Origin: a virus | IMG/VR virus record: IMGVR_UViG_3300043398_000057 | DNA length: 64,000 nucleotides | Strand: one strand, 5' to 3' | Shown: in pieces, positions 1 through 64,000 of the stretch | How positions within the stretch are numbered: position 1 is the first letter of the stretch | Layout: each line of letters begins with the position of its first letter | Translations under genes and position numbers: made by a program | The notes under the pieces: generated by a model | What the model saw: the letters and a program-made list of their open reading frames with translations, nothing else | Told to the model about the DNA's origin: nothing | The model's database searches: none

Positions 1-1105
1 TTTGTAGCTTTGATTTGATTTGTGATGCACGTTGTTTGATAGAGTTTGACTCGGTGCTGATCATCTGAAGTTGCTGAATCAGGTTTGTGGATTCTTGGCG
101 AAGGTCGGCTGGTTCAACAAGAACACCAAAGTTTTCAATCTTGTCGAGCGTCTTAGCGAGTTTGTCTTTCGCCCCAACAATACATTCTTCAGCATGTGCA
201 ATTGTTCGGTCAACCTTTTCACCGGAAATAGAACTTGAACATGTTGGACAAACACCAGCGATCTTCTTCTTTTTCTCAGCGTCTTCAATTTCTTGCTTGT
301 ATTTGATAACCGAATTCTTGAGATTTTGCAGTTCTCGTTCACGGTCATAGTACGCATCAAGTTGTTCCTTGATTTTCTGACTTTGTTCGGTCAGCTTTTC
401 ATAGGGTTCGGTGACTTCCTGATACTTCAGACGACACTCTTCCAACTCATTGGTAAGTGTGGTCTTTTGATCACCAAGCATTTCACTGATGGTTTCGACA
501 GTCTTGGTAGCGAGTTGGAACTTTTCTTTCAGGGCTTCATAGTTGTTTTGCATTGTCTGCAAATTCTTCTGAGCGTCCTTATATTCCTTGGCGTGAATAT
601 CCTTCATCATCGTGAGAATACCAAGGTCAATGATTTCGTCAACAAATGACCGGCGTTCGGCAGCTTTCATCATCATGAACGGTTGATAGTTTTCAACGCT
701 GATCATGACGGTTCGGATGAAGTGCTTGTAGTCGCAACCAATCACGCTATCGAGGTATGTCTGATAGTCGCCAACGCGCGTTTGGTCAAGCAAAACGCCA
801 TCTTCATAGATTTCAAAGATGTTAGGCTTGATGCCACGGACAACACGATATTCAATTGTTCCGCGATTGAACTCGATTTCGGTGACGCAATTCTTGTTGT
901 TGATGGTGTTGACAATCTGAGGCTTGTTAAGTTCCTTGATAGGCTTACCGAACAGCGCAAACACAACAGCCGAAACCAGTGTTGACTTGCCAGCACCATT
1001 TTTACCAACAATCAAGAACTTTCCGTGCTGAAAATCAAACTCAATCTCAGCGTTACCGGTAGAAAAGAAGTTCTTGTACTTGACTTTCTTGAAATTTACG
1101 ATCAT
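1..1105 (-). CDS. 46: gp46 recombination endonuclease, Rad50/SbcC-like ATPase subunit (3' end runs off window)
   Basis: Manual translation: MIVNFKKVKYKNFFSTGN, Walker A GKNGAGKST, coiled coil, Zn-hook CPTC; ATG overlaps the gp47 stop. Confidence 0.92.
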   Translation of the reverse strand, partial: MIVNFKKVKYKNFFSTGNAEIEFDFQHGKFLIVGKNGAGKSTLVSAVVFALFGKPIKELNKPQIVNTINNKNCVTEIEFNRGTIEYRVVRGIKPNIFEIYEDGVLLDQTRVGDYQTYLDSVIGCDYKHFIRTVMISVENYQPFMMMKAAERRSFVDEIIDLGILTMMKDIHAKEYKDAQKNLQTMQNNYEALKEKFQLATKTVETISEMLGDQKTTLTNELEECRLKYQEVTEPYEKLTEQSQKIKEQLDAYYDRERELQNLKNSVIKYKQEIEDAEKKKKIAGVCPTCSSSISGEKVDRTIAHAEECIVGAKDKLAKTLDKIENFGVLVEPADLRQESTNLIQQLQMISTESNSIKQRASQIKSKLQ

Positions 1106-2184
1106 TGTGGTGTAGTCTCCGCAACAGTTTTGAGTCTATTCAACTCGTTCATGATTTTTTCCTTGTCGAAATCGGTGTCCATCTTCTGAACAAAGTTGCT
1201 CATGATGGTGTCAATGTCCGAGTCTACCACAGTTGGCGCGGGCGTTTGTTCTTCACCGTCTTCAGTTTCGGTGACAACCTCAGTCTTAACGAATACCGTT
1301 TTATCGATGGTGTTCACAGTGTGAGGATTGGCCTTAGCGACAGCATCCATGTACTTGTTGAAAGTCTTCATGTTGGTGCGCTTTTTGATGATGATGCGAA
1401 CCTTTTTTCCGGCAATTTCGCCAATCTCGTTCTTTTCATCTTCATGGTAGTCAAGACTCACATGAACCTTGTTCGGGTTCTCGATACGCGCGATCTTACC
1501 CGTTTCGGTATCGAGCACTTCAAAGCCCCGGGAACAGCCGTAATCGGCCCATGTCAGTTCGTAAGGTGTGCCGACATACCGAACGTTGTCCTTGGTGCTT
1601 GGTTCGTGATAGTGCCCGCTAAACACGGTCTTGAACTTATCGAAAATTTCGGTATGGTTCAAACCATGGGTCGCATTTCGACCCTTGTAAAGTGGGAAGT
1701 CGTTAAACTCGAAGTGACCGACACAATACTTCTTTTCAGTCTCATTCAGAAACTTCATCATCGAGTCATGATTGGTCTGATTGATCCATGGAACAATGGC
1801 GAAACTACCCCATTCGATAGGTTCATTATCGACCACAACAAAGTGTTCATTATCGGGAACAATCGAACGAATCGCGTTAACTCGATTAGTGTTCTTATAG
1901 GTCGAATCATGGTTGCCACACAGAATGACACACTTCATACCATATTCAACAATCTTCTCGAAAAAGAAACTTTGAACACTCATTACACTTTCATAACTTG
2001 CGCCCTTTGGACGGTCGAACAAGTCACCAGTTTGAATGATGTGATAAATCTTGTTCTTGATCAGTGTCGGGAAAAACACATCATCAAAAAACTGTTTCTG
2101 GTACTGCATGTAATACAAATCACCATTACCAATATCAAAGTGGGTGTCACCCAAAATCGCAATACGCATTATCAGTTTCTCCAA
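1102..2184 (-). CDS. 47: gp47 recombination endonuclease, Mre11/SbcD-like subunit
   Basis: GDTHF, TGDLFD, GNHD, GHFE, SGHYH, YVGTPYELTW motifs; adjacent to gp46. Confidence 0.93.
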   Translation of the reverse strand: MEKLIMRIAILGDTHFDIGNGDLYYMQYQKQFFDDVFFPTLIKNKIYHIIQTGDLFDRPKGASYESVMSVQSFFFEKIVEYGMKCVILCGNHDSTYKNTNRVNAIRSIVPDNEHFVVVDNEPIEWGSFAIVPWINQTNHDSMMKFLNETEKKYCVGHFEFNDFPLYKGRNATHGLNHTEIFDKFKTVFSGHYHEPSTKDNVRYVGTPYELTWADYGCSRGFEVLDTETGKIARIENPNKVHVSLDYHEDEKNEIGEIAGKKVRIIIKKRTNMKTFNKYMDAVAKANPHTVNTIDKTVFVKTEVVTETEDGEEQTPAPTVVDSDIDTIMSNFVQKMDTDFDKEKIMNELNRLKTVAETTPQ

Positions 2185-2447
2185 GTTGCTTTGGCTTCAA
2201 CTTCAGCAAATGTTGTTTGCTCAATTTCAATGAGTTGATCCAAGAAATGATTCGCCAGTTTAACCCACAATTCGCACGCAAGACCTGCATGAACAACTCT
2301 ATCAATCTTTTCCAGAACATTCAGTGCAGTGAAATCCCAATCGTTTGTTTCCTTGAAAAACTTCGTGATAACGGGTTCACACAATTCTTCAGGTGCTGTG
2401 CGCAGAAGTTCAACAGTTTGGGCGATATCGCCAGTAAATTTCAACAT
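2172..2447 (-). CDS. hypothetical protein
   Basis: 91-aa ORF in operon orientation with GGAG RBS. Confidence 0.6.
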   Translation of the reverse strand: MLKFTGDIAQTVELLRTAPEELCEPVITKFFKETNDWDFTALNVLEKIDRVVHAGLACELWVKLANHFLDQLIEIEQTTFAEVEAKATWRN

Positions 2448-2535
2448 CGTATCTCCAATGAAAAATGCGGGAAATGATAGAATGTGATCAGTTTACCACA
2501 CCTACCATACTTCCCGCATTCGTGTTACAAATTTC

Positions 2536-2763
2536 TCAGTCGAGGTACTTCAGAAGGTCGTTGTAACCGCCAATGTGGGTTTCGCCAATGAAAATCTGAG
2601 GCATGGAACGATACCCACCCTCACTGATGAAACGCATAGCGTCAACGTCTTCGTCAATCGAGCGAACATCAATGGTATAACCCTTGCTTTCCAGAAGCAT
2701 CTTGGCTTTCTTGCAGTTGGCACAGTTGTTCATGGAATAGAGGACAACATTACTTGCAGTCAT
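2536..2763 (-). CDS. glutaredoxin (NrdH/NrdC-like)
   Basis: CANC active site, RSMPQIF, HIGGY. Confidence 0.9.
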   Translation of the reverse strand: MTASNVVLYSMNNCANCKKAKMLLESKGYTIDVRSIDEDVDAMRFISEGGYRSMPQIFIGETHIGGYNDLLKYLD

Positions 2764-3078
2764 TTAGAATCCTTTCGTTATCTTTTTGTTGATGCGGGTG
2801 AAAACCGGAATTTTACTAATCCAGTGGTGAAACTTTAGTTGCTTTTCCAGACCGGGCAACTTGTCTTGATTGACCGAAACCGATTCTGTCATGAAAGGGT
2901 TATCGGTTGTTAGGAAGATCGTGATTTGGTTTTCCTTTGTTGGAATGTATGATAACTGATGGGCAAAATAGTCCATCCAATTATCAACTTCCATCGGGGC
3001 CTTTTCTTGCGTTGCAATTACCTGAACCGGTTCAGGCTTTTCTTCAACCTCTTCAGAAAAGAAATCGGCCAAAGTCAT
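2764..3078 (-). CDS. hypothetical protein
   Basis: 104-aa ORF tightly coupled to neighbours. Confidence 0.6.
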   Translation of the reverse strand: MTLADFFSEEVEEKPEPVQVIATQEKAPMEVDNWMDYFAHQLSYIPTKENQITIFLTTDNPFMTESVSVNQDKLPGLEKQLKFHHWISKIPVFTRINKKITKGF

Positions 3079-3317
3079 CCCAAAAACTCCGTCAACGTGA
3101 TGCCACGCTTGATGTAACCAAGTTCTTGAAAGTTTACCTCAAGTTTTTCCTTGATTGCCTGAGACATGAACTTTTTAATGTCTTCAGGGTCGGTGTCGTA
3201 TTCCTCACAGAATTTCAACACCGCATCAATGTAAGAAAGTTCATCATGGATGACATAGTTTTCAATGATTACCGAAAACTTGCTTGGTGTCATGATTGAA
3301 TCGTGATCACTGCTCAT
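3075..3317 (-). CDS. 33: gp33 late-promoter transcription co-activator
   Basis: FSVIIENYV..SYIDAVLKFCEE..IKEKL pattern; start set at MSSDH. Confidence 0.75.
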   Translation of the reverse strand: MSSDHDSIMTPSKFSVIIENYVIHDELSYIDAVLKFCEEYDTDPEDIKKFMSQAIKEKLEVNFQELGYIKRGITLTEFLG

Positions 3318-3795
3318 TGTCAATCCTCTCGAAACCGCGTTCGGGGAACACACGACAGAAGTATTCAAACGTGATGTTCGGGTAAACTTCAGGTAGAGAC
3401 TTTTTGTAACATGCGTACACAAATTCGGCTTCACTCTTTGGCATGGTTTCGAGGTAATGCACAAAGTGCATATCATTGTGCAACTTGGCGAAACCTGTAT
3501 TTGGTGCAGAGGTCAGCGACTTACCCATTCTACGCCAGAAGTAAGTGAACGTGTTGTCGGCCAAAACTTCATCATGAGGAAAAGGCTTGTAGGTCAGGTC
3601 ATCACTGAGATTCCACCATGTGAATCCCATGAAGCTGTATTCCACAAGATCAATGGCCCATGGGTGAAGTTGTCGAATCATCGACGAATGCGGGTTCTTC
3701 GCAATATCCTCATTGACTTTGCGAAGTTGTTCACCTACAGTTGTATAACCGTTTAGCATGGCTTGCGCCCTTTCATATTGTGACTCAAAATTCAT
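3307..3795 (-). CDS. conserved T4-like hypothetical protein
   Basis: 162-aa ORF between rnh and gp33. Confidence 0.6.
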   Translation of the reverse strand: MNFESQYERAQAMLNGYTTVGEQLRKVNEDIAKNPHSSMIRQLHPWAIDLVEYSFMGFTWWNLSDDLTYKPFPHDEVLADNTFTYFWRRMGKSLTSAPNTGFAKLHNDMHFVHYLETMPKSEAEFVYACYKKSLPEVYPNITFEYFCRVFPERGFERIDNEQ

Positions 3796-4702
3796 TGATG
3801 TTCCCCATAAAGTTGTCCAGACCCATGGTGACGAAAAAGTTCATCATTTTCATGGTGTTTTTCTTCTTTCCTTGATGTGAGGTGTACTGGTTCACGATTC
3901 TCTCACGAATCGACACGGGAATCTTGGCGAAGTCTACCAAAATTTGATTTCTCATGAACCTTTGCTTCTGAATATCGTCTTCAAAAGGTAGTGGTTCACC
4001 AGCCATCATCTTTTCATAGAAGGTGTCGATCAACTTTTGTGAAACTGGTGGTTGTCGCTTTTCCTTTGTAACAAACTGATCATCAGGGGACTTGAAATTC
4101 GGAACACCGTCACCTTCATCACCTTTCATGATCTTTGTCAACAAATCAAGTTTTGGGCGTTCAGAAACAATCATGGTGTCGTCACGCTTTGAGTATTGCT
4201 GAACATTTTCGTGAACTTGCAGAGACTTGTAATCATGGTCAGAAGACACGATCAAGATAGATTCAGATTGCTCGAACACACCGCGCATTTGAACCGTGTT
4301 TTTGGTGATATAACGGGTCAAAACGCCGATACCATCATCAGCTTCAGCCTTGTCATCTCGAATCGCAATCCATGGAAGATACTCATTCACATCATCATGA
4401 AATTCATTCAGGTACTGATTGAACAGATTCCAATTGATTGCTTCCGTCTTGCGCTTTTCTTTTCTGGCAGATTTGTAATACTCGAAAACATCGTTACGCC
4501 AAGTGTTGCTACCATCAACACACATAACAATTTGTCCGAAGTCTTTTGAAAACTTTCGGTTGACGTTAAGCATTTGACTCAAGATGTGACCATAGAGGTA
4601 TTTCTTGGTTTCATCATCAGGTTTACAGAACGATGCCTTTAGGTATGGGTCAGCGTGTAGACTCGCAACCGCTAGACCGTTGGTGTCCACAAGAATTGTC
4701 AT
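3785..4702 (-). CDS. rnh: T4-type RNase H (5'-3' exonuclease)
   Basis: WR..F..YK..R, EADD, SSDHD, GDEGDGVPN motifs. Confidence 0.9.
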   Translation of the reverse strand: MTILVDTNGLAVASLHADPYLKASFCKPDDETKKYLYGHILSQMLNVNRKFSKDFGQIVMCVDGSNTWRNDVFEYYKSARKEKRKTEAINWNLFNQYLNEFHDDVNEYLPWIAIRDDKAEADDGIGVLTRYITKNTVQMRGVFEQSESILIVSSDHDYKSLQVHENVQQYSKRDDTMIVSERPKLDLLTKIMKGDEGDGVPNFKSPDDQFVTKEKRQPPVSQKLIDTFYEKMMAGEPLPFEDDIQKQRFMRNQILVDFAKIPVSIRERIVNQYTSHQGKKKNTMKMMNFFVTMGLDNFMGNINEF

Positions 4703-5037
4703 TTTGGCGTGATCCCCAAAGCCTTGTCAGACTTGTTCATGTGATACTTTTGCAAAATGAACAGCAAGCAGCAAATCGCATGGGCGGCATGGTGCTTACC
4801 AGATTCTTCATCAAGTTCGATACCATCCAACATATCAAGAATGTGACGCAAAACAGCGTCATCATAACGATAGTCTTCAACGTTCATGTAGTTGCCACGG
4901 GCGTACTTTGCTGCACCCATTTCAAGCACATCAATAACGTCACGAAATGCCGCGATGAGGTCTTTCAGAATCTATGTGGGGCGAGGCTTGCCGCCATCAA
5001 ATTTAATGCCACCAAGCTCGTTCTTAGGCGTTTCCAT
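4699..5037 (-). CDS. dATP/dGTP diphosphohydrolase-domain protein (DUF5664-like), one in-frame TAG
   Basis: GIKFDGGKPRPT*ILKD..GAAKYARGNY..DAVLRH..ESGKHHAAHAICC; TAG at 4972-4974. Confidence 0.8.
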
Positions 5038-5047
5038 GGTCTTCCTT

Positions 5048-5605
5048 TCAGAAAATTGATCCCTTGAATGTCCGACACAGAATGTCGGCTTGCGCTTTCA
5101 CATGCGCAACGGGATCGTTTGGGTTGTTGTATTGATCTTGCTTCACTTTGTTGACATTGATGCCAGCCAGTGATGTAATCGTGAGCATATCATGAAACCG
5201 GTAAAATGGTGCAGGTTCAGCCAAACCCAAGATTCGATATGCGGTCAAGATTTGACCTGCATGAGCATGTGAACCATGCGTCCAGATGCAAGGATTCTTG
5301 AACTGACTGACCCATGAGGTGAAATCGACCAAAACCTGAATGAGTTTTCTTGGATTGGTTTTCAGAAACTTTTTGTATTCAGGGTCGAAACTCTTCCAGT
5401 ATTCGATAGTCTCAGGGTCAAAGTGAAAAACCGAACGATCAATACTTCGAGGGTCAACAGCCGCAACAAAACAATCATCACTGATCGAATTCATTGTAAA
5501 GTGACACGCTGCAATATGCGCAATCGCGGCATTACCAAGCAACGAATATGTGTCAACCTTCAGCATTACATGATCTTGTTTTTCATCCATTCTGTAATTC
5601 CTCAA
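5048..5605 (-). CDS. DexA/DUF5051-like 3'-5' exonuclease fold protein, catalytic residues degenerate
   Basis: Overall layout (T..YW, IWTHG, RFHDMLT, D..AHVKAQA) matches the family; DxE motif replaced by KVD. Confidence 0.55.
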   Translation of the reverse strand: MRNYRMDEKQDHVMLKVDTYSLLGNAAIAHIAACHFTMNSISDDCFVAAVDPRSIDRSVFHFDPETIEYWKSFDPEYKKFLKTNPRKLIQVLVDFTSWVSQFKNPCIWTHGSHAHAGQILTAYRILGLAEPAPFYRFHDMLTITSLAGINVNKVKQDQYNNPNDPVAHVKAQADILCRTFKGSIF

Positions 5606-6063
5606 TAAAAATCTTCATCATCAGGGGCCACATAAAAGTATTCATGTGGGTCACACTCATACAAAATTGCTTGGAACACTGCGATTCTATCATCTTTTCC
5701 CTTCAGATTGAGGTACTTGCATGTCTGGTTTGCCAGCACGAAACGGTTGTAGAACTTCTGCGATGTGGTTACGATAAGATTCACATCATCAAAATTTCGG
5801 AATGTGACGAAAATCATTTCTTCATCCCATTCCTTCGCGTGTTCATAATCGTGATCCGTACCAATCGGATAGTCGTAATCATCATCCAGAACAGAATCTT
5901 GAAATTCTTCAAACTTGTCTTCTTTGACAAGCACCAAAATGTCGGTGTCGCTTTCTTCAATCGGTGGCGGTGGACTCACCGATGTTTGAGAACCTACAGC
6001 AGAGATTTGAATGATGTATTCACCGTGTTTCTCAAGAATTTCCTTCATGTAAATTTCATGCAT
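5602..6063 (-). CDS. putative minimal nucleotidyltransferase
   Basis: VGS...SDTDILVLV pol-beta-like motif and NLIVT strand. Confidence 0.55.
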   Translation of the reverse strand: MHEIYMKEILEKHGEYIIQISAVGSQTSVSPPPPIEESDTDILVLVKEDKFEEFQDSVLDDDYDYPIGTDHDYEHAKEWDEEMIFVTFRNFDDVNLIVTTSQKFYNRFVLANQTCKYLNLKGKDDRIAVFQAILYECDPHEYFYVAPDDEDFY

Positions 6064-6074
6064 ATATCAACCTT

Positions 6075-6722
6075 TCAACGTGCCGGGTAGTCTTGAATGA
6101 GTTCTTGGATGAAACCGAACCATTCACTGTTGTTCTCCATTTTGTAGTGACGCGAGAAATCATGAGAAACAATCGGCATCGCATAAGCGGTTAGCGAATA
6201 CATGTCCGCACGATTGCGCCATTCGTCAATGTTTCCCTTATGGTCATCAACCAAAACTGTGTTTGAGTCACAGTAGTATTTCTTATCGGTGTTCTTTGAA
6301 ACAAAAACAACATCATCGAAGAAATCTTTGGTGTTGCCATACTGTGCATCCAACCATCGCAGTTTTTCTTGCATGATGATAATGGATGTGCTGCCACTTT
6401 GACCGGCAAGCGAAGTCAGGATTCGGTTCTTACCACCATGAGACTTGTTCAACAACATCAAAGTCATGATGGTTTTCATCAGAGGTGAAGGTTCAAGTTT
6501 CAGGAAAAGTTCATTGTTGCGAACCTCGTTTGTGTACCAATCTTCAAATTCTAGAACCCCTGCAACTTGCGTGTGAAAGTTCGCGAGGTTGCGAGGGGTC
6601 ATGTAGTTTTTGTGAACGTACTCGAACCATTGCGCTTGTACGTCATCCATGTCCCAATAAATTGTCAATGCCATTGAAAGCCTTTCATAAAGTAAAAAGG
6701 GAACCGTTGTTGGTTCCCTCAT
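6075..6722 (-). CDS. HAD-family 5'(3')-deoxyribonucleotidase
   Basis: IYWDMDDV, ILTS, K..W, LVDD..NI.EW; start may be the internal MALTIY. Confidence 0.75.
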   Translation of the reverse strand: MREPTTVPFLLYERLSMALTIYWDMDDVQAQWFEYVHKNYMTPRNLANFHTQVAGVLEFEDWYTNEVRNNELFLKLEPSPLMKTIMTLMLLNKSHGGKNRILTSLAGQSGSTSIIIMQEKLRWLDAQYGNTKDFFDDVVFVSKNTDKKYYCDSNTVLVDDHKGNIDEWRNRADMYSLTAYAMPIVSHDFSRHYKMENNSEWFGFIQELIQDYPAR

Positions 6723-6744
6723 TGTAGCACAAGTTCAGAAGATT

Positions 6745-7512
6745 TTACTTGGCGCGTCCATATTTTGCGGTCAAGTAAGCCTTCACGAAACCAGAACGAA
6801 CAATGTCATCAAGACCGAAATCAATGAAGTATGTCCCGGGTGTGCGGCGCAGAATCGGGATGATGTGCATGAAACCAGACTTGTTACCAAGATCGTTTTG
6901 AATGTCATCACCACAAATGATCATTCGAGTTTCATCACCAATGCGGGTGATACAGGTTTCACCTTCAACTTCAGTAGCGTTTTGAATTTCGTCAACGATG
7001 ATGATGGCGTTATCGAACGTGTTACCACGCAAGAATGAGGTGCACTCAAATTCGATCTTACCAAGTTCCTTCAGATTGTCGTAAGAGTTGCGGAACTTGA
7101 ACAGTTTATCACAGATTGCACGATAGGGTGCTTCATATGGCGCAATCTTGTCTTCCATCTCACCGGGCAAGAAACCGATTTCGCGAGATGGCACAACTGA
7201 GCGAAGAATCACGATCTTTTCATATGGTGTTTCAGGATCAAGAACTTCCTTCAGTGCCATGTACATTGCCAAGAAAGTTTTACCGGTACCGGCATAGCCC
7301 AACATGGACAAAACTTGAATCTTTTCGGAATTGAATGCACTAAATGCTTCTGATTGATGTTCGGTCAAAGCATCAATATACTTGAGGTCTTTCAATGTAA
7401 ATGTCTTTTTGATTTGTGGTTTGACAGGTACCACAACATCCTCAAAAATTTGAGATTCTGTCTTTTTTCTACGGGCAGTTTTGGTAGCGAAGCGTTGTGC
7501 AGACTTTGACAA
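6745..7512 (-). CDS. phoH: PhoH-like ATPase
   Basis: GYAGTGKT, IGFLPG, FLRGNTF, DEIQN, CGD..Q.D, DIVRS. Confidence 0.93.
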   Translation of the reverse strand: MSKSAQRFATKTARRKKTESQIFEDVVVPVKPQIKKTFTLKDLKYIDALTEHQSEAFSAFNSEKIQVLSMLGYAGTGKTFLAMYMALKEVLDPETPYEKIVILRSVVPSREIGFLPGEMEDKIAPYEAPYRAICDKLFKFRNSYDNLKELGKIEFECTSFLRGNTFDNAIIIVDEIQNATEVEGETCITRIGDETRMIICGDDIQNDLGNKSGFMHIIPILRRTPGTYFIDFGLDDIVRSGFVKAYLTAKYGRAK

Positions 7513-7535
7513 GGTTTGTTCTCCTTGATTCAGTT

Positions 7536-7563
7536 AAAGAAAAGCCCCAACGATGCGGGGCTT
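7536..7563 (-). terminator. intrinsic terminator
   Basis: AAGCCCC..GGGGCTT stem followed by T-rich run on minus strand. Confidence 0.65.
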
Positions 7564-7571
7564 ACGGGAAC

Positions 7572-7832
7572 TCAGGAATTCAGTGCGCTAGAGGTCTTAT
7601 CGAGGGTCGAACCCGGGCAGTTTGCGTGCATGTGCTTTAGCACATCCTTGAAACCATCGGGAACCTTCAGACCACCAGAACCGGCCACAATTTTGATAGG
7701 CGTCACAGTCTTGAAAATTTTTCCACCACACTTTTGGCAAGGTGTTTCACAAGGCTTTTCTCGGTTTGAAATTGATTGCAGATCATCAAAAACATTGTCA
7801 CATGATTCACATGCATAGGTGTACAGCGGCAT
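7572..7832 (-). CDS. FmdB-family zinc-ribbon protein
   Basis: MPLYTYACESC...PCQKCG. Confidence 0.85.
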   Translation of the reverse strand: MPLYTYACESCDNVFDDLQSISNREKPCETPCQKCGGKIFKTVTPIKIVAGSGGLKVPDGFKDVLKHMHANCPGSTLDKTSSALNS

Positions 7833-9394
7833 TAACTCTTTCTCCATTTTCCATTGATGATTGTAACCAATTGTCGCTTTCCGTTGTTGTGGATAATGCA
7901 GTTTGTATGTAACCAGCTTGATGGGCCAGTCAAATACTCCAAATCCATTCTACTTAGAGTGCCAACTTGGAAACAACCATTTTGAATACCGGGGGTATGC
8001 GAGTGACCGATAATCAGTTTATCACCAATCTTAGCCAGATTTTGAATACTGCCTCTCGCACCATTGGGACCACTGTGACCATGAAGACCACATTCGATAC
8101 CAGCGATATTCACAGAACCATTTGAGAATTCGATGTTGCCACAAATTCCCTTAGATTCCCAAAGAGTGTCACGGAAAATTTCAAATGCAGACTGCGACTT
8201 ACCAGTTTTCTCAATTTGCTGAAGTTTTGTGTACATCAGGTAATGGTAGATTTTCGCATTCACATAGTCATTTCGAATGTCAGCACTATTCAACCACTGC
8301 TCAACATGGTCATGGTGATTCGATGAAACGATAATGGATTTTGAGAATCTTGGCGTTGTCATTGCAAGATGATCCAAAGTCAGTCGCATTTCTCGTTCAA
8401 TCGAATTCATTCCAGAACTCATGTTCTTGGTGAACCGGGTGAAGAAATCATTGTTGTGCCACTTGGAAACACTGTAGGAATCCAGAACATCATGGCGAAC
8501 AATGACTTGAGGTTTCAGAACGTTCACCATAGATTTCTTATCGAAGAACGTTGCATCAGCGGCCTTTTCATCTGAGAACAAAACGTGTTCATCACCACAG
8601 ACCAATGCGGCAACACTACACTTCGAACCATTGCTTGTTTCATCCCATCGTTCATCAAGGTCATAGAACCCGCCTGTATGGTCAGCAAACAGTTGTCGAA
8701 GGTGGAAGGTACTACCTTCATCAAATTCGATTGCAACAGCCGCAAAACAATGATGGAAAGAGGCTTGATAACCAGCCTTTGATGCCGAATAGTTGTTCTT
8801 GGATGAAATACTACCAGTTGAATGTAGAATGATAGGTTCATTCCATGGATTCACCGGCAGAGACTTCATCTGAACAACCGAATGCCCGACGATTGTTGTA
8901 ATACCTTCACACAGCTTATCAATACCGGTCAGAGGGTGGGTTGCGGTCGCTTGAATGTTGCAATCGCCAATGATCTTGAACTTATCTTTCCATCGAACAG
9001 TTGTATCAAGAAAATACTTTGTGGCGCGGGTAGGCCAAGTTTTACCACCATCCTTGTGCATGGCGGAAGGGTTTTGATACTTGATAGGAATCACAAACAG
9101 TTTGAAGTTTTTGCGTTTGCAAAACTTCTCAAGGTTTGTCAAAAAGCTATCATTGATGGGCGTGTCATTGATGCAAGATGTTACAACAATACCACGATAA
9201 GAAGGATAAGCATACTCAAAGTCAACAGAGGGAAGAATCGGGTTAGATTTGTTTGCAACTTCTCGAACAAACTTCTTATCGCTTTTTGTGACATGGTTAC
9301 ATTCCTCACATTCATAGTGGTGCTAACTTTTCTTACCGGCGAACCGTGGGCCGATATATCGTGTTTTGTATGATCCACAACTTTCACACTTCAT
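7832..9394 (-). CDS. T5 A1-like metallophosphoesterase/nuclease with N-terminal Zn ribbon, one in-frame TAG
   Basis: GDEH, HDVLD, SNHH, HGHSGPNGARG, GHSHTP, GPSSW; N-terminal CESC..CEEC reached through TAG at 9323-9325. Confidence 0.65.
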
Positions 9395-9457
9395 CTAGTA
9401 TTTCCTTTACACACGATTAAGAACCAAAGGGGCCGAAGCCCCATTCATAGGTATCTA

Positions 9458-9715
9458 TCAGTCCTGATACAGACAAATCAATCGATAACGATTGTAGGTA
9501 ACACGACGACCCGAACGAACCTTGGTTACCGGTTCAGAAATAATGTTGAAACCATCAACAATGCAACGCTTTCGCAGACGACAAATTTCAGCGGTGGGCT
9601 TTTCAATCTTGAACTGTGCCCGAATCTGTGCAGAGGTAAGGGGTCGATCCTTCAGTGCCAGATACAGGCGTTCGATCTTTGCAGTCTTCTTAACGGTCTT
9701 GGTTGTCTTGGTCAT
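9458..9715 (-). CDS. small basic putative HTH protein
   Basis: LTSAQIRAQF..PTAEICRLR wHTH-like pattern. Confidence 0.5.
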   Translation of the reverse strand: MTKTTKTVKKTAKIERLYLALKDRPLTSAQIRAQFKIEKPTAEICRLRKRCIVDGFNIISEPVTKVRSGRRVTYNRYRLICLYQD

Positions 9716-10146
9716 GTAGATTTCCTTCTATAAGTTTTGTAATCGATGCCAGCTTCGATAAGCATCGAGATTGAAAAATCAGGGTTCCAACGTTCGGCAA
9801 ACTCTGGTTCGGGCTCATACCACACAACGCGAGAAATGCCACTCTGAATCAGCATCGATGTGCAGTTTGAACATGGTGGATGGGTGATATAGATTGTAGC
9901 ACCCTCAACCGATGTTCTTGCAGTGAGTCTAGCATTCAATTCAGCATGAATTACGGTCTTGTATTTGATTTCTCGGGTTTCAAGATACCTTTCATCATCT
10001 AACCCGGATGGAATACCGTTGAAACCCTATGAAATGATTCGGTTATCCTTGACAATGGTAGAACCAACTTGTGTTGAAGGGTCTTTCGACCACGACGACA
10101 CAAGTTGTGCCATCTCAAGATACCGTCTATCCCACTTTTCAGACAT
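9712..10146 (-). CDS. cd: dCMP deaminase, one in-frame TAG
   Basis: WSKDPSTQVG..IIS*GFNG..HAELNA..PPCSNC; TAG at 10027-10029. Confidence 0.9.
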
Positions 10147-10642
10147 TATCAAACGTGTGAACAAAGGGCTTCAGGTCGGGTGGAGTCCAGCCTTCAGGCT
10201 TGAGAATCTTACCGTCTTCACGCTTGATGCAAACACCGGTTGTCGGATCGATCTTAGCCAGATTGGAACGGGCAACCTCACGCCAAGCACCATCGAAGTC
10301 CCAATTCATGCGTTGACAATGATCAGTTGCAAACGTCATGAAATTAAAGAATTCCTTGACATTTTCATTTTCCGACATAACAATGTCGGTGTAGTCATTA
10401 CCCTCAGAAACGAACTTACCAATCCATACCCATGCGGTATCACACAGACCATCAAGGTGTTCGACATAGTTTTCAAAAGTTGGTGCGCCAGAAGCAGCAG
10501 CAGCAGTTTCTTGTTGTTCTTCGGTGATCAACTTTTCATACAGTTGAACTTGTTCAGGGTTGTTCACATCAATGGTCTGACCAGCGGCAGACATGAAAGT
10601 GACAACATCGGAAAACATATCAATCAGAGTCAGTTCACTCAT
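10139..10642 (-). CDS. MazG-like NTP pyrophosphohydrolase
   Basis: LITEE..E, DGLCD, EVARSNLAK, REDGKILKPEGW. Confidence 0.85.
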   Translation of the reverse strand: MSELTLIDMFSDVVTFMSAAGQTIDVNNPEQVQLYEKLITEEQQETAAAASGAPTFENYVEHLDGLCDTAWVWIGKFVSEGNDYTDIVMSENENVKEFFNFMTFATDHCQRMNWDFDGAWREVARSNLAKIDPTTGVCIKREDGKILKPEGWTPPDLKPFVHTFDNV

Positions 10643-10643
10643 T

Positions 10644-10826
10644 TCATTCCTTTTCTTCGATGATTGGGATTTGCGGGTCTTCAGCCAAAATATCATCAAT
10701 TTTGACAACGCCTTCGATTTTCTTACACACATCACACTGAAAACCAATGTAGATTCCTGTACCTTCTTGAAAGGTACAGATTCTACCATTGTAACGGTTT
10801 GTGAGATGTGCTAACCAGTGGAACAT
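10644..10826 (-). CDS. small putative metal-binding protein
   Basis: 60 aa with CDVC, coupled to neighbours. Confidence 0.45.
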   Translation of the reverse strand: MFHWLAHLTNRYNGRICTFQEGTGIYIGFQCDVCKKIEGVVKIDDILAEDPQIPIIEEKE

Positions 10827-11500
10827 TACTTCTTCCTTGCTGCAACCTTCTTAGCTGGAACCTTCTTTGATGCAACCTTCTTCGCGGGTGCCGCAGATTG
10901 AAGCAGTTCCATAGCTTCGAAGTATTCCTTACGCTTTTGCAAACGTTCAATGATTTGTTCAGCATCAAACCAGAATTCCATACCCATGATGACCTTTTCA
11001 ATTTCGTCTTCTGAGAGGAAACCTTCATAAACCTCATGCACGAACTTGTTGACCCACTTGTTCGAGAATGAGGCGTATGCGTTGATGTTGTTGTCGGTAC
11101 CACCATAGCCGTGCGATGCGGTATGGATCATCATTGTAGCACCGGGAAGAATGATTTGTTCGTCACATCCCAAAAGAATCATGGAACCGGCAGAGGATGC
11201 CGAACCAACATGAATGCCGCGAATGTGCGCTTTGGTGATAGCCATCGCATCAAGAATTGCGCGGCACGATTCCATCATACCACCGGGGGTGGCAAAGAAC
11301 ATGTCAACTTGATCACTCTCAGTCGCAGAGTAAAGAAAGTCAAGCAGTTTTGAATACTGCATAACATCCACAATGGGACCATAGAACCGTGCCTTGGCAA
11401 CGTAGTTCGTCAGTGGAATCTACTCAAGCTCAAATGGCACCCGCGTTTCATCTTCATCAAGATCGATTTCGGTCTTTGGAGTTGTCTTTTTGGTTGTCAT
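10826..11500 (-). CDS. ClpP-like protease, one in-frame TAG, Lys/Ala-rich C-terminal tail
   Basis: ATPGG, ASSAGS, MIH motifs; ATG 11500 with AAGGA RBS; TAG at 11420-11422. Confidence 0.8.
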
Positions 11501-11509
11501 CGGATTCCT

Positions 11510-11989
11510 TTACAGGTAGGGTTCCCAAGTATCGGGGAACGAACAATTTGCACCACAATCGCGGAACAGGGGAGCAATTTCTTCGGGAGTGTAACCGGCA
11601 AGACCGCAACCAATACCGGTAATGAAAAAATTCAGATCGAAGTTGTCTTTGGTAAACTTCACGAACTTGGCGACGTACTTGAAGATTTCTTCGATTTCCA
11701 TCGTTTGAATGTATTCATCCTTGGTGGGGATGGCGTAGGTCTTACCCGTGATACCATCCCATTCACCCAGCTTGGCACCAAGGTGATCCATGGCGTAACG
11801 TGCTGCGCCAGCACCATGAACACCACGCTTGTTGGAACCAAAAACAAAAAATTGGTCGGGTTCAGGTCCCGAACCATCAACATGGAACTTGCGGCGCTTG
11901 TTGCCAAAAATGGCATCGTAGTTTTCGCGATACACTTGGTTACCCCACTTGGTGATGATGTTATCGCCAGTAATGTCATTCTTGCTCAT
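11510..11989 (-). CDS. conserved phage protein (FVFGSN..HGAGAA family)
   Basis: FVFGSN.RGVHGAGAA, TYAIPT, IGCGLAG, IAPLF. Confidence 0.75.
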   Translation of the reverse strand: MSKNDITGDNIITKWGNQVYRENYDAIFGNKRRKFHVDGSGPEPDQFFVFGSNKRGVHGAGAARYAMDHLGAKLGEWDGITGKTYAIPTKDEYIQTMEIEEIFKYVAKFVKFTKDNFDLNFFITGIGCGLAGYTPEEIAPLFRDCGANCSFPDTWEPYL

Positions 11990-12188
11990 GATTAACCTTC
12001 AGTCAAAATTTGCTTGTGGAAACCGGTAACGCTTTCACCAAGTTGGTTGTAGCGATCACCGTTGTTGTCAACGTATTCTAGCACAGTGTTCCCGGTAATG
12101 GGGTCATTGTACGTCACAACCGAAGTGATTGTGACAAAAGTTTGATCAGATTTTTGATAAGTCTTGCCAAGTTCCATGTTATGACTCC

Positions 12189-12608
12189 TTATTCACATTG
12201 AATTGCTACACACGAGAACTTTTTCTCCGCTTGCACGGAGTGTAGCACACGGTCGCTGAATTTGTACCATGATCCCTTAACAAGCTGCACATAAGAGTTT
12301 CCAACATGCAGATAAGCATGATACCCCGGGTCGGAAAGAACACCAAACAGACTGTAGTTCGTGTCAATCTCGCCAACAGGGTCATCAGTATGAGGAACAA
12401 CGTTTTTCACATTCAGTGCAACAGCACTCGCATATGAATACACCAAACCTTCAGGAAAAAGATGATGAAGTGTTTCGGGAATGGAAACATTGAATTCGGC
12501 GTCTCCATTTTCTTTGACGAACTTCAAAAGTTCTTTGGGAACATAGTCGCAACTGATAAGTTCAATCTTTGGCATTTTCGGTTTCCGTGGTTTGATCGGT
12601 GTCCACAA
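12189..12608 (-). CDS. putative 2OG-Fe(II) oxygenase/cupin-like protein
   Basis: PHTD...F.D...HSV facial-triad-like pattern. Confidence 0.45.
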   Translation of the reverse strand: MWTPIKPRKPKMPKIELISCDYVPKELLKFVKENGDAEFNVSIPETLHHLFPEGLVYSYASAVALNVKNVVPHTDDPVGEIDTNYSLFGVLSDPGYHAYLHVGNSYVQLVKGSWYKFSDRVLHSVQAEKKFSCVAIQCE

Positions 12609-12793
12609 TCACTTTCACACTCTTTGTCTTGGTGTGCAGACAGTTGAGAAACTCCAAAGCATCAGCTTTGTATTCTTCACACACCTTAGGGTCTTCGAGT
12701 GCCGCACTGAGCCATGGTGCAATTTTATGGCATGACTCGATGAACATGGCGTCAAAAACCGCAAAGTATGCAATTTTGTGAGAACTCATAACA

Positions 12794-13363
12794 TCAACCC
12801 AAATTGTTGGATGTGAGGTAATCTTGCAACAGTTCTTCGGCGGTTCGATGACCCTCAAGGATGCCAGAAATTAGCGCAAATGCATGATCCAGAGACTTGC
12901 TCACATCATCAGGCGAGACACTGTATTCGGTGCCGACACGGTATGACCGCTTCAGTGCTTCGGGCGAAAACAGGAAAGATTGCGTCATGGTAACCCACTT
13001 CATGCGGGACCGGCTGTAAATTTCAAAATTCTTCGAAGAGTCGGAGAACCAAATCTTGAAAATTTCCGCATGAGGTCGGGGAGTGACAGAAACAGGTTCA
13101 GCCGTTTCATACGGAAGAACAGCCGAACGTGGGAACCAAAATGTTTCATGCAGTGTAGTGTTGTGAACATTGATCATTTTATGACGGATGGAATCACCAA
13201 GAGGAGTGTCGAAAATTACAAGTTCTTGATCAGCTTTTTGCGAATCAATGAAATTCTGAATGTCACTTTCATAATACCCAATACCATCCCAAATCGGACC
13301 ATCACCCTTTTCGATGATATCGATATCCAACAGAACACGTTGACCGGGGTAAAAATTAGTCAT
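12794..13363 (-). CDS. hypothetical protein
   Basis: 189-aa ORF in early-gene block. Confidence 0.6.
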   Translation of the reverse strand: MTNFYPGQRVLLDIDIIEKGDGPIWDGIGYYESDIQNFIDSQKADQELVIFDTPLGDSIRHKMINVHNTTLHETFWFPRSAVLPYETAEPVSVTPRPHAEIFKIWFSDSSKNFEIYSRSRMKWVTMTQSFLFSPEALKRSYRVGTEYSVSPDDVSKSLDHAFALISGILEGHRTAEELLQDYLTSNNLG

Positions 13364-13372
13364 ATAAACCTT

Positions 13373-13747
13373 TCAGGAAATTTTGGGGAGATATTCTTTT
13401 TCGATATGATCAGCGATTTCAGAGAAAGTATACCCTTCATCGTTCATATTTGCAACATCAAGTGCGTCATCATGACTCATACCCACATATGTTGTAATTT
13501 CTTCTGGTGGCATTTCGGTGTCTCTAATGTTCCCAAATCCAACAAAAGCAAATTGACCATCTTGATTGGGAGCATACCACTTGTTACCACCATCTTTCGA
13601 TGCTAGGTCACAAAGAACGCCAAGACAACAGAACCCTTCATCATTTTTCAAACAAGACTTAGTTTGTTTGTACTTTCCAGAACGAAGGGTTTTGATCCAC
13701 AGTTTCATAAACTCTTTCGGTGTGCGATAACGAATCTTCTTAGCCAT
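13373..13747 (-). CDS. conserved phage hypothetical protein
   Basis: W..LRSGKY.Q..L..G.CCLGV..ND.G..F..IAD pattern. Confidence 0.65.
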   Translation of the reverse strand: MAKKIRYRTPKEFMKLWIKTLRSGKYKQTKSCLKNDEGFCCLGVLCDLASKDGGNKWYAPNQDGQFAFVGFGNIRDTEMPPEEITTYVGMSHDDALDVANMNDEGYTFSEIADHIEKEYLPKIS

Positions 13748-14198
13748 TTTTCACCTCTTCGAAATTTTGTTCATCGACGTACTTGTAGCGACTATAGTGT
13801 GCAGTGTACATGTCTGAGCTATGTGGCTGAAAAGAACTTTGTGAACCGAGATGAAGGTTAAGTGACCAACCACCATCTTCACATTCTTCGCGTTCCTTTT
13901 CGGTCAAATACTCACGCGCAGCATCCTTGTCATACACCATCTCTCTAGGGATAAGCATTGATCGATGTTCATGAACAAGTTTCTTACCAACCTTACCAAG
14001 ACTGCGAACAGTTGCCTTACCGGTTGCTTCAGAACCGGCCAGCATGTTTGCAATGTCTTCGGGCTTGAGTTGAATCTCGATGAAACCAATTCGTGAGTTG
14101 GTGTCAACCACCGAGATAAAAAATTGACCATCCTTATCAGGATCACTGGAATTTCTGCGAGAGATACGAACTTCAACGTCAAATTTGTCTTGTGCCAT
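13740..14198 (-). CDS. hypothetical protein
   Basis: 152-aa ORF overlapping next gene. Confidence 0.6.
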   Translation of the reverse strand: MAQDKFDVEVRISRRNSSDPDKDGQFFISVVDTNSRIGFIEIQLKPEDIANMLAGSEATGKATVRSLGKVGKKLVHEHRSMLIPREMVYDKDAAREYLTEKEREECEDGGWSLNLHLGSQSSFQPHSSDMYTAHYSRYKYVDEQNFEEVKNG

Positions 14199-14256
14199 GA
14201 TTGTCTTTCGGTCAGTGGTCTATAACAATGAACTCATTATAGACCACTTTTGAAAC

Positions 14257-15213
14257 TTATGCAAGTGCCAGAAGTTGTTCCAGTGCAGAATTCTTCAGAG
14301 AGTTGCCAACACCGAACTCGGAATTGTTGAACTGGTGCGAAGCATCACGCTTGCCGGTACCATGGGTTGCCATTTCGGTCACAGCGTTCAGAACACCCCA
14401 TTGGGTACCATACGAAAAATCTGCGCCAGCACCATTCTTGTAAAAGTGCATCAGGGCATCAGTTTGACGCGAAACGGTCAGCTTGGTGGGGTCGATGTTC
14501 TTGGGGTTCACCAGTTTGTTAAAAAATTCAGCAGCGAAGTCATCAGTGACCTTCTTTTCTGCGAAACCCTTCAGATTGGTGATGAACGAATCCCACGACG
14601 AATCAATCAGACCCAAATCAACCTTGAATTGCTTGGGGTCGAATGCGCTTGCATGGGTCTTGCGAACACTGCTACCTTGACCACGCAGTGCAACTTGCAA
14701 AGTGTTGTTGCACACAGTGCGAGTCGATGTGAACTTTGCTTGAGTCGAAAGCGAACCATCAGCCGAAGTAACCAGCAGCAGTTGACCCTTGATTTCGTCA
14801 CCGGGAACAATGAAAGCATTCTTGCCGATTTCGGCAGTGGCCCAAAAACGCTTACCGCCGAACAGGGTGCCAGCAGCAGACAGCTTCATTTTGTTGGTTT
14901 CCGTGAATTCACGGAAAAATTCCAGAACTTCCTTGGGTTGCACAACGTGGTATTCTTCACTCACGATACCCAGCACATCGGTCGAGTCCGAACGGTACAG
15001 AACCTTGTTTTGGGTGTCGGTGATCAGACCACCGGCAGTTTGGAAACGAACATTCGATTCCATGATTTCCCAATCCATACCAGCAGCAGTTTGCCACTGT
15101 TCGATGGTTTGGTTTTCGGGCAGGTATTGACCCAAACCGTGCCAAACTTCCTTGCGGTCACCGAGTGCGGCGAATTCGATGAAACCATTCTTGCGTGCGG
15201 TCAGTTGGTGCAT
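14257..15213 (-). CDS. DUF932-family protein
   Basis: WHGLG, Y.VVQP.E, GG.R.W, S.DGS, R.VC.NTL, WG..NAVTE. Confidence 0.85.
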   Translation of the reverse strand: MHQLTARKNGFIEFAALGDRKEVWHGLGQYLPENQTIEQWQTAAGMDWEIMESNVRFQTAGGLITDTQNKVLYRSDSTDVLGIVSEEYHVVQPKEVLEFFREFTETNKMKLSAAGTLFGGKRFWATAEIGKNAFIVPGDEIKGQLLLVTSADGSLSTQAKFTSTRTVCNNTLQVALRGQGSSVRKTHASAFDPKQFKVDLGLIDSSWDSFITNLKGFAEKKVTDDFAAEFFNKLVNPKNIDPTKLTVSRQTDALMHFYKNGAGADFSYGTQWGVLNAVTEMATHGTGKRDASHQFNNSEFGVGNSLKNSALEQLLALA

Positions 15214-15245
15214 TTCAAAACTCCATTCATGTTTAAGGTGAAGAC

Positions 15246-15274
15246 AGTGTAAGAGATTTTTCAAACACTGTCAA
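15246..15274 (-). promoter_or_regulatory. sigma70-type early promoter, class B (copies also at 40789-40817 and 41865-41893)
   Basis: TTGACA-17 nt-TACACT; three related copies with shared downstream leader. Confidence 0.8.
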
Positions 15275-15499
15275 GAACTTTTTAAGACTTTTCCGAAAGT
15301 TGTTCAGCAACAACATCCATCGCGTGACTTTCATCAACAACCTTGATGGCCCAAAAATGACCATCGATCAGAACATTGTTTGTTTCGCGATCAAAGAAAG
15401 CGACGATCTTGTTGTTCTCGTCACGAATGATACCGCTGCGAAACATGGTGTGCTTGGCGTTCATGATGTTCACTTGAAAGTTGTGTTGCGATGGAATGA

Positions 15500-15528
15500 A
15501 TTATGGGGCCGAAGCCCCATCTTGTCAA
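15500..15528 (-). promoter_or_regulatory. sigma70-type early promoter, class A (copies at 19628-19656, 20871-20899, 24203-24231, 27962-27990, 28915-28943, 37104-37132, 42624-42652)
   Basis: TTGACA-17 nt-CATAAT/TAGAAT, most followed by the leader TCATTCCATCGCAACAC. Confidence 0.85.
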
Positions 15529-15546
15529 CACCTATTTGAAAACTTT

Positions 15547-16695
15547 TTACTTTGTTGCGGAAGTGTCACGGATACCAAGTTCCTTCCACTTGCCCTTGAA
15601 AAAGTTCTTGTAGTCGTTCTCACGTTCAACATACAGGTTCATGACAAGACCGAAGTAAAGAGGTGTCACTTCGGTCTTTGCCTTAGACGCGAAATCTTTA
15701 CGTTCAAGCGTCTTATTTTCACGGTAGAAGTTTTCAACTTCCTTGAACATGGCATTGAAAGTTCCCGAAACAAACTTGTCCATCTCTTCAATCAGCTTCA
15801 GAGATTCTTCATCTTTTGCGAAGTATCCGCGAAGATCATCGGCACCACCATCAACAACAGCCTGAAACAAGCGTCGAGGATTGGTCACAGAATCTTTCAC
15901 ATGATGCAAAGACATGTACTTGTCGGTCTTGTGCTTGACACGCTTTCCACCCTCAAACACATAAATGAACCCTTCAATACTGTCTGTCATAGATGCAACA
16001 GACTTGACGAATTTTTCAATGTTTTCAGGCTTGAATGCAGGTCGAGCAAACTTCTTCAACTCTTCCGGAATGTCAACATACAGTTCATCCATGTACAAAG
16101 GCATGGTGTCAATAATGTTGAGAACCACCAATTGACTGTTATCGTATGACAGAACCACACGATTATCGGGCGAAATCCACTCAAGGTTGACCGTGTAACC
16201 GGACAATGTTGCAACTTCCAGTTGTTCACGGAACTTGTTGTTTTCGGGTAGGTTGATCCACTTGGTTGCTTCAATGACCTGAACCGAGTCCAGACTTTCC
16301 TTAGACTTGAAAGCCATTTCACCGTAATAGTTGATGTATGTCGAAATCAGAGAACCATCATACTTCGGTTCAACAGCGACAATCTTCGAAAGATCAAGAC
16401 CGATGGTTTCAGGGTTTTCATTCAGGTTGAAAAACTTTGGCATCGGCAGGCACACCAAAATGGGAACCAAATTTTCGGAAAATGTTTCAAACATGATGCC
16501 CCGGGCAAACTTTGCATAAGGCTTTTGAAAGTCGCTGTACGATGCAAGGTTGTAGTTGAAAATTCGATACTTCGACGAACCTTCAGTCACATCCTTGTAA
16601 TAGAACGAATCGTTCGTTTCACACAGTTGCATCAGAGTTTCGTAGCACTCTTTTTCATCAAACGCTTGGCGAATTTGTTCAGTCTGGTTTGTCAT
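15547..16695 (-). CDS. rnlA: RNA ligase 1 (T4 RnlA-like)
   Basis: RGIMF, KFFNLNE, KYDGSLI, EGF, K.K..Y..LH. Confidence 0.9.
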   Translation of the reverse strand: MTNQTEQIRQAFDEKECYETLMQLCETNDSFYYKDVTEGSSKYRIFNYNLASYSDFQKPYAKFARGIMFETFSENLVPILVCLPMPKFFNLNENPETIGLDLSKIVAVEPKYDGSLISTYINYYGEMAFKSKESLDSVQVIEATKWINLPENNKFREQLEVATLSGYTVNLEWISPDNRVVLSYDNSQLVVLNIIDTMPLYMDELYVDIPEELKKFARPAFKPENIEKFVKSVASMTDSIEGFIYVFEGGKRVKHKTDKYMSLHHVKDSVTNPRRLFQAVVDGGADDLRGYFAKDEESLKLIEEMDKFVSGTFNAMFKEVENFYRENKTLERKDFASKAKTEVTPLYFGLVMNLYVERENDYKNFFKGKWKELGIRDTSATK

Positions 16696-16877
16696 GATTT
16701 AGTCGATTCTTAAAGGTTATGAAAGAGATGAAGAGGAAGATGGGGATTGTCAAAAACCCCACAACCGCACTTGATGCGATGTATTGCAGTGTAGTCCAAT
16801 ACGGGTCTTCTGTCAATACAGCAATCAGCATTCCGCCAACAATTCCAACCATCGGCCAAAGATAGATGAAACTCATG

Positions 16878-17294
16878 TCAGTAATCGGGAGTGGCAATCT
16901 CATACTCTTTGTTCTTGATGCAATCCATCAATTCTTTCAAAGAGTAAAACGACGCACTTTTTCCAGTTGGCGTTTTGCCATAGATGTACATGGTGTCACT
17001 GCGCCTGATGAACCAAAAACCACTTTTGAAACCAATTGGTTCACCGTGGTCAGAATCAAATGAATCAACAACAAAGGTAACACCATCAAGTTTTACCTTA
17101 TCGCCAGAACGAAGTTCTTTCAATTCTTCAATTTTTGCGGTCTTCAGGTTGAGAACGCCGGTCGCAATGTATGTTGATGTGTAATCTTCTGGTAAGTCAC
17201 CAGTAGCGAAACAGAGGGCATCAATCAATGGTTCAACACAATCTTTGTTGTTCGTTGTGATTGATGCACTCGGACCAGAGATGAAGTATTGCAT
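16878..17294 (-). CDS. hypothetical protein
   Basis: 138-aa ORF. Confidence 0.55.
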   Translation of the reverse strand: MQYFISGPSASITTNNKDCVEPLIDALCFATGDLPEDYTSTYIATGVLNLKTAKIEELKELRSGDKVKLDGVTFVVDSFDSDHGEPIGFKSGFWFIRRSDTMYIYGKTPTGKSASFYSLKELMDCIKNKEYEIATPDY

Positions 17295-17297
17295 GTG

Positions 17298-17564
17298 TCA
17301 CTCATTTGTAAGAGGGTTTTCCAAACCGGCCGCATTTCTCGCTTGTCGCGTTTCAATGATGACCGGAACGCCCGATTGTACATGCTTTTCATGAATCGCG
17401 CCAAGAATCTTTTGGCAGTCTTCATAAGACAGTTGTGAAAGATCGGGTGAACCATCAGGATCATGAATTTCTGTAGCGATACCGATTTGTGCCAGTGTGC
17501 TTGCAATCACGTTTGCAATCGAGGTCTTACCCTCACCGGTACTTCCAACAATGATGATACGCAT
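17298..17564 (-). CDS. small P-loop protein
   Basis: IIIVGSTGEGKTS Walker A in an 88-aa ORF. Confidence 0.55.
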   Translation of the reverse strand: MRIIIVGSTGEGKTSIANVIASTLAQIGIATEIHDPDGSPDLSQLSYEDCQKILGAIHEKHVQSGVPVIIETRQARNAAGLENPLTNE

Positions 17565-18178
17565 TACACACGCTCCATCTTCTTCAGCTTCGACGAAATC
17601 TTGGCGAACTTTTCCACGATCTTCTTCTGCTTTTCAACAATGTTGCTGATGTACAGATATTCCTTGTACTGTTCAGAAGTTGTCGGATCGTTCTTGTCGC
17701 ACAGTTCCCACAGTTCAGCCTTGACCTTCTTGAAAATTTGAATGTCGGCGTAGGTGTAACGCAGAATTTCACGAACTTCCTGCCGCAGAGTTTGGATTTC
17801 CGATTGGGTCAGTTGTTCTTGTTGTGGTTCTGGAACACCACCCGAAAACTTGTCCATGACCATTTGACCGGTTTCCATCATGAACATGATGATTTGCAAA
17901 ATGCCACCATCAACCATTTCAGCAAGAACATCACCAGATGCTTCAACTTCAACACCATCAACAACGTAAACGCTATCGTCCAGTGCGACAAATTGATTAT
18001 CTTCGGTAACCATATCGGCAACGCTTGTCATAATGACAGAACCGGCAAACTTGCCACTGACACCACGGAACACAATGTCAAAATTTTCACCGGGAGTGAT
18101 GGACGAAAATTGATCGCCCTTGATCAGAAGTTCGAAGTTGTTCACGAACGGCAGATGGATTTTGGTCAGATTTTGCAT
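17564..18178 (-). CDS. hypothetical protein with C-terminal coiled coil
   Basis: 204-aa ORF with AGGA RBS. Confidence 0.6.
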   Translation of the reverse strand: MQNLTKIHLPFVNNFELLIKGDQFSSITPGENFDIVFRGVSGKFAGSVIMTSVADMVTEDNQFVALDDSVYVVDGVEVEASGDVLAEMVDGGILQIIMFMMETGQMVMDKFSGGVPEPQQEQLTQSEIQTLRQEVREILRYTYADIQIFKKVKAELWELCDKNDPTTSEQYKEYLYISNIVEKQKKIVEKFAKISSKLKKMERV

Positions 18179-18211
18179 GATATTTTCCTTCAGTTGTAGA
18201 GATGTTTCAGT

Positions 18212-18532
18212 TTACCACACCTTGACTTGGTTCAGATTGACCCAGGTGTAAAATTGTTTGCGGGTTCCGGTCGCTGCTCCACCCACATCTACACCATTTT
18301 CATTCTTGACGTAATAGCGAATGTGACGCCATGGGTAAATTTTAGGGTCGCGGAGTTGATCAGGTTTTGCGTGAATTTCAACGTCATTCTTGTCAATTTC
18401 ATTGAAAAAGATTTCGCTGTTGTAGCCACACTCTTCAACCTTGAAACGAACACCTTGAAAGACAACGGTATCACCATCCTTCAAAGTCAGAATCGTTTCA
18501 GGGGTTTCTTCAATGTTAATGTCTTGAGTCAT
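18212..18532 (-). CDS. hypothetical protein, tandem paralog 1
   Basis: Shares INIEE.P, YPWRHIRYY and VKVW with 18537-18857. Confidence 0.75.
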   Translation of the reverse strand: MTQDINIEETPETILTLKDGDTVVFQGVRFKVEECGYNSEIFFNEIDKNDVEIHAKPDQLRDPKIYPWRHIRYYVKNENGVDVGGAATGTRKQFYTWVNLNQVKVW

Positions 18533-18536
18533 GATT

Positions 18537-18857
18537 TCACCAAACCTTTACTTCGCCGTTAGTGATCCAATTATGAAATTCTTCCAGTGATGTACATGCT
18601 GTTCCGCCGATTTCCTTGTCAACATTCAATTTGTAATATCGAATATGACGCCAAGGGTAATCATTTGTTTGCCAAAGTTTTTCTCCAACCGGTGCCACTA
18701 CAGGCAGACCCGCCGAAGATACTTCATCGAAGAAAACTTTTGTTTTATCCATATTATTCCTCAGAACAAACTTCACGTTCTGAAAAATTACGAAATCTCC
18801 AACTCTGAGATGAAGAATCTCACTCGGATTTTCTTCGATGTTGATGAATTCAATCAT
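18537..18857 (-). CDS. hypothetical protein, tandem paralog 2
   Basis: Same length (106 aa) and motifs as 18212-18532. Confidence 0.75.
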   Translation of the reverse strand: MIEFINIEENPSEILHLRVGDFVIFQNVKFVLRNNMDKTKVFFDEVSSAGLPVVAPVGEKLWQTNDYPWRHIRYYKLNVDKEIGGTACTSLEEFHNWITNGEVKVW

Positions 18858-19199
18858 GGGGTTCCTTACCAGTTGTGAATGATGCCAGCGATGATGAAAA
18901 GATTTGTCACCACCGAAAGAAAAACTATTGTCAGACGTATCAAAGCAATTATATCAGCTTCCCGGTCTGTACTTCCATCTTTTTGACCTAGTGATTTTGC
19001 GATAAGACGCCACATAGGTCAATCAGGGTTTACCCTATAAAAACTTTCTTCGATTTCACGTTCAACCTCACGATTGAAACGCTTGTTCATGGTTCGCGAT
19101 TCGCGCTTATCGGAATGCTTTTCCGAACGCTTGGTTCGCAGAACTTCATTGTTCTTCTTCTTTTCGTATTGAGTTTTTGCCCAAGACATGTTTCTTTCC

Positions 19200-19490
19200 T
19201 TACTTTTTCGTAAACAGTTGTTTGACTGAGTGACCGGTAGGAAACATTTCAGCGGTTTCCATATCGACCCGCAATTGAGTCGGGTCACAGTCTTGCAGAA
19301 CATGAAGAATCCGTGTACCCGACTTGTTTTCATACAACCAAGCAAACGGTTCAACTTCATCTTCACGACGATCCTTCAATTCTTGGAGAAAAGAAAGAAC
19401 GTCACGGTAATAGTTCGCTGAACGAGAGTCTTCAGCATTCACAATTCGTTCTTGTGTGCGGAAGATGAAAATTTCGAGGTCTGTCATCAT
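19200..19490 (-). CDS. hypothetical protein
   Basis: 96-aa ORF. Confidence 0.5.
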   Translation of the reverse strand: MMTDLEIFIFRTQERIVNAEDSRSANYYRDVLSFLQELKDRREDEVEPFAWLYENKSGTRILHVLQDCDPTQLRVDMETAEMFPTGHSVKQLFTKK

Positions 19491-19652
19491 TCAAACCATG
19501 ATTGCAGGTTATAACAAAAATGTGCGCGAATGGCCGGGCAGTTCATCAAATGAGCAGTGACGATTTCGTTCACAATTTCAGAAGAATCAACCATTTTAGG
19601 CTTTCAATGTGTGTTGCGATGGAATGAATTCTATACAGACCTCGAACCATTG

Positions 19653-20399
19653 TCAAGTGTTTTTGCGTGTCACATTGACAACAACTTCGTAACCCATGGT
19701 TTTCAGGAAATTAACATGTTCACGAATGGTCATCAGGCTTTCGTAAACTTCGGTCTTCTTTTCAGCCTCAGTTTGATGTGCATCACGTTGACTGCGGATC
19801 ATGTTCACCCAAGTCTCGAAATCCATGTTTTCCGACTTTGCTTGAACGACTTCTTCAGCAACAGGTTCTTCCACTTTGAAAGGCATCAACATCAGACGAT
19901 GTGGAAATGCTGATTGTTCCTTGTCATCACAAACGGTGTCTTCATAGAACGAAAAAACTTTGATCAAGTCAATGTTTTGAGCAGCCCCGTAGCGTTGATG
20001 GTCGGGGTTGAGTTTGATACAGAATTCGCTACCAATCTGAGGCTCAACCGGGATGATCAGAGTGATATCAACTTCATTGTTTCGACCGTAATTGTGCAAA
20101 TACTCAAAAAACGGCATCAGTTGCACATAACGATCTTCATAGGTTGCTGGCGAAGTCCACGTTGTAGAGACAGTATGAGGTGTGCCACCATAAATGATGA
20201 CTGAACCCTTAGGGACAACAAAATCAATACCCATTTTGGAAACGTTGCCGAAATTCACCTTCAGAACAGCGATGGCGTTGTTAATCAATTGATTGCTTCG
20301 ATTGATGTAACTTTCGATGTTGGGAACAGCGGTTCGAGGGTCAACCAAGAAAGGTTGAATCGCTTGAGAGTTGCTATTGATCTTCAGATATGCGGTCAT
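19653..20399 (-). CDS. hypothetical protein
   Basis: About 248-aa ORF. Confidence 0.6.
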   Translation of the reverse strand: MTAYLKINSNSQAIQPFLVDPRTAVPNIESYINRSNQLINNAIAVLKVNFGNVSKMGIDFVVPKGSVIIYGGTPHTVSTTWTSPATYEDRYVQLMPFFEYLHNYGRNNEVDITLIIPVEPQIGSEFCIKLNPDHQRYGAAQNIDLIKVFSFYEDTVCDDKEQSAFPHRLMLMPFKVEEPVAEEVVQAKSENMDFETWVNMIRSQRDAHQTEAEKKTEVYESLMTIREHVNFLKTMGYEVVVNVTRKNT

Positions 20400-20420
20400 G
20401 ATGCACTCTTTCAAAAATGA

Positions 20421-20831
20421 TTAAACAAGTTCGTTAGGAATTTCGAACAACAGGTCAGACTTCCCCGCAACTTTCGACTTCCAAGAAACGTATGCCTTCA
20501 TTGCGGCATTCAGAGGCGTAGGGCCAAACGCTGTGAAGCTACCGTCAGAATTATAAATCCATGCCATGCACTTTTCTGCCGGATTGTTGTATGTCAACTC
20601 AGTCTTTTGTGTAAGACCCTCAATTTCACCGATGAACGGACCACCAACAGCCCAATCACTAGAAGGGCGGAAAGACGACAACCAACGACATTCGCCAGTT
20701 TGCGAATTTTCCAATTCGAACTTGCCGTTGGAGTGAACATCATAACTGTCCCATCCAGAACACACGGCAACAGCGTAGTCCAGTTGTTCACCAAACAGGT
20801 CTTCGATTTTGACAATGGTTGTTGCGGTCAT
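20421..20831 (-). CDS. NinX/DUF2591-like phage protein
   Basis: LDYAVA, F.PS.DW..GGP.I, GPTPL.AAM. Confidence 0.7.
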   Translation of the reverse strand: MTATTIVKIEDLFGEQLDYAVAVCSGWDSYDVHSNGKFELENSQTGECRWLSSFRPSSDWAVGGPFIGEIEGLTQKTELTYNNPAEKCMAWIYNSDGSFTAFGPTPLNAAMKAYVSWKSKVAGKSDLLFEIPNELV

Positions 20832-20903
20832 GATGTTCTTTCTGTTGAAAGTTGTGTTGCGATGGAATGAATTATGGCCCCGAAGGGCCATGTTGTCAAG
20901 CGA

Positions 20904-21524
20904 TTATTTGTAGTTTTTCAGCTACATTTCAAAAAGTTTCTTTCGATGATCAAGACCGTTCAGACCACCATTGATCTTCTTTGTCAACGCTTCAATGTTT
21001 GATGCCAGTGGCGTACAGTTTCGATCTTTCCAGAACCAGATTGCCGAATCGCAAGCACCCTCAATAGTCTTCAAGAATTCAATAGTTTCGTCAACGGTCT
21101 TACCGCGATACTTTGCGTAAGCCTGAACGTTGAACTTCCCGGTCTATTGAATGAAACCTCTACCAAGGTACTTTGAACCGTCACCAGAGGCTTCGTCACC
21201 ATTACCCATACGATTTGCATACACACGGTTTGCAATCTCTCTAGGCTTTCTGGCGTACTGTTTGGCCTAGCTTGGGGTGAAATACTTCCCAAAGGTCTTC
21301 AACAGACCTTCTTCCGAATAGTTAAGATTCTCGCTCATGTACATGAACCCACCGGACTCATGACCGACTTGCGCCTAAAAAGCACACATCACAGTTTTGT
21401 CATCAAGACCATTCAGAACAAGCAAAGGGTACATCGATGCCGAAACATCAATCAACCTTTGCTTGGGGATATCTGTAAAAACCGTGATCAACAGTTCTTC
21501 AAAAAGTTTTTGGTTCATACTCAT
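20904..21524 (-). CDS. endolysin, glycoside hydrolase family 19, four in-frame TAG codons (absent from the ORF track)
   Basis: Manual translation: AF*AQVGHESGGF..ENLNYS..ANRMGNG..SGDG.KY.GRGFIQ*TG..A.WFW..TKKINGG.NGL..R; TAGs at 21375, 21267, 21144, 20922. Confidence 0.9.
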
Positions 21525-21563
21525 TCCATCGAGTGTTAGATTTCTTACTTACTCGATGGAATG
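21522..21563 (-). promoter_or_regulatory. RBS-sequestering hairpin with internal late-promoter-like GTAAGTA upstream of the endolysin
   Basis: 13-bp perfect inverted repeat CATTCCATCGAGT/ACTCGATGGAATG covering GGA and the first ATG. Confidence 0.7.
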
Positions 21564-21567
21564 TATT

Positions 21568-21990
21568 TCACACTTCGGGGATGATGTAGCTTTCCAGAGG
21601 TTGTAGATTACCCTGAAAATCTTCAACAAAGTATGTTGATGTGCCAATATTCGATTTGGCATCACTTTCAGGACTCAAATCAATCCAACAAGTTGCTGAG
21701 GGTGATTCGGTGGATGTTCGAATGGCGTGCCACCCACATCGGCGCGAATTTGGTGGGCACACAACATAACCGCGAATTACTAGTTCGCATGGTGAGATAA
21801 ACCAAATAGCCATACCGGCTTCCAGAACTTTCGTTGGCTGTAGTTCGTTTTTCAGTCGAGCAAGTTCTTCTTCAGCGATCTTGATGCGTTGGTTAATATC
21901 ATCCTGCTTTTCCAAGCAAATTTTTTCGGAGTTCTTGAGTTTTGACAGAAACTCACGACCAGCCTCTGTTTGAGCATTGATGATAGTCAT
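21568..21990 (-). CDS. hypothetical protein, paralog of 22001-22432
   Basis: Coiled coil then IWF.S..V.RGY.V..PN..WH..R.S..EDF.G. Confidence 0.65.
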   Translation of the reverse strand: MTIINAQTEAGREFLSKLKNSEKICLEKQDDINQRIKIAEEELARLKNELQPTKVLEAGMAIWFISPCELVIRGYVVCPPNSRRCGWHAIRTSTESPSATCWIDLSPESDAKSNIGTSTYFVEDFQGNLQPLESYIIPEV

Positions 21991-22000
21991 ACAAATTCCT

Positions 22001-22432
22001 TCAATATGGGAGTGAACAAAGTTTGAACGGTGTAATATCACCCGAAAAATCTTCCAAGTAGTAATTTTCGGGGTATGCGTTGATATCTTTCAACAATACT
22101 GATGCACCATTACCATCGCCAAGCGAAGGACGAACACAATGCCAATCTGGCAAACAATCATTGGGCGCGGAAACGATATAACCACGAACAACATCAATCT
22201 GTTTAGATGCGAACCAAATCGTGTGCCCACATTGAATTACCGGACCACCGGCAATTTTAGAAGACTTCAGTTCTTCAAGTTGAGTCGTGAGTTGATCGAT
22301 TTGGGCTTGTAGATTTTCAATTTTCGCATCTCTCATAGCTTCATGAGTTTTGATCTTATCCATAGATGCAAAAAGGGATTTTCTGATATCCGACCATTCC
22401 CGAGAGTTTGACGAAATTTGTGACATATTCAT
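22001..22432 (-). CDS. hypothetical protein, paralog of 21568-21990
   Basis: Same motif series. Confidence 0.65.
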   Translation of the reverse strand: MNMSQISSNSREWSDIRKSLFASMDKIKTHEAMRDAKIENLQAQIDQLTTQLEELKSSKIAGGPVIQCGHTIWFASKQIDVVRGYIVSAPNDCLPDWHCVRPSLGDGNGASVLLKDINAYPENYYLEDFSGDITPFKLCSLPY

Positions 22433-22438
22433 GTTCCT

Positions 22439-22810
22439 TTATGTATTACCGTTAAGGGAAGTCTTGATGTAGTTTCGGGCAATGTTGATTGCCCGATATT
22501 GGTCGGGCATAAGTTCCGCCACACCTTGAATGGTATCCAACTCTTTGACCCACCATTGATCATTCGAGTATTTTTCAGGTTGATCAACTGGTTCCGAAAT
22601 TTCCGTAACGTTCCAAATCTTTTTATGAATATACCGATTGGCGTCGGACAAAGTGTAGTTCGTTTCAAACGAACCACCATCATCACACCATTTGACTTTC
22701 ACAGAACCATCAATGACGGATGCGCGATAGTACATGTACTTTTCATCATCGCAATAGAACTTGAACTTTACACCTTCACGCAGTTCAACATTTTGCAAGT
22801 TTTCGCTCAT
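22439..22810 (-). CDS. hypothetical protein
   Basis: 123-aa ORF with AGGA RBS. Confidence 0.55.
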   Translation of the reverse strand: MSENLQNVELREGVKFKFYCDDEKYMYYRASVIDGSVKVKWCDDGGSFETNYTLSDANRYIHKKIWNVTEISEPVDQPEKYSNDQWWVKELDTIQGVAELMPDQYRAINIARNYIKTSLNGNT

Positions 22811-22819
22811 GATCTTTCC

Positions 22820-23002
22820 TTAGCCAAGCATCACACAGTTGTCTTCGTCATCATTCCAACATGCTTCGCAGTAGTTGCATGTGCTGCAATAGCGACAACC
22901 ACAACCATTTTCACGATCACCACAGCTACAACAATTGTAGCCTTGATCAGAACAGGTTTCGCGATTTTGTTCGCGCTTCTGAAGTTTAGTGATAAAACCC
23001 AT
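22820..23002 (-). CDS. Cys-rich small protein
   Basis: 11 Cys in 60 aa (CCSC, CGC, CSTC, CEAC). Confidence 0.55.
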   Translation of the reverse strand: MGFITKLQKREQNRETCSDQGYNCCSCGDRENGCGCRYCSTCNYCEACWNDDEDNCVMLG

Positions 23003-23098
23003 CTCGTTCTCGCTTGATGTTTGACAATGGTTTGATTATTTCACCATATTGTCGGCTTGTCAATTGAAATAAACTATCGAAACCAAACTTTCAATAGT

Positions 23099-23575
23099 TC
23101 ACCAAGGTTTCAGGCGGAAATTCAACTCTTTTTTGTTGTACCAAGACTTGATCGGAACCGTTGCAACAGCAGTGCTACACATCTTTGAGGCGTTTTCAAC
23201 AAAGTGATCAACGTTCGGGTTCATCACAAAAATGTCGCCACGCTTGAAAGTCATCTTTTGTGTTCCAACGGTCAAATCGAACTTTCCGGCAAGAACAACA
23301 TGCAGAAACCCGGGTTTATTGGGTTTACCATTCACATAAACATCAGGCCAGAAATCGTTATGTTTGTCGATGTTGGTGAAACATGCCACACCATCTTCTC
23401 GACTACTGTTGTCAACACCAAAGATATCCATGATCTTCGTTGAAATCTCATGGTCAAAATCTTGACAGATTCCGTTTCGACGCAAATCGCGTCTATTCAA
23501 TGTTGACAACGCTTTACCGGCAATTCCGCGCGGAAGCGTCATCTCACCAATTTTTCGAAGGGTGTATTTCATCAC
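23099..23575 (-). CDS. cupin/2OG-Fe(II)-like protein
   Basis: HND..LHVVL.G..L.VG..GDIFVMNP..DH.V. Confidence 0.55.
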   Translation of the reverse strand: MMKYTLRKIGEMTLPRGIAGKALSTLNRRDLRRNGICQDFDHEISTKIMDIFGVDNSSREDGVACFTNIDKHNDFWPDVYVNGKPNKPGFLHVVLAGKFDLTVGTQKMTFKRGDIFVMNPNVDHFVENASKMCSTAVATVPIKSWYNKKELNFRLKPW

Positions 23576-23892
23576 TCAAGACCCAAAGCAACCCGTTCTT
23601 CTGTTGACAGCTTGTTCAGGGCTTCACGACGAATACGTTCGACCTTGATGGCTTCGGGATCATTCAGCGTCAGACCATAGGGACCGGAAAAATTTGCCAG
23701 AGGGAATGCCCGACCATCAATCAAGATGGCATCACACTTTTGAACATCACCCTTACCACCATACCAACCCTTACCATTCGCGAAAATGTCGGCATTGTAT
23801 TGGTCATCAAAGAGTCCAAGGAATTTTCCGCGACGACCATATCCAACGGTTTCGTAAACAGCGTAAACGGTAATGCGTTGGATATCAGACAT
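23572..23892 (-). CDS. hypothetical protein
   Basis: 106 aa with AL.KLS.EER.ALGL tail typical of phage proteins. Confidence 0.6.
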   Translation of the reverse strand: MSDIQRITVYAVYETVGYGRRGKFLGLFDDQYNADIFANGKGWYGGKGDVQKCDAILIDGRAFPLANFSGPYGLTLNDPEAIKVERIRREALNKLSTEERVALGLE

Positions 23893-24248
23893 TTTGTGTT
23901 CCTATGATGTAAAAGTTAAACGTTTCCGACTCGACCGGTTGCGACAAGATCCGCCATGTGCATGTAGCGAACTTGGAAATCCCAAACACCCTTTCCACAA
24001 TGCTACCATCAGATTGACGGTATCGCACACTGTAATTCCACTTGTCGTTGCAAATAGGCCATGGAAACACGCACATGATGTGAACTTTGTTTCCACTTGT
24101 GGAAAACCATTCTTGTCCCTCATGGAATGCGGGGGAATCATGCTTGTGAAACTTGACTTGCTTGGGCATGATTTTCCTTAGTTGATTTGTTGCGATGTAT
24201 GAATTATGTCCCTTCGGGACCATCTTGTCAATCACAAAGTTGTAACAG

Positions 24249-24641
24249 TTATTCGTATCGATAGACAAGTGACTGAGAGCAACACAAGTTCTGACCGGGA
24301 TTGAATGATGAAAATCCATCAACATCAACATATTCACTGTCAGACACCCAAACACCGTCATTAAAAGTTGGCTTTTCCCTGTACAGGTAAGAACGACCAG
24401 AATCATCATTTGCCAACCAATTGAAACGTCCGGCAACATGTTCCCAATTGATAGAAGGTTTCTGTGGCAGCTTCGGCTTCACACGGTAAACATTGTTCTT
24501 AAAGTCCCAAGTTGGGTTACTGTCAGGCATCCAGTCTACCGAACTATAAGAGGCATGAAGATGTGAATACTCGATTTCTTCACCACGCAAATGAGCGTTG
24601 ATGACTTCAATCATTTCATCGGCAGTGTTTCGTTCTTTCAT
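24249..24641 (-). CDS. hypothetical protein
   Basis: P.WDF...YRVKP and W.A.D.SG..Y.Y..KP phage motifs. Confidence 0.6.
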   Translation of the reverse strand: MKERNTADEMIEVINAHLRGEEIEYSHLHASYSSVDWMPDSNPTWDFKNNVYRVKPKLPQKPSINWEHVAGRFNWLANDDSGRSYLYREKPTFNDGVWVSDSEYVDVDGFSSFNPGQNLCCSQSLVYRYE

Positions 24642-24655
24642 TTGATTTTCTCCAA

Positions 24656-25051
24656 TCAGAAGGTCTTTTGAATGCTGGCATGAAAAACTGCACCACGGAC
24701 AGAACCCTCAGAAGTGACCTGAGGAATCACCGAAGTGCGCAGAACAAAAGTGTCTGCAATGTTGAACTTTACCGAAGGCACGATGAACGGAATCGCCGAA
24801 GAACCGCCGACATTGTAGCCGGTTGCGGCACCAAGCATCACATCATACCGACAGTTCTCGGTAATGTCGAAAACCTTACCAGCATAGACAGTTTGCTTGT
24901 CCAGACTGTTCTTGTAAGTGCCAACAACGTAACTGTTGTAAGCGACATACACGCCCGGGTTGACGTTGTTGAATTCAGAATTCTTGAAAGTGTGGTACGA
25001 ACCGATATGCATACCAACAGTGATAGCAGCGGCAGAGCAGAGAGACAACAT
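24656..25051 (-). CDS. putative small outer-membrane beta-barrel protein (PagP-like)
   Basis: SYH..FNN.NPG.Y..G.YKNS..T.YAG..G.ATGY, terminal Phe. Confidence 0.5.
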   Translation of the reverse strand: MLSLCSAAAITVGMHIGSYHTFKNSEFNNVNPGVYVAYNSYVVGTYKNSLDKQTVYAGKVFDITENCRYDVMLGAATGYNVGGSSAIPFIVPSVKFNIADTFVLRTSVIPQVTSEGSVRGAVFHASIQKTF

Positions 25052-25134
25052 GATGTAGATTCCTTGGAAAGTTGTGTTTCAGTGCTTGCAGTTTATGATA
25101 GTTCTGAGAACCTGTCAAGCACTTTCTCAAACAT

Positions 25135-25446
25135 TTACGAAAAATGTCGCAGCAAAGTTTCCATCTTTGCCGTGATGTTCACAACACCAACCGGATTTTG
25201 CGAGTGAACATAGTAGTCAAACGCTTCAGGAAATGTGATTTCCCGGTCAATCAGTTGTTCTTCCATCCAACGCAAAACCTTCATGGAAGTGTCATCACCA
25301 CCAAGGTCATGGTCAAAAGAAATGTACTTCGGCATACCGAAGCCTTTGATGATGTTGATGGCGTCATAACTTGTTCGGGCAATTACCCACAGCTTTCCGT
25401 CACTTGGAGGGAAGCGTTCATCGTCAATGAAAAGATTGATTGGCAT
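25135..25446 (-). CDS. cyclic-phosphate-processing receiver-domain protein
   Basis: LFIDDER.P, ISFDHDLG, VHSQNPVG. Confidence 0.75.
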   Translation of the reverse strand: MPINLFIDDERFPPSDGKLWVIARTSYDAINIIKGFGMPKYISFDHDLGGDDTSMKVLRWMEEQLIDREITFPEAFDYYVHSQNPVGVVNITAKMETLLRHFS

Positions 25447-25972
25447 GATTTACTCAATAAAGGTTTTTGTGCATGATGGACATGCATAAAGGGTTCTGGT
25501 TTGTTTGGAGTAATTGTACAGGCTCGTTCTAGAAACTTCAAGTGGAAGTTCATAGAAATCGCCACATTCACCTTTAACATCTACAGGGTCATCATCGACC
25601 CATTCAGAACCATGTGCGTAACCGCAATGTGGGCATTTCATAGTTTCACCTATTGTTAATTCGGAACATCAATGTTGGTTTTGACTTTGTACATGCGAAA
25701 AGTCAGACCATGCTTGGCGTAGTTTTCGAGGAAGTATTCACCAGCGTAATATGCTTCATAGCTATCAAACTGGTGATAAATTCCGTCCAAACCCGTTGCA
25801 CCGATGCAAATCTTGTCGCTCGATTCGTTACAAACAATCCGAGACAGAACTTCGGGTTTAGTTTTTTCCTTACCGGGTTCTTCGGCATCATTCCAGTCTT
25901 CGTAAACCGATTCACCGAAAAGTTCACAGACCCAAAATTCGATTTCTGCCTTGTTTTGCATGATGCGCCCGT

Positions 25973-26374
25973 TCAAGTTTGCTTCGACAGATTGTAGCCG
26001 ACTTCTTCGCAACGTGTTGCACGCTCGTAAGCATCTTCGGCTTCAAACAGTTGTTGTTGTGCAACAGCGAAGTTCTTTTGTGCGGTCTTCAGGGTCTGAA
26101 AAATTTCTTCAAACGATTGTTCGACTTTGGTGGCAGGTTCTTCAACCTGTTGCTCCCGCATCATCGAGTAGATTCCGAGAATAGATTCGGTTTTCGCGGA
26201 AATGTGAGATAGGTCATCACCATCCGACCAGTTGCCACGAAAAACAACTTCACTACCTTCAGATACGATGGATGTTACATCCAAAGTAATCGGACCAGTA
26301 CCAAAATCGTACAACACACGGTCACCGACACAGACCGTTCCAATTGGGGTTTGATATTCAGAGAATTTTTCCAT
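25973..26374 (-). CDS. hypothetical protein, paralog of 26358-26717
   Basis: TP.GTV.VGD.V.Y.FG..GNWSDGDD.SHI shared. Confidence 0.65.
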   Translation of the reverse strand: MEKFSEYQTPIGTVCVGDRVLYDFGTGPITLDVTSIVSEGSEVVFRGNWSDGDDLSHISAKTESILGIYSMMREQQVEEPATKVEQSFEEIFQTLKTAQKNFAVAQQQLFEAEDAYERATRCEEVGYNLSKQT

Positions 26375-26717
26375 GATTGACCTTCAGTTCCCGACAGAGT
26401 TTCAGGAAAGTTGTTGAATTGATGCCAACATTGTCGCACGCATTTGCCAGTTCGTCAACAGTGAAAGAAACATTTTCTTGAACCTGTTGTGTACACCCGG
26501 GTCGAATAGCGACAATTTTTTCATTATCCGAACGAATGTGGGAAGTATCATCACCATCCGACCAGTTGCCCCACATACGGAAAAAATCTGGATTGATATC
26601 AGAAACTTCAATCCGTTTCACAACTAGGGTAATGTCATCAATACCAAAATTGTAAACCACACTGTCACCAACATGCACGGTACCAAGTGGGGTTTCACAG
26701 CTAGTAACTTCACTCAT
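26358..26717 (-). CDS. hypothetical protein, paralog of 25973-26374
   Basis: Same N-terminal domain. Confidence 0.65.
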   Translation of the reverse strand: MSEVTSCETPLGTVHVGDSVVYNFGIDDITLVVKRIEVSDINPDFFRMWGNWSDGDDTSHIRSDNEKIVAIRPGCTQQVQENVSFTVDELANACDNVGINSTTFLKLCRELKVNHGKIL

Positions 26718-27276
26718 TTTTCATTCTCCAGTCAAAATTTTCTTCTTCAACTCAACAACATAGTCGGCAGTCAAGTTGTAATACTTCGCCATGTAGGCGT
26801 TGCCATTGGAAAGTTCTTCCATTGCCTTGAATCTACAGTTGCCAATGTCATTTTGAATAATCGTCATGAGAAGCATAGCATCATCATTCGAAATTGTGAA
26901 AGTGAAAGTTACGGTACCGTCACCATTGTTCTTGTTCATTTTGCTGACTTTCGCAGAGTGACTTCGTAACCAGCTTTGGTCAAGAATTCCACACAAGATT
27001 CAACCGACATTTTGAGCGAAGACTTTGCTGAAGGTTCAGTATCTTCAATACACAGTTCTTCCGGAAGAAACCAACAATGTTCTTCAACACCATTGAAAAT
27101 CAGTTTCACATAAACGCTAGGATGTTCATAGTCCAACGCAACAACATCACAACGCGAACCATCATATTCTTCGCCGCCCCATTTTGACACACCATTGACA
27201 GGAAGATTGATACGAACTGTCATACCAATGGCAAAGTCGGAAACGGTATTTTGAGATTGGTGCTTCATGGTTAAAC

Positions 27277-27687
27277 TCACTTGTTTGTTGCAATGACGCT
27301 AGTGTACACCAAGTCGTATTCCTCAGCAAGCGATTCCATCAAATTTTCGAAAGTTCCTGCAACATCATTGTGTACAGATTCAAAATCGCGATTAAACAAC
27401 ACATCATCATGAATTTTTTGCAGACTCCGAAGTAAACCAAGTTGGGTAGAGTCGAAAAACTTCTCGAACGATTCTCTTCGAATCAGCCGAACATATGTGA
27501 TTTCGCCATTGTCAAGCGCATCCCAACTTGCAGCAGTTACATCATCGATGCAATGTCCAACAGCACACTTGGTACCGTTTTCACCACGGTATTGGCAACT
27601 TTCATTTGTTCCCGAAGGTGCATAGTTCTGTGCACGGATTCCGAACAGTGCCTTATCAAAGATTTCTTGATTGGACAGTTGAGTCAT
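27277..27687 (-). CDS. conserved phage hypothetical protein
   Basis: C.YR...G.KCAVG..I..L..LQ.IHD pattern. Confidence 0.65.
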   Translation of the reverse strand: MTQLSNQEIFDKALFGIRAQNYAPSGTNESCQYRGENGTKCAVGHCIDDVTAASWDALDNGEITYVRLIRRESFEKFFDSTQLGLLRSLQKIHDDVLFNRDFESVHNDVAGTFENLMESLAEEYDLVYTSVIATNK

Positions 27688-28023
27688 GTAGGTCTTTCAA
27701 TCTTGAGGGAAAGAGACATTCTTGCGAATGCGACGGTTCAGAGTGATGATCTTGCCAGCAATTTCCATTTCGGCGGCAATGTCGCCCTTGGCCTTTACTT
27801 CCAGTGCCTTACGAACCAGTTCCATCTTCTTTTCATGCAGCTTGACTTGATCGGAATCAACTTCGAATGCGAACTTCAGCGAAGCGTTGTACATGCGAAT
27901 GCGGGTGATAGTTGCGGTAGTCATGATGAACTCGTTTGAAAACTGTGTTGCGATGGAATGAATTATGGGGTATCAACATCATCATGTCAACACAGTTTTG
28001 AAAAATTTTTGAACTGTTACATT

Positions 28024-28470
28024 TCACCAACGCTTCACAACTCGCATTGATGTGATGCATTCTTTGCCACGTTCTTGCGCTTCAGGGTCATAGTTGAAAA
28101 CGATCTTGAACTTTCCGCTATGCTCAGACTTTTTAACAATCTGATAAGAGTCATCTCGCTTGATGATCCTGATAAGGTTCACATCAACTTCACCGTCAAG
28201 ACGCTCAATTGTGCTTTCAGTTTCATCATCGGCACGCGAATTTCTCGCGGCTTCATATCCACCCAATGCATAAGCATCAGAATACGCCTTGCGACTCTTT
28301 TCAAGTAGATCGGACATGAACAGACCTTCACCACATGAAAACTCGAAACCACAAGCGTATTCAACATCTTCTGGCGAACCGAAGAATTCGCAAGCCTCTT
28401 CAAAATCATCGGGGAAGCGAAAAGTGATTTGTCGTTTTGTCATGATGTTCTCAAGCAATTCCAATACCAA
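28024..28470 (-). CDS. hypothetical protein
   Basis: Acidic ORF of about 140 aa. Confidence 0.5.
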   Translation of the reverse strand: MVLELLENIMTKRQITFRFPDDFEEACEFFGSPEDVEYACGFEFSCGEGLFMSDLLEKSRKAYSDAYALGGYEAARNSRADDETESTIERLDGEVDVNLIRIIKRDDSYQIVKKSEHSGKFKIVFNYDPEAQERGKECITSMRVVKRW

Positions 28471-28958
28471 ACAACCACATGCAAAATTTCACAATCAAGA
28501 TGAAAACGATCAAAATGATGTGAGCGATGCAGATAGCGGGAATCTTGTGTTCTTCCTTACGTTCGGAAATAACCATTCCAAGTAGGATGAACCAAATGAG
28601 GAACAAACAAGTAACGGCGGCAGTAAAACCCATTATTGACATGATGAATCCTTAAAGTAGTGTTCAAGACCATTCAAGTTTGAAAAGGTAGCTGGCTCGC
28701 AGTGGAACCCAAAATTCTTGATCGATACGACTACAAACACTACCATTAGTAATTTCTTCTTCTCGAATGAATTCGACGCACTTCAGAACAGCGTAGGTGT
28801 CGTCACGATGGATAACTTCATAGACATTCCAGTTACCACAGTATTCAACTCGGTTGCCATACTTCAGTACGTCTTGCATGATGTTCACTTGAAAGTTGTG
28901 TTGCGATGGAATGAATTATGGCCCCGAAGGGCCATATTGTCAAGCGATTTTTGAACTG

Positions 28959-29753
28959 TTACACATTAAAGTGTTTGGCACCGAAGAAGTTAAACACTTG
29001 ATCAGATGTTTCACCCTTGTAGCCACGGGGGTTGCACCAAAACCATGTGTCATAAATCTTTTTGCTGATGGTATCATGCGTATGACCAAAAATCCAATGG
29101 TCAGGTGCTTGGCATGACATAAGACTGTCAAAAATGTCACAAGCGAAACCACCATTGATGCCGTAATCTGTATTGAACCTTTCTGAGATAAGTTGCCTTG
29201 TTGGTAGATGATGTGTGACAACAACAGTTTTCCCGGTATGGTGTGGCGTCGAAAGAAATGTCGAAATCCTAGATGCGAAGAATAAGTTAAGGTCTTTCAT
29301 GTCCCAAACCGAATAGTTCCGTCCATTGACGCGAATGTAACGGAAGTCAGACAAAGATTTTTGAACTCTGAACTGTTCCTCAAGCGTCTTACCACCATCA
29401 GCCCACAGAGTTGAGGTGATGAACCGAACACCATCATACACAAAGCATTCAACACTGGTAGAAACGTGAATGTTTTTGTTCAACGTTGCATTCTTCATGA
29501 ACTGTTGCCATTCGCCCATATCTGTGTGATAGAACTCATGGTTTCCCGGAACATACACAACAAATTTGAACTGACTGCAACACACGTTCAAAAATTCTTC
29601 AAGTTGGTCAACCCGACTTGAAATGTCACCAGCAAGAACCAAAACAGAATCGTGATCAACACTTTCAAAACCAATCATCAGGTCAAAAAGCCTTTCGGCT
29701 TTCGACCCATAAAAGGCTTCCAAGTGAAGATCACTGGCGTATCGAATTTTCAT
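28959..29753 (-). CDS. calcineurin-like metallophosphoesterase
   Basis: SDLHLE, LAGDI, GNHE, THH.P, GHTH, NPRGY. Confidence 0.9.
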   Translation of the reverse strand: MKIRYASDLHLEAFYGSKAERLFDLMIGFESVDHDSVLVLAGDISSRVDQLEEFLNVCCSQFKFVVYVPGNHEFYHTDMGEWQQFMKNATLNKNIHVSTSVECFVYDGVRFITSTLWADGGKTLEEQFRVQKSLSDFRYIRVNGRNYSVWDMKDLNLFFASRISTFLSTPHHTGKTVVVTHHLPTRQLISERFNTDYGINGGFACDIFDSLMSCQAPDHWIFGHTHDTISKKIYDTWFWCNPRGYKGETSDQVFNFFGAKHFNV

Positions 29754-29754
29754 T

Positions 29755-31128
29755 TCAGATGTTCTCGATTGCGTTGTTCTTGTGTTGCATGATTTCTTCA
29801 AAGGTGTTTGCAGTGTTCTTATCGGTGCGCAGTTCCTTGAAACGTGGCAGGAACAATGCCCACTGATCAGAGTCTTCCTGAGTCACCACATCGTTACATT
29901 CAACTTCGATGATTTTACCGATCATGCTATCACGTTCATCCGAAAACTTCTTGCGGTCAGCATCCTTGAATGCGGAAATACCGCACACAACCTTGCCGTC
30001 AGCAGATTCACCCAACACAGAACCGAACGTTGATGCGTTTTTACCGTAACCCTTGTTGAAACCAGTGATAACCATTTCAACACGGAAAGCCAGCTTGAAC
30101 TTTACCTGAGACTTGTTGTTACCGTCAAACCAGATTGCATCAGCAGACTTCACAACAGTGCCTTCAAAACCGGCTTTCGCGACTTCCTTGTAATGTTCAA
30201 TTGCTTCAGCCAGAGAATACACAATTCGATTGTCAATCACGCTGATACGACTGACCAAAGCATTCTTAACAATTTCGGTCAGTTGATCAAAACGTTCACG
30301 ATACGGAACTTCGTAACGACCCTTGGTAACCGCCTTTTCCAGAGGGATGCAATCCCACAGTTGAATGCGAACGTCATAACCTTCTTCGATATCACCACCC
30401 TTAGCCAGAGAATTCAGGATGCCGTTACCTTCCGAACGAGACAGCAACTCATTGTTCTTATAGACCAGCATTTCACCATGGTACTGAAAACCCTTCTTCA
30501 GATTGGCAACACTGTCAACCAAATTTTGAATCGAGGTGTTCGGGTAGCGGGTGCCATTACGGGTTACCAGCATGATTTTACCGTCAACGTAATGACTCAC
30601 ATTGACAAACGAACCATCGGCCTTGAATTGGCTGTAAACACCCTTCGACCAATCGAAATTCTTGATATCCGAATCCTTTGGTAAGGTGCAACGCATGTAT
30701 GGGAAATCAGGAATCAGATTGGGGCTTGCCTTCAAGATGGTGGACGACGCGAAACCCGCACGCAAATCCTTCAAAATGATCCGCGCCGCAACCGATGCAG
30801 ACTTTTCATCAAGCATCGCCATCAGCTTGGCAACACGTTCCTTGGCTTCGTTGCCACTGATAGAACGGTCGGAAAGACGGTCAAGGAACGTCCACACGCG
30901 CGAGTCTTCGCTGAAGGTTGTCACATTTTCGCCACGAACAGTTTCTTCCAAAATGGGTTCAACAGTGTCTTCCGACATGTAGAAAGAAACGGTCGGGTCA
31001 TATGCATATTGCAGAACCTTTGCAAACATCGGGTCATTGATGTGTTGCTTGACGATTGCTTCCTTTTCCTTGCGTGCGGAAGTTGCGGTAATCGTTTCCA
31101 GAATGTCAAAAACTTGGGTGGCGTTCAT
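29755..31128 (-). CDS. 30: ATP-dependent DNA ligase (gp30)
   Basis: QFKADG, HGE, EGTVVK, KFK, LFLPRF..R.DK. Confidence 0.9.
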   Translation of the reverse strand: MNATQVFDILETITATSARKEKEAIVKQHINDPMFAKVLQYAYDPTVSFYMSEDTVEPILEETVRGENVTTFSEDSRVWTFLDRLSDRSISGNEAKERVAKLMAMLDEKSASVAARIILKDLRAGFASSTILKASPNLIPDFPYMRCTLPKDSDIKNFDWSKGVYSQFKADGSFVNVSHYVDGKIMLVTRNGTRYPNTSIQNLVDSVANLKKGFQYHGEMLVYKNNELLSRSEGNGILNSLAKGGDIEEGYDVRIQLWDCIPLEKAVTKGRYEVPYRERFDQLTEIVKNALVSRISVIDNRIVYSLAEAIEHYKEVAKAGFEGTVVKSADAIWFDGNNKSQVKFKLAFRVEMVITGFNKGYGKNASTFGSVLGESADGKVVCGISAFKDADRKKFSDERDSMIGKIIEVECNDVVTQEDSDQWALFLPRFKELRTDKNTANTFEEIMQHKNNAIENI

Positions 31129-31192
31129 GAGTGTCCTCAAAGTTGTAGATGCATCACTGTACCACAACCACCACCCAAGTTTTTGTTAGGGT

Positions 31193-33664
31193 TTACCCTA
31201 GATCGGTCAAGTTGTCAGAATACTTCTTGTGGTTGTAGAAAGTCTTGACTTGTCTTCTGTTCGTACCACGGGTAAAGCTAATGTGAATCCATGGATTGTT
31301 TGCTGCAACCGAATACTCAAGCAAAAGTTGATCATAGACCGGCAATTGTTCAGACAAAGCCTTAGCAATCTCGAAATAGTCTTTCTTCGACACACCACGG
31401 AACTGAATGTCAAACGCTTGACCGTTGATGTGCTGGCTTGTCTTTGATGATGCCGCAACCGTTCTGAAACCAGATGTTACAAACATCGATGGATATGAAC
31501 GTTTAACATTCTCAAGAACATTGATGCAACCGGCCTGCAAGTTACAAATGATTTCTTCTTTGGTCAAACCATTTTGATCAACGACTTGATACTTCGACAC
31601 AGCAGCCTTGGATGAAACATCAGCCAAAGTAAAGTTTGGCGACAGTCTCAAATCATCAGGGTAAGATGTAAGACCCGCGATAGCAGCACAGTCAGCCTTA
31701 ATCGGTGCTTGGTTAGACGTTTGAACTTCGGCTGTGTCACCGGCTTCCGGCATCTTGGCGGCTTCGTCAGGGTCGATATAACCTTTCTTGATTCCATCAG
31801 AAATCATACCCGAACTGTCACCATCTTCAGGAAGTTCAAACGTCACAACCGATGCGTCAAATCTTCTATTTGGTGTCGGGTCTGATGGGTTGTTTCCACC
31901 GTTACCGGGCGAAGGTTTGGGTTGACCTGAAGATTCTGCAACACCAGAATTCATATGAACTTGGGAACCATCAAGTGCAATGTTTCCGCCAGCCTTGATC
32001 GAAACACTATCAACAGCTTCAAGTTTGATTTCTTGGGCGACAACGTTCAAGTCTTGCGCAATTCTCAAATTTGCATCACCGGCAATCTCACCGGTCAGGT
32101 TTCCGCCAACTGTAAGGTTGCAATCACCACCAATCGTTACATTGCATTGACCCTTGATGTAGATGTAACCATTTTTGTCAATGATTTCATAATCTGAGCC
32201 AACAATGCGAGTGGTTCGTGAACCAGTGTTGTCAATCTCAAAATATGAACCAGACCTATGGTAAACGTGAATACGTTCACCACCACTGGTATCATCAACT
32301 TCAATCACATGACCAGACTCTGACTCGAAAACTTTATTGAATGGATACTGCGCTGAATATGGACTAGGTTGTTCAGACCAAGTTTTACCAACAGTGTTGA
32401 TACCAACAGTTCGGTTAGAGTCTTTTCTGGCAACAACAGTTTTAGAGATGTTTTCGCCACGGGCAAGACGGTTAGTGTCCTGTTCCTTGACATATCTCGG
32501 AAACTTAGAATTGGGGTCTTTGAAACCAATCTTGCCAGAATTGATGATTTCCTTGTTTGCCTTGATGACACTGAAAGTCTTGGGGTCTTCCATGTTCACA
32601 GGTTCGGCAACACTTGTTTGTGCGCCACCCATGAAGTATTCATAAAATGTTCTCTTTCGCTGTGCAATATCGGGAGTATTGAACCCCACAGCAGATTTAG
32701 CAACATCAAAATATGTCGTAGAAGACTGCGAAATCTTACAACGATCAAAGAAATATGCACACGCAACCTTTGCCGATGCAACAGGATCAGTGTTCAAGAT
32801 TTCAGGATTTGAAACAATGTCAATACCGGAAAGTTTCGCATAACGTTCATAGTTTGCCCGACCGGTCAACTGAATGAAACCTCGACCGATGAATTTTGCT
32901 CCATCCCCGGGCATGGTGTTGCCCAAATTCTTCCCCTTTTTGGTTGTATGACCATAGAGAAATTCTGGCAAGTCTCGTTCATTGTTGGCATACTGGTTAG
33001 CCAATTGGTCATTATCACCGAAGACAGATGGGAAAACTTCTTTAAGCCTCTTTGCGGAGTATCGGAATGATTCTCTCTTCGGAATCCATGCACATTCACC
33101 ACCAATGATACCAAGCAATGAAGAAATTGAGCGTCTTGTGTTAAACCCTTGACTTTTAGCAACATCGATAATCAGTTTGATATTCTGACTTGCGATTGCC
33201 GAATTCTGTGTGCCAGCCGGTGCAACAGTGGGAATCTTCGAAATGTCGTCAAGGTCATCAATCGGGCGAACCGGTTCAGTGGTTTGAGATTGAACCGGCG
33301 CGGGGTTCGCAGAATTTGGAAACTCCTGTTCAACCGGTGCAACACTGATTGATTCGTCACCACCAGATGCTAGAAATGCATCCATTTGTTGAGGAATGCC
33401 AACAAACGTGCCCACAACAAATGGCTTTTGCTGTGCTTCATCTGCAAACCAGATGAAAACCATCGAACCTTCAACAATACCTGTAGGTGAAATGCCAACA
33501 CCAGAAACCGAAGCGTTGTTGACCCCTGAGATGATTGTTGCCCAAGGCAATGCATCCGTAGGAACTTCCTCAATTTTTTCGCTGTGCACGCCGAAAACAC
33601 GCACGCGAACACGACCCTACTTCAGAGGATCGTTTCTATCTTCAACAACGCCAACATTGAACAT
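31193..33664 (-). CDS. 5: gp5-like baseplate hub/spike with GH19 lysozyme and C-terminal peptidase M15 domain, one in-frame TAG
   Basis: GVVEDRNDPLK*GRVRVR (TAG 33617-33619), GRGFIQLTGRANY, YPFNKV.ESESGH..E.DDT, SGFR..SQH..GQAFD..WIHIS. Confidence 0.88.
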
Positions 33665-33674
33665 CAAAACCCCT

Positions 33675-34907
33675 TTACTTGCCAAGTGACTCTTTAGAAC
33701 ACTCGACAATCATATCATGTTGATTACCGATGATCTTGTGACGAATAGCGGTCACAAGATACTTGCCGGAATACTTATCGTCAATGATGCGAGACTTGTT
33801 ACCATCATCAATTGATGCATTTTTAGGCATCGTAACATTTATAACGTTACCGACTTTCAAATCTGTTCGACCGAATACTTCAATCACAATTCGGTGTGCC
33901 ATGATCGATTGCAACAGTGTATCGCGTTTCTGAATAGCACTCTTCGCATCAACAAAGAATTCGCCCAAGTATTTGCTTGACTTGGTTACAAACGAAATCT
34001 TGGCGTTGGAACCAGCAACAACATTCTTGTCAAAAAGTGGCGAACTTTCCAGATGTGGATAAGTGTTGAACTCTTTGAAATAGTCATGAGTATTGGTTGT
34101 GATTCTCTTTGTGGTTGTGTCAAACTCATGCAACTTTGTTGAAAACATACCATTTGACAAACGCTTGAGAAAATCAAAGTCTTCAATGAACTGAATGTTT
34201 TTGATCACCGACAAACGTTCAGTAGTGTTCAGCGAAGTTCCCGAAGAGTAATTTTCCGCAGACACATCCGAGTCGATATAACTGTGCTTTGCGGGTTGCT
34301 TCAAAAGAGTTTCGACGCTAGAAAATTCATAAGACTTGTTCGACTCAAAAAACAAGTATGATGGTCTGCCAACAGAATTCTTAGAAAGTGATGCGATGTG
34401 GTTGATCAGCTTGAACGGTTCCCAATATGGTGAAATGAATGTCACTGAGTTGTCTGACGGTTCAATGTAAATTTGCCTTTTCGATGCAAGACCGTATGAC
34501 GCTGTGAAAATGTCCTTGATCACATCAGAAGTTTTACCCTTGAATGAGCGACTGATTTTTCTGTTCGCATCATTGATCATTTCGGGAGAACAAAAGTGCA
34601 AAACATAGTTCTGCTTTCTTGGCTTTGGCTTTGTTCGGTTAGAGATTCTGTAAACGAAAAAATCCCTTGAGATTGTTTCCCCGTTGATACCACGAATCGA
34701 AAAACTCAAAGTCTCGTTACCCATGATGGGCAGAACGGAAATGAGGTTTTTGGTGTCTTCAATCAAAATGGAACCCGTCATACAGTTTGCAAACATGTCT
34801 TCATAGACATTGATTTCAACAAAAGAATCAGTCAGGTCAAACCTACCACCGTTGACAGTGATAAGGTCAAGTTTCTCAATATCAACTTTTCCGGGAAAAT
34901 TGTTCAT
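33675..34907 (-). CDS. baseplate hub protein (gp27-like)
   Basis: YED..TG.I.I.D..N....LPI.GNE..SG.YLVTAIRH; lies between gp53 and gp5. Confidence 0.65.
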   Translation of the reverse strand: MNNFPGKVDIEKLDLITVNGGRFDLTDSFVEINVYEDMFANCMTGSILIEDTKNLISVLPIMGNETLSFSIRGINGETISRDFFVYRISNRTKPKPRKQNYVLHFCSPEMINDANRKISRSFKGKTSDVIKDIFTASYGLASKRQIYIEPSDNSVTFISPYWEPFKLINHIASLSKNSVGRPSYLFFESNKSYEFSSVETLLKQPAKHSYIDSDVSAENYSSGTSLNTTERLSVIKNIQFIEDFDFLKRLSNGMFSTKLHEFDTTTKRITTNTHDYFKEFNTYPHLESSPLFDKNVVAGSNAKISFVTKSSKYLGEFFVDAKSAIQKRDTLLQSIMAHRIVIEVFGRTDLKVGNVINVTMPKNASIDDGNKSRIIDDKYSGKYLVTAIRHKIIGNQHDMIVECSKESLGK

Positions 34908-35386
34908 ACTGCGCTCAAGGCTTTCTCAACTTCAGCAATAAACGATGGAAGAACCGTTTCCGCCAAGATTCGGATTCTTTTCTTTTCGTCATTGACCTTC
35001 GTTTCATATTCAATGTTTGTGATAGGTACAACAAACTCTGAAGTATTGTCCTGAACTTCGCGTCCATCAAGTTCGTAATGATGAACACCGTTAATGTCAT
35101 CATACTTTGATGCGACATATTCAAGCAAAACATCTGAACTCATGGGCCAATCAAAGTATGGATCACGAATGTCATTCACAACCAAAATAACCCAATTCAG
35201 GTTCGGGTCTTTATAAAACTTGAATGCAACATCATGAGGGGTTTCACCGTCAGCGATTTCATAAATCTGATACAGAGACTTCTTCGCCTTGATTTGCTTT
35301 GACAGTTCTACTTGGGCAATAACATCACGGATGACGATTGCCTTACCATCAAACTCATATTGAATGAATGGAAGATACTCAAGCAT
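34904..35386 (-). CDS. 53: baseplate wedge protein gp53
   Basis: GETP..VA..FY.DP...WVIL..N.I.DP..DWP, N.EYE..ND.K..I. Confidence 0.85.
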   Translation of the reverse strand: MLEYLPFIQYEFDGKAIVIRDVIAQVELSKQIKAKKSLYQIYEIADGETPHDVAFKFYKDPNLNWVILVVNDIRDPYFDWPMSSDVLLEYVASKYDDINGVHHYELDGREVQDNTSEFVVPITNIEYETKVNDEKKRIRILAETVLPSFIAEVEKALSAV

Positions 35387-35387
35387 T

Positions 35388-36248
35388 TTAATACCCCGAT
35401 CCTGTTGTGCTACCATCAATCATTGAACGGTCAATAGTTTCAACTTCAGTGAAAGTAAGGTTCATGGTGCAATCATTGAAATTTCCGTCACTGTGCATGT
35501 ACATTGCATTGTTTGGTGAATAGTCAACCGAAACTTCAGTCAGTGCGCAAGGCAAAATCTTTGGAATCGATGTGATTTCATTTTTGCCCGTGAAGAACTG
35601 AATCTGAAAGAATGCAGGGAACAACCAAAATGCGTTACCGGGCGAAATGGAAGGCGCGGCATAGAAACGGAACGTCTTGATGATTTCTTGAACGTCACGA
35701 TGTTCCTTGGCATTCTTGGGGTTGAACGTCCAGTTGAACGTGAATGTTCTGAAGTTGATACCACGGAAGAACTGTTCTTTGAAATCTCGTTCAGTCTGAC
35801 GAATCGCACCCTTGATAAAGCCACTAGCCTTTGCGCTGTTGATCGCTTTGCGCTTGATGTAGTCTTGGGTCACACCTTCAACGCCACCTTCTCTAAAGGC
35901 TTCCAAAGCCTTTGCAATGCCGGTCTGTGATTCCTGAGTCCATTCCATGTTCTGATTGAACTGAATGTTAGGCGGAATGGGCAAAAAGATGGAACGGTCA
36001 ATCTGTTCAACCCCTTGACGGGTTTTGAAACTGAATTCGAATTTTGACTTCGCATCAGGCGCGGTAACATCGGGATCAATAGATTTGTCCTTGACCTATG
36101 AACCATCGCTTGCAACAGTGGTCAATCGCTTGGATTCTCCCAAGAAAGAATTTGACTTTGTATCGAGAATCAAAATTCTCGTGTATGGAACACCTTCAGT
36201 ATTTGACAGGCTGTTCTATTCATTTGGGTAAGCTAGGATTTTGCTCAT
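35388..36248 (-). CDS. 48: baseplate tail-tube cap gp48, two in-frame TAG
   Basis: F.G..FR.F.F.W.F.P.N..E..I..FR, L.F.E; N-terminus MSKILAYPNE*; TAGs at 36216 and 36096. Confidence 0.8.
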
Positions 36249-36256
36249 TCTTGGTT

Positions 36257-36288
36257 GTTCCTAAATAGGTATCACGTTATTTAGGAAC
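36257..36288. promoter_or_regulatory. face-to-face late promoters (CTAAATA on both strands) for the divergent gp48 and 36294 genes
   Basis: GTTCCTAAATA-10 nt-TATTTAGGAAC inverted repeat; resembles the T4 late TATAAATA box. Confidence 0.65.
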
Positions 36289-36293
36289 ATGAT

Positions 36294-36737
36294 ATGACAT
36301 GGATTTTCAACGATAAAGAAATGGCATCACTCGAAGATTTCGAGGAAGGTACCATCGGTTTCATCTACATGATCACAAACATTGAAACCGGTAGGAAATA
36401 TATCGGTAAGAAGATTCTGACAGGTGTTCGGAAGGTTCAGAGAGTTGTGAAACTCAAAACAACCGGCGAAAAGAAAAAGAAAAGTGTTCGCAAGACTGTT
36501 GAAAGTGATTGGTTGACCTATTACGGTTCATCACCAGAACTTGCAGCCGATGTTGAAAAGTTTGGCCGCGAAATCTTCAAAAGAGAAATCATTCACCTTT
36601 GCCGTAGCAAGGCCGAAATGAGCTATCTCGAAACCAGAGAAATCTTTACCCATGATTGTCTTTTGAAACCGGAAGAATACTACAACGGATGGGTAACTTG
36701 TCGCGTCACGCGCGCACACCTTAAGAATCTTCAATGA
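36294..36737 (+). CDS. GIY-YIG family nuclease
   Basis: GFIYMITN..GRKYIGKK, DW..YYGSS, E..E, YYN. Confidence 0.8.
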   Translation: MTWIFNDKEMASLEDFEEGTIGFIYMITNIETGRKYIGKKILTGVRKVQRVVKLKTTGEKKKKSVRKTVESDWLTYYGSSPELAADVEKFGREIFKREIIHLCRSKAEMSYLETREIFTHDCLLKPEEYYNGWVTCRVTRAHLKNLQ

Positions 36738-36761
36738 GAAAGGGGCCAAACGGCCCCTTTC
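36738..36761. terminator. bidirectional intrinsic terminator
   Basis: GAAAGGGGCC-AAAC-GGCCCCTTTC between convergent genes. Confidence 0.8.
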
Positions 36762-36763
36762 TT

Positions 36764-37063
36764 TTACTTGAGCAAAACGTAAAGTGTTGCAGACATTGCA
36801 CTTGCAGAATGCCACCAATAAGCGGTATGGTCTTGCCATCCCTTAGTTTTAATCTCTCGGTAGCCTTGATAGTGCAGGATGTAATACACGATACACGAAA
36901 ACATCAAACCGATTGGATCATAGTTTGCCAGAAGAATCAACATCGTGGCGAAAAACATCACGGGCCATGGATTCTTGAACTGTTGAAAGTATGTGAGAAC
37001 CGCCGCGCCAAGAAATACCAACCATGAGGTGACAAGGGGGAAATAGTAAAGAATTTCAATCAT
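36764..37063 (-). CDS. membrane protein
   Basis: Several hydrophobic segments; follows a class A promoter. Confidence 0.6.
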   Translation of the reverse strand: MIEILYYFPLVTSWLVFLGAAVLTYFQQFKNPWPVMFFATMLILLANYDPIGLMFSCIVYYILHYQGYREIKTKGWQDHTAYWWHSASAMSATLYVLLK

Positions 37064-37144
37064 TGGATACCTTTCATTGTATCGGTAATTTATCGGTGAA
37101 TGAATTATGGCCCCGAAGGGCCATCTTGTCAAGCGACTTCGAAA

Positions 37145-38083
37145 TTATTCTTCGGGGTAGTCGTGATTACGCAACAGTTGGCGAAGTTGAACCCAACGCC
37201 GGAAGTTACCGCTACACGGAATCGAGAACAGACCCTTAGAATCTCGCTTGATGTGGGTCACACCAGCATCAGTGAAATCCTGAATCGGGGTGCCCTGGTG
37301 TTCAGCGGGTGAGCTATGCGAACGTTCTTCAGTGCGCACCGGTTGATCAAGGTGCAGCTTCTGAGCAATGTCATCAGCCTTTTCAACAGAAGTGTCGTGC
37401 TTTCGATAAGAAGTCTGTGCGCAACATGACATGGAAATCTTCTTCGCGGTTTCCAAATCGATAACGTCACCACGTTCATCAAAGAAAACTTGCTTACCTG
37501 CAACGAATTGTTGATTCACATATGGAAGGTGCCATTGACCGGGCTCAAGCAGAACCGGTTCAGAATTGTTCAAAGCGGTTTCCATGAGGTGCGCCAGATA
37601 GTTAAATTCCGGTTGCGCGGCATCATGATTGCGAAGCCAGAAAAAGTTCTTCCAATCGGTTGCGGTCAGAACCATCTTTTGCATCATGATGGGTTCCAAG
37701 AATCGCCCGGCAAGTTGCTTGTGGAACTTCTTCTGATCAAGAATGGTGGCAGCGTCGATACAGTTGCCAACAAGCACACGCCAAATAGCTTTCACTTCTT
37801 CAAGTTCTTCACCTTCAAACTGATCATCGGCACTCATGCCGGGCTTGTTGATACCCCAAAAGTTAGGTTCAAAGTAATTGCCATTTCGAATGTTTTCAAT
37901 TTGCTTGGCAAGCGGAATTGCGCGAGAACTCGAACCATTCTTAGAAACCATCTTGTGCGTGTTCTATTCGGCCAAAATCGGGCGAGGGAACTCGACTTCG
38001 TATGTAACCAGCGGAACGCCAATACGCGAAATCGAATGAGCAATGATGTTTACAGAAGTCTTGTTAGGATGAAAGTTACGCAA
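37145..38083 (-). CDS. thyX: FAD-dependent thymidylate synthase ThyX, one in-frame TAG
   Basis: PRPILAE*NTHKMVSKNGSSSRAIP, HKQ...RFLEP, FFWLR...AQPE, H.SP.EHQ.TP; TTG start with GGAG RBS; TAG 37964-37966. Confidence 0.88.
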
Positions 38084-38325
38084 TGTAATACTCCATAAAT
38101 GTTGATGACGAACTATTGTACCACAGAAATGCAATGGGGCAACTAGTCCCTTAACCAGTTGCCCCAAGGGTCTTACCAATACTTCCTGCGAAGAAAAGCC
38201 TATGACGACGATCACGGGGTTAAAATGGCCTTGTGTGTATCAACCCATCCTACACACAATTTTTTAGCGATGTTGCGCGTTACAACAAGGGAAAACGTTG
38301 CACTAAGCGTTGCTGGCCTTTCTTG

Positions 38326-38402
38326 TGGTCTTCCCGGTAGGATTCGAACCTACGACCCTCTGCTCCCAAAGCAGATGCGCTACCAGACTGCGCTACGGAA
38401 AG
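38326..38402 (-). tRNA. tRNA-Pro(UGG)
   Basis: Cloverleaf, anticodon TGG, encoded CCA. Confidence 0.95.
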
Positions 38403-38420
38403 ACAAAACTTAAAACTTGT

Positions 38421-38505
38421 TGGTACCCCCGGTCGGAATCGAACCGACACGCCTTTCGGCGGCGCTTTTAGAGAACGCTGTGTCTACCAATTTCACCACA
38501 GGGGC
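38421..38505 (-). tRNA. amber-decoding tRNA, anticodon CUA, tRNA-Leu body
   Basis: Anticodon arm GCGTT-CT CTA AA-AGCGC, long variable arm, A73, encoded CCA; about 81% identical to tRNA-Leu(CAA) at 39617-39701. Confidence 0.93.
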
Positions 38506-38532
38506 ACACGAACTCTATTGTACCAGAAATTT

Positions 38533-38606
38533 TGGTGCCCATGCACGGTATCGAACCGCATTCTATGGCTTACAAAACCATTGCATCACCTTAATGCTTC
38601 ACGGGC
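38533..38606 (-). tRNA. tRNA-Thr(UGU)
   Basis: Cloverleaf, anticodon TGT, CCA. Confidence 0.85.
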
Positions 38607-38638
38607 GTCCTAAACTTTTCACATTATACCACATAACT

Positions 38639-38729
38639 TGGCGGGGTGTGTGAGATTCGAACTCACGGAACGCTATTAACGTTCGCCGGTTTTCAAGACC
38701 GGTGCATTAAACCACTCTGCCAACACCCC
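38639..38729 (-). tRNA. tRNA-Ser(UGA)
   Basis: Anticodon TGA, long variable arm, G73, CCA. Confidence 0.93.
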
Positions 38730-38908
38730 ATCAAATTGAATTTGCGGAACTTCCCAAAAACTTCGACGCCTTTCGGCTCCATCTAAGGGAACGTTTTAAC
38801 TCGTGTTCCATCGAGATTAGCTACATTTTTGTTACCGGAGTCTAACCCGATTTCTTCGTACAGACTGCAACCATGTCTGTACTATCTAGGGACCACCTAG
38901 AACGTCAC

Positions 38909-38983
38909 TGGCTCCGAAGGTAGGGATCGAACCTACGACCAATTGATTAACAGTCAACTGCACTACCGCTGTGCTACTTCGGA
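38909..38983 (-). tRNA. tRNA-Asn(GUU)
   Basis: Cloverleaf, anticodon GTT, G73, CCA. Confidence 0.95.
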
Positions 38984-38991
38984 ATTGTTTT

Positions 38992-39504
38992 TCACTTTTT
39001 TAAGAAGTAACCTCTTTTCGGAACCTCAATATCAAAATGTTGACACCACTTTTTCACGGTTACGTCTGACACGTTGTAAATGCTTGCTATTTTTGTCATT
39101 GGCATTTTCCAAACTATATCAGAAAGTTCTTCTTTTGTTATTTGAAACTTTACTCTATCATCACTCGCACATTTTGGTGAACAATACTTTTGTTCACTTT
39201 TGTTAGTTACCTCGAAAGAAACTTTGCACTTTGTACATGCACGATATTCTTTGATTACGTTCTTATCTTCTCTATGGTGTAACGCTGCATGTTCCGAGTT
39301 TGTCATTAACATCAAATTGCTAATATGATTGTTTTTCCTATTTCTATCAATATGATGTACACACTCGTCTGGTAGCAACAGTCTACCAATATGCTAACAC
39401 ATTACATAAACATGTTCCATGACTTTACCTGCACCGTTAGCATAAATGCTTTCCGGATTATAGCAATACATGTAACCTGTTCCAACATCTTCTCTAAAAA
39501 TCAT
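38992..39504 (-). CDS. free-standing HNH homing endonuclease, one in-frame TAG
   Basis: EHVYVMC*HIGRLL..ECVHHID.N.KNN..SNL..EH..LH, CxxC/YCS..C, C-terminal HTH; AT-rich; TAG 39394-39396. Confidence 0.8.
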
Positions 39505-39507
39505 TTT

Positions 39508-39595
39508 TGGACTCCCGTGGAGGTATCGAACCTCTCGACTTCCATCCTGCGGTTTAATGTCGTCGGCTTAGAAGACCGATGCGGGGACACGGGAG
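39508..39595 (-). ncRNA. atypical tRNA-like RNA lacking a D-arm, UCU in anticodon position
   Basis: 8-bp acceptor stem, TCGGT-CTTCTAA-GCCGA arm, long variable arm, 4-bp T stem with TTCGA, CCA. Confidence 0.65.
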
Positions 39596-39616
39596 GTCTA
39601 AAAACTTAAAACTTGT

Positions 39617-39701
39617 TGGTGCCCCGGGTCGGACTCGAACCGACACTCCTTTCGGAACCGGATTTTGAATCCGGTGCGTCTACCAATTTCACCACCGGGG
39701 C
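39617..39701 (-). tRNA. tRNA-Leu(CAA)
   Basis: Anticodon CAA, long variable arm, A73, CCA. Confidence 0.95.
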
Positions 39702-39790
39702 AACGTTTACATGATACATCTGTTTGTTGGCGTCCAACACACTCAGATTATACCATGTTTCGCCGGAATTTCACCGGCTCGTCAGAACGT

Positions 39791-40039
39791 TTATTCCTTA
39801 GACTCCTTAACGACCAGAATCATGTTTTGCAGAACCTTTGCGCCAACTAGAACACCACTACCAAAGTCGAAAACTTCGCCAGAACCCGAAGTTGCAACTT
39901 CGTATGCCTTGATGATCCTGCCGGTAACTTCAGCAGTTGCTGAATCCCAGGTCAAGATACTTTGACCATTGTACGAACTCACCAAGGTGATGTTGAACAG
40001 CTTTTCTTGTGCACTGGTTTCTTGAACTTGTTCGGTCAT
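39791..40039 (-). CDS. hypothetical protein
   Basis: 82-aa ORF with AGGA RBS. Confidence 0.55.
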   Translation of the reverse strand: MTEQVQETSAQEKLFNITLVSSYNGQSILTWDSATAEVTGRIIKAYEVATSGSGEVFDFGSGVLVGAKVLQNMILVVKESKE

Positions 40040-40309
40040 TTTTTTGTCCTTATCTAAAAATGTTGTCAGAATGTAATTATACCACAGTTATTCACTATCC
40101 CATGCCGAAAGCATGTCAAAATCTTCATCATCAAGCGATTCATCAAGAATTTGATCGGGGCGCTTCTTGTGCTTGGTTGCTTCCTTTTCGTCTTGTTGAC
40201 GAATGATGAACGAGGGCTTGGGCGACTTGTCGGCCTTGGTATCGAACTTGTTTTGCATTTCTTTCTCGGTTGATAGTTACTGGTTACGAAATTCAATGTT
40301 TGTAGTGTA

Positions 40310-40753
40310 TCACACTTTTTCGAGTGCTGTATGAAGATTTGCACACAGTGATTCGACATAGTAAGTAGCATGTCCAATCTTCACACCAAAGGCCCAAACA
40401 GTGCACGGTGAGTCAAGTTCGGGGCAACCGTATGCCTTAGGGTCTTTCTTGATGATAGATGCCGGAATCTTGACAGTATTCCATTGTCCTTCACCCTGAG
40501 AATTTGCGGCATCAACCGCTTCCTTCAGGCTTGCGCCGGTCAATGCACGGTATGTCTTCACCCATTCAACCTTGGATTGTACCACAGTTTCAACAAAAAC
40601 GTTGTCCTTGGGTGAAGGGGTTTCTTCACCAACCAAAGTAACCAGTTCTCGATAGAAATCCAAAGTTTCGATGTTCAGTTCTGAAACCTTACGGTTGCTA
40701 TAAATTGCCAAGATTTCTTTGGCGACCGAATCGGGGATGTTGATGTTAGGCAT
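40310..40753 (-). CDS. hypothetical protein with L7/L12 C-terminal-like motif
   Basis: KVEWVKTYRALTGASLKEAVDA. Confidence 0.55.
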   Translation of the reverse strand: MPNINIPDSVAKEILAIYSNRKVSELNIETLDFYRELVTLVGEETPSPKDNVFVETVVQSKVEWVKTYRALTGASLKEAVDAANSQGEGQWNTVKIPASIIKKDPKAYGCPELDSPCTVWAFGVKIGHATYYVESLCANLHTALEKV

Positions 40754-40824
40754 GTTAAAACTCTTTGAAAACTTGTTAAGGTGAAGACAGTGTATCAACA
40801 TCTTTGAACACTGTCAAGAACTTT

Positions 40825-41199
40825 TTAGCAATCCTTCATGGAATTGATGCGGTACTTGTTGATCCACTTTGTGACAACCTTATCACAACGCTTCAGCACA
40901 GCGTCAAGTTCGGTGTAGTTTTCGGCGCGAACCTTGAAATAGACTTCGCCATAAACATTGTAATCATGAACACGCGAAAACTTGTCATTAAGGAATTCGA
41001 CATCAAGCATATCCTTGAGAATTTCCGAATAAGTGACCGGATACTTCCCACTACTGTACATCTTGAACCGTGGATTGTTTTCTTCGGCTTGCAGCAAAAC
41101 AAATTCCAGCCGTTGATCCCACTTGGTGCAAACGTAGAATTCGGCATAAACCGCATCACGCTTGATAGAGTTGAATTCGGTTGTTTGGGCGGAAGTCAT
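40825..41199 (-). CDS. hypothetical protein
   Basis: 124-aa ORF behind a TTGACA-17-CACAAT promoter. Confidence 0.6.
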   Translation of the reverse strand: MTSAQTTEFNSIKRDAVYAEFYVCTKWDQRLEFVLLQAEENNPRFKMYSSGKYPVTYSEILKDMLDVEFLNDKFSRVHDYNVYGEVYFKVRAENYTELDAVLKRCDKVVTKWINKYRINSMKDC

Positions 41200-41526
41200 T
41201 TTTCAGTCCAGTGCTTGTTTCAATGACTGTATTGTGAGCGAAGTCAAAAACTTTGTCAACAATACCCTCAAAAAATTTATGGCTTTTGTTTCAGTTCTTT
41301 GAGTTGATCGCGAAGAGTTTCCACGAACTTTGTCCGCGATTCCTCGGTCATTCCTTCAGAACCGAAAATGGATTCATAGTCATCCATCATTTCCTGAATT
41401 TTACCGGTTCCGCCAGTGTACTTGACACACATCATGGTGTATCCAGCCATAGAGAAAAGCGCCATTGCTTGAAACTGATCCATCGACACGGTAACAGTCT
41501 TTTGGTCGGTATCGAAATTTTTCATA

Positions 41527-41829
41527 TCATGCCTTTGGTTTGAACATGGTTGCGAGGTCATAACTGCGAATCATATCGTCAGTCATTGCGGAAATGGTTT
41601 CATGAGACAGTCCATCGCGAATCATGAACGGTTCGCAAATCTTTTCACCACCGATTTTTGTGATAGTGATGATCACTCCCGACGCCATCATGTGATCAAC
41701 ACTCGCTTTCTTCAAATCCCTAGCGGCAGTGTGGTAAACACTGGCCTGTTGAGACTTGGCTTCAAGCAACTTTTGTTCCAACTGCTTGACTTGTTGTTCA
41801 AGTTGCTTGGTCTTGGAAATCTTGGTCAT
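41527..41829 (-). CDS. hypothetical protein
   Basis: 100-aa ORF behind a class B promoter. Confidence 0.6.
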   Translation of the reverse strand: MTKISKTKQLEQQVKQLEQKLLEAKSQQASVYHTAARDLKKASVDHMMASGVIITITKIGGEKICEPFMIRDGLSHETISAMTDDMIRSYDLATMFKPKA

Positions 41830-41902
41830 GATGAAACTCTTTGAAAACTTGTTAAGGTGAAGACAGTGTAGCAACATCTTTGAACACTGTCAACACATTT
41901 CT

Positions 41903-42361
41903 TCAAAATTTGAAAATTGCGGTAACCCGCTGATTCTTACTCATGTAGCCAGTGTCAATGATGTTTCCATCAATCACAGCGAAGATGTGAACACGAATGT
42001 GAACAGCGTAACGTCCATTCTTCAACATCGGCAAAACATTTTCAATCGTTCGCCCGGCGATGTACTCGATTTCGTCACGCTTGTACATTGTCAGATGCTT
42101 GAAACTGTTTGCGGCATTGGTTGTACCAACAATGTGTGTCAGTTTCATACCACACCATTCGGAAATTCTCACGATGCCGGGCAAATGCATACCGGTACCG
42201 TTTCTTTTGTAATCACATTTTTCAATCGCAAAACGTTCGATTGCCATATAGTCAATACCCGTGGCGTTTGCCATGGCACGGATGACACAATCGTTACGAA
42301 TCGTTTCGAAACGAACACCACCACGGGTGGGTTGAATGTACTTTTTGGCGATGTAGTTCAT
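41903..42361 (-). CDS. conserved phage hypothetical protein
   Basis: NDCVIRA.A.ATG..Y and H..AV.DG.I.D pattern. Confidence 0.65.
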   Translation of the reverse strand: MNYIAKKYIQPTRGGVRFETIRNDCVIRAMANATGIDYMAIERFAIEKCDYKRNGTGMHLPGIVRISEWCGMKLTHIVGTTNAANSFKHLTMYKRDEIEYIAGRTIENVLPMLKNGRYAVHIRVHIFAVIDGNIIDTGYMSKNQRVTAIFKF

Positions 42362-42693
42362 GATCACAGACCCTTACTTGCTGCACGAACACATTGTTCA
42401 TGGTAAGCAGAAAACGACCAATCAAACATTTCCTTGGTCTTGGAGTCAAACACAATGGCCCAAACATCACAGAGTGCCGTGTAACAGGTGTTGCGAATGA
42501 TTTGAGAACGGTAGTCTGGTGAACCCATGGTTCGAACCGAAGCATTCATGATAGTTGCGCCAAGTTTGATGGCGTTGTTCTTTGTCATGATTTGTCTCGA
42601 TGTGAAGTGTTGCGATGGAATGAATTATGGCCCCGAAGGGCCATCTTGTCAACACCATTTTAGTGGTGTGGTCATTGTTGTCTTTTTACAACA

Positions 42694-45600
42694 TCAATTG
42701 TTTTTCTTGTACTGCCTACCGAAGACGTAGTTCGCGTATTCCTTGTAGCCTTGACCCTTCTTGATCATCAAATCTTCGCCATGAGTCATGATGTTGAACG
42801 ATGTTGAGTCATTCTCAATTCTGACAACAGGGCCGCGACTCGTTCTATACACTTCAACATCAGGGTTCTTAAACATGCCGTCTTCATATTCACGATAGTC
42901 AATAACACCATCATTTGTTGGAATCATACCATCAGTGAAAATGAATTCGATCACATGTTTAGGAGTTTGATACTTCATGGTGGACTCGTCAATTTGAACC
43001 GATTCGGTAAGCGAGTCGATGCTTGTTTGCAACCATTCACGCAGTTTCTTAGTTGACGTTGTACGAACCTTGAAAACCTTCACAATCCGAATCATCATCT
43101 GTGGCGCGTTCACCGCGTATTCGGGCGAAACCAAACGACTCGGATAACCATTTGGCAAACCAGTGTTACCACCATACCACCAAGTCTTACCAATTTCACT
43201 ATTGGAAGTTGGCTCATAAACTTCAAGTTGGAACAAATAACCAATTTCGTCATATGTTCGCGCGTAACCATGATCCGAAATGTACTGTTGTGACTTGTCG
43301 GCAGTTTGGGTGTAGTAAATGCCGTTGACTTTCGCTGTACCTTCCTGTGCCTTAACTTTTACATCATTGACCTTATAGTTAGCAAGATAATAACCCTTTT
43401 TGTAGGCGTCATCAAGGCTTGGGAAAGGATCATTTATAGCACTGATTTCAACCGCTGGCTTAGTGTCATCAAATCGTCCGAATCTGAGATTCTTACATTC
43501 CAACATTTTACCAGCAACCTTAATCGGCCCGCCACTCTTCAAAAGTTTGAAACCGTATCGAGTGATGAAAGTTGCAGCGCGAGAACCGCAACCATGGAAA
43601 ACATCAGTTCGCAATTTGTACTGAACATTGTTGTCGGCCCAAATTTTCAACATTGCGGCAATCATCTTTTCATCACTGATTTTCGATTCAAAAATGTCTT
43701 CAACAATCATCGCAAAGTCACCATGCTTACCATTTGAACGATCAGCAAGATATTTTGTGGCTTCGATCCTATCCTTCAGCGATGGGTTTGCTGGAGTAAT
43801 CATCTGAGGTTTAACGTAAGGCGTGAAATTATCAAAATCGATGGTATCGGGATCAACACCTTCCATGATCGAATCTGTGTCAACTTCATTAACCCACATC
43901 AACTTATGAATAAGACCGGCTTCCAGTGGTTCATTAGGAACAATCGGGCTACCTTCATTGTAAGACTTTGCAACACGTTCACCAGCGGCAAAGTAAATGA
44001 CCTTCTTCTTAGCTTCTGGTGGAAGCGACTTCATCGCTTCAGTAAACCCAGGTTCATCATTTCGCGCAGCAAAGAATCTGTAAGCACTTTCGATAACTTT
44101 CTCTTTCTTCAGGTTTCGAGACTTGTCATATTGACGGAACGCCAATTCGATAGTTTTTTGATCACTGATAAGACTTGCAAATTCCGTGATATCAACAGCT
44201 TGTGAACCAGTCGGGGAGAAAATCTTTTGACCGACCGACAATGAGTTCATCGCGATATTGTAGAGTTCGGGGAAAAGTTGAGCCAACTTTGTCGCAACAT
44301 CAGAGTCCATGATAGACAGTGATGGAACGTTTTTGATGTTTGGTTCGGTACCGTAATTCAATTGGGCATCTTTCCAAAGATTCACAATTCGTTCGGCATC
44401 GGCCATACTACCGGCACTATTGAGCAAAATACCTGAGAATGACTGATTGATTTGATCAGCGTAGTTTTCAAGAATGAATTCTCTAAACTTCTTTGAAATT
44501 TTGCTGGCGACACGGAACAAAGAACCGATGAAAATTTCATGAACGTTCGTTCTATAACCATCGAGAAGTTTGTCAAACAGTGCAGGATGAACATCAACGT
44601 AATGATCCAATGAGGCGTTCAACAAATCGAACGAATCGTGCACTTCGGCATGGCGAATCATGGAAGTACAGGTTTCAGTTTCCAAGATTTTATGCGCAAC
44701 GTTTGTGTGAATGTTGACAACCGAATCATGGAAGTACAGCGCGAAGTTGCCATAGTTTTTGTTGTAGAACGCCGAAATACACCAGTCAACGAATTTTTCG
44801 TTAGTTTTACGGTATTCAATGATTTGAGCGATTGCTTGGAAATGAGTATCAGAAAATTTGTCGGCAGGGTGAATATCAGCAATCAGTCTAACAAGATTGG
44901 CAAGGTTTGGCGGAATGCATGAGGTGTCATAGTACCTCGAATAACTATCAAACTGTTGCAAAAATGTTTTATACTTTGATGCGTCATCAAGATTGAACGA
45001 ATTTGCATCCTTTTCATATTTTGCAAAAATCTCGTTCAGTGAACCACTTTTGTATTTTTCCAGTTTGAAAGAAATTGGAACAAGTTTGTAGTGACCCAAG
45101 TATTCCGTGCTATCAAAATTCTTCAGTGCTTCCATGAGTGCATCATATTCAGCATCATCAGAAACCACATACTGATCATATGTGTCCATGGCAAGTGCCA
45201 AAATAACATCGGGGGTTTTCTCGAATGTAAATTTGTCATCGCCTATCACACCAACGGGGAAGAACTGCTTACAAGCTCTGAACGCGCACACGCTACCACC
45301 ACTAAGATGGGGTTTGAATTCCAACTCGCCGCTGCGCATAGAATAGTAGCTGTAATTCGAAAAATCGTCCTTACCCGTGTTCGTCAGCGTAGAACCCGGG
45401 AAAATCTCAGAGAAGTTGACCAACATCCAACGTTGGGCGGAATTGATTGTACCAAAGTCAACACTTGATGGAGCGTTGAAAATATACTGAGCCAGCATCA
45501 ACCAAAAGAATTCATTACCGGTTGCCTTTTTGTAGAAACCAGAATTCACCAAACCCTTCATGAAAGAATCAAACCGTGCGCCGGAATCGGATTCATCCAC

Positions 45601-47031
45601 AACAAATCTGACGGTGTTTTTCGGATATTGTTCAAAAGCATGGAATGCATAATCATATGCACTCTTCGAACTGTAATAGTATGACGAACGATAGAAATAC
45701 TTGTTGACCCCCTTTGAGTTTCGTTCTGTTGAAATGTTGTACTCATATTTTGTTGCCTTGAAATATGCATCAAAAAACTTCTTGGCATTATCCTTATCGG
45801 CGTTTGCGATGGCATCATTGATTTTGTAAGAGTATTTGTACATGTCATCATTAGCGTTGATGTATTCCAAAAACTCTGTAACATCAACACGCTTGGCAAC
45901 CTTATCAAATTCACCATTGATCAAGTTGACAAACATGTTCTTCATTTGCAATGGCGTAAACGATGATGGCGCGGCCAAAGTCTTACTACCCTTTGGTGCA
46001 CGACCGCGTTTTGCCGGTGCTGTAGCAACCGGTGCCGGTGAGGGAGTTGCAACCGGTGCCACAACCGGTGCCACAACAGGTGCAACAGGTGCCACAACCG
46101 GTGCAGCAACAGGCGCGGGAGTAGGTGCAGGCGTTGCAACGCGAGACACAAACGGTTGCGAGAATTGCGAAACGGGCGTAACCAATGGTTGAACAATTGG
46201 ACGAACCACGGGCTGAACAACGGGTGCTGTAGGCACAACAGTGGCAACAGGTTGAACAATTGGACGGGGCGGGGTCACAACCGGTGCTGGAACTGGTGTG
46301 GGTGCCACAACAGGTGCCGGTGCTGGAACTGGTGTGGGTGCCACAACAGGTGCCGGTGCTGGCGTGGGCGCAGGGGTTGCAACCGGCGCAGGCGCGGGCG
46401 GAGTCACACCAGCTTTAGGTGTACCCTTGGGACCAAGTTCACCAACAATCTTAGGGTCATACGAATCGAAACCGTTTGAGCCAACATAGTGAGTTGCAAG
46501 CCGCTTAAATTCAGCAGCAACCTTTTGACGAGCCTTAGAGTAGCCTTGAATGTCTTGCCAAACAAGAACACCAACTTGTTGAATGCTGTATGTGCCGGTG
46601 CGCCACTTGGTGAACTGATTCTTCAGAATCGTCGATGGTTTGAAATCCGGATCACGCAACATTTCCTTTGCAAGACCGCGCAAAATAGTTTCATCAATTT
46701 GACTTGACGACAAGTTGCCTTGCTTGATCTTGGCGAACAGAAGCGTGAACTTGTCGGCCAGAACCCGACTCATAACACCACCTTCAACAGCCAGCTTCAC
46801 CGACAGTGAAATGTCATTGTTTGCGTCACCAATGTTGTCAAACCGAATCGACTTGTCATTGATGAAATAGTTCTTAACAGCGTGACCACCTTGAGTATCA
46901 CCAATGGCATACAGACCAAGAATGCCAAAAATGTTGATAATCAGTGCATCAGACTATTGTTGCTTGTCGGCAACCAATGCATCCTTTTCTTGGGCATTGG
47001 TGTAAAAGGTGTTTTCATACAAACGTTTCAT
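42694..47031 (-). CDS. large Alt-like ADP-ribosyltransferase (about 1445 aa), one in-frame TAG
   Basis: PARP-like FHG..I.RYGF..GKML..GIY...DKS.QY..PEY near the C-terminus; ATG 47031 with GAGG RBS; TAG 46954-46956. Confidence 0.7.
46010..46410 (-). repeat. Pro/Ala/Val/Thr low-complexity coding repeat
   Basis: PAPAPVVAPTPV-type repeats inside the Alt-like gene. Confidence 0.85.
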
Positions 47032-47085
47032 TATTTCTGAACCTCAATTTGTGGGTGATAAAGTATGGGTTACTTACCCAAATTA

Positions 47086-47514
47086 TTAAAAAAGCACAAC
47101 GGTCAGAACACCCGAATAGTATCGCCAAAAGTTCAACCGATTGTGGTTGCCGAAAATTGGGATGCGGATAGTTTCATCAATCATTTCCCACTGACGTTGA
47201 ACAGTCTTGTAATACGACACTTCATCTTTGTCGAAGTCTGTTGACCCGGAAACCTTCACGATAATCTCAGAATCGGTCACTGTCACCGAAATATCATTGG
47301 TTTCATTATCTCGTTCATACTGATATCCGGGAATGACGATATCGTAATAAGTTTCGAGTGCAACTTCCTTACCAGCAACTTCAACACACTTTTGTGAAAT
47401 GTTGATAGGTCTTGCAACCTTGTTTTGTTGAACTTCTTGTGGAATCGGGTAAGGAACCATTTCAGCACGGTCATTTAACTTGTGGGTGTAGATCGGTTGA
47501 ATCGCATTAAGCAT
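47086..47514 (-). CDS. hypothetical protein (possible Hsp20-like fold)
   Basis: IVIPGY..DISV.V..I.V.G..YSGVLTV pattern; weak. Confidence 0.45.
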   Translation of the reverse strand: MLNAIQPIYTHKLNDRAEMVPYPIPQEVQQNKVARPINISQKCVEVAGKEVALETYYDIVIPGYQYERDNETNDISVTVTDSEIIVKVSGSTDFDKDEVSYYKTVQRQWEMIDETIRIPIFGNHNRLNFWRYYSGVLTVVLF

Positions 47515-47530
47515 GGTGTCTCCTAGAAAG

Positions 47531-47560
47531 AAAAATGGGTGCCCATTTTAGCACCCATTT
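47531..47560 (-). terminator. intrinsic terminator after nrdA
   Basis: AAATGGGTGC..GCACCCATTT followed by T run. Confidence 0.75.
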
Positions 47561-47567
47561 GAACTTG

Positions 47568-49286
47568 TTACTGACAAGCCTCACAAATTTTTGGTTCGCT
47601 TGATTCTTGTGCAGCGTCACCATCTCGTGTTGAGTAGATGTAGTACAAACCCTTACAGTATGGATCGTTAATCGCTTGGCGGTGCAGCTTAACAATATCC
47701 CGTGGATTTGCATTACTAGGGATGTACAGGTTCAAACTCTGACCCTGATCTTCATAGCGTTGACGCGCCGATGCCAACCGAAGATGTGCGCCCATATCCA
47801 TCTCAAACGCAGTCTTGAAAACCTTCTTTTCATGGTCAGACAGCCAATCAACATCTTGAACCGAACCACGGTTTGCACCAATCTTCTTAAGAATCTCTGG
47901 TTTGTGCTTACCACGTTCTTTCATGATCGCCAACAGATATGGATTAACGCGATGAACCAATCCAGCGGGAGTAGTCTTGGTGAAAACCATAGCGGTATCG
48001 GGGTTGATACCTTCAGACACACCACCCATGATTTCGGCGGTTGACTTTGTTGGCGGATTCATCAAACGTGTCGCGTTACGAATACCAAGACCCTTACAGT
48101 GCTTAGGTTCACCCAAAATGCTTGCCAGCCACTTCGTTGCTTGCATAGATTCTTCATCAAAATGCTTTGCAATCTCAAGGTTCAGAATGTGGGCTTCAAG
48201 CGATTCAAACGGAATCATCTTACTCATGAACAGCGAATGAAGACCCATCTTGCCAAGACCCAATGCACGGAAATCTTCGGCAAACTTGACAGACTTTTCA
48301 AAACCGGGCACGCCACGGGCAAGTTCAATGAATTCTTGGTTAATGCAATCCAAGAAAACGGTCATCCAGAAAACAGCCTTGTTCGTCTTGATCTTGTCCC
48401 AATGGATCAGATTGATAGACGACAGAACGCAAACAAAGTTGTATTCTTCGGGGTCCGATGGCAGACACACTTCGATACAGAGGTTACTTGCGCGGATTGG
48501 ATAACCCGAACGCTTAATAGCTTCTGGTGCAAGTGCATTAGCCTTGTCAATAAAGAAAATGTAACCCTTACCGTAGGTCATGCGCAGTTTCATGATTTTC
48601 TTGAAACGACGATTCGCTTCCTTGTCACGGGAATTCAGCTTGTCGATGAACGTTTGTTTGAAAATCCAGCCCATGTTGAAATCATCGGGGGTTTCGTTCA
48701 GGAATGTCCAAACTTCATCAAAGTCGCCATGTTCAACATCAAGATAAAACGCGCATGAACCTCGACGGGCGTTACCTTGCGAAACATATGTCATGTCATG
48801 AATAATGCCAGCAATGATTGGCATCACACCTTCCGCCTTACCACCAATTGAAATGGGGGTGCCACGACAACGGATTCCACTCAGGTCAACGGAAGTGCCG
48901 AAACCCTTCTTCGTGTGCATTGCCAAAAGATGCTTGGTACTGTAGATGCCATCAATGCTATCGGGTGGCACAGCACCCATACAAGAAATCGGATACCCAT
49001 TTGTTGTACCGGTATTACTCAGAACAGGGGTGGAACCACTGAAGATGCCTTCCCAAAAGAAATTGAAAAAGTTTTCGTATGCCTCTTCGCGATATTGTTC
49101 GGGGAGATGCCTTGCAGCAGTCTTTGAAATTCGCTTGTACTGATCCTTAACGTTTGTAACGCCATTCAGATACTTCTTTTTGAACTATTGCCAACCGGCA
49201 GTGTTCCACCATTCTGGCATTGTTGCATCAGCTTGCATCTGCTTTCGTTCTTCTGAAAGCAGTTCATATTCAGTTTTGTCACTCAT
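47568..49286 (-). CDS. nrdA: ribonucleotide reductase class Ia alpha subunit, one in-frame TAG
   Basis: STPVLSN, PISC, QG..RRG, SNLCIE, C.LSS.N, PT.ST, QGQSLN, terminal CEACQ; TAG 49185-49187. Confidence 0.93.
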
Positions 49287-49292
49287 TATTCA

Positions 49293-50309
49293 TTACTCCA
49301 ATTCTTCATCGGCTTCAAGATAATCAAAATCGTCTTCAATCCACTTACGGGTATATTGCGAACCGGTAGCGTTGAAAAAGTCAATCACGTTGTAAGAGTT
49401 AATGTCATCATAGAACCATTCCCGGATAGGGTTGTAGGTAACGACAAACAAACTCTTCAGACCCAAATTGTGCAGACACTCATTCAAGCGAGACTTAACA
49501 AAGTTCTTCAGTTGAGTTGCGGTGATGCCCTTGATCGGACCCTTATCGAAGATTCTATCAGCAATGTAGGCTTCGTGTTCATAGATCGTTTCGGCAACAG
49601 CGTACAACGCCCGTTCGATATCTTCGCGCTTACCGTAACGTTGCTCAAGAATGCCATCTTCGATACAATCATTCATCAAATGACGGTAGCCGGTTGCACC
49701 AGCCAAACTATGAATGTTTTCGTCAACCAAACTGAAGTTCACGCCCGCAACAACGTTCTTCGCATCCGACTTACCGTTAGCTTGAAAGTGCTTGAGATAA
49801 GCAAAACTCGAATAGAGAATGGCACCCTCAACCATCGAGAACGCGCCAAGCGAAACCTAATCATTTTCGTGGTTGACAATCGAATCAATGAAATCCATTC
49901 TGGCCTTGAGAACAGGATCATTTGCATATTCCTCATAAAATTCATCAGTATCAAGACCGAAAATCTCATTGATCTTCTGATAGAAAGGCTTATGAATCGC
50001 CAACTCGAACGCTGCAAAGGTTGTACCCATGCGGGTAAACTCTGGACCCTTCATGATCTTGATGAAACGATTTGACCAATACTCTTCACCGGCAAACATT
50101 TCGTACTTGGTGAACAGCTTCAGGGTGTACAAAATGCCATGACGGGAAGATTCCGGCATTTCCACCATGATGTTTTGCTTATCCTTGTGCAACTTCACTT
50201 CTTCGGGCTACCAAGTGCCCGCAAGTTGCTTGTTTGTAAAATGTTGACTGTACTGAGGAAACGCCTCAACAATTTTACCTCTTCGATCTTCGTATGCCCG
50301 TACTTTCAT
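49293..50309 (-). CDS. nrdB: ribonucleotide reductase class Ia beta subunit, two in-frame TAG
   Basis: W*PEEV, FT.YE, E.AIH..FY, D*VSLGAFSMVEG..LYSSF, DENIH, DFF; TAGs 50208 and 49857. Confidence 0.93.
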
Positions 50310-51331
50310 TTCAATCCTTTACGCCATTTTCCATATTGAACCATAGCCTCCAAACCACTCACTTTATTTTCAAGAATATACTTTCTGAGGCGGGTTTTAC
50401 TTACTCCCAACTCAACCATTTTAGCAATATCTTTCGACACTTTGCTTGGAAATAAACAGATACTCCAACCTTGTCTAATACCTGTCTCGATATTCTTACA
50501 AACCTCATGATTGTATGGTTCGTTATCGTAAACCAAAATGGTTTTCGACTTGTCCAAATTCATCTGAGTTGCGATTGAGTGCAGTGCAGCATTCCCAGCG
50601 GCAAACGTGTTGTCAAGGCACAACGCATCCAACTGACCCTCAACCACAATTGTAACATCCGAGGTGTCAACCGTGTTGAACTTGAACGGAAAGTTTTTGA
50701 CTCTATCAGCATCCAAAATCTTGATGTACTTTGGATCAACACCAGTCAGTGTTCGAGCGATGATGCCAATAGGGGTATTCTTGTCATCAAAGTATGGAAT
50801 GACAAGTCTCGGATGGTCAGGAAGATCACTATCAAGATTCCACTTAACAGGGTCAACCTTAGAAGCATACTCAACAAAATTTTCCGCATAGTAGAACGGC
50901 CAGCCAGTCAACTTTCTCTCTTTGATGTACTGGTTTACCATGTGGTCTTTGGGAAGTGTTTCAACTTTGACCAATCCAACAAGGTAGTCAACCTCTTTGG
51001 GTTTAGGTGCGGCAAAGTCCGTAACAATGGTAGTCTTCTTTTTGAACGCGCCATTGTTTTGGGCAAAATTGTCCATGTTGTATTCACGGAACATGGTTTG
51101 ATCATATTCGCGCAAAAACATCTTGAACGGTTGACAATAATTGCAGTTGAAGCAACCCGCAAAAACAGTATCCCCGCGCTCGAAGAACCCAAAACGTTTC
51201 TTGTACTTGTTCTTCTTCGAGTCGCCGCAAAAGGGGCATCTAGCAACAGCCTTTATCGGCTTCCTGCTTAGATATTTGAACTGCTCAAGGGTCTGACCAA
51301 CCCTTTCAACATATTCGTGTTCACGGGCCAT
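50306..51331 (-). CDS. 61: DNA primase gp61
   Basis: RCPFCGDS..K.R..CFNC, RLVIP, EG..D, YDNEP. Confidence 0.92.
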   Translation of the reverse strand: MAREHEYVERVGQTLEQFKYLSRKPIKAVARCPFCGDSKKNKYKKRFGFFERGDTVFAGCFNCNYCQPFKMFLREYDQTMFREYNMDNFAQNNGAFKKKTTIVTDFAAPKPKEVDYLVGLVKVETLPKDHMVNQYIKERKLTGWPFYYAENFVEYASKVDPVKWNLDSDLPDHPRLVIPYFDDKNTPIGIIARTLTGVDPKYIKILDADRVKNFPFKFNTVDTSDVTIVVEGQLDALCLDNTFAAGNAALHSIATQMNLDKSKTILVYDNEPYNHEVCKNIETGIRQGWSICLFPSKVSKDIAKMVELGVSKTRLRKYILENKVSGLEAMVQYGKWRKGLK

Positions 51332-51726
51332 TATTGAAGACCCGAAATGTCAACCTTTGGTGGCGTTGGTTCATCATCGTCTTCGGTAATCATCATTTCT
51401 TGAAGACTATCCTCGACGGAGGAATCATGAATTTTCTTGAGTCCACTGTAAATGTTTTTGTAGAACTGTGTGTAATACAAACTCGCAACTTCCTGCATCG
51501 TCACATCAAACAGTGGAATTCGAAGGGTAGGGGTTTCGCTTGCGGCGGCAAACCCAAACGGAACAGGCGTAATCGTCACCATAGGCACACCATTTTCACC
51601 AACAACAATCTTTTGATTGAGAACGCAAGGTTTCAAAAGAGTTACAACACTGTCATCAGTTTCATCAAACTCACCGATGTAAGTTTGACCTTGTGTTGTG
51701 TGAACGATCATGATAACATTTTCCAT
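51331..51726 (-). CDS. Sm-like hypothetical protein (T4 61.1-like position)
   Basis: G..YIGE..L.KP pattern; synteny with gp61. Confidence 0.5.
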   Translation of the reverse strand: MENVIMIVHTTQGQTYIGEFDETDDSVVTLLKPCVLNQKIVVGENGVPMVTITPVPFGFAAASETPTLRIPLFDVTMQEVASLYYTQFYKNIYSGLKKIHDSSVEDSLQEMMITEDDDEPTPPKVDISGLQ

Positions 51727-51751
51727 ATTGGCCTTTACAAGTTGTTTGAAC

Positions 51752-53269
51752 TCATTGTAGCACAGGAAGGTTGATCAGTTTCGTGGTGAAATCATGTTGT
51801 TCTTCGGCGTATAACGTGACACGTTTACCAAAGTGATCCATACCAAAATTGACGACAACGGATTTCCCAATTTTCACTGACATATCATCAGCAATGTCAT
51901 ACAGGTTTGTCATGTTCTTACCGACCTTGAGTCTCAAAAGACGACCAATCGATTGAATGATGGTGTTACCAGACTTCATCGGATGGGCAAAGATCAAATT
52001 CTGCAAATTGGGGATGGACAAACCGGTTGAAAGGGTTTGGTAGTTGCTCACAATGATGCAGTCTTCGTTGTTGGCAATCTTGCGAATACTTTCCTTTTCT
52101 TCACTTGTGTTATCGCCAGTGACAAGGTAAACAGGCTTCTTAGAAATTTTACACAGTCGCTCATAAATGTAATCAGACTGCTTTTCTTTGAATCGAGTTA
52201 AAATCAAAGTGCAACCACTCAGCGCATTTGCCATACCACAAATCATGTTATTGCGGTTTCGGTTTGTAACAATGTAGTCAATCTCGGTTTCGTACTCGAA
52301 CTTTTTCTTCTTACCACTGACATTGACCAAACCCTTAACAATTTCAGGGTCATGCTTGACAACAATGCATTTGATAGTGATGGCGGTTGCCTTACCACTG
52401 TCAATCAGTTCTCGCGTTGTGGTTGTCTTGTGGATGTAACCTGTGATTGCCCGAATCACCATTTCGTTACACTTGGTTTCCTTGAGTGAACCGGTGAAAC
52501 CAAGACGCCATGCAGCATTGTGACAATTGTTAGCGATTGATTGAATAGACTTGCTGGACGCTTTGTGTGCTTCATCCAACATCTATGCACCATATTGCGA
52601 AAAATAGTCACTGTCTTCTTTACTGATCGATTGATAGGTAGAAACAATGATTCGCTTGGTGGTGTTCTTGTCTTGACCGGCAGTAATCTTGTGAAGGTTT
52701 GCAGAAACATCAAACCCATTGTTTCGGCTGTATTCAATGAAGTCAGTTTCCATCTGTGTCACAAGCGCAACAGTTGGCACGACCAAAAGAATTTTTGCAT
52801 CAGTGACATTAAGTAGATGCCGAATGATGGTATAGATGATCAGTGACTTGCCCGATGATGTTGGAGAATGGAACAAGACTTTCTGACTGTTGATACCGTC
52901 AACAATCGCGTCAATCTGGTAGTCATAAACCTCGATGGGAACACCCTCACGCATGATTTTGAAGTCTTTACACAACTGCACAACTTCTTTTCGTGTGGTG
53001 ACTGCAAGGTTTTCACCAAAACCATCGAATGTGTATTGAACACCAAGTTGTTGCAAGGCTTCTTCGATGTTGGTCAACAGACCAGAACCAAAGTTTCCGT
53101 ATGCATCAACACATGAGATGGTACCATCCCAAACCTTAGCCTTGAATCGTGGATGATATTTGTAACCATCAGCGAAGAAACAAAACTTTTCCTTCAACTT
53201 TGAAATGACCAAAGAATCTGCGCCCTTGACTCGGTAAACAGCCTCTGAGCGTTTTTGAATAACTGCCAT
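51752..53269 (-). CDS. uvsW: UvsW helicase, one in-frame TAG
   Basis: PTSSGKS, STYQS, YGA*MLDEAH, GFTGS, QSIGRLLR; TAG 52583-52585 joins two ORF-track fragments in frame. Confidence 0.93.
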
Positions 53270-53718
53270 CAGTTCACACCTTGTTGGAACTTTTGCCAGT
53301 CAATCACAGACCGCAAAAGATATGTTCGATTGTTGATTTCCTTGATGATGGATTCGCAACTTTTGATAAGCGTTTCCAAGTATTGCACCCGATTCTCGAT
53401 CTTCACGACTTCTGGATGGGCAGAAATCTTTTCTTCCATCTGAGTCTTCAGAGGTTTGTTGAATCTGTACTGATCCCACCCGCGCAAGCGCAGTTCATCG
53501 GTGTTCATCTCACCACTGTAATACTTGGTCAGTGCAACCTTCAGTTCAGAGTATTTCACAACATACTCACGTTGCTTGAGCCTGTAGTTTTGAAGGATTT
53601 TGATGTACTTGGAGTGAAGAATTGGGCAACGGTAAAGTTCACCCAAAACGTCAGTCTGATCCATTGCGCAATCAGTCTCCCATTCTGCCATCAATTCGTC
53701 ATGTTTAACAAGTTCCAT
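53269..53718 (-). CDS. uvsY: UvsY recombination mediator
   Basis: D..D....P.LHSKY, YYSG, R..I.W.KF..G. Confidence 0.88.
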   Translation of the reverse strand: MELVKHDELMAEWETDCAMDQTDVLGELYRCPILHSKYIKILQNYRLKQREYVVKYSELKVALTKYYSGEMNTDELRLRGWDQYRFNKPLKTQMEEKISAHPEVVKIENRVQYLETLIKSCESIIKEINNRTYLLRSVIDWQKFQQGVN

Positions 53719-54152
53719 TATGCAATCACTACGTTGTTACTCCGAACAGTGATTGTAGCAGTGATTGGGTCACTTTGACTTTGGGTGTTGAAATTTATTC
53801 CGGACAACGCTTGAGGGATGCAGTCTTGAGCATTCAGTACAAAAGCAATTTTCTTGCCACTTGAGTCGATACCAAAAATTCTAACATCACTGTAACGATC
53901 ATTCCCACTCTGGAAGTCTTTAATCCACCGATACACAGCTTTGTAATTCTCATACGATTCATCAACCATGAAAGTCATGGAGAAACCATCGGGATCAACG
54001 ACTTCACCCGGAAGCGAAACATTGAAATTTGGAATCTGCACTTCGGCACTGTTGAGGTTCAGACCCGGAGTTGTGAACTCGGTCAGAGTGAACGCAACTT
54101 CAGGCTATGCCGAAAATTGAACTTGGAACCTGTTGTTGAAAGCGTAATTCAT
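53718..54152 (-). CDS. 3: gp3-like tail tube terminator, one in-frame TAG
   Basis: FQVQFSA*PEVAF..PG..F.VDE..NY..Y.W; TAG 54105-54107. Confidence 0.75.
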
Positions 54153-54160
54153 GACTTGCC

Positions 54161-54427
54161 TCAGTTAGCGAAAACGTTGTTAGAACCTGTTGAAACTGTG
54201 TGACCGCAATTGACCGCATCACCTTGACGAACGACCCGAATGCCTTCAGCAAACACGTTTGGAGATGCTTCTACAATATTCAGTGGTTGCTCATGATTTG
54301 GGTGGTCATCAACCTTGTCACCAAGTGTGGAAACTTTGGAACCGTTGACAAACACAGTGCTTGCCCCGGGTCCGATGATGACGCCACCATTCACATTGTC
54401 AACATTAACTCTGGCTACTTTCATCAT
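54161..54427 (-). CDS. PAAR-domain spike tip protein (gp5.4-like)
   Basis: VFVNG..GD..H..S.NVF.EG..R.GD..CG..GS.NVFAN. Confidence 0.85.
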   Translation of the reverse strand: MMKVARVNVDNVNGGVIIGPGASTVFVNGSKVSTLGDKVDDHPNHEQPLNIVEASPNVFAEGIRVVRQGDAVNCGHTVSTGSNNVFAN

Positions 54428-54956
54428 CACTTTCATAGAAGTCTTCGAGACTGCTATTTACTTTCGACTTGTTTTTCTTCTTACTGTCGCGCTTATTCTT
54501 GAGTCTGGTGTATTTGTCCGAAAGCACTTCATTGATTTTGATGGCTTCGTTAATTTCGTCAACAACATCTGTATCACCTTCGATATTCAACGAATTGCCA
54601 CTTGCATAAATCAGTTCCATCTTACCGAACTCTTCATTTTCTTCCTTTTTGATGAAGTCAACATATTCGCGCCATGCGGTTGTTGTGAAGTAGCCAAATG
54701 GATTAGGAGACTTTTCGGGATCGAACTTGTGGGCGACACTGAAACACTTCTAAATCGCTTCCCCCACCATGTCATCACGGAATGAATAACCGTTGAAGTT
54801 GTGACGGGAAGCTAGGTTCTCGCAAATGTCAATGATGGCCTTGCCAATGTCATTGGGCATCGTAGGGAAATCCGCAAAACTTTCCTTGGTCAGACACTCC
54901 GCACGGTAAGCCCTCAGACTTTCAACCAACTTTTGCTTATCAACATACATGCCCAT
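54405..54956 (-). CDS. 55: gp55 late-transcription sigma factor, one in-frame TAG
   Basis: YVD..L, IG..I..I..L..NF.GYS.RDDM.GEAI*KC..FDP..S.NPF.YFT; TAG 54750-54752. Confidence 0.9.
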
Positions 54957-55512
54957 ATTACAACTCCAAAATCGTTTACATGACTCTAGTGTAACACAAA
55001 AACAACAAATCTATCAGTCTAACATCAAAAATTGTTGGTTTTAGTCAACACCCCATCAAACTGTATGATTTGCGACAATCTAGTGTTGTTTTTATGCAAC
55101 TATGTTAGGGAAAACCCTTAGAACTTAGGGTAAATCAGTAGTGAGAAGTGTCAAAAAGTGTGGTACAATAAAAGTGATTGTTTACCAGCACTAAACAATA
55201 GTACCATATAACAAGCGATGCCTTGCATCGCTGTCTTGCCAGAAAGTACAACGTACTTTCGCAAGACCAAACGTTCTATAGAACGTTGTTAAGAAAATTG
55301 TTATAACATAGTTTTGAACGAATTTCCAAACGGTTCAAAACTATGTAAAGGTTGAGAACGTTACAGATGTGGTTATCGACCGAAAGTGTGTCTTGTGAAA
55401 GACCATGTTTGATGGCGATACTGTAAAGGTTTCAAACCTACTTCTGCTCATTCAGTCGCATACTGCGTATGCTTTGTGAATGAGAGGCTTCGCCTGTATA
55501 TCTTGAGTGATA

Positions 55513-55519
55513 CTAAATA
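55513..55519 (+). promoter_or_regulatory. late promoter-like CTAAATA
   Basis: About 25 nt upstream of the first plus-strand structural ORF. Confidence 0.6.
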
Positions 55520-55543
55520 GAAGTCATCTAATGATCTATTGCT

Positions 55544-56275
55544 ATGGAAAACAAACTCTCAGAACTTTCAAAACTGCTTGAAAAAGGTGTTCAAGCAAAA
55601 AAGCAACGTTTGCAAAACAGTGAGGACGCACTTACTGAAATGTTTCGCATTGTTGCTGAAGGAAAGAAAGAGAAGACTCCAAAAGAAAAACTCAAAGAGG
55701 TTTCGACCCAACTTGACGACATTGTTGAACGTGCCGTAGAACTTGAAGAGAAGTATTCCAGAATCGAACAGTTTGAGAAGAAAACCAATAGTGATCTTTC
55801 AAACATCAAAGACCAACAAGAAAAGAAGTTTCTCAATCTTTACAACGGTCTAAAACAAGAAATTGAAGGACTGCGAAAGGCAGTTCAGGAAACCACAAAT
55901 CAAATCTCATTTGGAGGTGGTGGCGGCGGTGCCGCAACCCTTAGAGATTTGTACGATATTGACTTTTCGACACTTTCACCGGATTACGTTCTAAGCTATG
56001 ATGGAATGTCGGGTGCATTTGTTTTCAGAGAAGTTACTGCAACTGGTGGAACATCGGGAAATCAGATTCGTAAATATGAGACTGATTTGAGTGGAACCAA
56101 TGTAACTATTCCTGTCGAATCTCATAGTTTTCAAACTTCTGTTGTCGAAGCAACTTTTGTTCGATCCAATAGAAAGGTTGATGTGTACTGGTTTTATGAC
56201 CCGGTAACCAAAAACTTCATCATAGAATCTAACGTTGACCTCACAGGGGTCAAACTCACAATCAACGGATATTGA
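55544..56275 (+). CDS. putative virion structural protein
   Basis: Coiled coil, GGGGGG hinge, L.DL.D.D..VL.YD fibre-like motif. Confidence 0.65.
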   Translation: MENKLSELSKLLEKGVQAKKQRLQNSEDALTEMFRIVAEGKKEKTPKEKLKEVSTQLDDIVERAVELEEKYSRIEQFEKKTNSDLSNIKDQQEKKFLNLYNGLKQEIEGLRKAVQETTNQISFGGGGGGAATLRDLYDIDFSTLSPDYVLSYDGMSGAFVFREVTATGGTSGNQIRKYETDLSGTNVTIPVESHSFQTSVVEATFVRSNRKVDVYWFYDPVTKNFIIESNVDLTGVKLTINGY

Positions 56276-56286
56276 GGTAATTCAAA

Positions 56287-57042
56287 ATGGCAGAACGTTC
56301 AACTTATGTAGACTTGAACTTCGAGAAAGTTAGTCAAATCGTTAATGCGAGACTGCATAACGTAACAACAACTCAGAGAAATTCTTAGGCTGCAACGCTT
56401 GGTGCAACCAATGAAGGTTTGATTGTTTACGATACCGATGAAGACCAAATTTACGTTTGGAACGGTACCACATTCATTCCGACTAAGGTACAAGGTGCCA
56501 TGACCTATAAGGGTACCGTCACAAGCCTTACAACCGCGCCAGCGGGCTTTGATGTTGGTAGCACATACGTCTTCACCGGTACACCCGGCACTTTGACTTG
56601 GGCGGGTCAATCGTTCTCACCATCGGCCAACATTGAAGTTGGTGACATTCTGATTTATCGTGGCTCAAACACATGGGACATTGTTGAGGGTAACGACATT
56701 GCCGCAACCGAAACCGTTGCCGGTAACGTTACGCTTGCTACCCAAGGTGATGTGAACAATGGTACCGGTAACGGTGTTGTGACCGCTACAACCCTATCAG
56801 CATTTGTCAATGCCCGCAAGCTGGCTAAGACATATTTCGCAACGGTTGATCTTGCTGCACTGACGCCATTCACGGTTTCTCATAATATGGGATTGTCAAA
56901 TCGTGATGCATTTGTCGTTAGAACCGCAACGTCAAACGGCTCAGAAGTTTCTTTTGATATTGACTCTGTTGACACAAACAGTTTTACGGTAACTTCTGCG
57001 GTCGCGTTGACCGGTGTGAAAATCTTCGCAACCGGGTTCTAA
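56287..57042 (+). CDS. tail fibre/adaptor protein, one in-frame TAG
   Basis: ATG 56287 with GAGG RBS; TTTQRNS*..GLIVYDTD..VWNG; TAG 56386-56388. Confidence 0.75.
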
Positions 57043-57045
57043 TCC

Positions 57046-57693
57046 ATGGCGGATACCTTTTTCAGTCCTCCGCTATTTGCGGAAACTACTGATACATCTA
57101 GCCCACCATCAGGGTTTCAAAAGATTCAGGCAAAGCCTGATGGTCGGCTGTACGGTAAGAATTCTACTGAAGAATATGAGATTGGTAAAGCAATTTCTGT
57201 TTTTGATGAATCAACACTGATCACATCACGGCTTGGAACAATTAAATTTGCAGGCGCGTAGGTAACCGCGAATGATCCGGTTGAAGGTGACGTTGTTGTT
57301 ACCTCGATTGGTTTGCAATCTATCAGTACCAGATATTTCAACCCCGGTGACAACACAACACCAATTTTACCGGGAACTGTTGATTTTCTTGCCGGGCAAA
57401 ACAATTTGATGATTGAAGGTGGTAGTGGTGTAGCGATTAGATCGTTCCCCGGAACTTCGCCAAGAATTGTTTTGAGTATTTCGCCACATACAAACGAAAC
57501 TCTATCGCCCGATCCACATCCACAATATCTTTTGAGAACTGATTACACTGGTGGGCAATCTTCTGGTGGTGTTCCAACTTTTATGACAAGCGATTTTGTG
57601 GTTGCTGCTGGTACGCAAGTTCTATTTTCCGAAGAAATTGATGGTGACAATTTCGAGATTCAAATTGATGGTATTTTGACTGAGGTACAATAA
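57046..57693 (+). CDS. tail fibre-associated protein, one in-frame TAG
   Basis: Two ORF-track fragments in frame across TAG 57259-57261; DPHPQYL fibre motif. Confidence 0.7.
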
Positions 57694-59603
57694 TGTTCCA
57701 ACTTCTGAAACGTTCTGCCGCTGGTGTTTCTAACGCTGCTGCTGGTAAGGTTAAGCTCTTTTTCGACACTGATGGTTTAGCCAAAACCAAAGATGAAAAC
57801 GGTGTTCTTAGCACACTTGGTGGTGTTTTCTCTTTTAACGGTCGCGTCGGCAACATTACGCCACAACAGGCAGACTATTCTAGCTTTTTCCAAAAACTGC
57901 ATTGGATTGATGTTACCACTGTTGGTATTTCACCGGCAAATACAGCCGCGCAAAATACAACTGCATGGAACACATTTTATAGCACGGTTCCCGTCAATTC
58001 AACTGTTTACTTTCCTGCCGGAACATACGATTTCAGCGGTGAATTGACTCTTAACCGAAATGTTCAGATTCGTATTGTTGGTGATGGTAAATCTCGCACA
58101 ATTTTGCGAACCACATCTGCAACTGCAAACCTTTTCTATATTTCGATCAGTGCATATTATTACAGTTTTGAAGAATTGGGGTTCAATTCAACGGTGACAA
58201 AAACCGCTGGTGCTTTTATTGGTACTAACCCCGCTGCTGGTGATAATGCGTATCTTGATATTCGTCGCTGCGAGTTCAAGGGTTATTTCATTGGTGTTGC
58301 ATTGGATGGCGTCGGTTCTGCCAACGTTGGCACGATTTCCGAATGTATTTGGAATTCGCCTTCTGCTGGTGGCACTGGTTTGCGAATCAACGGTGCAAAC
58401 ATCAACAACATGATAACAAACTGTACGATTAACCAGAATCCGGGTTCTACTGGTACTGGTGTTTGTGTTGAAATTAACCAATCTGGTGCGGTGCAATTTG
58501 TCGGTTGCGATTTCATTGGTGGCGCTAATACTCTGCGAGTCAACCCTGGTGCTGGTCAAGTTGTTTCCGCGCTGTATTTTACAAACTGTTTCTTTGACCA
58601 AGCTGGTTCAAAATGTGTTCAGTTTACGGGTGCTGGTGCTGTCAGTCGCGTTAAATTTGTTTCTTGTGGTATTACCAATGGTAACGTCACAAACTCGTTT
58701 GCTCTGGCTGTTGAAGGTACCGGCACAGGTACAAACATTCCGGAAGCCTTGGATTTTCTTGAATGTGACTTCTACAACGCTTTCGGTACGGGTATTACCA
58801 CTACAGGTATTTCTATTACTGGTGCCCGTGGCGTTAGTTTTGTCGGTTGTAGAATTTCAGGTTTCACTGTTGGTATTGACCTCACTCCATACAACTCAAA
58901 CGGTGTCACATCATTTAACATTGTTAGATGTACCGTTGGTCCGACCGAAAACTTCCCCGGTAACGTTACTGGTATCAGAATTAACGCTGGCGCATTTCAA
59001 TATGGTTCATCGAGTATCACAGATTGTGACTTGCAAGGTAACACCACGCCTCTTATCAACAATGCAACTTTTGGTGCAAACGATAGTTTGTATCTGAACG
59101 GTAACAACGGTATTTTGCAACGTCCAATCGGCCAAGCTCCAAACTTGTTGCTTGCCACCGCTGCAACCGCTGTTCGTGCCGGTGTTGCTGTTCCTGTTCG
59201 TACTAACTCGATTCGACCCGGTTCCGCCATTCGTATTCGCGCAATGTGCACAAACGCGGCAACTGCAAGCACGAACACAATCACTCTACGTTTAGGCACA
59301 GCAAACACAAACGCTGACACAGCGATTGTGACACTTGCATTGGGTGCCGGTACAGCCGCTGTTGGTGGTGCTGTTATTGAAGCAACAATTTACTTCCAAT
59401 CTACAACTTCTGCAACAGCCAGCGTGATTGTTTACAACAACGGTGCCGCAGGGTTTACTAACGCTGCTGTCACGGTTTCAAACTCAACTGCTAACGTTGC
59501 AATTACAAACACTGCTGACCAATACCTTGGTCTTTATGTCAGTCCATCGGCGGCAAACGTTGTGACAATTCGTAACGTTGTTTATGAAGAACTTTCTCAA
59601 TAA
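57693..59603 (+). CDS. tailspike with pectate-lyase-like beta-helix
   Basis: VYFPAGTY, I.GDG..TIL, Asn/Gly/Cys-rich parallel beta-helix repeats. Confidence 0.75.
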   Translation: MFQLLKRSAAGVSNAAAGKVKLFFDTDGLAKTKDENGVLSTLGGVFSFNGRVGNITPQQADYSSFFQKLHWIDVTTVGISPANTAAQNTTAWNTFYSTVPVNSTVYFPAGTYDFSGELTLNRNVQIRIVGDGKSRTILRTTSATANLFYISISAYYYSFEELGFNSTVTKTAGAFIGTNPAAGDNAYLDIRRCEFKGYFIGVALDGVGSANVGTISECIWNSPSAGGTGLRINGANINNMITNCTINQNPGSTGTGVCVEINQSGAVQFVGCDFIGGANTLRVNPGAGQVVSALYFTNCFFDQAGSKCVQFTGAGAVSRVKFVSCGITNGNVTNSFALAVEGTGTGTNIPEALDFLECDFYNAFGTGITTTGISITGARGVSFVGCRISGFTVGIDLTPYNSNGVTSFNIVRCTVGPTENFPGNVTGIRINAGAFQYGSSSITDCDLQGNTTPLINNATFGANDSLYLNGNNGILQRPIGQAPNLLLATAATAVRAGVAVPVRTNSIRPGSAIRIRAMCTNAATASTNTITLRLGTANTNADTAIVTLALGAGTAAVGGAVIEATIYFQSTTSATASVIVYNNGAAGFTNAAVTVSNSTANVAITNTADQYLGLYVSPSAANVVTIRNVVYEELSQ

Positions 59604-59658
59604 CATAGTAAGTAAACAAATCACGGTCTGATATTGAACAGGATTAAGGGTAATAGAT

Positions 59659-61506
59659 ATGTTGCAAATTAAGAATGCGCAAGGTCAACTTTCAAATTTC
59701 ACGGAAGAAGAAAAACGACAGTTTACCTTTGACCTTGGCGCAATGCGTTCTGCCAATGGTAGGGTACCTGATGACAACGGTGATGTTGTTGTTGTTTGTG
59801 GAACTTTGATTTTTGTTCCGCCATCGGGTGATACATCAGGTGATACCGATACTGCCGCAATCAAGGCCGCAATTGCACAAGCCGCAAATACCTCTAAGGG
59901 TATCGGTTTCATCGAAGGTGATTACTACTGGAATGACACGGTTGATATCACTGATGGTTACCGCACACAATTTGAATCGGTTAGAACCGGTTTGAACCCT
60001 CTTCCTGCATCGGTTATCATTCCTCCGAAACTTGTTGGTGCTGGCCTGTATAGAACTCGTCACCGAATGGTTGTGAGTGGCAAGCCCATGTTGCGGTACT
60101 ACGGTACCGCAAACGGTGTTCAAATGCAGTCGCCATTCATTTTCGGTATGAACTTCCATGGTCCCGGGTTCAATACCGGCAACTTCATGACTTCGGCAAT
60201 TCAGTTTGGTGGTGTTTCGACAACCTACAAAAACATCACTGCTGACCCGCAATTGACCCAAGTTGGTTTCTTTGATTTCAACACTTGTGTTCGTCATGAT
60301 GACACAACCGGTGCCACATACGACAAATGTTTCTTCCAACGATTCCTGTTTGGTGTTGACCGTGGATACAATTGTGACATTTTCAAATTTCACTCATGTG
60401 ATTTTGGTGATCAATCGCTGAACAGTAATTTCACATGCACGATCACAAACAATTCAACAACAATCACCACAACAGGTAATCAATTCAATGATGTTCCAAG
60501 TGGTGCATATGTTGCTGGTAATGGTATTCCGAACGGAACAACGATCACGGTCAATTCTGGAAACTCTGCAACGCTTAGTAACCCAGCAACATTGACTGGC
60601 ACAACCAAACTTTATGCATTTTTGGGTGTTGCTGTTGTTGATAGTGGTACTGGTTATGGTACAGGTTGGGTTCCACCTTTCGGTGAAAATGGTAGTGGCA
60701 ACATTTTGGTGTTTGATAGCTGCTGGTTCTTGCGTATCAAGATGGTTCTTGGCGCTTACGCCCCATCATCTTCTGCAATTCGTTTTACAAACAGTTACAC
60801 AGAATTGTTGTGGAAAATGGCAGAACTCGGTTTGCCGGGCGATGCTACTTGCCCTTCGATGTTCACTGTTGAGAATCATCATTTCTCGCAAACCGAATCT
60901 TTCATGGTCAACGGTGTTGTTGACGTTCGTTCATCGGGTTCAACAAATGGCGTTGTCATGAAATGGACGGATAACCGTTCAGATAGTTTGTCTCCGAATG
61001 CTTCGCAAGTTCCGTGGGTGTTTGCGCCAAATGCATACAACAGTACCGCAGCATTCTTGTGGGATCGTAACATTCTGGCTACAAATGATGGTATTCCAAC
61101 TGTTAACGTTGCAGGTTCTTCAGCAACTATTCCCGACAAGACCCGATATGTTGTTGGTACCAATAAGGGTGTTCAATCTGGTGGTTTTGTTAGAAATTAC
61201 AACGCAAGTGCTGGCACATTGATTTGGGACTATGGTGGTGAAGACCAAGTTCATGTCGATCTTAACGCAAACGTCACAATTAACGATCATGGTAGCCAAA
61301 ACCCACCAAAGGGTAGAGAATTGACTTTCTTGGTCACTGACAGTGGTGCTGGTGGTAAGGTTATTACCTTCGGTAGCAAATACTTGAATAGTTCTGGCGC
61401 TGCTATTGGAGCGTTTACCACATCGGTTGCTGGCAAAACCGCAGTCTTCAAGTTCATTTGGGATGGCAACAACTATCGCCAACTCAACACAACTCAGTGG
61501 GCTTAA
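59659..61506 (+). CDS. second tailspike (beta-helix)
   Basis: GD.DTAAIKAAI..G.Y, L.GAG..T; preceded by GTAAGTA. Confidence 0.7.
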   Translation: MLQIKNAQGQLSNFTEEEKRQFTFDLGAMRSANGRVPDDNGDVVVVCGTLIFVPPSGDTSGDTDTAAIKAAIAQAANTSKGIGFIEGDYYWNDTVDITDGYRTQFESVRTGLNPLPASVIIPPKLVGAGLYRTRHRMVVSGKPMLRYYGTANGVQMQSPFIFGMNFHGPGFNTGNFMTSAIQFGGVSTTYKNITADPQLTQVGFFDFNTCVRHDDTTGATYDKCFFQRFLFGVDRGYNCDIFKFHSCDFGDQSLNSNFTCTITNNSTTITTTGNQFNDVPSGAYVAGNGIPNGTTITVNSGNSATLSNPATLTGTTKLYAFLGVAVVDSGTGYGTGWVPPFGENGSGNILVFDSCWFLRIKMVLGAYAPSSSAIRFTNSYTELLWKMAELGLPGDATCPSMFTVENHHFSQTESFMVNGVVDVRSSGSTNGVVMKWTDNRSDSLSPNASQVPWVFAPNAYNSTAAFLWDRNILATNDGIPTVNVAGSSATIPDKTRYVVGTNKGVQSGGFVRNYNASAGTLIWDYGGEDQVHVDLNANVTINDHGSQNPPKGRELTFLVTDSGAGGKVITFGSKYLNSSGAAIGAFTTSVAGKTAVFKFIWDGNNYRQLNTTQWA

Positions 61507-61603
61507 TTCACTTCAAGAAGGTGGGTTTGTGCGGTAAGTATCAAAAACCATCAATTTGGAACACTTATGACACATCTGACACATAACAGGGAGAACAGAA
61601 TTT

Positions 61604-61969
61604 ATGGCTAAACCAGAATTCCGGGTTCTCAAACCTTCCGGTACGTTGTCTCGATACTCTGGTGAAGATATCAGAGTTTTGATCACAGCAAGTACATCAT
61701 CCTTTGTTTTGCCAAAAGGTGCACAACTTGGTGCACAAATCACAATCATCGCAATTGAGAATGTCGCGTTCACAGTATATGGCGACAACTATAGCGGAGA
61801 ACGTTCAATTAGTCTGAGTCGCGGGCAAACCGCACAGTTTGTTTTTCTTGGCTTTGAGTGGTTGTAGGTTCAGGTCAATACAAGCGTTGAACTGATTGAT
61901 AATGGTAATCTAATGTTCGATCTTAGTCAAATTAGCTTTGACGGTGATCTAATCTCTTTCAGCGAATAA
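61604..61969 (+). CDS. small tail protein, one in-frame TAG
   Basis: VLP..G..I.I..SL..GQ..F..W beta motif; read-through of TAG 61865-61867 fills the gap to the next gene. Confidence 0.6.
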
Positions 61970-61987
61970 TTCTCAGAGGAATATAAA

Positions 61988-62563
61988 ATGCTCAAAATCA
62001 AAAATTCAAGCGGTCAATGGGTAGATTTTACGCCAGCACAGAAAACCCAATTTATTAACGATATCGGTGCTGTTCAGACTGTTAATAATCAGGCTTCCGA
62101 TGCTTCCGGTAATGTCACAATCACATTTCCTATTCTTGATAATTTGACTGCTGGTGGTACCGGTAGTGCACTGTCTGCCGAACAAGGTAAGGTGCTGAAG
62201 GGTCTTATTGATGCTAATACCAACAACATCACAGACAATACAAATGCTATTTCCGGTAAGGCAGACACGGTTAAAGTTGTTGTGATCAACGCAAACGTTA
62301 CGATTACGCCTGCTAACCAGTCAACATATAACGGAAATTTGTTGGAGTTTTCTGGTGCCTTTACGGTCACTATCAGCGGTGGTTTGGCAAACGATTTCGG
62401 TTTTGCTGCTATTCCTCCTGCAACTGGTAACGCGACTATCGCTAGCGATGGTACAGCAAGTTTGAATGGTGCGACAACTTCTATTACTCGCGCGGCAAGT
62501 ACAACTCCGATGTTTGGTGTTCAACAACGCGCATCAAATCGTAACTCTTACGTTGTTTCGTGA
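61988..62563 (+). CDS. short tail fibre protein
   Basis: N-terminus similar to 59659; ALSAEQGKVLK fibre motif. Confidence 0.7.
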   Translation: MLKIKNSSGQWVDFTPAQKTQFINDIGAVQTVNNQASDASGNVTITFPILDNLTAGGTGSALSAEQGKVLKGLIDANTNNITDNTNAISGKADTVKVVVINANVTITPANQSTYNGNLLEFSGAFTVTISGGLANDFGFAAIPPATGNATIASDGTASLNGATTSITRAASTTPMFGVQQRASNRNSYVVS

Positions 62564-62578
62564 TTTAGGATTTTTAAT

Positions 62579-64000
62579 ATGCCAATTCCATCATTTACTT
62601 TGCGGCACATTGCCGCCGCTGCCCGTAAACTCATTCAAACAACAATTGCACATGGTATTAACGTTGCCCGTCCGGACTACTTTTCATCATTTGGTATGGA
62701 GGCTCAACCAGTTATCACAGCATTGAACAATACGCCAAACTTGAATGCTCAAGGGTGGCAGATTATTCCTGCTGGTGGTGGATCAGCATAGCTTCCTGTT
62801 GTTAATGAGACTGACTGGATGAAACCCCGTCCCGGTCGGTACGTTATTACTGTTCCGCCAGGACTTGCGTGTAGACTTGAAGTAAACGGTTCCGTTGTTG
62901 CCCCGCAGGGTTCGGCAGTAACGAGTGTTCAATCTACTGTAACCCCGGCTGGTCAATTTACTTGGTCCGGTGCCAATAGTGATACAAGACCAAGTGGAAC
63001 CACACCAATTAGAATTGAATTTGACTACTCAGGTCGCCCGGGTGATACAACAGTTGGTCAGGAAGGAATTTTCTGGCAAAATGGTACCGGACTACTTCTT
63101 TCGGTTCGTAGCACTGATGGTGTTGCACATTCTTTTAGCGAAATCAAGTTTTACCATATTGACGATGAAGCTGATGTTTTGGCTGGTAATAGATGGTCGC
63201 AGTGGGCTATTAACTACTATACACCATCAAATCCTAAAGCCCCGCTACGCTTGCTTGAATTGACGTATCCTATGCAACGATGGGTTTCAGAACCATCTCA
63301 TATTCCTGCTGCTGATTATGTTGGACCAACGAGCCCAAATTTTCAAACATCTGGTACAACAATTTCTGCTCATGCTACACAAAAAAGCCGACTATATTCG
63401 CCAGAATCTTAGGCAGAGTTTGGTAATAGGGCAAACAGAGATATTTGGGTTTGTTTGTGGCCTATGGCAACGGATGAAACATTGACACACTTTTTTAATC
63501 GTCTTTTTGCTGCGTTGAATCCAAATCTAAAAGTTTATGTCGAGTTTTCAAACGAGTGGTGGAACGGAGCTTTCCTGCAAAATAGCTATTACCTTGAGAA
63601 CCAATACACAACAGCATTCAACAGCGGAAACGCAAATTCCAACAAGTCTCGCGAACGTGGATTGAACACTGCTCATGGAAGTCTTCGTTCATGGGCCATT
63701 GCAGAATCAATTTTTGGTCGTAGTCGTGTTGTTCGAGTGTGCAACGCGCAGGGCGGTTATTACGATATGAGTCGTCATTTCTACGAGTTTGTCGATCCCG
63801 GGTTTATCCAATCTGGTGCGCGTGCCGGTGATCTGTGCGACTATATCACGATGGCTGGTTATTTTTATCGTACCACTGATGAACAACTTTCTTCTACATG
63901 GTCAAGTCTTTCACTTCCCGGGGTCGCACCACAAAGAAATACTGACACACTCGGACCAAATTTTACCAAGAAATTTTATCTTCGTTCAATGTTTATCAAC
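62579..64000 (+). CDS. tail-associated glycoside-hydrolase-like protein, two in-frame TAG, runs off window
   Basis: PES*AEFGN..DIWV..A.D..L.PNLKVYVEFSNEWWN; TAGs 62789 and 63410. Confidence 0.65.

Follow-up and report, generated by a model that had tools for sequence, protein, structure and literature searches.

A T4-like phage whose in-frame TAG codons are very likely decoded to leucine by its own tRNA-Leu(CUA)

Known stop reassignments and the phage studied here

Among phages whose code is unlike the host's, Borges et al. (bioRxiv 10.1101/2021.08.26.457843) report no change other than TAG to Gln and TGA to Trp; stop-recoded phages with a suppressor tRNA of their own are described as TAG=Gln (code 15; crAss-like, Lak and others) or TGA=Trp (Borges et al.; Cook et al., PMC11210395; Peters et al., PMC9523058). 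That summary, also given by a first-pass annotation of the DNA analysed here, must be widened, as phage UAG=Ser has been reported besides Gln, with Ser- or Gln-tRNA(CUA) (Ivanova et al. 2014, per review PMC4695839). TAG=Leu is known from eukaryotes, not only in green-algal mitochondria, as that annotation had it (NCBI table 16, the chlorophycean mitochondrial code, with TAA and TGA as stops), but also in the nuclear codes of Rhizaria sp. exLh and phyllopharyngean ciliates (PMC11687900, PMC10553269). The phage papers we searched report TAG only as Gln or Ser, and queries for TAG, UAG or amber to leucine in phages returned only ciliate and chytrid papers from the open literature (subscription journals lay outside the search); the claim that TAG=Leu is undescribed in phages thus met no contrary report. 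In E. coli, the leuX CAA-to-CUA change (supP) inserts Leu efficiently at UAG in competition with RF1 (PMC7969014).

Here we analyse 64,000 nucleotides (the window) of an uncultured T4-like phage of 43% GC, in which TAG is very likely an infrequent seventh codon for leucine within essential genes, decoded as Leu during infection by a phage-encoded tRNA-Leu(CUA) (probability about 0.9). No peptide or RNA data are available, and incorporation is inferred from sequence. As in described stop-recoded phages, intact genes carry in-frame ambers, a CUA tRNA is phage-encoded, reliance on a host synthetase is apparent and a lysis gene seems rich in recoded codons; unlike in code 15 phages, the amino acid is Leu and the tRNA derives from tRNA-Leu(CAA). 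Code 15 and TGA=Trp phages further differ from this one in that its TAGs are thinly spread (about one to a gene), 5′-biased and present also in replication and nucleotide genes, in a T4-like genome of 43% GC. The phages of Ivanova et al. share a non-Gln amber meaning conveyed by a phage tRNA, but there the residue is Ser, described together with RF2, which was not found in this window. The meaning itself is that of table 16, to which our exchange, column and paralog data conform; table 16 and the nuclear codes, however, belong to eukaryotic cells or organelles whose whole translation system is adapted, whereas here a virus would impose the code on a bacterial host.

TAG codons inside conserved genes

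Genes were called with a self-trained model that left TAG open and could not end genes on it. The resulting 95 genes cover 90% of the window and contain 25 in-frame TAG codons, spread over 19 genes, with no internal TAA or TGA, confirming the count of the first-pass annotation; 53 genes end in TGA, 41 in TAA, and one runs off the window end. TAG accounts for 2% of Leu codons. Its first bases lie at 4974, 9325, 10029, 11422, 20924, 21146, 21269, 21377, 33619, 36098, 36218, 37966, 39396, 46956, 49187, 49859, 50210, 52585, 54107 and 54752 on the minus strand, and at 56386, 57259, 61865, 62789 and 63410 on the plus strand. Apparent TAGs at 13740-14264 and 23572-24141 were excluded as lying upstream of true starts, and a 26th TAG would exist if the gp48 start is farther upstream.

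On the minus strand, TAG-bearing genes of nucleotide metabolism and replication comprise a dATP/dGTP diphosphohydrolase domain gene (DUF5664; 4699..5037, codon 22), in which Pfam PF18909 spans the TAG, dCMP deaminase (9712..10146, codon 40), ThyX (37145..38083, codon 40), NrdA (47568..49286, codon 34), NrdB (49293..50309, codons 34 and 151) and the UvsW helicase (51752..53269, codon 229). Virion, late-expression and lysis genes comprise the GH19 endolysin (20904..21518, codons 48, 84, 125 and 199), the gp5 baseplate spike with its own GH19 domain (31193..33664, codon 16), a gp48-like tail-tube assembly protein (35388..36248, codons 11 and 51), a gp3/tail-tube-like protein (53718..54152, codon 16) and the late sigma factor gp55 (54405..54956, codon 69). 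The same strand carries a ClpP-like protease (10826..11500, codon 27), an HNH endonuclease within the tRNA cluster (38992..39504, codon 37), a 520-aa gene of the TAG-open set (phrog_1745; 7832..9394, codon 24) and a 1445-aa protein with no assigned function (42694..47031, codon 26). The plus strand carries a tail/fibre-like protein (56287..57042, codon 34), a 215-aa protein (57046..57693, codon 72), a 121-aa beta-sandwich protein (61604..61969, codon 88) and a protein of at least 473 aa that runs off the window (62579..64000, codons 71 and 278). Endolysin codon 199, five codons before the gene end, is ambiguous as a non-stop.

Homology spans the TAGs in otherwise intact conserved genes, which meets the criterion for a stop-recoded phage, and under table 11, 32% of coding bases would fall beyond the first TAG of their gene. 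Comparing stop sets by raw ORF coverage was uninformative, because shadow ORFs inflate that coverage. The earlier observation that no real gene ends in TAG also held, a separate gap search for TAG-ended ORFs in the window having found none that is gene-like. This is weak evidence and not diagnostic alone, because related standard-code phages avoid TAG stops too (1 of 134 genes in four comparison loci).

Errors of sequencing or assembly, or gene decay through nonsense mutation, are all but excluded as the origin of the TAGs. In favour of such an origin, base-level support comes from assemblies only and not from raw reads. Against it, the same TAG recurs at four sites in independently assembled sequences, namely in gp3 (L023, ENA ERZ27251563), the 1445-aa gene (L038, and L039 from SRR7686837), ClpP (L040) and nrdA codon 34 (L009, below); five new TAGs in L009 all stand opposite TTG; internal TAA and TGA are absent; a cognate tRNA is present; and purifying selection persists past the TAGs, with pN/pS of 0.05-0.17 on both sides compared to 0.11-0.13 in the TAG-free primase. 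Logan contigs of SRR35181283/4 encode proteins identical to those of the window, compared as protein only; because the calls are full-length in one and TAG-truncated in the other, they were left out as base-level evidence. No close relative emerged from IMG/VR scans with NrdA, UvsW, gp5, a 410-aa tail protein and the tRNA sequence, and a metagenome scan yielded only primases at about 30% identity.

The residue at TAG and the tRNA that would read it

The assignment to Leu, as proposed by the first-pass annotation, rests on codon exchange with a relative, homolog columns, a paralog within the window and a cognate Leu-type tRNA(CUA). The relative (L009, from SRR30451274) is 81% identical to the window in nucleotides, and all eight TAG exchanges between the two are with TTG, in both directions: three window TAGs are TTG in L009 (where NrdB codons 34 and 151 and UvsW codon 229 are TTG), and five L009 TAGs are TTG in the window. 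None is with CAG or any other non-TTG codon, and a ninth TAG, at nrdA codon 34, is common to both. Of the sense codons one step from TAG, 13% in this genome are TTG, which gives eight of eight a p of about 8e-8. A further TTG, the ninth, faces the ThyX TAG in a 70%-identical homolog (L041). That phage and the NrdB neighbours (L025, L029) use the standard code.

Homolog columns scored over eight TAG sites gave Leu +13.8, Ile -6.2 and Gln -18.6, with 55 of 58 control codons assigned correctly; the mean Leu share was 0.53 at TAG columns, 0.48 for true Leu codons and 0.02 for those of Gln, and the mean Gln share at TAG columns was 0.017. Leu is found at both NrdB sites (81/119 and 108/119), in ThyX (L64/119, V30, F14), at the first three endolysin codons (L83/120, L33, L98), in two homologs of the DUF5664 gene and, with Met, among NrdA homologs, while gp5 codon 16 is matched by Leu in T4 gp5 chains, Gln in one other phage and Met in BUCT-ZZ01. 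The claim that TAGs often occupy Leu or hydrophobic positions does not extend to every site: gp55 codon 69 (E77, L31, I11, V11 of 148), endolysin codon 199 (A68/L14), dCMP deaminase (I, V, T, T, H in homologs) and the variable HNH column (E/I/Q/L) are not Leu-dominated. Ordinary Leu codons average just 48% Leu. The GH19 domain of gp5, proposed earlier as an internal control, did serve as one, with Leu opposite each of the three endolysin TAGs that could be aligned (codons 48, 84 and 125).

The tRNA, which supplies the mechanism and had been overlooked in the first-pass annotation, places a CUA anticodon on an 85-nt class II leucine body (38421..38505, minus strand; ARAGORN; Rfam tRNA, 48.4 bits). 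With A73, A15:U48, G18G19, A20a, C2-G71, a long variable arm and encoded CCA, it meets bacterial-type tRNA-Leu criteria, the first five features being named Leu determinants or Ser antideterminants (PMC9976931). Outside the anticodon arm it is near-identical to a tRNA-Leu(CAA), which reads TTG (39617..39701, minus strand; ARAGORN, Rfam), and the two share a 3′ trailer; the latter is likely its parent or sister copy. Annotated tRNAs among 30 listed phage matches are all tRNA-Leu, and blastn against E. coli genomes gave no match. The cloverleaf rests on covariance-model alignment, as minimum-energy folding did not return it, and the tRNA evidence comes from the window only, the relatives' contigs stopping short of the site. 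ARAGORN labels the tRNA Pyl, by anticodon only.

A reading of TAG as Gln (code 15), Ser, Tyr or Pyl is therefore hard to sustain and all but ruled out. Gln is the usual phage amber meaning and a public protein (P0123) has Q at TAG sites, but this Q is a gene-caller assumption, none of the nine sites (L009 and ThyX) shows the TAG-CAG exchange expected under code 15, and Gln scores 32 log units below Leu. Ser is opposed by a Leu body with A73, G73 being the mark of Ser tRNAs (PMC9976931). Pyl has the ARAGORN label in its favour; a pyrrolysine system was rejected because TAG exchanges with TTG and the tRNA has the body of a class II Leu paralog.

The leucine tRNA is likely a natural counterpart of supP, with the same tRNA-Leu(CAA) body and CUA anticodon and, by analogy, charging by an anticodon-blind LeuRS and competition with RF1; supP, however, is an allele that serves as a suppressor in the laboratory, whereas the window's suppressor is a second gene copy needed by essential viral genes. 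In the mechanism we propose, the lineage already shunned TAG as a stop (shown for the comparison loci), a tRNA-Leu(CAA) gene was duplicated and one anticodon became CUA (paralogy is shown, the order of events inferred), and host LeuRS, blind to the anticodon, would charge the product with Leu (established for supP, inferred here). TTG and TAG, one transversion apart, then interconvert as synonymous changes, which is shown, and the CUA tRNA would compete with host RF1, probably with incomplete readthrough.

Alternatively, the host itself might read TAG as Leu or lack RF1, the phage tRNA being a supplement only, which we consider very unlikely. In its favour, the host is unidentified, essential genes need readthrough and the window yielded no anti-RF1 factor. 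The annotated proteins of the window include no identified release factor or synthetase, a point against the main reading, although many short ORFs were unscanned and the other 80 kb lie outside the data. Against this reading, a TAG share of 2% of Leu codons with 5′ bias fits competition with active RF1, recoding is not evident near the Leu-type CUA tRNA pattern on the four GTDB contigs that have one, and the bacterial stop reassignments known from PMC8629427 and PMC4695839 are of UGA.

TAG placement and its possible meaning

Fourteen of the 25 TAGs fall within the first 50 codons (6.9 expected, p=0.0007), a bias that remains on homology-spanned genes only (p=0.007) and recurs in L009 (p=0.034). 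TAG supplies 4 of 23 Leu codons in the endolysin (binomial p=0.001, uncorrected) and none of 386 in small-ORF blocks (p=1e-4, the blocks being picked after the fact), yet the longest TAG-free gene run is not significant (p=0.12), TAG-bearing genes are not fewer than at random (19 compared to 20.5) and a rule of one TAG per gene was rejected as not beyond chance. Clustering near starts and the endolysin load suggest that suppression is likely leaky, an inference from pattern. Incomplete readthrough would explain why TAG is rare and 5′-proximal, since a chain aborted early costs little, and would make gp55, virion proteins and the four-TAG endolysin depend on build-up of the tRNA, which may delay late expression and lysis; the pattern is shown, the cause inferred, and a timing role remains a possibility that has not been shown.

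A stronger variant accepts TAG=Leu and holds that the TAGs form a selected translational timer, a feed-forward gate via gp55 and the lysis gene and not a by-product of leaky suppression; we lean slightly against it. It is favoured by the 5′ bias in both phages, the TAGs of the endolysin and gp55, the enrichment of recoded codons in lysis genes per Borges et al. and the retention of TAGs, mostly at different sites, by uvsW, nrdB and nrdA in both relatives with none in primase. Against it, minimising the cost of abortive translation predicts equal 5′ bias, nucleotide-metabolism genes bear TAGs too, the number of TAG genes matches chance, and the CUA tRNA, with a host-type promoter-like element, is therefore probably made early. 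This element, an extended -10 match to consensus only (TGGTACAAT; 38517..38525, minus strand), starts 20 nt upstream of the tRNA, and the motif also precedes tRNA-Thr, tRNA-Leu(CAA), thyX and other genes. A canonical T4 late promoter TATAAATA did not turn up in the window, which left no promoter criterion for calling genes late. The joint claim, that a duplicated tRNA-Leu(CAA) gives the phage its TAG=Leu code and that sparse 5′-proximal ambers in late sigma, virion and lysis genes are a selected tRNA-dose timer, stays tentative, the odds falling a little short of even. If true, it would be the natural equivalent of a feed-forward circuit engineered with supP, and low-density recoding, missed or labelled Gln by current pipelines, may be widespread.

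Public protein sets already show both outcomes, with table-11 truncation in gp55 fragments (P0255/P0256) and ThyX (P0405) and Gln wrongly placed at Leu (TAG) sites by the pipeline in P0123, and code 15 calls in viral catalogues therefore need checking for the amino acid. The leucine reading lengthens the short list of amino acids that phages assign to stop codons, and it weakens the proposal that GlnRS and TrpRS lend themselves especially to repurposing. Anticodon-blind synthetases such as LeuRS would offer an easier route to recoding, because only one base need change in a duplicated tRNA, and the window displays the whole path: parent tRNA, derived suppressor and TTG-TAG interchange. The old idea of recoding as a lysis timer thereby becomes directly testable, as the tRNA should, by analogy, work in E. 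coli like supP.

In-frame TAG codons in a T4-like phage

Upon self-training gene prediction with TAG left open, we obtained 95 genes covering 90% of the window, among which 19 contain a total of 25 internal TAG codons and none contains an internal TAA or TGA. These results reproduce the first-pass annotation, which had counted 25 TAGs in 19 genes and had seen no internal TAA or TGA. It had also stated that none of the real genes it checked ends in TAG; this held as well. The gene set terminates in 53 TGA and 41 TAA codons, and a separate search of intergenic gaps in the window recovered no convincing TAG-ended gene. The lack of TAG stops is nonetheless weak evidence alone, because only 1/134 genes end in TAG in four standard-code comparison loci. 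In the DUF5664, dCMP deaminase, GH19, gp5, ThyX, HNH, NrdA, NrdB, UvsW, gp3 and gp55 genes, the TAG falls inside a family-profile or homolog alignment. Furthermore, the same TAG recurs in independent assemblies for gp3, ClpP, nrdA and a gene encoding a 1445-aa protein (codon 26; two samples), indicating that those TAGs are not errors of one assembly. The ratio pN/pS is 0.05–0.17 both upstream and downstream of TAGs, comparable to the TAG-free primase, which implies purifying selection along whole genes. In-frame TAG is confirmed in assembled sequence.

The window covers 64 kb from the genome of a T4-like myophage (43% GC), and its proteins were located on a 144,862-bp JGI contig. Its genes include gp46/47, gp5, gp53, gp48, UvsW, UvsY, gp55, primase, NrdA/B and ThyX, along with RNA and DNA ligases, fibres and six tRNAs; no close cultured phage was found (top matches: NrdA 52%, UvsW 39%). 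A PagP-like gene (24656–25051; lipid A palmitoyltransferase family, by PHROG match) is consistent with a Gram-negative host. In gp5 (31193–33664), GH19 and peptidase M15 domains replace the T4 lysozyme, and full-length similarity is seen only to gp5 of Synechococcus phage BUCT-ZZ01 (31%). The 1445-aa protein (42694–47031) lacks a Pfam match, and its sole PHROG match, near the C-terminus, is to an unknown family.

Residue identity at TAG sites

A contig from a relative of this phage (L009; Logan, SRR30451274) shares 81% DNA identity with the window from uvsY to nrdA. Three window TAGs are TTG in L009 (UvsW 229, NrdB 34 and NrdB 151), five L009 TAGs are TTG in the window (UvsW 20 and 417; NrdB 60, 103 and 194), and the two have TAG in common at NrdA 34. 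TTG accounts for 13% of this genome's sense codons that differ from TAG by one step, and the chance of 8/8 exchanges involving TTG is ~8e-8; the transitions CAG and TGG are absent from the window–L009 exchanges. The ThyX TAG site is likewise TTG in a 70%-identical ThyX of a standard-code phage.

We also scored eight TAG columns in GH19, NrdB, ThyX and gp55 alignments (119–148 homologs apiece), by a procedure that decoded 55/58 control codons correctly and that called Leu in at most 6/1000 draws of random 8-column sets of Gln, Met, Ile, Val, Phe or Tyr codons. Summed log-odds ranked Leu first (+13.8), followed by Ile (−6.2), Val (−8.5), Met (−13.0) and Gln (−18.6). Mean residue shares at TAG columns (53% Leu, 2% Gln) resemble those at true Leu codons (48% and 2%). 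Individual sites differ: Leu prevails at NrdB151 (108/119), GH19-125 (98/120) and ThyX (64/119), but gp55-69 (E77/L31) and GH19-199 (mostly Ala) lack a Leu majority; the first-pass annotation had noted that many TAGs fall at Leu or hydrophobic consensus positions. Outside the scored set, nearly every homolog has L or M at NrdA34, two homologs have L at the DUF5664 site, and T4 gp5 has L at the gp5 site. The internal control proposed in the same annotation held: the GH19 domain of gp5 places Leu opposite all 3/3 alignable endolysin TAGs.

The alternative of code 15, under which TAG is read as Gln, fails by the absence of CAG exchange, the Gln log-odds of −18.6 and the 2% Gln at TAG columns.

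A leucine-type tRNA with a CUA anticodon

At 38421–38505, the window encodes an 85-nt tRNA whose anticodon is CUA. It aligns without gaps to the phage's tRNA-Leu(CAA) (39617–39701), with differences chiefly in the anticodon arm, and the two carry an identical 3′ trailer past CCA, which points to gene duplication. Among 30 listed phage matches, every annotated tRNA is a tRNA-Leu. The CUA tRNA possesses A73, an A15:U48 pair, G18G19, A20a, C2-G71 and a long variable arm, features that in E. coli are leucine determinants and serine antideterminants, the anticodon not being among them (PMC9976931). Moreover, the same CAA-to-CUA change in E. coli leuX yields supP, which inserts Leu at amber codons efficiently, is charged by LeuRS and competes with RF1 (PMC7969014). 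Neither a synthetase nor a release factor was identified among annotated window proteins (a scope that excludes many short ORFs and the remainder of the genome). An HNH endonuclease gene inside the tRNA cluster (38992–39504) is AT-rich with foreign codon usage; its one TAG lies at a variable column and could have arisen as a tolerated nonsense change and not from TTG.

An extended −10 element, by consensus match only, begins 20 nt upstream of the CUA tRNA. The recurrent motif, TG(G/C)TA(C/T)AAT, is nearly confined to the coding strand, often 20–55 nt before genes (minus strand: 6729, 38123, 38525, 38631, 39755, 40084, 51762 and 53760; plus strand: 55161). The canonical T4 late promoter TATAAATA is absent from the window although the gp55 gene is present. 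Short upstream blocks, seen in translations, recur ahead of several small genes, at 14257–15213, 20421–20831, 40825–41199, 42364–42588 and 41527–41829 (for example, sequence common to ~20891 and ~42650, and to ~15264, ~40801 and ~41877), which suggests a duplicated promoter or leader element.

Deployment of TAG and comparison with known recoding

TAG accounts for 25/1254 Leu codons of the window (TTG 379, CTG 345, CTT 344, CTC 95, CTA 48, TTA 18). Against a null in which TAGs are permuted over the Leu codons of their own genes, TAGs are concentrated within the first 50 codons (14 vs 6.9 expected, p=0.0007) and lie early in genes (mean relative position 0.28 vs 0.485, p=5e-5). This 5′ bias persists in genes whose TAG is spanned by homology (p=0.007) and is seen in L009 (p=0.034; one site common with the window). 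In our reading, suppression would be leaky against host RF1, and ambers would therefore be tolerated chiefly where abortion costs little. In the endolysin, 4/23 Leu codons are TAG (p=0.001 uncorrected), and three blocks holding 47 ORFs, mostly short and unknown, have no TAG (0/386 Leu codons, p=1e-4, blocks picked post hoc); a run test on TAG-free genes gave p=0.12. A rival reading holds that the dependence of gp55, virion proteins and endolysin on the level of this tRNA was selected as a timer; we lean slightly against it.

Public protein sets hold these genes either truncated or with Gln (as in P0123, an entry for a window gene). Leu-type CUA tRNA sequences also occur elsewhere. One lies on an unrelated 61%-GC tailed-phage contig (L032:7241–7325; IMGVR_UViG_3300029288_001178), whose genes for terminase and portal lack any clear internal TAG. 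Four others lie on bacterial MAG contigs (L033:2180–2269, L034:1010–1094, L035:7272–7354 and L036:263–293; Planctomycetota, Limnocylindrales, Microbacteriaceae and Muribaculaceae) without evident recoding nearby, and could be natural supP-like suppressors or single-base errors.

The system works like that of recoded gut phages (Borges et al.; Cook et al.), but this phage fails the code-15 test. Borges et al. observed no reassignments other than TAG to Gln and TGA to Trp; for phages, UAG decoded as Ser and as Gln is cited in a review (PMC4695839). TAG=Leu corresponds to table 16 and has been described in mitochondria of green algae and in the nuclear code of a rhizarian and of some ciliates; no report of it in phages appeared in the literature searched (subscription journals were outside coverage). 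The first-pass reading of TAG as Leu is supported by TTG exchange, homolog columns, the gp5 paralog and the Leu-type CUA tRNA, and we consider it very likely (~0.9) that TAG is read as Leu through the phage tRNA, Leu incorporation being inferred without proteomic proof. Such a codon meaning would be new to phages, and the route by which it evolved is visible here.

What the first reader, a model, noticed from the sequence alone, without database searches (positions are those of the whole stretch)
7832..57042. Recoded TAG codons cluster near gene starts, suggesting a translational gate
Seen: the first TAG lies within the first 50 codons in 14 of 19 genes (gp48 11, gp5 16, gp3 16, DUF5664 22, A1-like 24, Alt-like 26, ClpP 27, nrdA 34, nrdB 34, fibre 56287 34, HNH 37, dCMP deaminase 40, thyX 40, endolysin 50). 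Very long genes (Alt-like about 1445 aa, gp5 about 823, NrdA about 572, A1-like about 520) have only that one early TAG. Random replacement of Leu codons would spread TAGs along gene length. Inference: selection either places one early stop as a cheap on/off switch dependent on suppressor level, or removes late TAGs because incomplete readthrough there is costly or yields toxic fragments.
Basis: partly seen in the sequence, partly recalled or inferred. Interest (0 to 1): 0.8.

Follow-up and report, generated by a model that had tools for sequence, protein, structure and literature searches.

The report
Amber codons crowd phage gene starts
In this phage, which reads the stop codon TAG as leucine through its own tRNA, most TAGs sit at codons 11-40 of its non-early genes, a placement that chance, gene-calling errors and ordinary rare-codon bias do not explain and that would make failed read-through cheap and tie those genes' output to the supply of that tRNA.

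Summary
My own gene model (94 genes, 19,391 codons) finds the same 19 TAG-bearing genes, holding 25 in-frame TAGs. The first TAG lies within 50 codons in 14 of the 19.

- **Statistics:** 14 of 25 TAGs lie in the first 50 codons, against 24% of all codons and 25% of Leu codons (p about 6e-4). Shuffling TAGs within their own genes gives p about 5e-6.
- **Start calls:** homology across the TAG supports 12 of the 14 early TAGs; the lack of any other start supports the other two.
- **Controls:** stops read through wrongly land late in genes, not early. A fully TAG-recoded Lak phage shows a uniform spread.
- **Sharper pattern:** TAG is nearly absent from genes behind early promoters (1 of 46 genes, against 18 of 48 elsewhere). 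In the non-early genes it reaches 9.0 per 1000 codons at codons 11-40, against 0.67 elsewhere. There are none at codons 2-10 or beyond codon 300.

Best reading: decoding by the phage tRNA-Leu(CUA) is leaky or conditional, so selection keeps TAG where failure is cheap. Whether this throttle is itself the selected function is unresolved. The rest of the 145-kb genome could not be tested.

First readers noted the same idea on an overlapping window of this genome, not on other DNA.

The parts
38421..38505 (-). tRNA(CUA), Leu-type with a long variable arm; the decoder of TAG
   Evidence: ARAGORN finds anticodon CTA. Rfam tRNA model 48 bits. 69 of 85 bases and the 16-nt trailer are identical to the phage tRNA-Leu(CAA). 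The best phage-database matches are all tRNA-Leu genes.
39617..39701 (-). tRNA-Leu(CAA), the paralogue from which the suppressor derives
4699..5037 (-). DUF5664-like / dNTP pyrophosphohydrolase-like gene, 112 aa; TAG at codon 22 (4972-4974)
   Evidence: PHROG matches cover residues 7-96, across the TAG
7832..9394 (-). T5 A1-like gene, 520 aa; single TAG at codon 24 (9323-9325)
   Evidence: phrog_1745 matches residues 30-518. There is no start codon between codons 2 and 84.
9712..10113 (-). dCMP deaminase, 133 aa (144 with the alternative ATG); TAG at codon 29 or 40 (10027-10029)
   Evidence: The Pfam and PHROG domain spans the TAG.
10826..11500 (-). ClpP-like protease, 224 aa; TAG at codon 27 (11420-11422)
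   Evidence: tblastn homologues align from residue 3. A 96%-identical ENA relative shows Q at this column.
20904..21518 (-). GH19 endolysin, 204 aa; TAGs at codons 48, 84, 125 and 199; the only TAG-bearing gene inside an early-promoter block
   Evidence: PDB homologues have L, L and L/I at the first three columns
31193..33664 (-). gp5-like baseplate spike, 823 aa; single TAG at codon 16 (33617-33619)
   Evidence: Homologues share the same Met1, and 16 of 19 have Leu at the TAG column.
35388..36248 (-). gp48-like tail-tube cap, 286 aa; TAGs at codons 11 and 51
   Evidence: phrog_230 matches residues 2-282.
37145..38083 (-). ThyX, 312 aa; TAG at codon 40 (37964-37966)
   Evidence: phrog_85 matches residues 5-310; Pfam Thy1
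38992..39504 (-). HNH endonuclease within the tRNA cluster, 170 aa; TAG at codon 37
   Evidence: Pfam HNH_3 matches residues 31-73.
42694..47031 (-).
   Evidence: The next start codon is at codon 78. Codons 27-77 score as coding, LOD 0.36.
47568..49286 (-). NrdA, 572 aa; single TAG at codon 34 (49185-49187)
   Evidence: Across 120 homologues the column is M 76, L 40, I 3, Q 1
49293..50309 (-). NrdB, 338 aa; TAGs at codons 34 and 151
   Evidence: The Pfam domain covers residues 22-294. Column 151 is Leu in 7 of 7 relatives.
51752..53269 (-). UvsW helicase, 505 aa; TAG at codon 229, just before the DEAH box (an exception to the early rule)
   Evidence: Aligns with T4 UvsW over residues 22-501; T4 has Met at the column.
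53718..54152 (-).
   Evidence: phrog_45 matches residues 2-135.
54405..54956 (-). gp55-like late sigma factor, 183 aa; TAG at codon 69
   Evidence: phrog_234 matches residues 3-174. Aligns with T4 gp55.
56287..57042 (+). Fibre or minor tail protein, 251 aa; TAG at codon 34
   Evidence: phrog_4120 matches residues 26-71, weakly; coding score
57046..57693 (+). 215-aa protein; TAG at codon 72
61604..61969 (+). 121-aa protein; TAG at codon 88
62579..64000 (+). Fibre-like protein, cut by the window end (734-745 aa in relatives); TAGs at codons 71 and 278
   Evidence: JGI relatives about 90% identical have Leu at both columns.
11500..29000 (-). Early-promoter block of small genes; TAG-free apart from the endolysin
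   Evidence: Repeated promoter plus leader motif; gene-class test
39700..42650 (-). Second early-promoter block; TAG-free

Best explanation
TAG is a rare leucine codon here. It is read by a phage tRNA-Leu(CUA) that arose by duplication of the phage tRNA-Leu(CAA).

Inferred: the host still has release factor 1, and the tRNA has to build up after infection. Each TAG is then a point where some ribosomes stop, and the waste from stopping grows with the number of codons already translated. That would explain where TAG persists: at about codons 11-40 of genes outside the early-promoter blocks. Failure there releases only a short peptide, roughly the length the ribosome exit tunnel holds, and wastes little synthesis.

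TAG is purged from three places:
- Later positions.
- Early genes, which are translated before the tRNA is plentiful.
- The first 10 codons. My guess, untested, is that a waiting ribosome there would block the start site, or that a very short peptide would terminate badly.

The consequence is that the output of about a third of the non-early genes depends on suppressor supply. These include NrdAB, ThyX, dCMP deaminase, ClpP, the gp5 and gp48 virion parts, the late sigma factor and, fourfold, the endolysin. This amounts to a built-in throttle or delay.

Shown: the tRNA, Leu at the TAG columns, the positional and gene-class pattern, and the controls. Inferred: competition with RF1, tRNA timing, and whether the throttle is selected for or is a by-product.
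For: - **Decoder:** the tRNA is Leu-type and a paralogue of the phage tRNA-Leu(CAA).
- **TAG columns read Leu or a hydrophobic residue in homologues:**
  - gp5: Leu in 16 of 19.
  - NrdA: M 76, L 40, I 3.
  - NrdB codon 151: Leu in 7 of 7.
  - Endolysin: L, L, L/I.
  - Fibre codons 71 and 278: Leu in relatives about 90% identical.
- **Position:**
  - 14 of 25 TAGs lie within codon 50 against a 0.239 baseline, p=5.6e-4; within-gene shuffles give p=5e-6.
  - 13 TAGs fall at codons 11-40, p=1.2e-5, and none lies among the 3,776 codons beyond 300 (chance of none 0.008).
- **Non-early genes:** 13 of 21 TAGs are early against a 0.177 baseline, p=8e-6. TAG is 9.0 per 1000 codons at 11-40 and 0.67 elsewhere. 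TAG/(TAG+TTG) is 13 of 35 there and 8 of 272 elsewhere, p=6e-9, while the TTG+TAG sum stays about constant.
- **Gene class:** 1 of 46 genes in early-promoter blocks carries TAG, against 18 of 48 elsewhere, p=1.4e-5.
- **Controls:** the same pipeline on Lak-A1 gives a uniform spread, 8.2% against 8.0%. Stops read through by mistake land late: 0 of 7, 1 of 40 and 1 of 61 are early.
- **Other rare codons:** only weakly 5'-enriched (pooled 26.6%; TAG against that, p=0.0018).
- **Precedent:** an engineered Leu amber suppressor with 1-3 silent Leu-to-TAG changes throttles genes in RF1-positive E. coli with 40-69% signal kept (PMC7969014).
Against: - There are only 25 TAGs, and the window is 44% of the genome. 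The other 81 kb could not be fetched.
- Unchecked notes from other windows mention genes with several TAGs (gp41 with three; an HNH gene with four, the first at codon 4).
- The UvsW TAG at codon 229 and the four spread TAGs in the endolysin do not fit a pure cost rule.
- A pure cost rule also predicts the most TAGs at codons 2-10, where there are none (chance 0.01-0.02).
- Read-through efficiency, the host and its RF1, and tRNA timing are all unknown.
- No sequence motif accompanies the TAGs.
Confidence: 0.72

Rival explanations
1. General translational ramp or 5' mRNA-structure effect. Rare or AT-rich codons gather in the first 30-50 codons of bacterial and phage genes, and TAG simply follows that rule.
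For: Several rare codons are mildly enriched in the first 50 codons against a 0.24 baseline: AGG 0.40, GTA 0.37, CTC 0.34, TTA 0.33, CTA 0.33.
Against: - TAG's enrichment (0.56) is the highest of all codons and exceeds the pooled rare codons (0.266), p=0.0018.
- TTG to TAG does not change G+C, so avoidance of mRNA structure cannot drive it.
- ATA, the rarest sense codon, shows no enrichment (1 of 11).
- Ramps do not explain the absence of TAG from early genes.
Confidence: 0.08
2. Artefact of gene calling. The TAGs are ordinary stops or lie upstream of the true starts, and reading through them creates false N-terminal extensions.
For: In principle, any upstream in-frame stop that is read through appears as an 'early' stop. 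Three further TAGs lie 4-8 codons upstream of starts that I chose and were not counted.
Against: - Homology crosses the TAG in 12 of the 14 early cases, and the other two have no alternative start for 51-60 codons.
- Stretches before the TAG score as coding.
- No gene needs TAG as its stop.
- The pipeline's real artefacts fall late in genes.
Confidence: 0.02
3. Termination then restart. Ribosomes stop at the early TAG and re-initiate at a nearby downstream start, as early lacI amber mutants do. Early TAGs would then be tolerated because N-terminally shortened proteins still work.
For: In gp5, NrdB, ThyX and HNH a GTG, ATG or TTG follows the TAG within 4-6 codons.
Against: - In NrdA, the A1-like gene, the 1445-aa gene and dCMP deaminase the next start is 30-69 codons away.
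- The skipped residues are conserved: the gp5 OB-fold motif and the NrdA N-terminal domain.
- A dedicated suppressor tRNA is present.
Confidence: 0.03
4. Local sampling effect. The bias belongs to this 64-kb part of the genome (nucleotide-metabolism and baseplate genes) and fades genome-wide, for example in the head and tail structural block.
For: Unchecked first-reader notes on other windows list 25 more TAGs, some closely spaced (e1-5837711), and multi-TAG genes (e1-5837703, e1-5837719).
Against: - The within-window signal is strong (p from 1e-5 to 6e-9) and was not selected among many tests.
- The same notes also report early TAGs elsewhere (RegA codon 27, UvsX codon 56).
Confidence: 0.12

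Closest known systems
Stop-codon-recoded phages with suppressor tRNAs (crAss-like, Lak and others; Borges et al. preprint 10.1101/2021.08.26.457843; Peters et al. PMC9523058; phAss-1 PMC10607447)
   Same: - The phage encodes a tRNA(CUA).
- In-frame TAGs occur in conserved genes.
- TAG is favoured in late and lysis genes and avoided in early ones.
- The proposed role is in timing lytic genes.
   Different: - Those phages read TAG as Gln; here the tRNA and the columns say Leu.
- Density here is 1.3 TAG per 1000 codons, against 10.8 in Lak-A1.
- Lak-A1 TAGs are spread evenly along genes in my test, whereas here they pile up at codons 11-40.
- The Borges text has no within-gene position analysis, and I found none in the other papers searched.
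Streptomyces bldA tRNA-Leu(UAA) and the rare TTA codon
   Same: - A rare Leu codon is read by one dedicated Leu tRNA.
- The codon is missing from growth-phase genes and present in late-function genes.
- TTA codons show a positional bias towards gene starts in streptomycetes (PMC4255298, citing Chater and Chandra 2008).
   Different: - TTA is a sense codon, so failure means stalling rather than release-factor termination.
- It is a cellular developmental switch, not a phage infection programme.
- bldA control works partly through tRNA modification (PMC10732093).
Engineered supP 'leak dampener' (PMC7969014)
   Same: - It uses a Leu amber suppressor made from tRNA-Leu(CAA) by a CAA-to-CUA change.
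- Silent Leu-to-TAG changes gate target genes.
- In RF1-positive cells 1-3 TAGs are optimal.
- In one construct the TAGs were placed right after the start codon.
   Different: It is synthetic, with the tRNA under an inducible promoter. No natural example was claimed.
Codon ramp at gene starts and the polarity gradient of amber mutations (from my own knowledge, not checked here)
   Same: - Slow or failing codons near the start limit downstream ribosome traffic.
- Early nonsense codons are the most polar on downstream RNA.
   Different: These are general tendencies of sense codons, or properties of mutants. They are not a natural, tRNA-matched use of a stop codon.

Membership tests
Phage with a reassigned TAG codon (alternative-code phage) | In-frame TAGs inside conserved genes whose homologues are uninterrupted | tested here: met
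   gp5, NrdA, NrdB, UvsW, ThyX, ClpP, the endolysin and others
Phage with a reassigned TAG codon (alternative-code phage) | A cognate suppressor tRNA encoded by the phage | tested here: met
   tRNA(CUA) at 38421-38505
Phage with a reassigned TAG codon (alternative-code phage) | TAG is not used as a gene terminator | tested here: met
   All 92 complete genes can end in TGA or TAA. At most one TAG (endolysin codon 199 of 204) could serve as a stop.
Genetic code 15 (TAG = Gln) | TAG columns hold Gln in homologues, and the tRNA is Gln-type | tested here: not met
   The columns are Leu, Met or Ile, and the tRNA is type II Leu-like. The Q seen in three ENA/Logan relatives is best explained as TAG translated by a table-15 gene caller.
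bldA-type rare-Leu-codon gate | The codon is excluded from first-expressed genes and present in later-function genes | tested here: met
   1 of 46 genes against 18 of 48
bldA-type rare-Leu-codon gate | Positional bias of the codon towards gene starts | tested here: met
bldA-type rare-Leu-codon gate | Temporal control of the active tRNA, with target expression dependent on it | not testable with these tools
   Only extended -10-like promoters upstream of the tRNA cluster could be read. There are no expression data.
Programmed stop-codon read-through (Q-beta A1 type) | The stop ends a complete functional protein, and read-through adds a C-terminal extension | tested here: not met
   The TAGs lie inside conserved domains near the N-terminus. 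The products upstream of the TAG are 10-50 aa.
General codon ramp | All rare codons share a similar 5' enrichment | tested here: not met
   TAG 0.56 against pooled rare codons 0.266, p=0.0018; ATA 0.09

The most novel reading that the evidence does not exclude
The early TAGs are not merely tolerated but kept by selection as a timer. One cheap amber codon at about codons 11-40 makes each middle or late gene wait for the phage's own tRNA-Leu(CUA) to accumulate. The late sigma factor, and fourfold the endolysin, are under the same control. This would be a natural feed-forward loop built from a stop codon, a phage counterpart of bldA/TTA.

Two hints point this way. Relatives about 90-96% identical seem to keep the TAGs at ClpP-27, NrdA-34 and sigma-69, if their 'Q' stands for TAG. 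The TAGs at fibre codons 71 and 278 are plain Leu codons in other relatives.
Probability: 0.4. Interest if true: 0.85.

Novelty: new variant of a known kind. Interest (0 to 1): 0.68.

Why it matters
Work on recoded phages has asked which genes carry reassigned stops, not where in the gene they sit. In the papers I could search I found no within-gene analysis.

A sharp 5' rule in a phage with few TAGs, set against a flat spread in a fully recoded Lak phage, suggests an intermediate state of code change. In that state the codon is still partly a stop, and position shows the cost. This gives a sequence-only readout of how complete a reassignment is, and a way to spot conditional codes in metagenomes.

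If the placement is selected, it is a simple natural design for delaying toxic or costly genes, one that synthetic biologists reached independently. It is directly testable by moving one codon.

Tried and rejected
- **IMG/VR scans:** the suppressor sequence, a general Leu-type CUA pattern, the 1445-aa protein and gp5 all found nothing.
- **NrdA scans:** these found only relatives of 58% identity or less, with no TAG at the column. I asked for short flanks in the one metagenome scan, so the context of the 151-kb relative L020 was lost, and its record could not be reopened.
- **Phage database (megablast):** only tRNA matches.
- **Promoters:** T4 late-promoter TATAAATA and strict sigma-70 patterns gave no hits.
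- **Motif around the TAGs:** none. The base after TAG is G 10, A 7, C 6, T 2, against a background T of 0.20, which is not significant.
- **Long against short genes:** early TAGs are not significantly commoner in long non-early genes (6 of 16 against 7 of 32, p=0.31).
- **phAss-type comparison genome:** BK046881 is not in the collection.
- **ClpP column in distant homologues:** the N-terminus is too divergent to read.
- **Literature:** one search, for the paper on UUA position in streptomycetes, returned only unrelated authors.

Full report
**What the window is**

The window is 64 kb at 43% G+C, with genes mostly on the minus strand up to about 55 kb. It carries T4-like and T5-like modules:
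- gp5, gp48, a tail-tube-like protein, a gp55-like late sigma factor and UvsW
- NrdA, NrdB, ThyX and dCMP deaminase
- DNA and RNA ligases, a ClpP-like protease and a T5 A1-like protein

Its proteins are on record on a 144,862-bp contig. A cluster of six tRNA genes at 38.3-39.7 kb includes a tRNA with anticodon CUA. That tRNA is 85 nt long with a long variable arm. It shares 69 of 85 bases and the same 16-nt trailer with the neighbouring tRNA-Leu(CAA), so it is a duplicate with a changed anticodon. Its nearest matches among phage records are all tRNA-Leu genes.

**Checking the observation**

TAG was read as sense, with a codon-usage score trained on long standard-code ORFs, a simple ribosome-binding-site term and greedy selection. 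The HNH gene was added by hand.

The model gives 94 genes and 19,391 codons, with stops TGA 51 and TAA 41. It finds 25 in-frame TAGs in 19 genes. The first TAG lies within codon 50 in 14 of the 19.

**More than chance**

| Test | Result |
|---|---|
| TAGs in the first 50 codons | 14 of 25 |
| against all codons (23.9% in the first 50) | p=5.6e-4 |
| against Leu codons (24.8%; TTG alone 20.3%) | p=8e-4 |
| within-gene shuffle: 14 or more genes with an early first TAG | 5 in a million |
| within-gene shuffle: mean relative position as low as 0.276 | 2 in 100,000 |
| four long genes each with a single early TAG | joint chance 1.6e-5 |

By position:

| Codons | TAGs | Codons at risk | Note |
|---|---|---|---|
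| 2-10 | 0 | 846 | |
| 11-40 | 13 | 2,820 | p=1.2e-5 |
| beyond 300 | 0 | 3,776 | 4.9 expected; chance of none 0.008 |

**Are the starts right?**

This was the main way the finding could fail.
- gp5: homologues begin at the same Met, and 16 of 19 have Leu at the TAG column.
- NrdA: 120 homologues align through the column, with M 76, L 40, I 3, Q 1.
- Domain or family matches run across the TAG in NrdB, dCMP deaminase, ThyX, HNH, the DUF5664-like protein, gp48, the tail-tube-like protein, the fibre, ClpP and the endolysin.
- The A1-like and the 1445-aa genes have no ATG, GTG or TTG for 60 and 51 codons after the TAG.
- Every stretch before a TAG scores as coding (-0.05 to 0.34). In-frame coding sequence averages 0.18 and out-of-frame sequence -0.51.

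Dropping the two cases that rest on inference still leaves 12 of 23 early, p=0.003.

**Controls on the method**

- Six standard-code relatives read with TAG as sense gave 7 false in-frame TAGs, none of them early.
- The window read with TAA or TGA as sense gave 40 and 61 false in-frame stops, with one early in each. The artefact the pipeline can make therefore falls late in genes, the opposite of the signal.
- A 50-kb stretch of Lak-A1, a phage with full TAG reassignment, gave 159 TAGs. Of these 8.2% lie in the first 50 codons against an 8.0% baseline, and the mean relative position is 0.46. The 5' crowding is therefore not a general property of recoded phages or of my caller.

**Ordinary rare-codon bias**

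Some rare codons lean towards the 5' end (AGG 0.40, GTA 0.37, TTA 0.33, CTA 0.33), while ATA does not (0.09). TAG at 0.56 is the most extreme of all codons and exceeds the pooled rare set (0.266), p=0.0018. A change from TTG to TAG leaves G+C unchanged, so relief of mRNA structure cannot explain it.

**A sharper pattern by gene class**

The intergenic regions hold a repeated host-type promoter: TTGACA, a GC hairpin in the spacer, ATAAT and a conserved leader. It has six near-exact copies plus variants, and heads arrays of small genes at 11.5-29 kb and 39.7-42.6 kb.
- Only 1 of 46 genes in those blocks has TAG, against 18 of 48 elsewhere (p=1.4e-5). The exception is the GH19 endolysin, with four.
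- Within the 48 other genes, 13 of 21 TAGs are early against a 0.177 baseline (p=8e-6).
- TAG reaches 9.0 per 1000 codons at codons 11-40 and 0.67 elsewhere.
- There TAG is commoner than TTA, CTA or CTC. TTG is correspondingly lower (15.3 against 22.2 per 1000), so the TTG+TAG sum stays about constant.
- TAG/(TAG+TTG) is 13 of 35 in the zone and 8 of 272 outside it (p=6e-9).
- At codons 2-10 there are 10 TTG and no TAG (chance 0.01 at the zone's share).
- No sequence motif surrounds the TAGs.

**Which amino acid**

| TAG column | Residue in homologues |
|---|---|
| gp5-16 | L in 16 of 19 |
| NrdA-34 | M 76, L 40, I 3, Q 1 |
| NrdB-151 | L in 7 of 7 |
| Endolysin 48, 84, 125 | L, L, L/I |
| UvsW-229 | M in T4 |
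| ThyX-40 | F |
| NrdB-34 | T or V |
| gp55-69 | E in T4 |

Together with the tRNA type, this supports Leu.

**Close relatives**

DNA of close relatives could not be fetched, but exact-sequence cluster look-ups gave some proteins.
- JGI relatives about 90% identical have Leu at both TAG columns (71 and 278) of the fibre-like protein at 62579 onwards. TAG and Leu codons therefore interchange among relatives.
- Three full-length relatives from ENA or Logan show Q exactly at the window's TAG columns: ClpP-27 at 96% identity, NrdA-34 at 90% and sigma-69 at 89%.
- Q occurs in none of the other 119 NrdA homologues, and a 96%-identical protein differing at just that column would be a coincidence. I therefore read these Q's as TAG translated by a gene caller with a TAG=Gln model, meaning the TAG is retained. 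A real CAG is not excluded.
- Near-identical ENA and JGI contigs give the same truncated pieces as the window.
- The sample is too small to say that early TAGs are kept and late ones lost, but it points that way.

**How it most likely works**

The steps that are shown are these: a Leu-type suppressor, TAG at Leu columns, no gene that needs TAG as a stop, avoidance of early genes, and a position profile with a peak at codons 11-40 and nothing beyond 300.

The inferred core is that read-through is incomplete or time-dependent. The waste per failure grows with the codons already translated, and long fragments may be harmful. A TAG at codon 30 of a 1445-codon gene costs about 2% extra synthesis at 50% read-through, while one at codon 700 costs about half (my arithmetic).

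This explains the decline with position and the absence of TAG from genes translated before the tRNA accumulates. It does not explain the empty first ten codons. For that I suggest start-site blocking by a waiting ribosome or poor handling of very short peptides (inference from general knowledge, untested).

Whether the resulting dependence on the tRNA is the selected function cannot be settled here. On one side are the fourfold TAG in the endolysin, the TAG in the late sigma factor, and the possible retention of early TAGs in relatives. On the other, near-neutral early TAGs drifting to a high share would look the same.

**What is known**

- The Borges preprint on recoded phages reports enrichment in late and lysis genes and proposes timing control. 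A term search of its text finds no within-gene position analysis. I found none in the phAss-1 paper or in full-text searches.
- Streptomyces TTA codons, read by the bldA tRNA-Leu, are reported to be biased towards gene starts (PMC4255298). This is the nearest natural parallel.
- An engineered Leu amber suppressor with silent Leu-to-TAG changes works as a leak dampener in E. coli (PMC7969014).

**Limits**

- There are only 25 codons in one window.
- Unverified notes on other windows report both further early TAGs (RegA 27, UvsX 56) and multi-TAG genes.

Noticed in passing
window 15484-15504, 19612-19632, 20855-20875, 27946-27966, 28899-28919, 42608-42628 (minus strand), with variants at 23.9-24.2 kb and 37.06-37.14 kb: A repeated early-type promoter cassette: TTGACA, a GC-rich hairpin (ggcccttcggggcc) inside the spacer, ATAAT, then a conserved leader TCATTCCATCGCAACA. 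A hairpin within a promoter spacer is unusual and may be regulatory.
   Followed up: partly
window 39508-39600 (minus strand), just upstream of the HNH gene: A tRNA-like element that ARAGORN does not call. It has a long acceptor-like stem, a perfect T-arm (GGTTCGATACC) and no clear D-arm. It gives a weak tRNA-Sec model hit (23 bits, E=0.11) and a fold z-score of -2.3.
   Followed up: partly
whole window: NTA codons are strongly avoided (ATA 11, TTA 18, CTA 49, GTA 87 of 19,391 codons). The trinucleotides TAA, TTA, TAG and CTA are depleted on both strands, while TGA and TCA are abundant.
   Followed up: no
protein P0295 (ENA relative of NrdA, window 47568-49286): The NrdA fragment of a close relative begins with an intein-like segment (…VYDITVPETESFFANDT) that the window's gene lacks. 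This suggests an intein is present or absent among close relatives.
   Followed up: no
It matches only phrog_18612 (function unknown), at its C-terminus. The ADP-ribosyltransferase label is unsupported.
   Followed up: partly
window 31193-33664: The gp5-like spike carries a GH19 domain and a C-terminal Peptidase_M15 domain in place of the T4 lysozyme domain.
   Followed up: no
window 52583-52585: The UvsW TAG (codon 229) sits directly before an ATG and the DEAH box. Standard-code gene callers therefore split the helicase into 228-aa and 276-aa halves, and both halves are on record in public protein sets.
   Followed up: partly
proteins P0294, P0305, P0321 (Logan and ENA relatives): Public full-length relatives show Q exactly at the window's TAG columns. 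These are probably TAG=Gln translations by an automatic gene caller. If so, protein databases hold mistranslated versions (Q in place of L) of proteins from this phage group.
   Followed up: partly
window 39505-39790 and 40040-40087 (minus strand): Extended -10-like promoters (TGGTATAAT) lie upstream of tRNA-Leu(CAA) and of the gene at 39791-40039. This suggests that the host polymerase transcribes the tRNA cluster.
   Followed up: no

Follow-up and report, generated by a model that had tools for sequence, protein, structure and literature searches.

An uncultured, distant T4-like myovirus from a freshwater metagenome very probably encodes, at positions 38421-38505 of the window (the 64-kb stretch of DNA analysed here), a functional leucine-family tRNA whose CUA anticodon would pair with UAG and insert leucine at the in-frame TAG codons of the phage's own genes. 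That TAG means leucine in this phage is strongly supported by comparison of those genes with their relatives. The phage joins a tRNA(CUA) of its own to in-frame TAGs inside conserved phage genes, the combination that marks recoding by a phage suppressor tRNA. The window covers 64 kb of a roughly 145-kb genome with a G+C content of 43%, and the stop, TAG and tRNA counts given here are counts for the window.

The first-pass annotation had described an 85-nt type II tRNA with anticodon CUA and A73 at this place, and the description holds. ARAGORN calls an 85-nt tRNA with anticodon CTA/CUA on the minus strand, and the gene scores 48.4 bits against Rfam RF00005 (gathering score 29; E 1.3e-08). Its cloverleaf comprises a 7-bp acceptor stem, a D arm with a 3-bp stem and an 11-nt D loop, AAAUUGGUAGA, that contains GG, a 5-bp anticodon stem closing the loop CUCUAAA, a variable arm with a 3-bp stem and a GAAA loop, which gives the molecule its type II architecture, and a 5-bp T stem. 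An A36-A37-A38 loop is the usual substrate of the i6A37 modification, which aids the reading of codons that start with U. In both this gene and the window's tRNA-Leu(CAA), A73 stands directly before an encoded CCA, and the D loops of the two are identical; the top acceptor pair is G1-U72 here and G1-C72 in tRNA-Leu(CAA).

The assignment of this amber-reading tRNA to the leucine family, also made at first pass, is borne out by its relatives. Among the 30 best phage matches to the gene, all 19 that are annotated over the match are annotated as tRNA-Leu, and five of these phage matches, checked with ARAGORN, are tRNA-Leu with anticodon UAA or CAA. The D, variable and T arms are near-identical to those of the window's tRNA-Leu(CAA), and the form of the variable and D arms, A73 and the closest relatives are all those of a bacterial-type (type II) tRNA-Leu. 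ARAGORN labels the gene 'Pyl', because it gives that label from the anticodon alone. A tRNA-Pyl has a very short variable loop, a small D loop and an elongated anticodon stem, and the 11-nt D loop with GG, 5-bp anticodon stem and long variable arm found here rule it out. A tRNA-Ser identity is ruled out by the discriminator and by the length of the variable stem, which are A73 and 3 bp in the CUA gene but G73 and 6 bp in the tRNA-Ser of the window. The CUA tRNA is found almost unchanged in two river metagenomes (2018, two studies), whose contigs span it and differ at 3 positions over 127-140 nt. Because its structure has been kept by compensatory changes, the gene is more than a chance fold, and judged by this pattern of change it is a real tRNA under selection.

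The CUA gene is a member of a six-tRNA cluster on the minus strand. Its neighbors are tRNA-Pro(UGG) (38326-38402), tRNA-Thr(UGU) (38533-38606), tRNA-Ser(UGA) (38639-38729) and tRNA-Asn(GUU) (38909-38983), all called by ARAGORN and Rfam (47.9-71 bits), and the sister gene tRNA-Leu(CAA) (39617-39701; ARAGORN; Rfam 57.1 bits), which reads TTG and is identical to the CUA gene at 69/85 positions. ARAGORN found no Leu(UAA) gene in the 64-kb window. Between the two Leu-type genes lies an HNH endonuclease ORF (38992-39504, minus strand) with an in-frame TAG at codon 37, and its Pfam HNH_3 match (8.4e-10; residues 31-73) spans that TAG. Two further features reported at first pass were recovered. Each Leu-type gene is followed by the same 16-nt trailer, ACAAGTTTTAAGTTTT, at 38405-38420, where it also forms the spacer to tRNA-Pro, and at 39601-39616 (both minus strand); the two copies are identical, there is no third exact copy anywhere in the window, and copies with 3 mismatches occur at chance-level frequency. 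An extended -10 element just upstream of the CUA gene, TGGTACAAT, lies at 38517-38525 on the minus strand, 12 nt upstream of the tRNA's 5' end, a putative sigma-70-type element recognized solely by its match to the consensus. A motif search placed TGGTATAAT upstream of tRNA-Leu(CAA) (39747-39755, minus strand). The window contains 8 copies of TGGTAYAAT where 0.87 would be expected, and six of them lie on the minus strand within 38115-40584, the tRNA region.

We propose that the tRNA would be transcribed within the cluster early in infection, when host RNA polymerase would probably start at the gene's own extended -10 promoter, and would mature with its encoded CCA. Host LeuRS would then be expected to charge it with leucine, because LeuRS ignores the anticodon and because A73 and the D loop of the sister gene have been kept. 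The premise that LeuRS recognition is anticodon-independent, on which the first-pass annotation had relied, is well founded in the literature (PMC7969014; PMC7373986): E. coli supP, a CAA->CUA change in leuX, inserts leucine for this reason and is among the most efficient suppressors (PMC7969014). Once charged, the phage tRNA would compete with host release factor 1 and insert leucine at ~27 TAGs in ~20 genes; the part of the genome beyond the 64 kb could encode a release-factor inhibitor or a further suppressor.

How the gene arose is a separate matter. The first-pass annotation saw a duplication of the phage's tRNA-Leu(CAA), with about 16 of 85 positions changed and half of the changes in the anticodon arm. 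The count is right: exactly 16/85 positions differ, 8 of them in the anticodon arm and 2 more at positions 44/45. As for the duplication, common ancestry is likely, but a simple copy by one change is only partly borne out. All 23 stem pairs (46/46 stem cells) hold in both genes, and the D (16/17), variable (10/11) and T (16/17) arms are near-identical, which together with the unique trailer makes common ancestry with the CAA gene within this genome likely; the shared trailer itself points to shared ancestry or to gene conversion with the CAA neighbor. An origin by one change, of the supP type, is at odds with the 15 differences beyond position 35 and with five pairs changed on both sides, three in the anticodon stem, one in the acceptor stem and one in the variable arm.

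Close to an even chance, in our estimate, attaches to a different history with the same function, in which the lineage's own Leu(UAA)-type gene passed from anticodon UAA through CAA to CUA, and gene conversion brought its 3' half and trailer into line with the CAA gene. Such a history would fit the lopsided differences between the two genes (12 in positions 1-46; 4 in positions 47-101, trailer included) and the lack of a Leu(UAA) gene in the window. Across the anticodon stem and positions 26/44/45, the CUA gene agrees with its CAA neighbor at 5/13 positions, and with the Leu(UAA) genes of phage KZY1 and of Vibrio phage EniLVp02 at 10/13; its acceptor stem agrees with EniLVp02 Leu(UAA) at 13/14 positions and with the CAA neighbor at 11/14. 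In a set of 50,697 phage records, the top two matches to the CUA gene are Leu(UAA) genes, and the best matches to the CAA gene are Leu(CAA). The CAA gene is in fact closer to tRNA-Leu(CAA) of Sinorhizobium phage Phosso (72/85; by BLAST, 89% over 82 aligned nt) than to the CUA gene (69/85). Against a UAA parent stand the identical trailer, unique in the window, and the closeness of the variable and T arms to those of the CAA gene. A GCG-type anticodon stem also occurs in a Leu(CAA) gene (L145), and the anticodon stem is therefore not diagnostic; tRNA bodies are moreover short and convergent, and the comparison set comprises 11 genes only. The Leu(UAA) parent type does occur in a T4-like phage, since EniLVp02 belongs to the Straboviridae. 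From these comparisons the CUA tRNA appears to descend from a phage leucine tRNA gene, whose own anticodon may have been CAA or UAA.

The genes themselves point to leucine by several routes, in agreement with what had been read from the tRNA at first pass. All nine TAG/sense differences between the phage and two related contigs are TAG<->TTG exchanges. In a collinear relative with 81% nucleotide identity (L015; a 6.2-kb contig whose tRNA cluster lies outside it), 8/8 variable TAG sites exchange with TTG and the nrdA TAG is shared, and the TAG of ThyX (37145-38215, minus strand; codon 84 of the ORF) is TTG in a 70%-identical relative (L010). The GH19 endolysin (20904-21524, minus strand) has TAGs at codons 50, 86, 127 and 201, which its PHROG and PDB matches span, and the first three of these align, 3/3, with leucine in a paralogous GH19 domain of the same phage's gp5. 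Across homologues (93-120 for each column), leucine is the commonest residue at 5/9 TAG columns: at the three endolysin columns it occupies 85/120, 29/120 (commonest) and 83/120, at the ThyX column 55/119, and at NrdB codon 151 56/93. The UvsW column holds I/V, with leucine solely in an 86%-identical relative, and belongs to the hydrophobic strand (I/V/L) that precedes DEAH. In the gp5-like baseplate hub (31193-33709, minus strand) the TAG falls in the conserved DPLK-x-GRVRVRV motif, which the PDB alignment spans; the position is leucine in T4 gp5 and glutamine in another solved spike.

TAG does not appear to be used as a stop in this phage. The 94 gene models in the 64-kb window end in TGA (53) or TAA (41), none needs TAG as a stop, and a single TAG comes within 15 codons of the end of a gene, where homologues extend beyond it. 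TAG as leucine and TAA and TGA as stops are supported, and table-11 translations of the window's genes give strong family matches. A comparison of genetic codes by ORF length and coverage was uninformative, because TGA read-through inflates antisense ORFs. Suppression is, on alignment evidence, essential to the phage: Pfam, PHROG and PDB alignments cross TAGs in gp5, NrdA, NrdB, UvsW, ThyX and HNH. The early genes nrdA (TAG at codon 34), nrdB (34, 151) and uvsW (229) lie at 47568-53269 on the minus strand, the region collinear with L015. A 1445-aa ORF (42694-47031, minus strand) has a TAG at codon 26, and two contigs from other samples, 97-98% identical, retain it.

There are ~27 in-frame TAGs against 430 TTG in the window, in ~20 of roughly 90 genes, which puts TAG at ~2% of leucine codons and ~0.14% of all codons. 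Eight of the nine sites compared with L015 are unshared at 81% nucleotide identity. TAG thus looks like a rare synonym of TTG that swaps between relatives, with near-neutral turnover. The base that follows TAG is purine-rich, yet not clearly unlike ordinary codon first positions, and we set it aside as a signal.

Rarity could also mean that reassignment is partial, and that the tRNA acts as a gate on timing or dosage: TAG would still often terminate, and ~20 genes would depend on the level of the phage tRNA. We consider this rather unlikely as the whole account, though it is compatible with leucine insertion and does not exclude it. The low count relative to TTG suits it, as do the position of the first TAG within the first 50 codons of most TAG-bearing genes and a host that presumably keeps RF1. 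Engineered supP circuits operate in exactly this way (PMC7969014), and recoding has been proposed as a regulator of late genes (Borges et al., 10.1101/2021.08.26.457843). However, TAGs occur in early genes (nrdA, nrdB, thyX, uvsW) and in late genes (gp5, gp48, endolysin) alike, and there is therefore no clean temporal split; the TAGs of L015 have no 5' bias (uvsW codon 417; nrdB codons 103 and 194); and the near-neutral exchange with TTG and the absence of TAG as a stop also speak against it. A broader proposal, which we hold tentatively and at somewhat less than even weight, is that a T4-like freshwater lineage independently evolved a complete TAG->Leu code, imposed on a standard-code host through one early-expressed, LeuRS-charged tRNA. 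TAG and TTG would then be near-neutral alternatives, and the TAGs, mostly 5'-proximal, would make about one fifth of the genes, early and late, need the phage tRNA, a gate by which the phage would authenticate itself and block expression that is premature or foreign.

Leucine insertion could fail if a different amino acid were the main one loaded onto the tRNA and the leucine signal in the alignments reflected substitution tolerance, a reading we regard as improbable. GlnRS can be drawn in by U35 combined with a loosened 1:72 pair, as in the classical su+3 tRNA-Tyr mischarging mutants, and U35 with A73 on a type II body resembles the determinants of tRNA-Tyr; the G1-U72 pair, where the sister gene has G1-C72, is a point against leucine charging. 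Glutamine at the TAG column of one solved gp5 homologue also counts against leucine, as do NrdB codon 34 and endolysin codon 201, where the commonest residue is not leucine, and TAG is read as glutamine in the published recoded phages. But the nine exchanges all run between TAG and TTG; CAG and TAY, although no further from TAG by mutation, never take its place. Glutamine and tyrosine are found in 0/120 homologues at either conserved endolysin column and in none of the 119 homologues at the ThyX column, and the UvsW site sits in a hydrophobic strand. A code 15 reading, TAG as glutamine, is at odds with both the exchanges and the endolysin columns. Less probable still is a decaying or silent CUA copy, with the TAGs read by a host suppressor or by a phage factor outside the window: the window holds 64 kb of ~145 kb and expression of the gene is a prediction, but the perfect cloverleaf with five compensatory pairs, the promoter-like element of its own, conservation in independent river samples and the lack of any Leu-type CUA tRNA of the scanned pattern in 185,579 prokaryote species (one genome each) all weigh against it.

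Leucine insertion by the phage's own tRNA is the preferred reading. The tRNA and its relatives were also looked for in other genomes. Among GenBank phages, a DNA search for close relatives matched tRNA-Pro alone, and the best protein identities were 52% for NrdA and 39% for UvsW. In IMG/VR the NrdA relatives were distant and without a CUA tRNA, a UvsW search found no relatives, and a pattern scan for Leu-type CUA tRNAs returned one chance match that is not a tRNA. The same kind of scan gave 31 chance matches and 0 tRNA(CUA) in the prokaryote genomes; in JGI metagenomes it gave 89 matches, including 4 tRNA(CUA), all unrelated to the one described here (<=67% identity) and at least one of them mitochondrial (L029). 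Absence from these scans is weak evidence, because the pattern covers one D-loop and anticodon-loop form only. The CUA gene had no BLAST match in E. coli genomes at E 0.01, and the contigs that encode proteins identical to its neighbors are all <=1.5 kb, none reaching the tRNA cluster.

If true, a leucine-reading phage code would break a published generalization, for the survey of Borges et al. recorded TAG->Gln and TGA->Trp only, and its authors argue that the synthetases a phage can hijack are GlnRS and TrpRS (10.1101/2021.08.26.457843). An anticodon-blind synthetase offers an alternative route, by which any leucine tRNA could turn suppressor with no new enzyme. There is already a practical cost: the public gene call of L015 renders TAG as Q, because gene callers offer code 15, and the stored version of the window's ThyX is truncated, at 268 aa. 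Where relatives differ by TAG<->TTG, the pairs would represent codon reassignment at low density, suited to the study of stop-codon capture. The T4-like phages are the best-understood phage family, and genetics and biochemistry should therefore carry over once there is a host to work with. Natural phage suppressors also bear on how well recoded production strains resist viruses, and they are of interest as parts in genetic-code engineering.

The nearest known systems each share part of this arrangement. Recoded phages include crAss-like and Lak phages and the Garnet, Topaz, Agate and Jade clades, which use code 15 (TAG->Gln) or code 4 (TGA->Trp) (10.1101/2021.08.26.457843; PMC9523058). Like the code 15 phages, the phage described here has a tRNA(CUA) of its own, TAGs in essential genes, no TAG stops and, presumably, a standard-code host, but TAG would mean leucine rather than glutamine. 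It is a freshwater T4-like myovirus of 43% G+C, unlike the low-GC gut phages, and its TAGs, at the low density of ~0.14% of codons, extend to early genes of replication and nucleotide metabolism. Phyllopharyngean ciliates read UAG as leucine in their nuclear code with a tRNA-Leu(CUA) derived from a canonical tRNA-Leu(CAA/UAA) that kept its leucine identity elements, and UAG makes up 6.5-10% of their leucine codons (PMC11687900). UAG would be read as leucine by a CUA tRNA in this phage too, as in the ciliates and in the mitochondrial TAG=Leu codes (NCBI tables 16 and 22). Those codes, however, are eukaryotic, nuclear or organellar, and the whole translation apparatus co-evolved with them, whereas here a virus would impose the reading while the host release factor presumably still recognizes UAG.

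Suppressor forms of leucine tRNAs also resemble it. E. coli supP (Su6+, leuX tRNA-Leu5) likewise puts CUA on a bacterial type II tRNA-Leu body, but it arose in the laboratory by a single base change in a host gene. The tRNA described here occurs naturally in a phage, has a G1-U72 pair and a remodelled anticodon stem, and appears to be required by essential genes of that phage. Foss, Kao and McClain are said to have described, in 1979, laboratory suppressor forms of phage T4 tRNA-Leu. These would be a case of a T4-type phage tRNA-Leu acting as a nonsense suppressor, but they were reportedly selected laboratory mutants, whereas the gene described here is a natural one that wild-type phage genes would depend on.

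The CUA gene (38421-38505, minus strand), the only CUA tRNA in the window, is on the evidence of its sequence a real, conserved, leucine-type amber-reading tRNA, and very probably the one through which this phage lineage decodes TAG as Leu. ARAGORN places it in a minus-strand cluster of six tRNA genes (38326-39701), together with tRNA-Pro(UGG) (38326-38402), tRNA-Thr(UGU) (38533-38606), tRNA-Ser(UGA) (38639-38729), tRNA-Asn(GUU) (38909-38983) and tRNA-Leu(CAA) (39617-39701). All six exceed the gathering score of 29 of the Rfam tRNA model, the CUA gene with 48.4 bits. Its ARAGORN drawing is a standard bacterial type II cloverleaf, with acceptor, D, anticodon, variable and T stems of 7, 3, 5, 3 and 5 bp, an 11-nt D loop (AAAUUGGUAGA), the anticodon loop CUCUAAA, a variable stem closed by GAAA, and a 3' end consisting of A73 and an encoded CCA. 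We rejected ARAGORN's 'tRNA-Pyl' label, which is assigned from the anticodon alone, as the cloverleaf is of the bacterial type II form. The first-pass annotation had described just such a tRNA, differing from the CAA gene at about 16 of 85 positions, and the description stands, the count being exactly 16. Pairs 6:67, 27:43, 30:40, 31:39 and the outer one of the variable arm, five in all, have both partners changed relative to the CAA gene, and all 46 stem cells of the CUA gene are paired on the cloverleaf we specified, a signal that vanishes when the structure is slid by one to three columns. The structure is evidently under purifying selection.

Contigs from two 2018 river metagenomes, from different studies, cover the CUA tRNA with three differences. 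One river contig retains it while carrying 93 other letters in place of the tRNA-Pro slot (38319-38398), and the content of the cluster evidently varies between strains. The locus does rearrange, since a low-depth river contig of 151 nt fuses the region upstream of the CAA gene to the CUA tRNA (38504/39703), skipping 1198 nt. A putative extended -10 element (TGGTACAAT) lies 12 nt upstream of the CUA tRNA, where it had been noticed at first reading, and the window contains eight copies of its motif TGGTAYAAT, with 0.87 expected. Six of these copies fall at 38115-40584 on the minus strand, the coding strand of the tRNAs, and of these six, three immediately precede the CUA, Thr and Leu(CAA) genes; further copies lie at 45446-45454 and 55161-55169. 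The clustering suggests separate early-type promoters for individual tRNAs. Between the trailer of the CAA gene and an HNH ORF starting at 39504 we also observe a tRNA-like element (39511-39596, minus strand), in which an acceptor-like stem of 8 bp is combined with a T-arm-like hairpin (GAGGUUCGAUACCUC) and a terminal UCCA; it lacks a proper D arm. ARAGORN calls no tRNA there, its match to the Rfam tRNA-Sec model is weak (23.3 bits, E 0.18), and its fold has z = -2.6; GGGAG, the 3' strand of the stem, looks like a ribosome-binding site for the HNH ORF.

PHROG, Pfam and PDB searches identify several genes of T4 type, namely a baseplate hub like gp5, a tube cap like gp48, UvsW, NrdA and NrdB, ThyX, a GH19 endolysin and, within the tRNA cluster, an HNH endonuclease. 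The top UvsW match among 50,697 phage records is 39%, to Synechococcus phage BUCT-ZZ01, followed by cyanophages, a pelagiphage and Caulobacter phage Cr30, and together these features mark the phage as a distant T4-like myovirus. The window's proteins are located on a 144,862-bp contig, and in the run index one freshwater sample, which may be its source, is the only one with near-complete copies of the window. In the gp5-like hub (31193-33709, minus strand), residues about 175-325 match GH19 (chitinase-like) endolysin families and structures and are paralogous to the phage's free endolysin; the same searches reported no T4-lysozyme-type match for this segment.

Comparison with relatives shows that TAG stands for leucine in this phage's genes. 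L015, a 6.2-kb (6165 bp) Logan contig from SRR30451274, aligns collinearly with 47568-53269 (nucleotide identity 81%) and has six in-frame TAGs there, against four in the same genes of the window. Codon 34 of nrdA is the sole TAG common to both, and all eight unshared sites are TTG in the partner, including the five L015 TAGs that are TTG (Leu) in the window. The ThyX TAG is likewise TTG in the 70%-identical ThyX of L010, a Logan contig (DRR804116) of another T4-like family, bringing TAG-TTG exchanges to nine of the nine sites that differ from relatives; because seven sense codons lie one step from TAG, this uniformity is not chance. Three endolysin TAGs (codons 50, 86 and 127) have Leu as their counterpart in the gp5 GH19 domain of the same phage. 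Among homologues, Leu fills the two conserved endolysin TAG columns in 85/120 and 83/120 (the remainder I, V, M or T), is commonest in the third (29/120), and occupies the ThyX column in 55/119 and that of NrdB codon 151 in 56/93. T4 gp5 has Leu at the gp5 TAG site and another solved spike has Gln; the UvsW TAG column, directly before DEAH, holds I/V, with Leu only in an 86%-identical relative, and NrdB codon 34 and endolysin codon 201 lie in variable columns where Leu is not the commonest residue. The initial assignment of TAG to leucine is thus upheld by four independent kinds of evidence: the TTG exchanges, the gp5 paralogue, the homologue columns and an absence of TAG stops.

Strand-consistent gene models, 94 in number and together spanning 90% of the window, stop at TGA (53) or TAA (41). 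Close to gene ends (up to 15 codons away) there is a single TAG, and homologues extend beyond it. Credible in-frame TAGs number about 27, in about 20 genes, against 430 TTG codons, counts that make TAG evidently a rare synonym of TTG, the commonest Leu codon. The TAG at codon 26 of a 1445-aa ORF is kept in two 97-98% identical contigs from other samples. Most TAG-bearing genes in the window models have their first TAG within the first ~50 codons (for example 10, 15, 16, 22, 24, 26, 27, 34, 34, 34 and 37), a 5' bias that is weaker in L015 (codons 20, 34, 60, 103, 194 and 417); such positions would be compatible with incomplete suppression being tolerated, or else with a deliberate gate. L010, 20.7 kb from a standard-code T4-like relative, has no in-frame TAG in 29 called genes, which stop at TGA (17) or TAA (12) and never at TAG; this small sample of 29 genes fits a lineage that was TAG-stop-poor already before recoding. 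Public gene calls for L015 use code 15 and put Gln at each of its six in-frame TAGs, and for the window's ThyX the stored protein is a fragment of 268 aa beginning beyond the TAG.

The CUA gene had first been read as a duplicate of the CAA gene, one change away. The 16 nt 3' of CCA are indeed identical in both genes, as originally reported, and have no further exact copy in the window; an origin by one change is not established, given the five compensated pairs (three of the five anticodon-stem pairs, one acceptor pair and one variable-arm pair) and the UAA-like stems. The anticodon stem and flanks match the CAA neighbour at 5/13 positions versus 10/13 for tRNA-Leu(UAA) of phage KZY1 and the T4-like Vibrio phage EniLVp02, and the acceptor stem matches at 11/14 versus 13/14 for the EniLVp02 gene. 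Position 32 is C rather than U, and the top pair G1-U72 rather than G1-C72. The two top GenBank phage matches of the CUA gene are Leu(UAA) genes, those of the CAA gene Leu(CAA) genes, and the CAA gene is closer to Leu(CAA) of Sinorhizobium phage Phosso (72/85; 89% over the 82 nt aligned by BLAST) than to the CUA gene (69/85). The differences between the two genes are unevenly spread: positions 1-46 contain 12 of them, positions 47-101 contain 4. Either of two histories would fit: the CAA gene was duplicated with its trailer and its anticodon arm then remodelled, or a Leu(UAA)-type gene already resident moved via CAA to CUA, its 3' half being homogenised with the CAA gene. Under both, the immediate precursor anticodon was most plausibly CAA, because the alternative, UUA, would read TAA, the stop of 41 of the 94 gene models.

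By comparison with known genes the body of the CUA tRNA is shown to be leucine-type. Among its 30 best phage matches, all 19 annotated over the match are tRNA-Leu; its D, variable and T arms are identical to those of the sister CAA gene at 16/17, 10/11 and 16/17 positions; and A73 and a short variable stem set it apart from the phage's tRNA-Ser, which has G73 and a 6-bp variable stem. LeuRS does not use the anticodon in recognition, and E. coli supP, a CAA to CUA mutant of leuX, inserts Leu efficiently (PMC7969014; PMC7373986), a precedent that the phage gene resembles in placing a CUA anticodon on a bacterial tRNA-Leu. With a gene shown to be present and conserved, a body of this type, TAG read as Leu and an anticodon-blind synthetase, the CUA tRNA is the probable reader: it would be transcribed, charged with Leu by host LeuRS, and compete with RF1 at TAG. 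A G1-U72 pair combined with U35 is, as the classical su+3 mutants with altered charging suggest, the type of change that admits GlnRS to an amber suppressor, and the CUA gene carries both, yet conserved TAG columns hold no Gln and relatives show no TAG-CAG exchange, which argues that charging by GlnRS is not the main reaction.

Pattern scans for Leu-type CUA tRNAs with this form of D loop returned none in IMG/VR and none among 185,579 prokaryote species (one genome per species); in JGI metagenomes such tRNAs are very rare, the clearest match being mitochondrial. That contig (L029; Ga0194038_1001887, 8971 bp) carries nad1, cox2 and cox3, many in-frame TAGs and a Leu-type tRNA(CUA), and is a case of the known organellar TAG = Leu code caught by the same pattern. 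A high-GC, bacterial-looking metagenome contig (L080; JAAUYK010057417.1, 1513 bp) encodes at 64-151 a Leu-type tRNA of 88 nt that has a CUA anticodon, A73 and CCA and adjoins ORFs whose translations resemble TsaC/YrdC and PurE; this tRNA may represent a leucine amber suppressor encoded on a chromosome. Suppressor-tRNA recoding in phages is known as TAG to Gln and TGA to Trp; Borges et al. (10.1101/2021.08.26.457843) report having observed nothing beyond these two in phages whose code is unlike the host's, and Cook et al. mention no other codes, whereas here TAG stands for Leu. Phrase searches of the literature for leucine at TAG or UAG found none in a phage or bacterium, only ciliates and mitochondria. 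Ciliate CUA tRNAs derive from tRNA-Leu(CAA/UAA) (PMC11687900), the same as both candidate parents of the phage gene.
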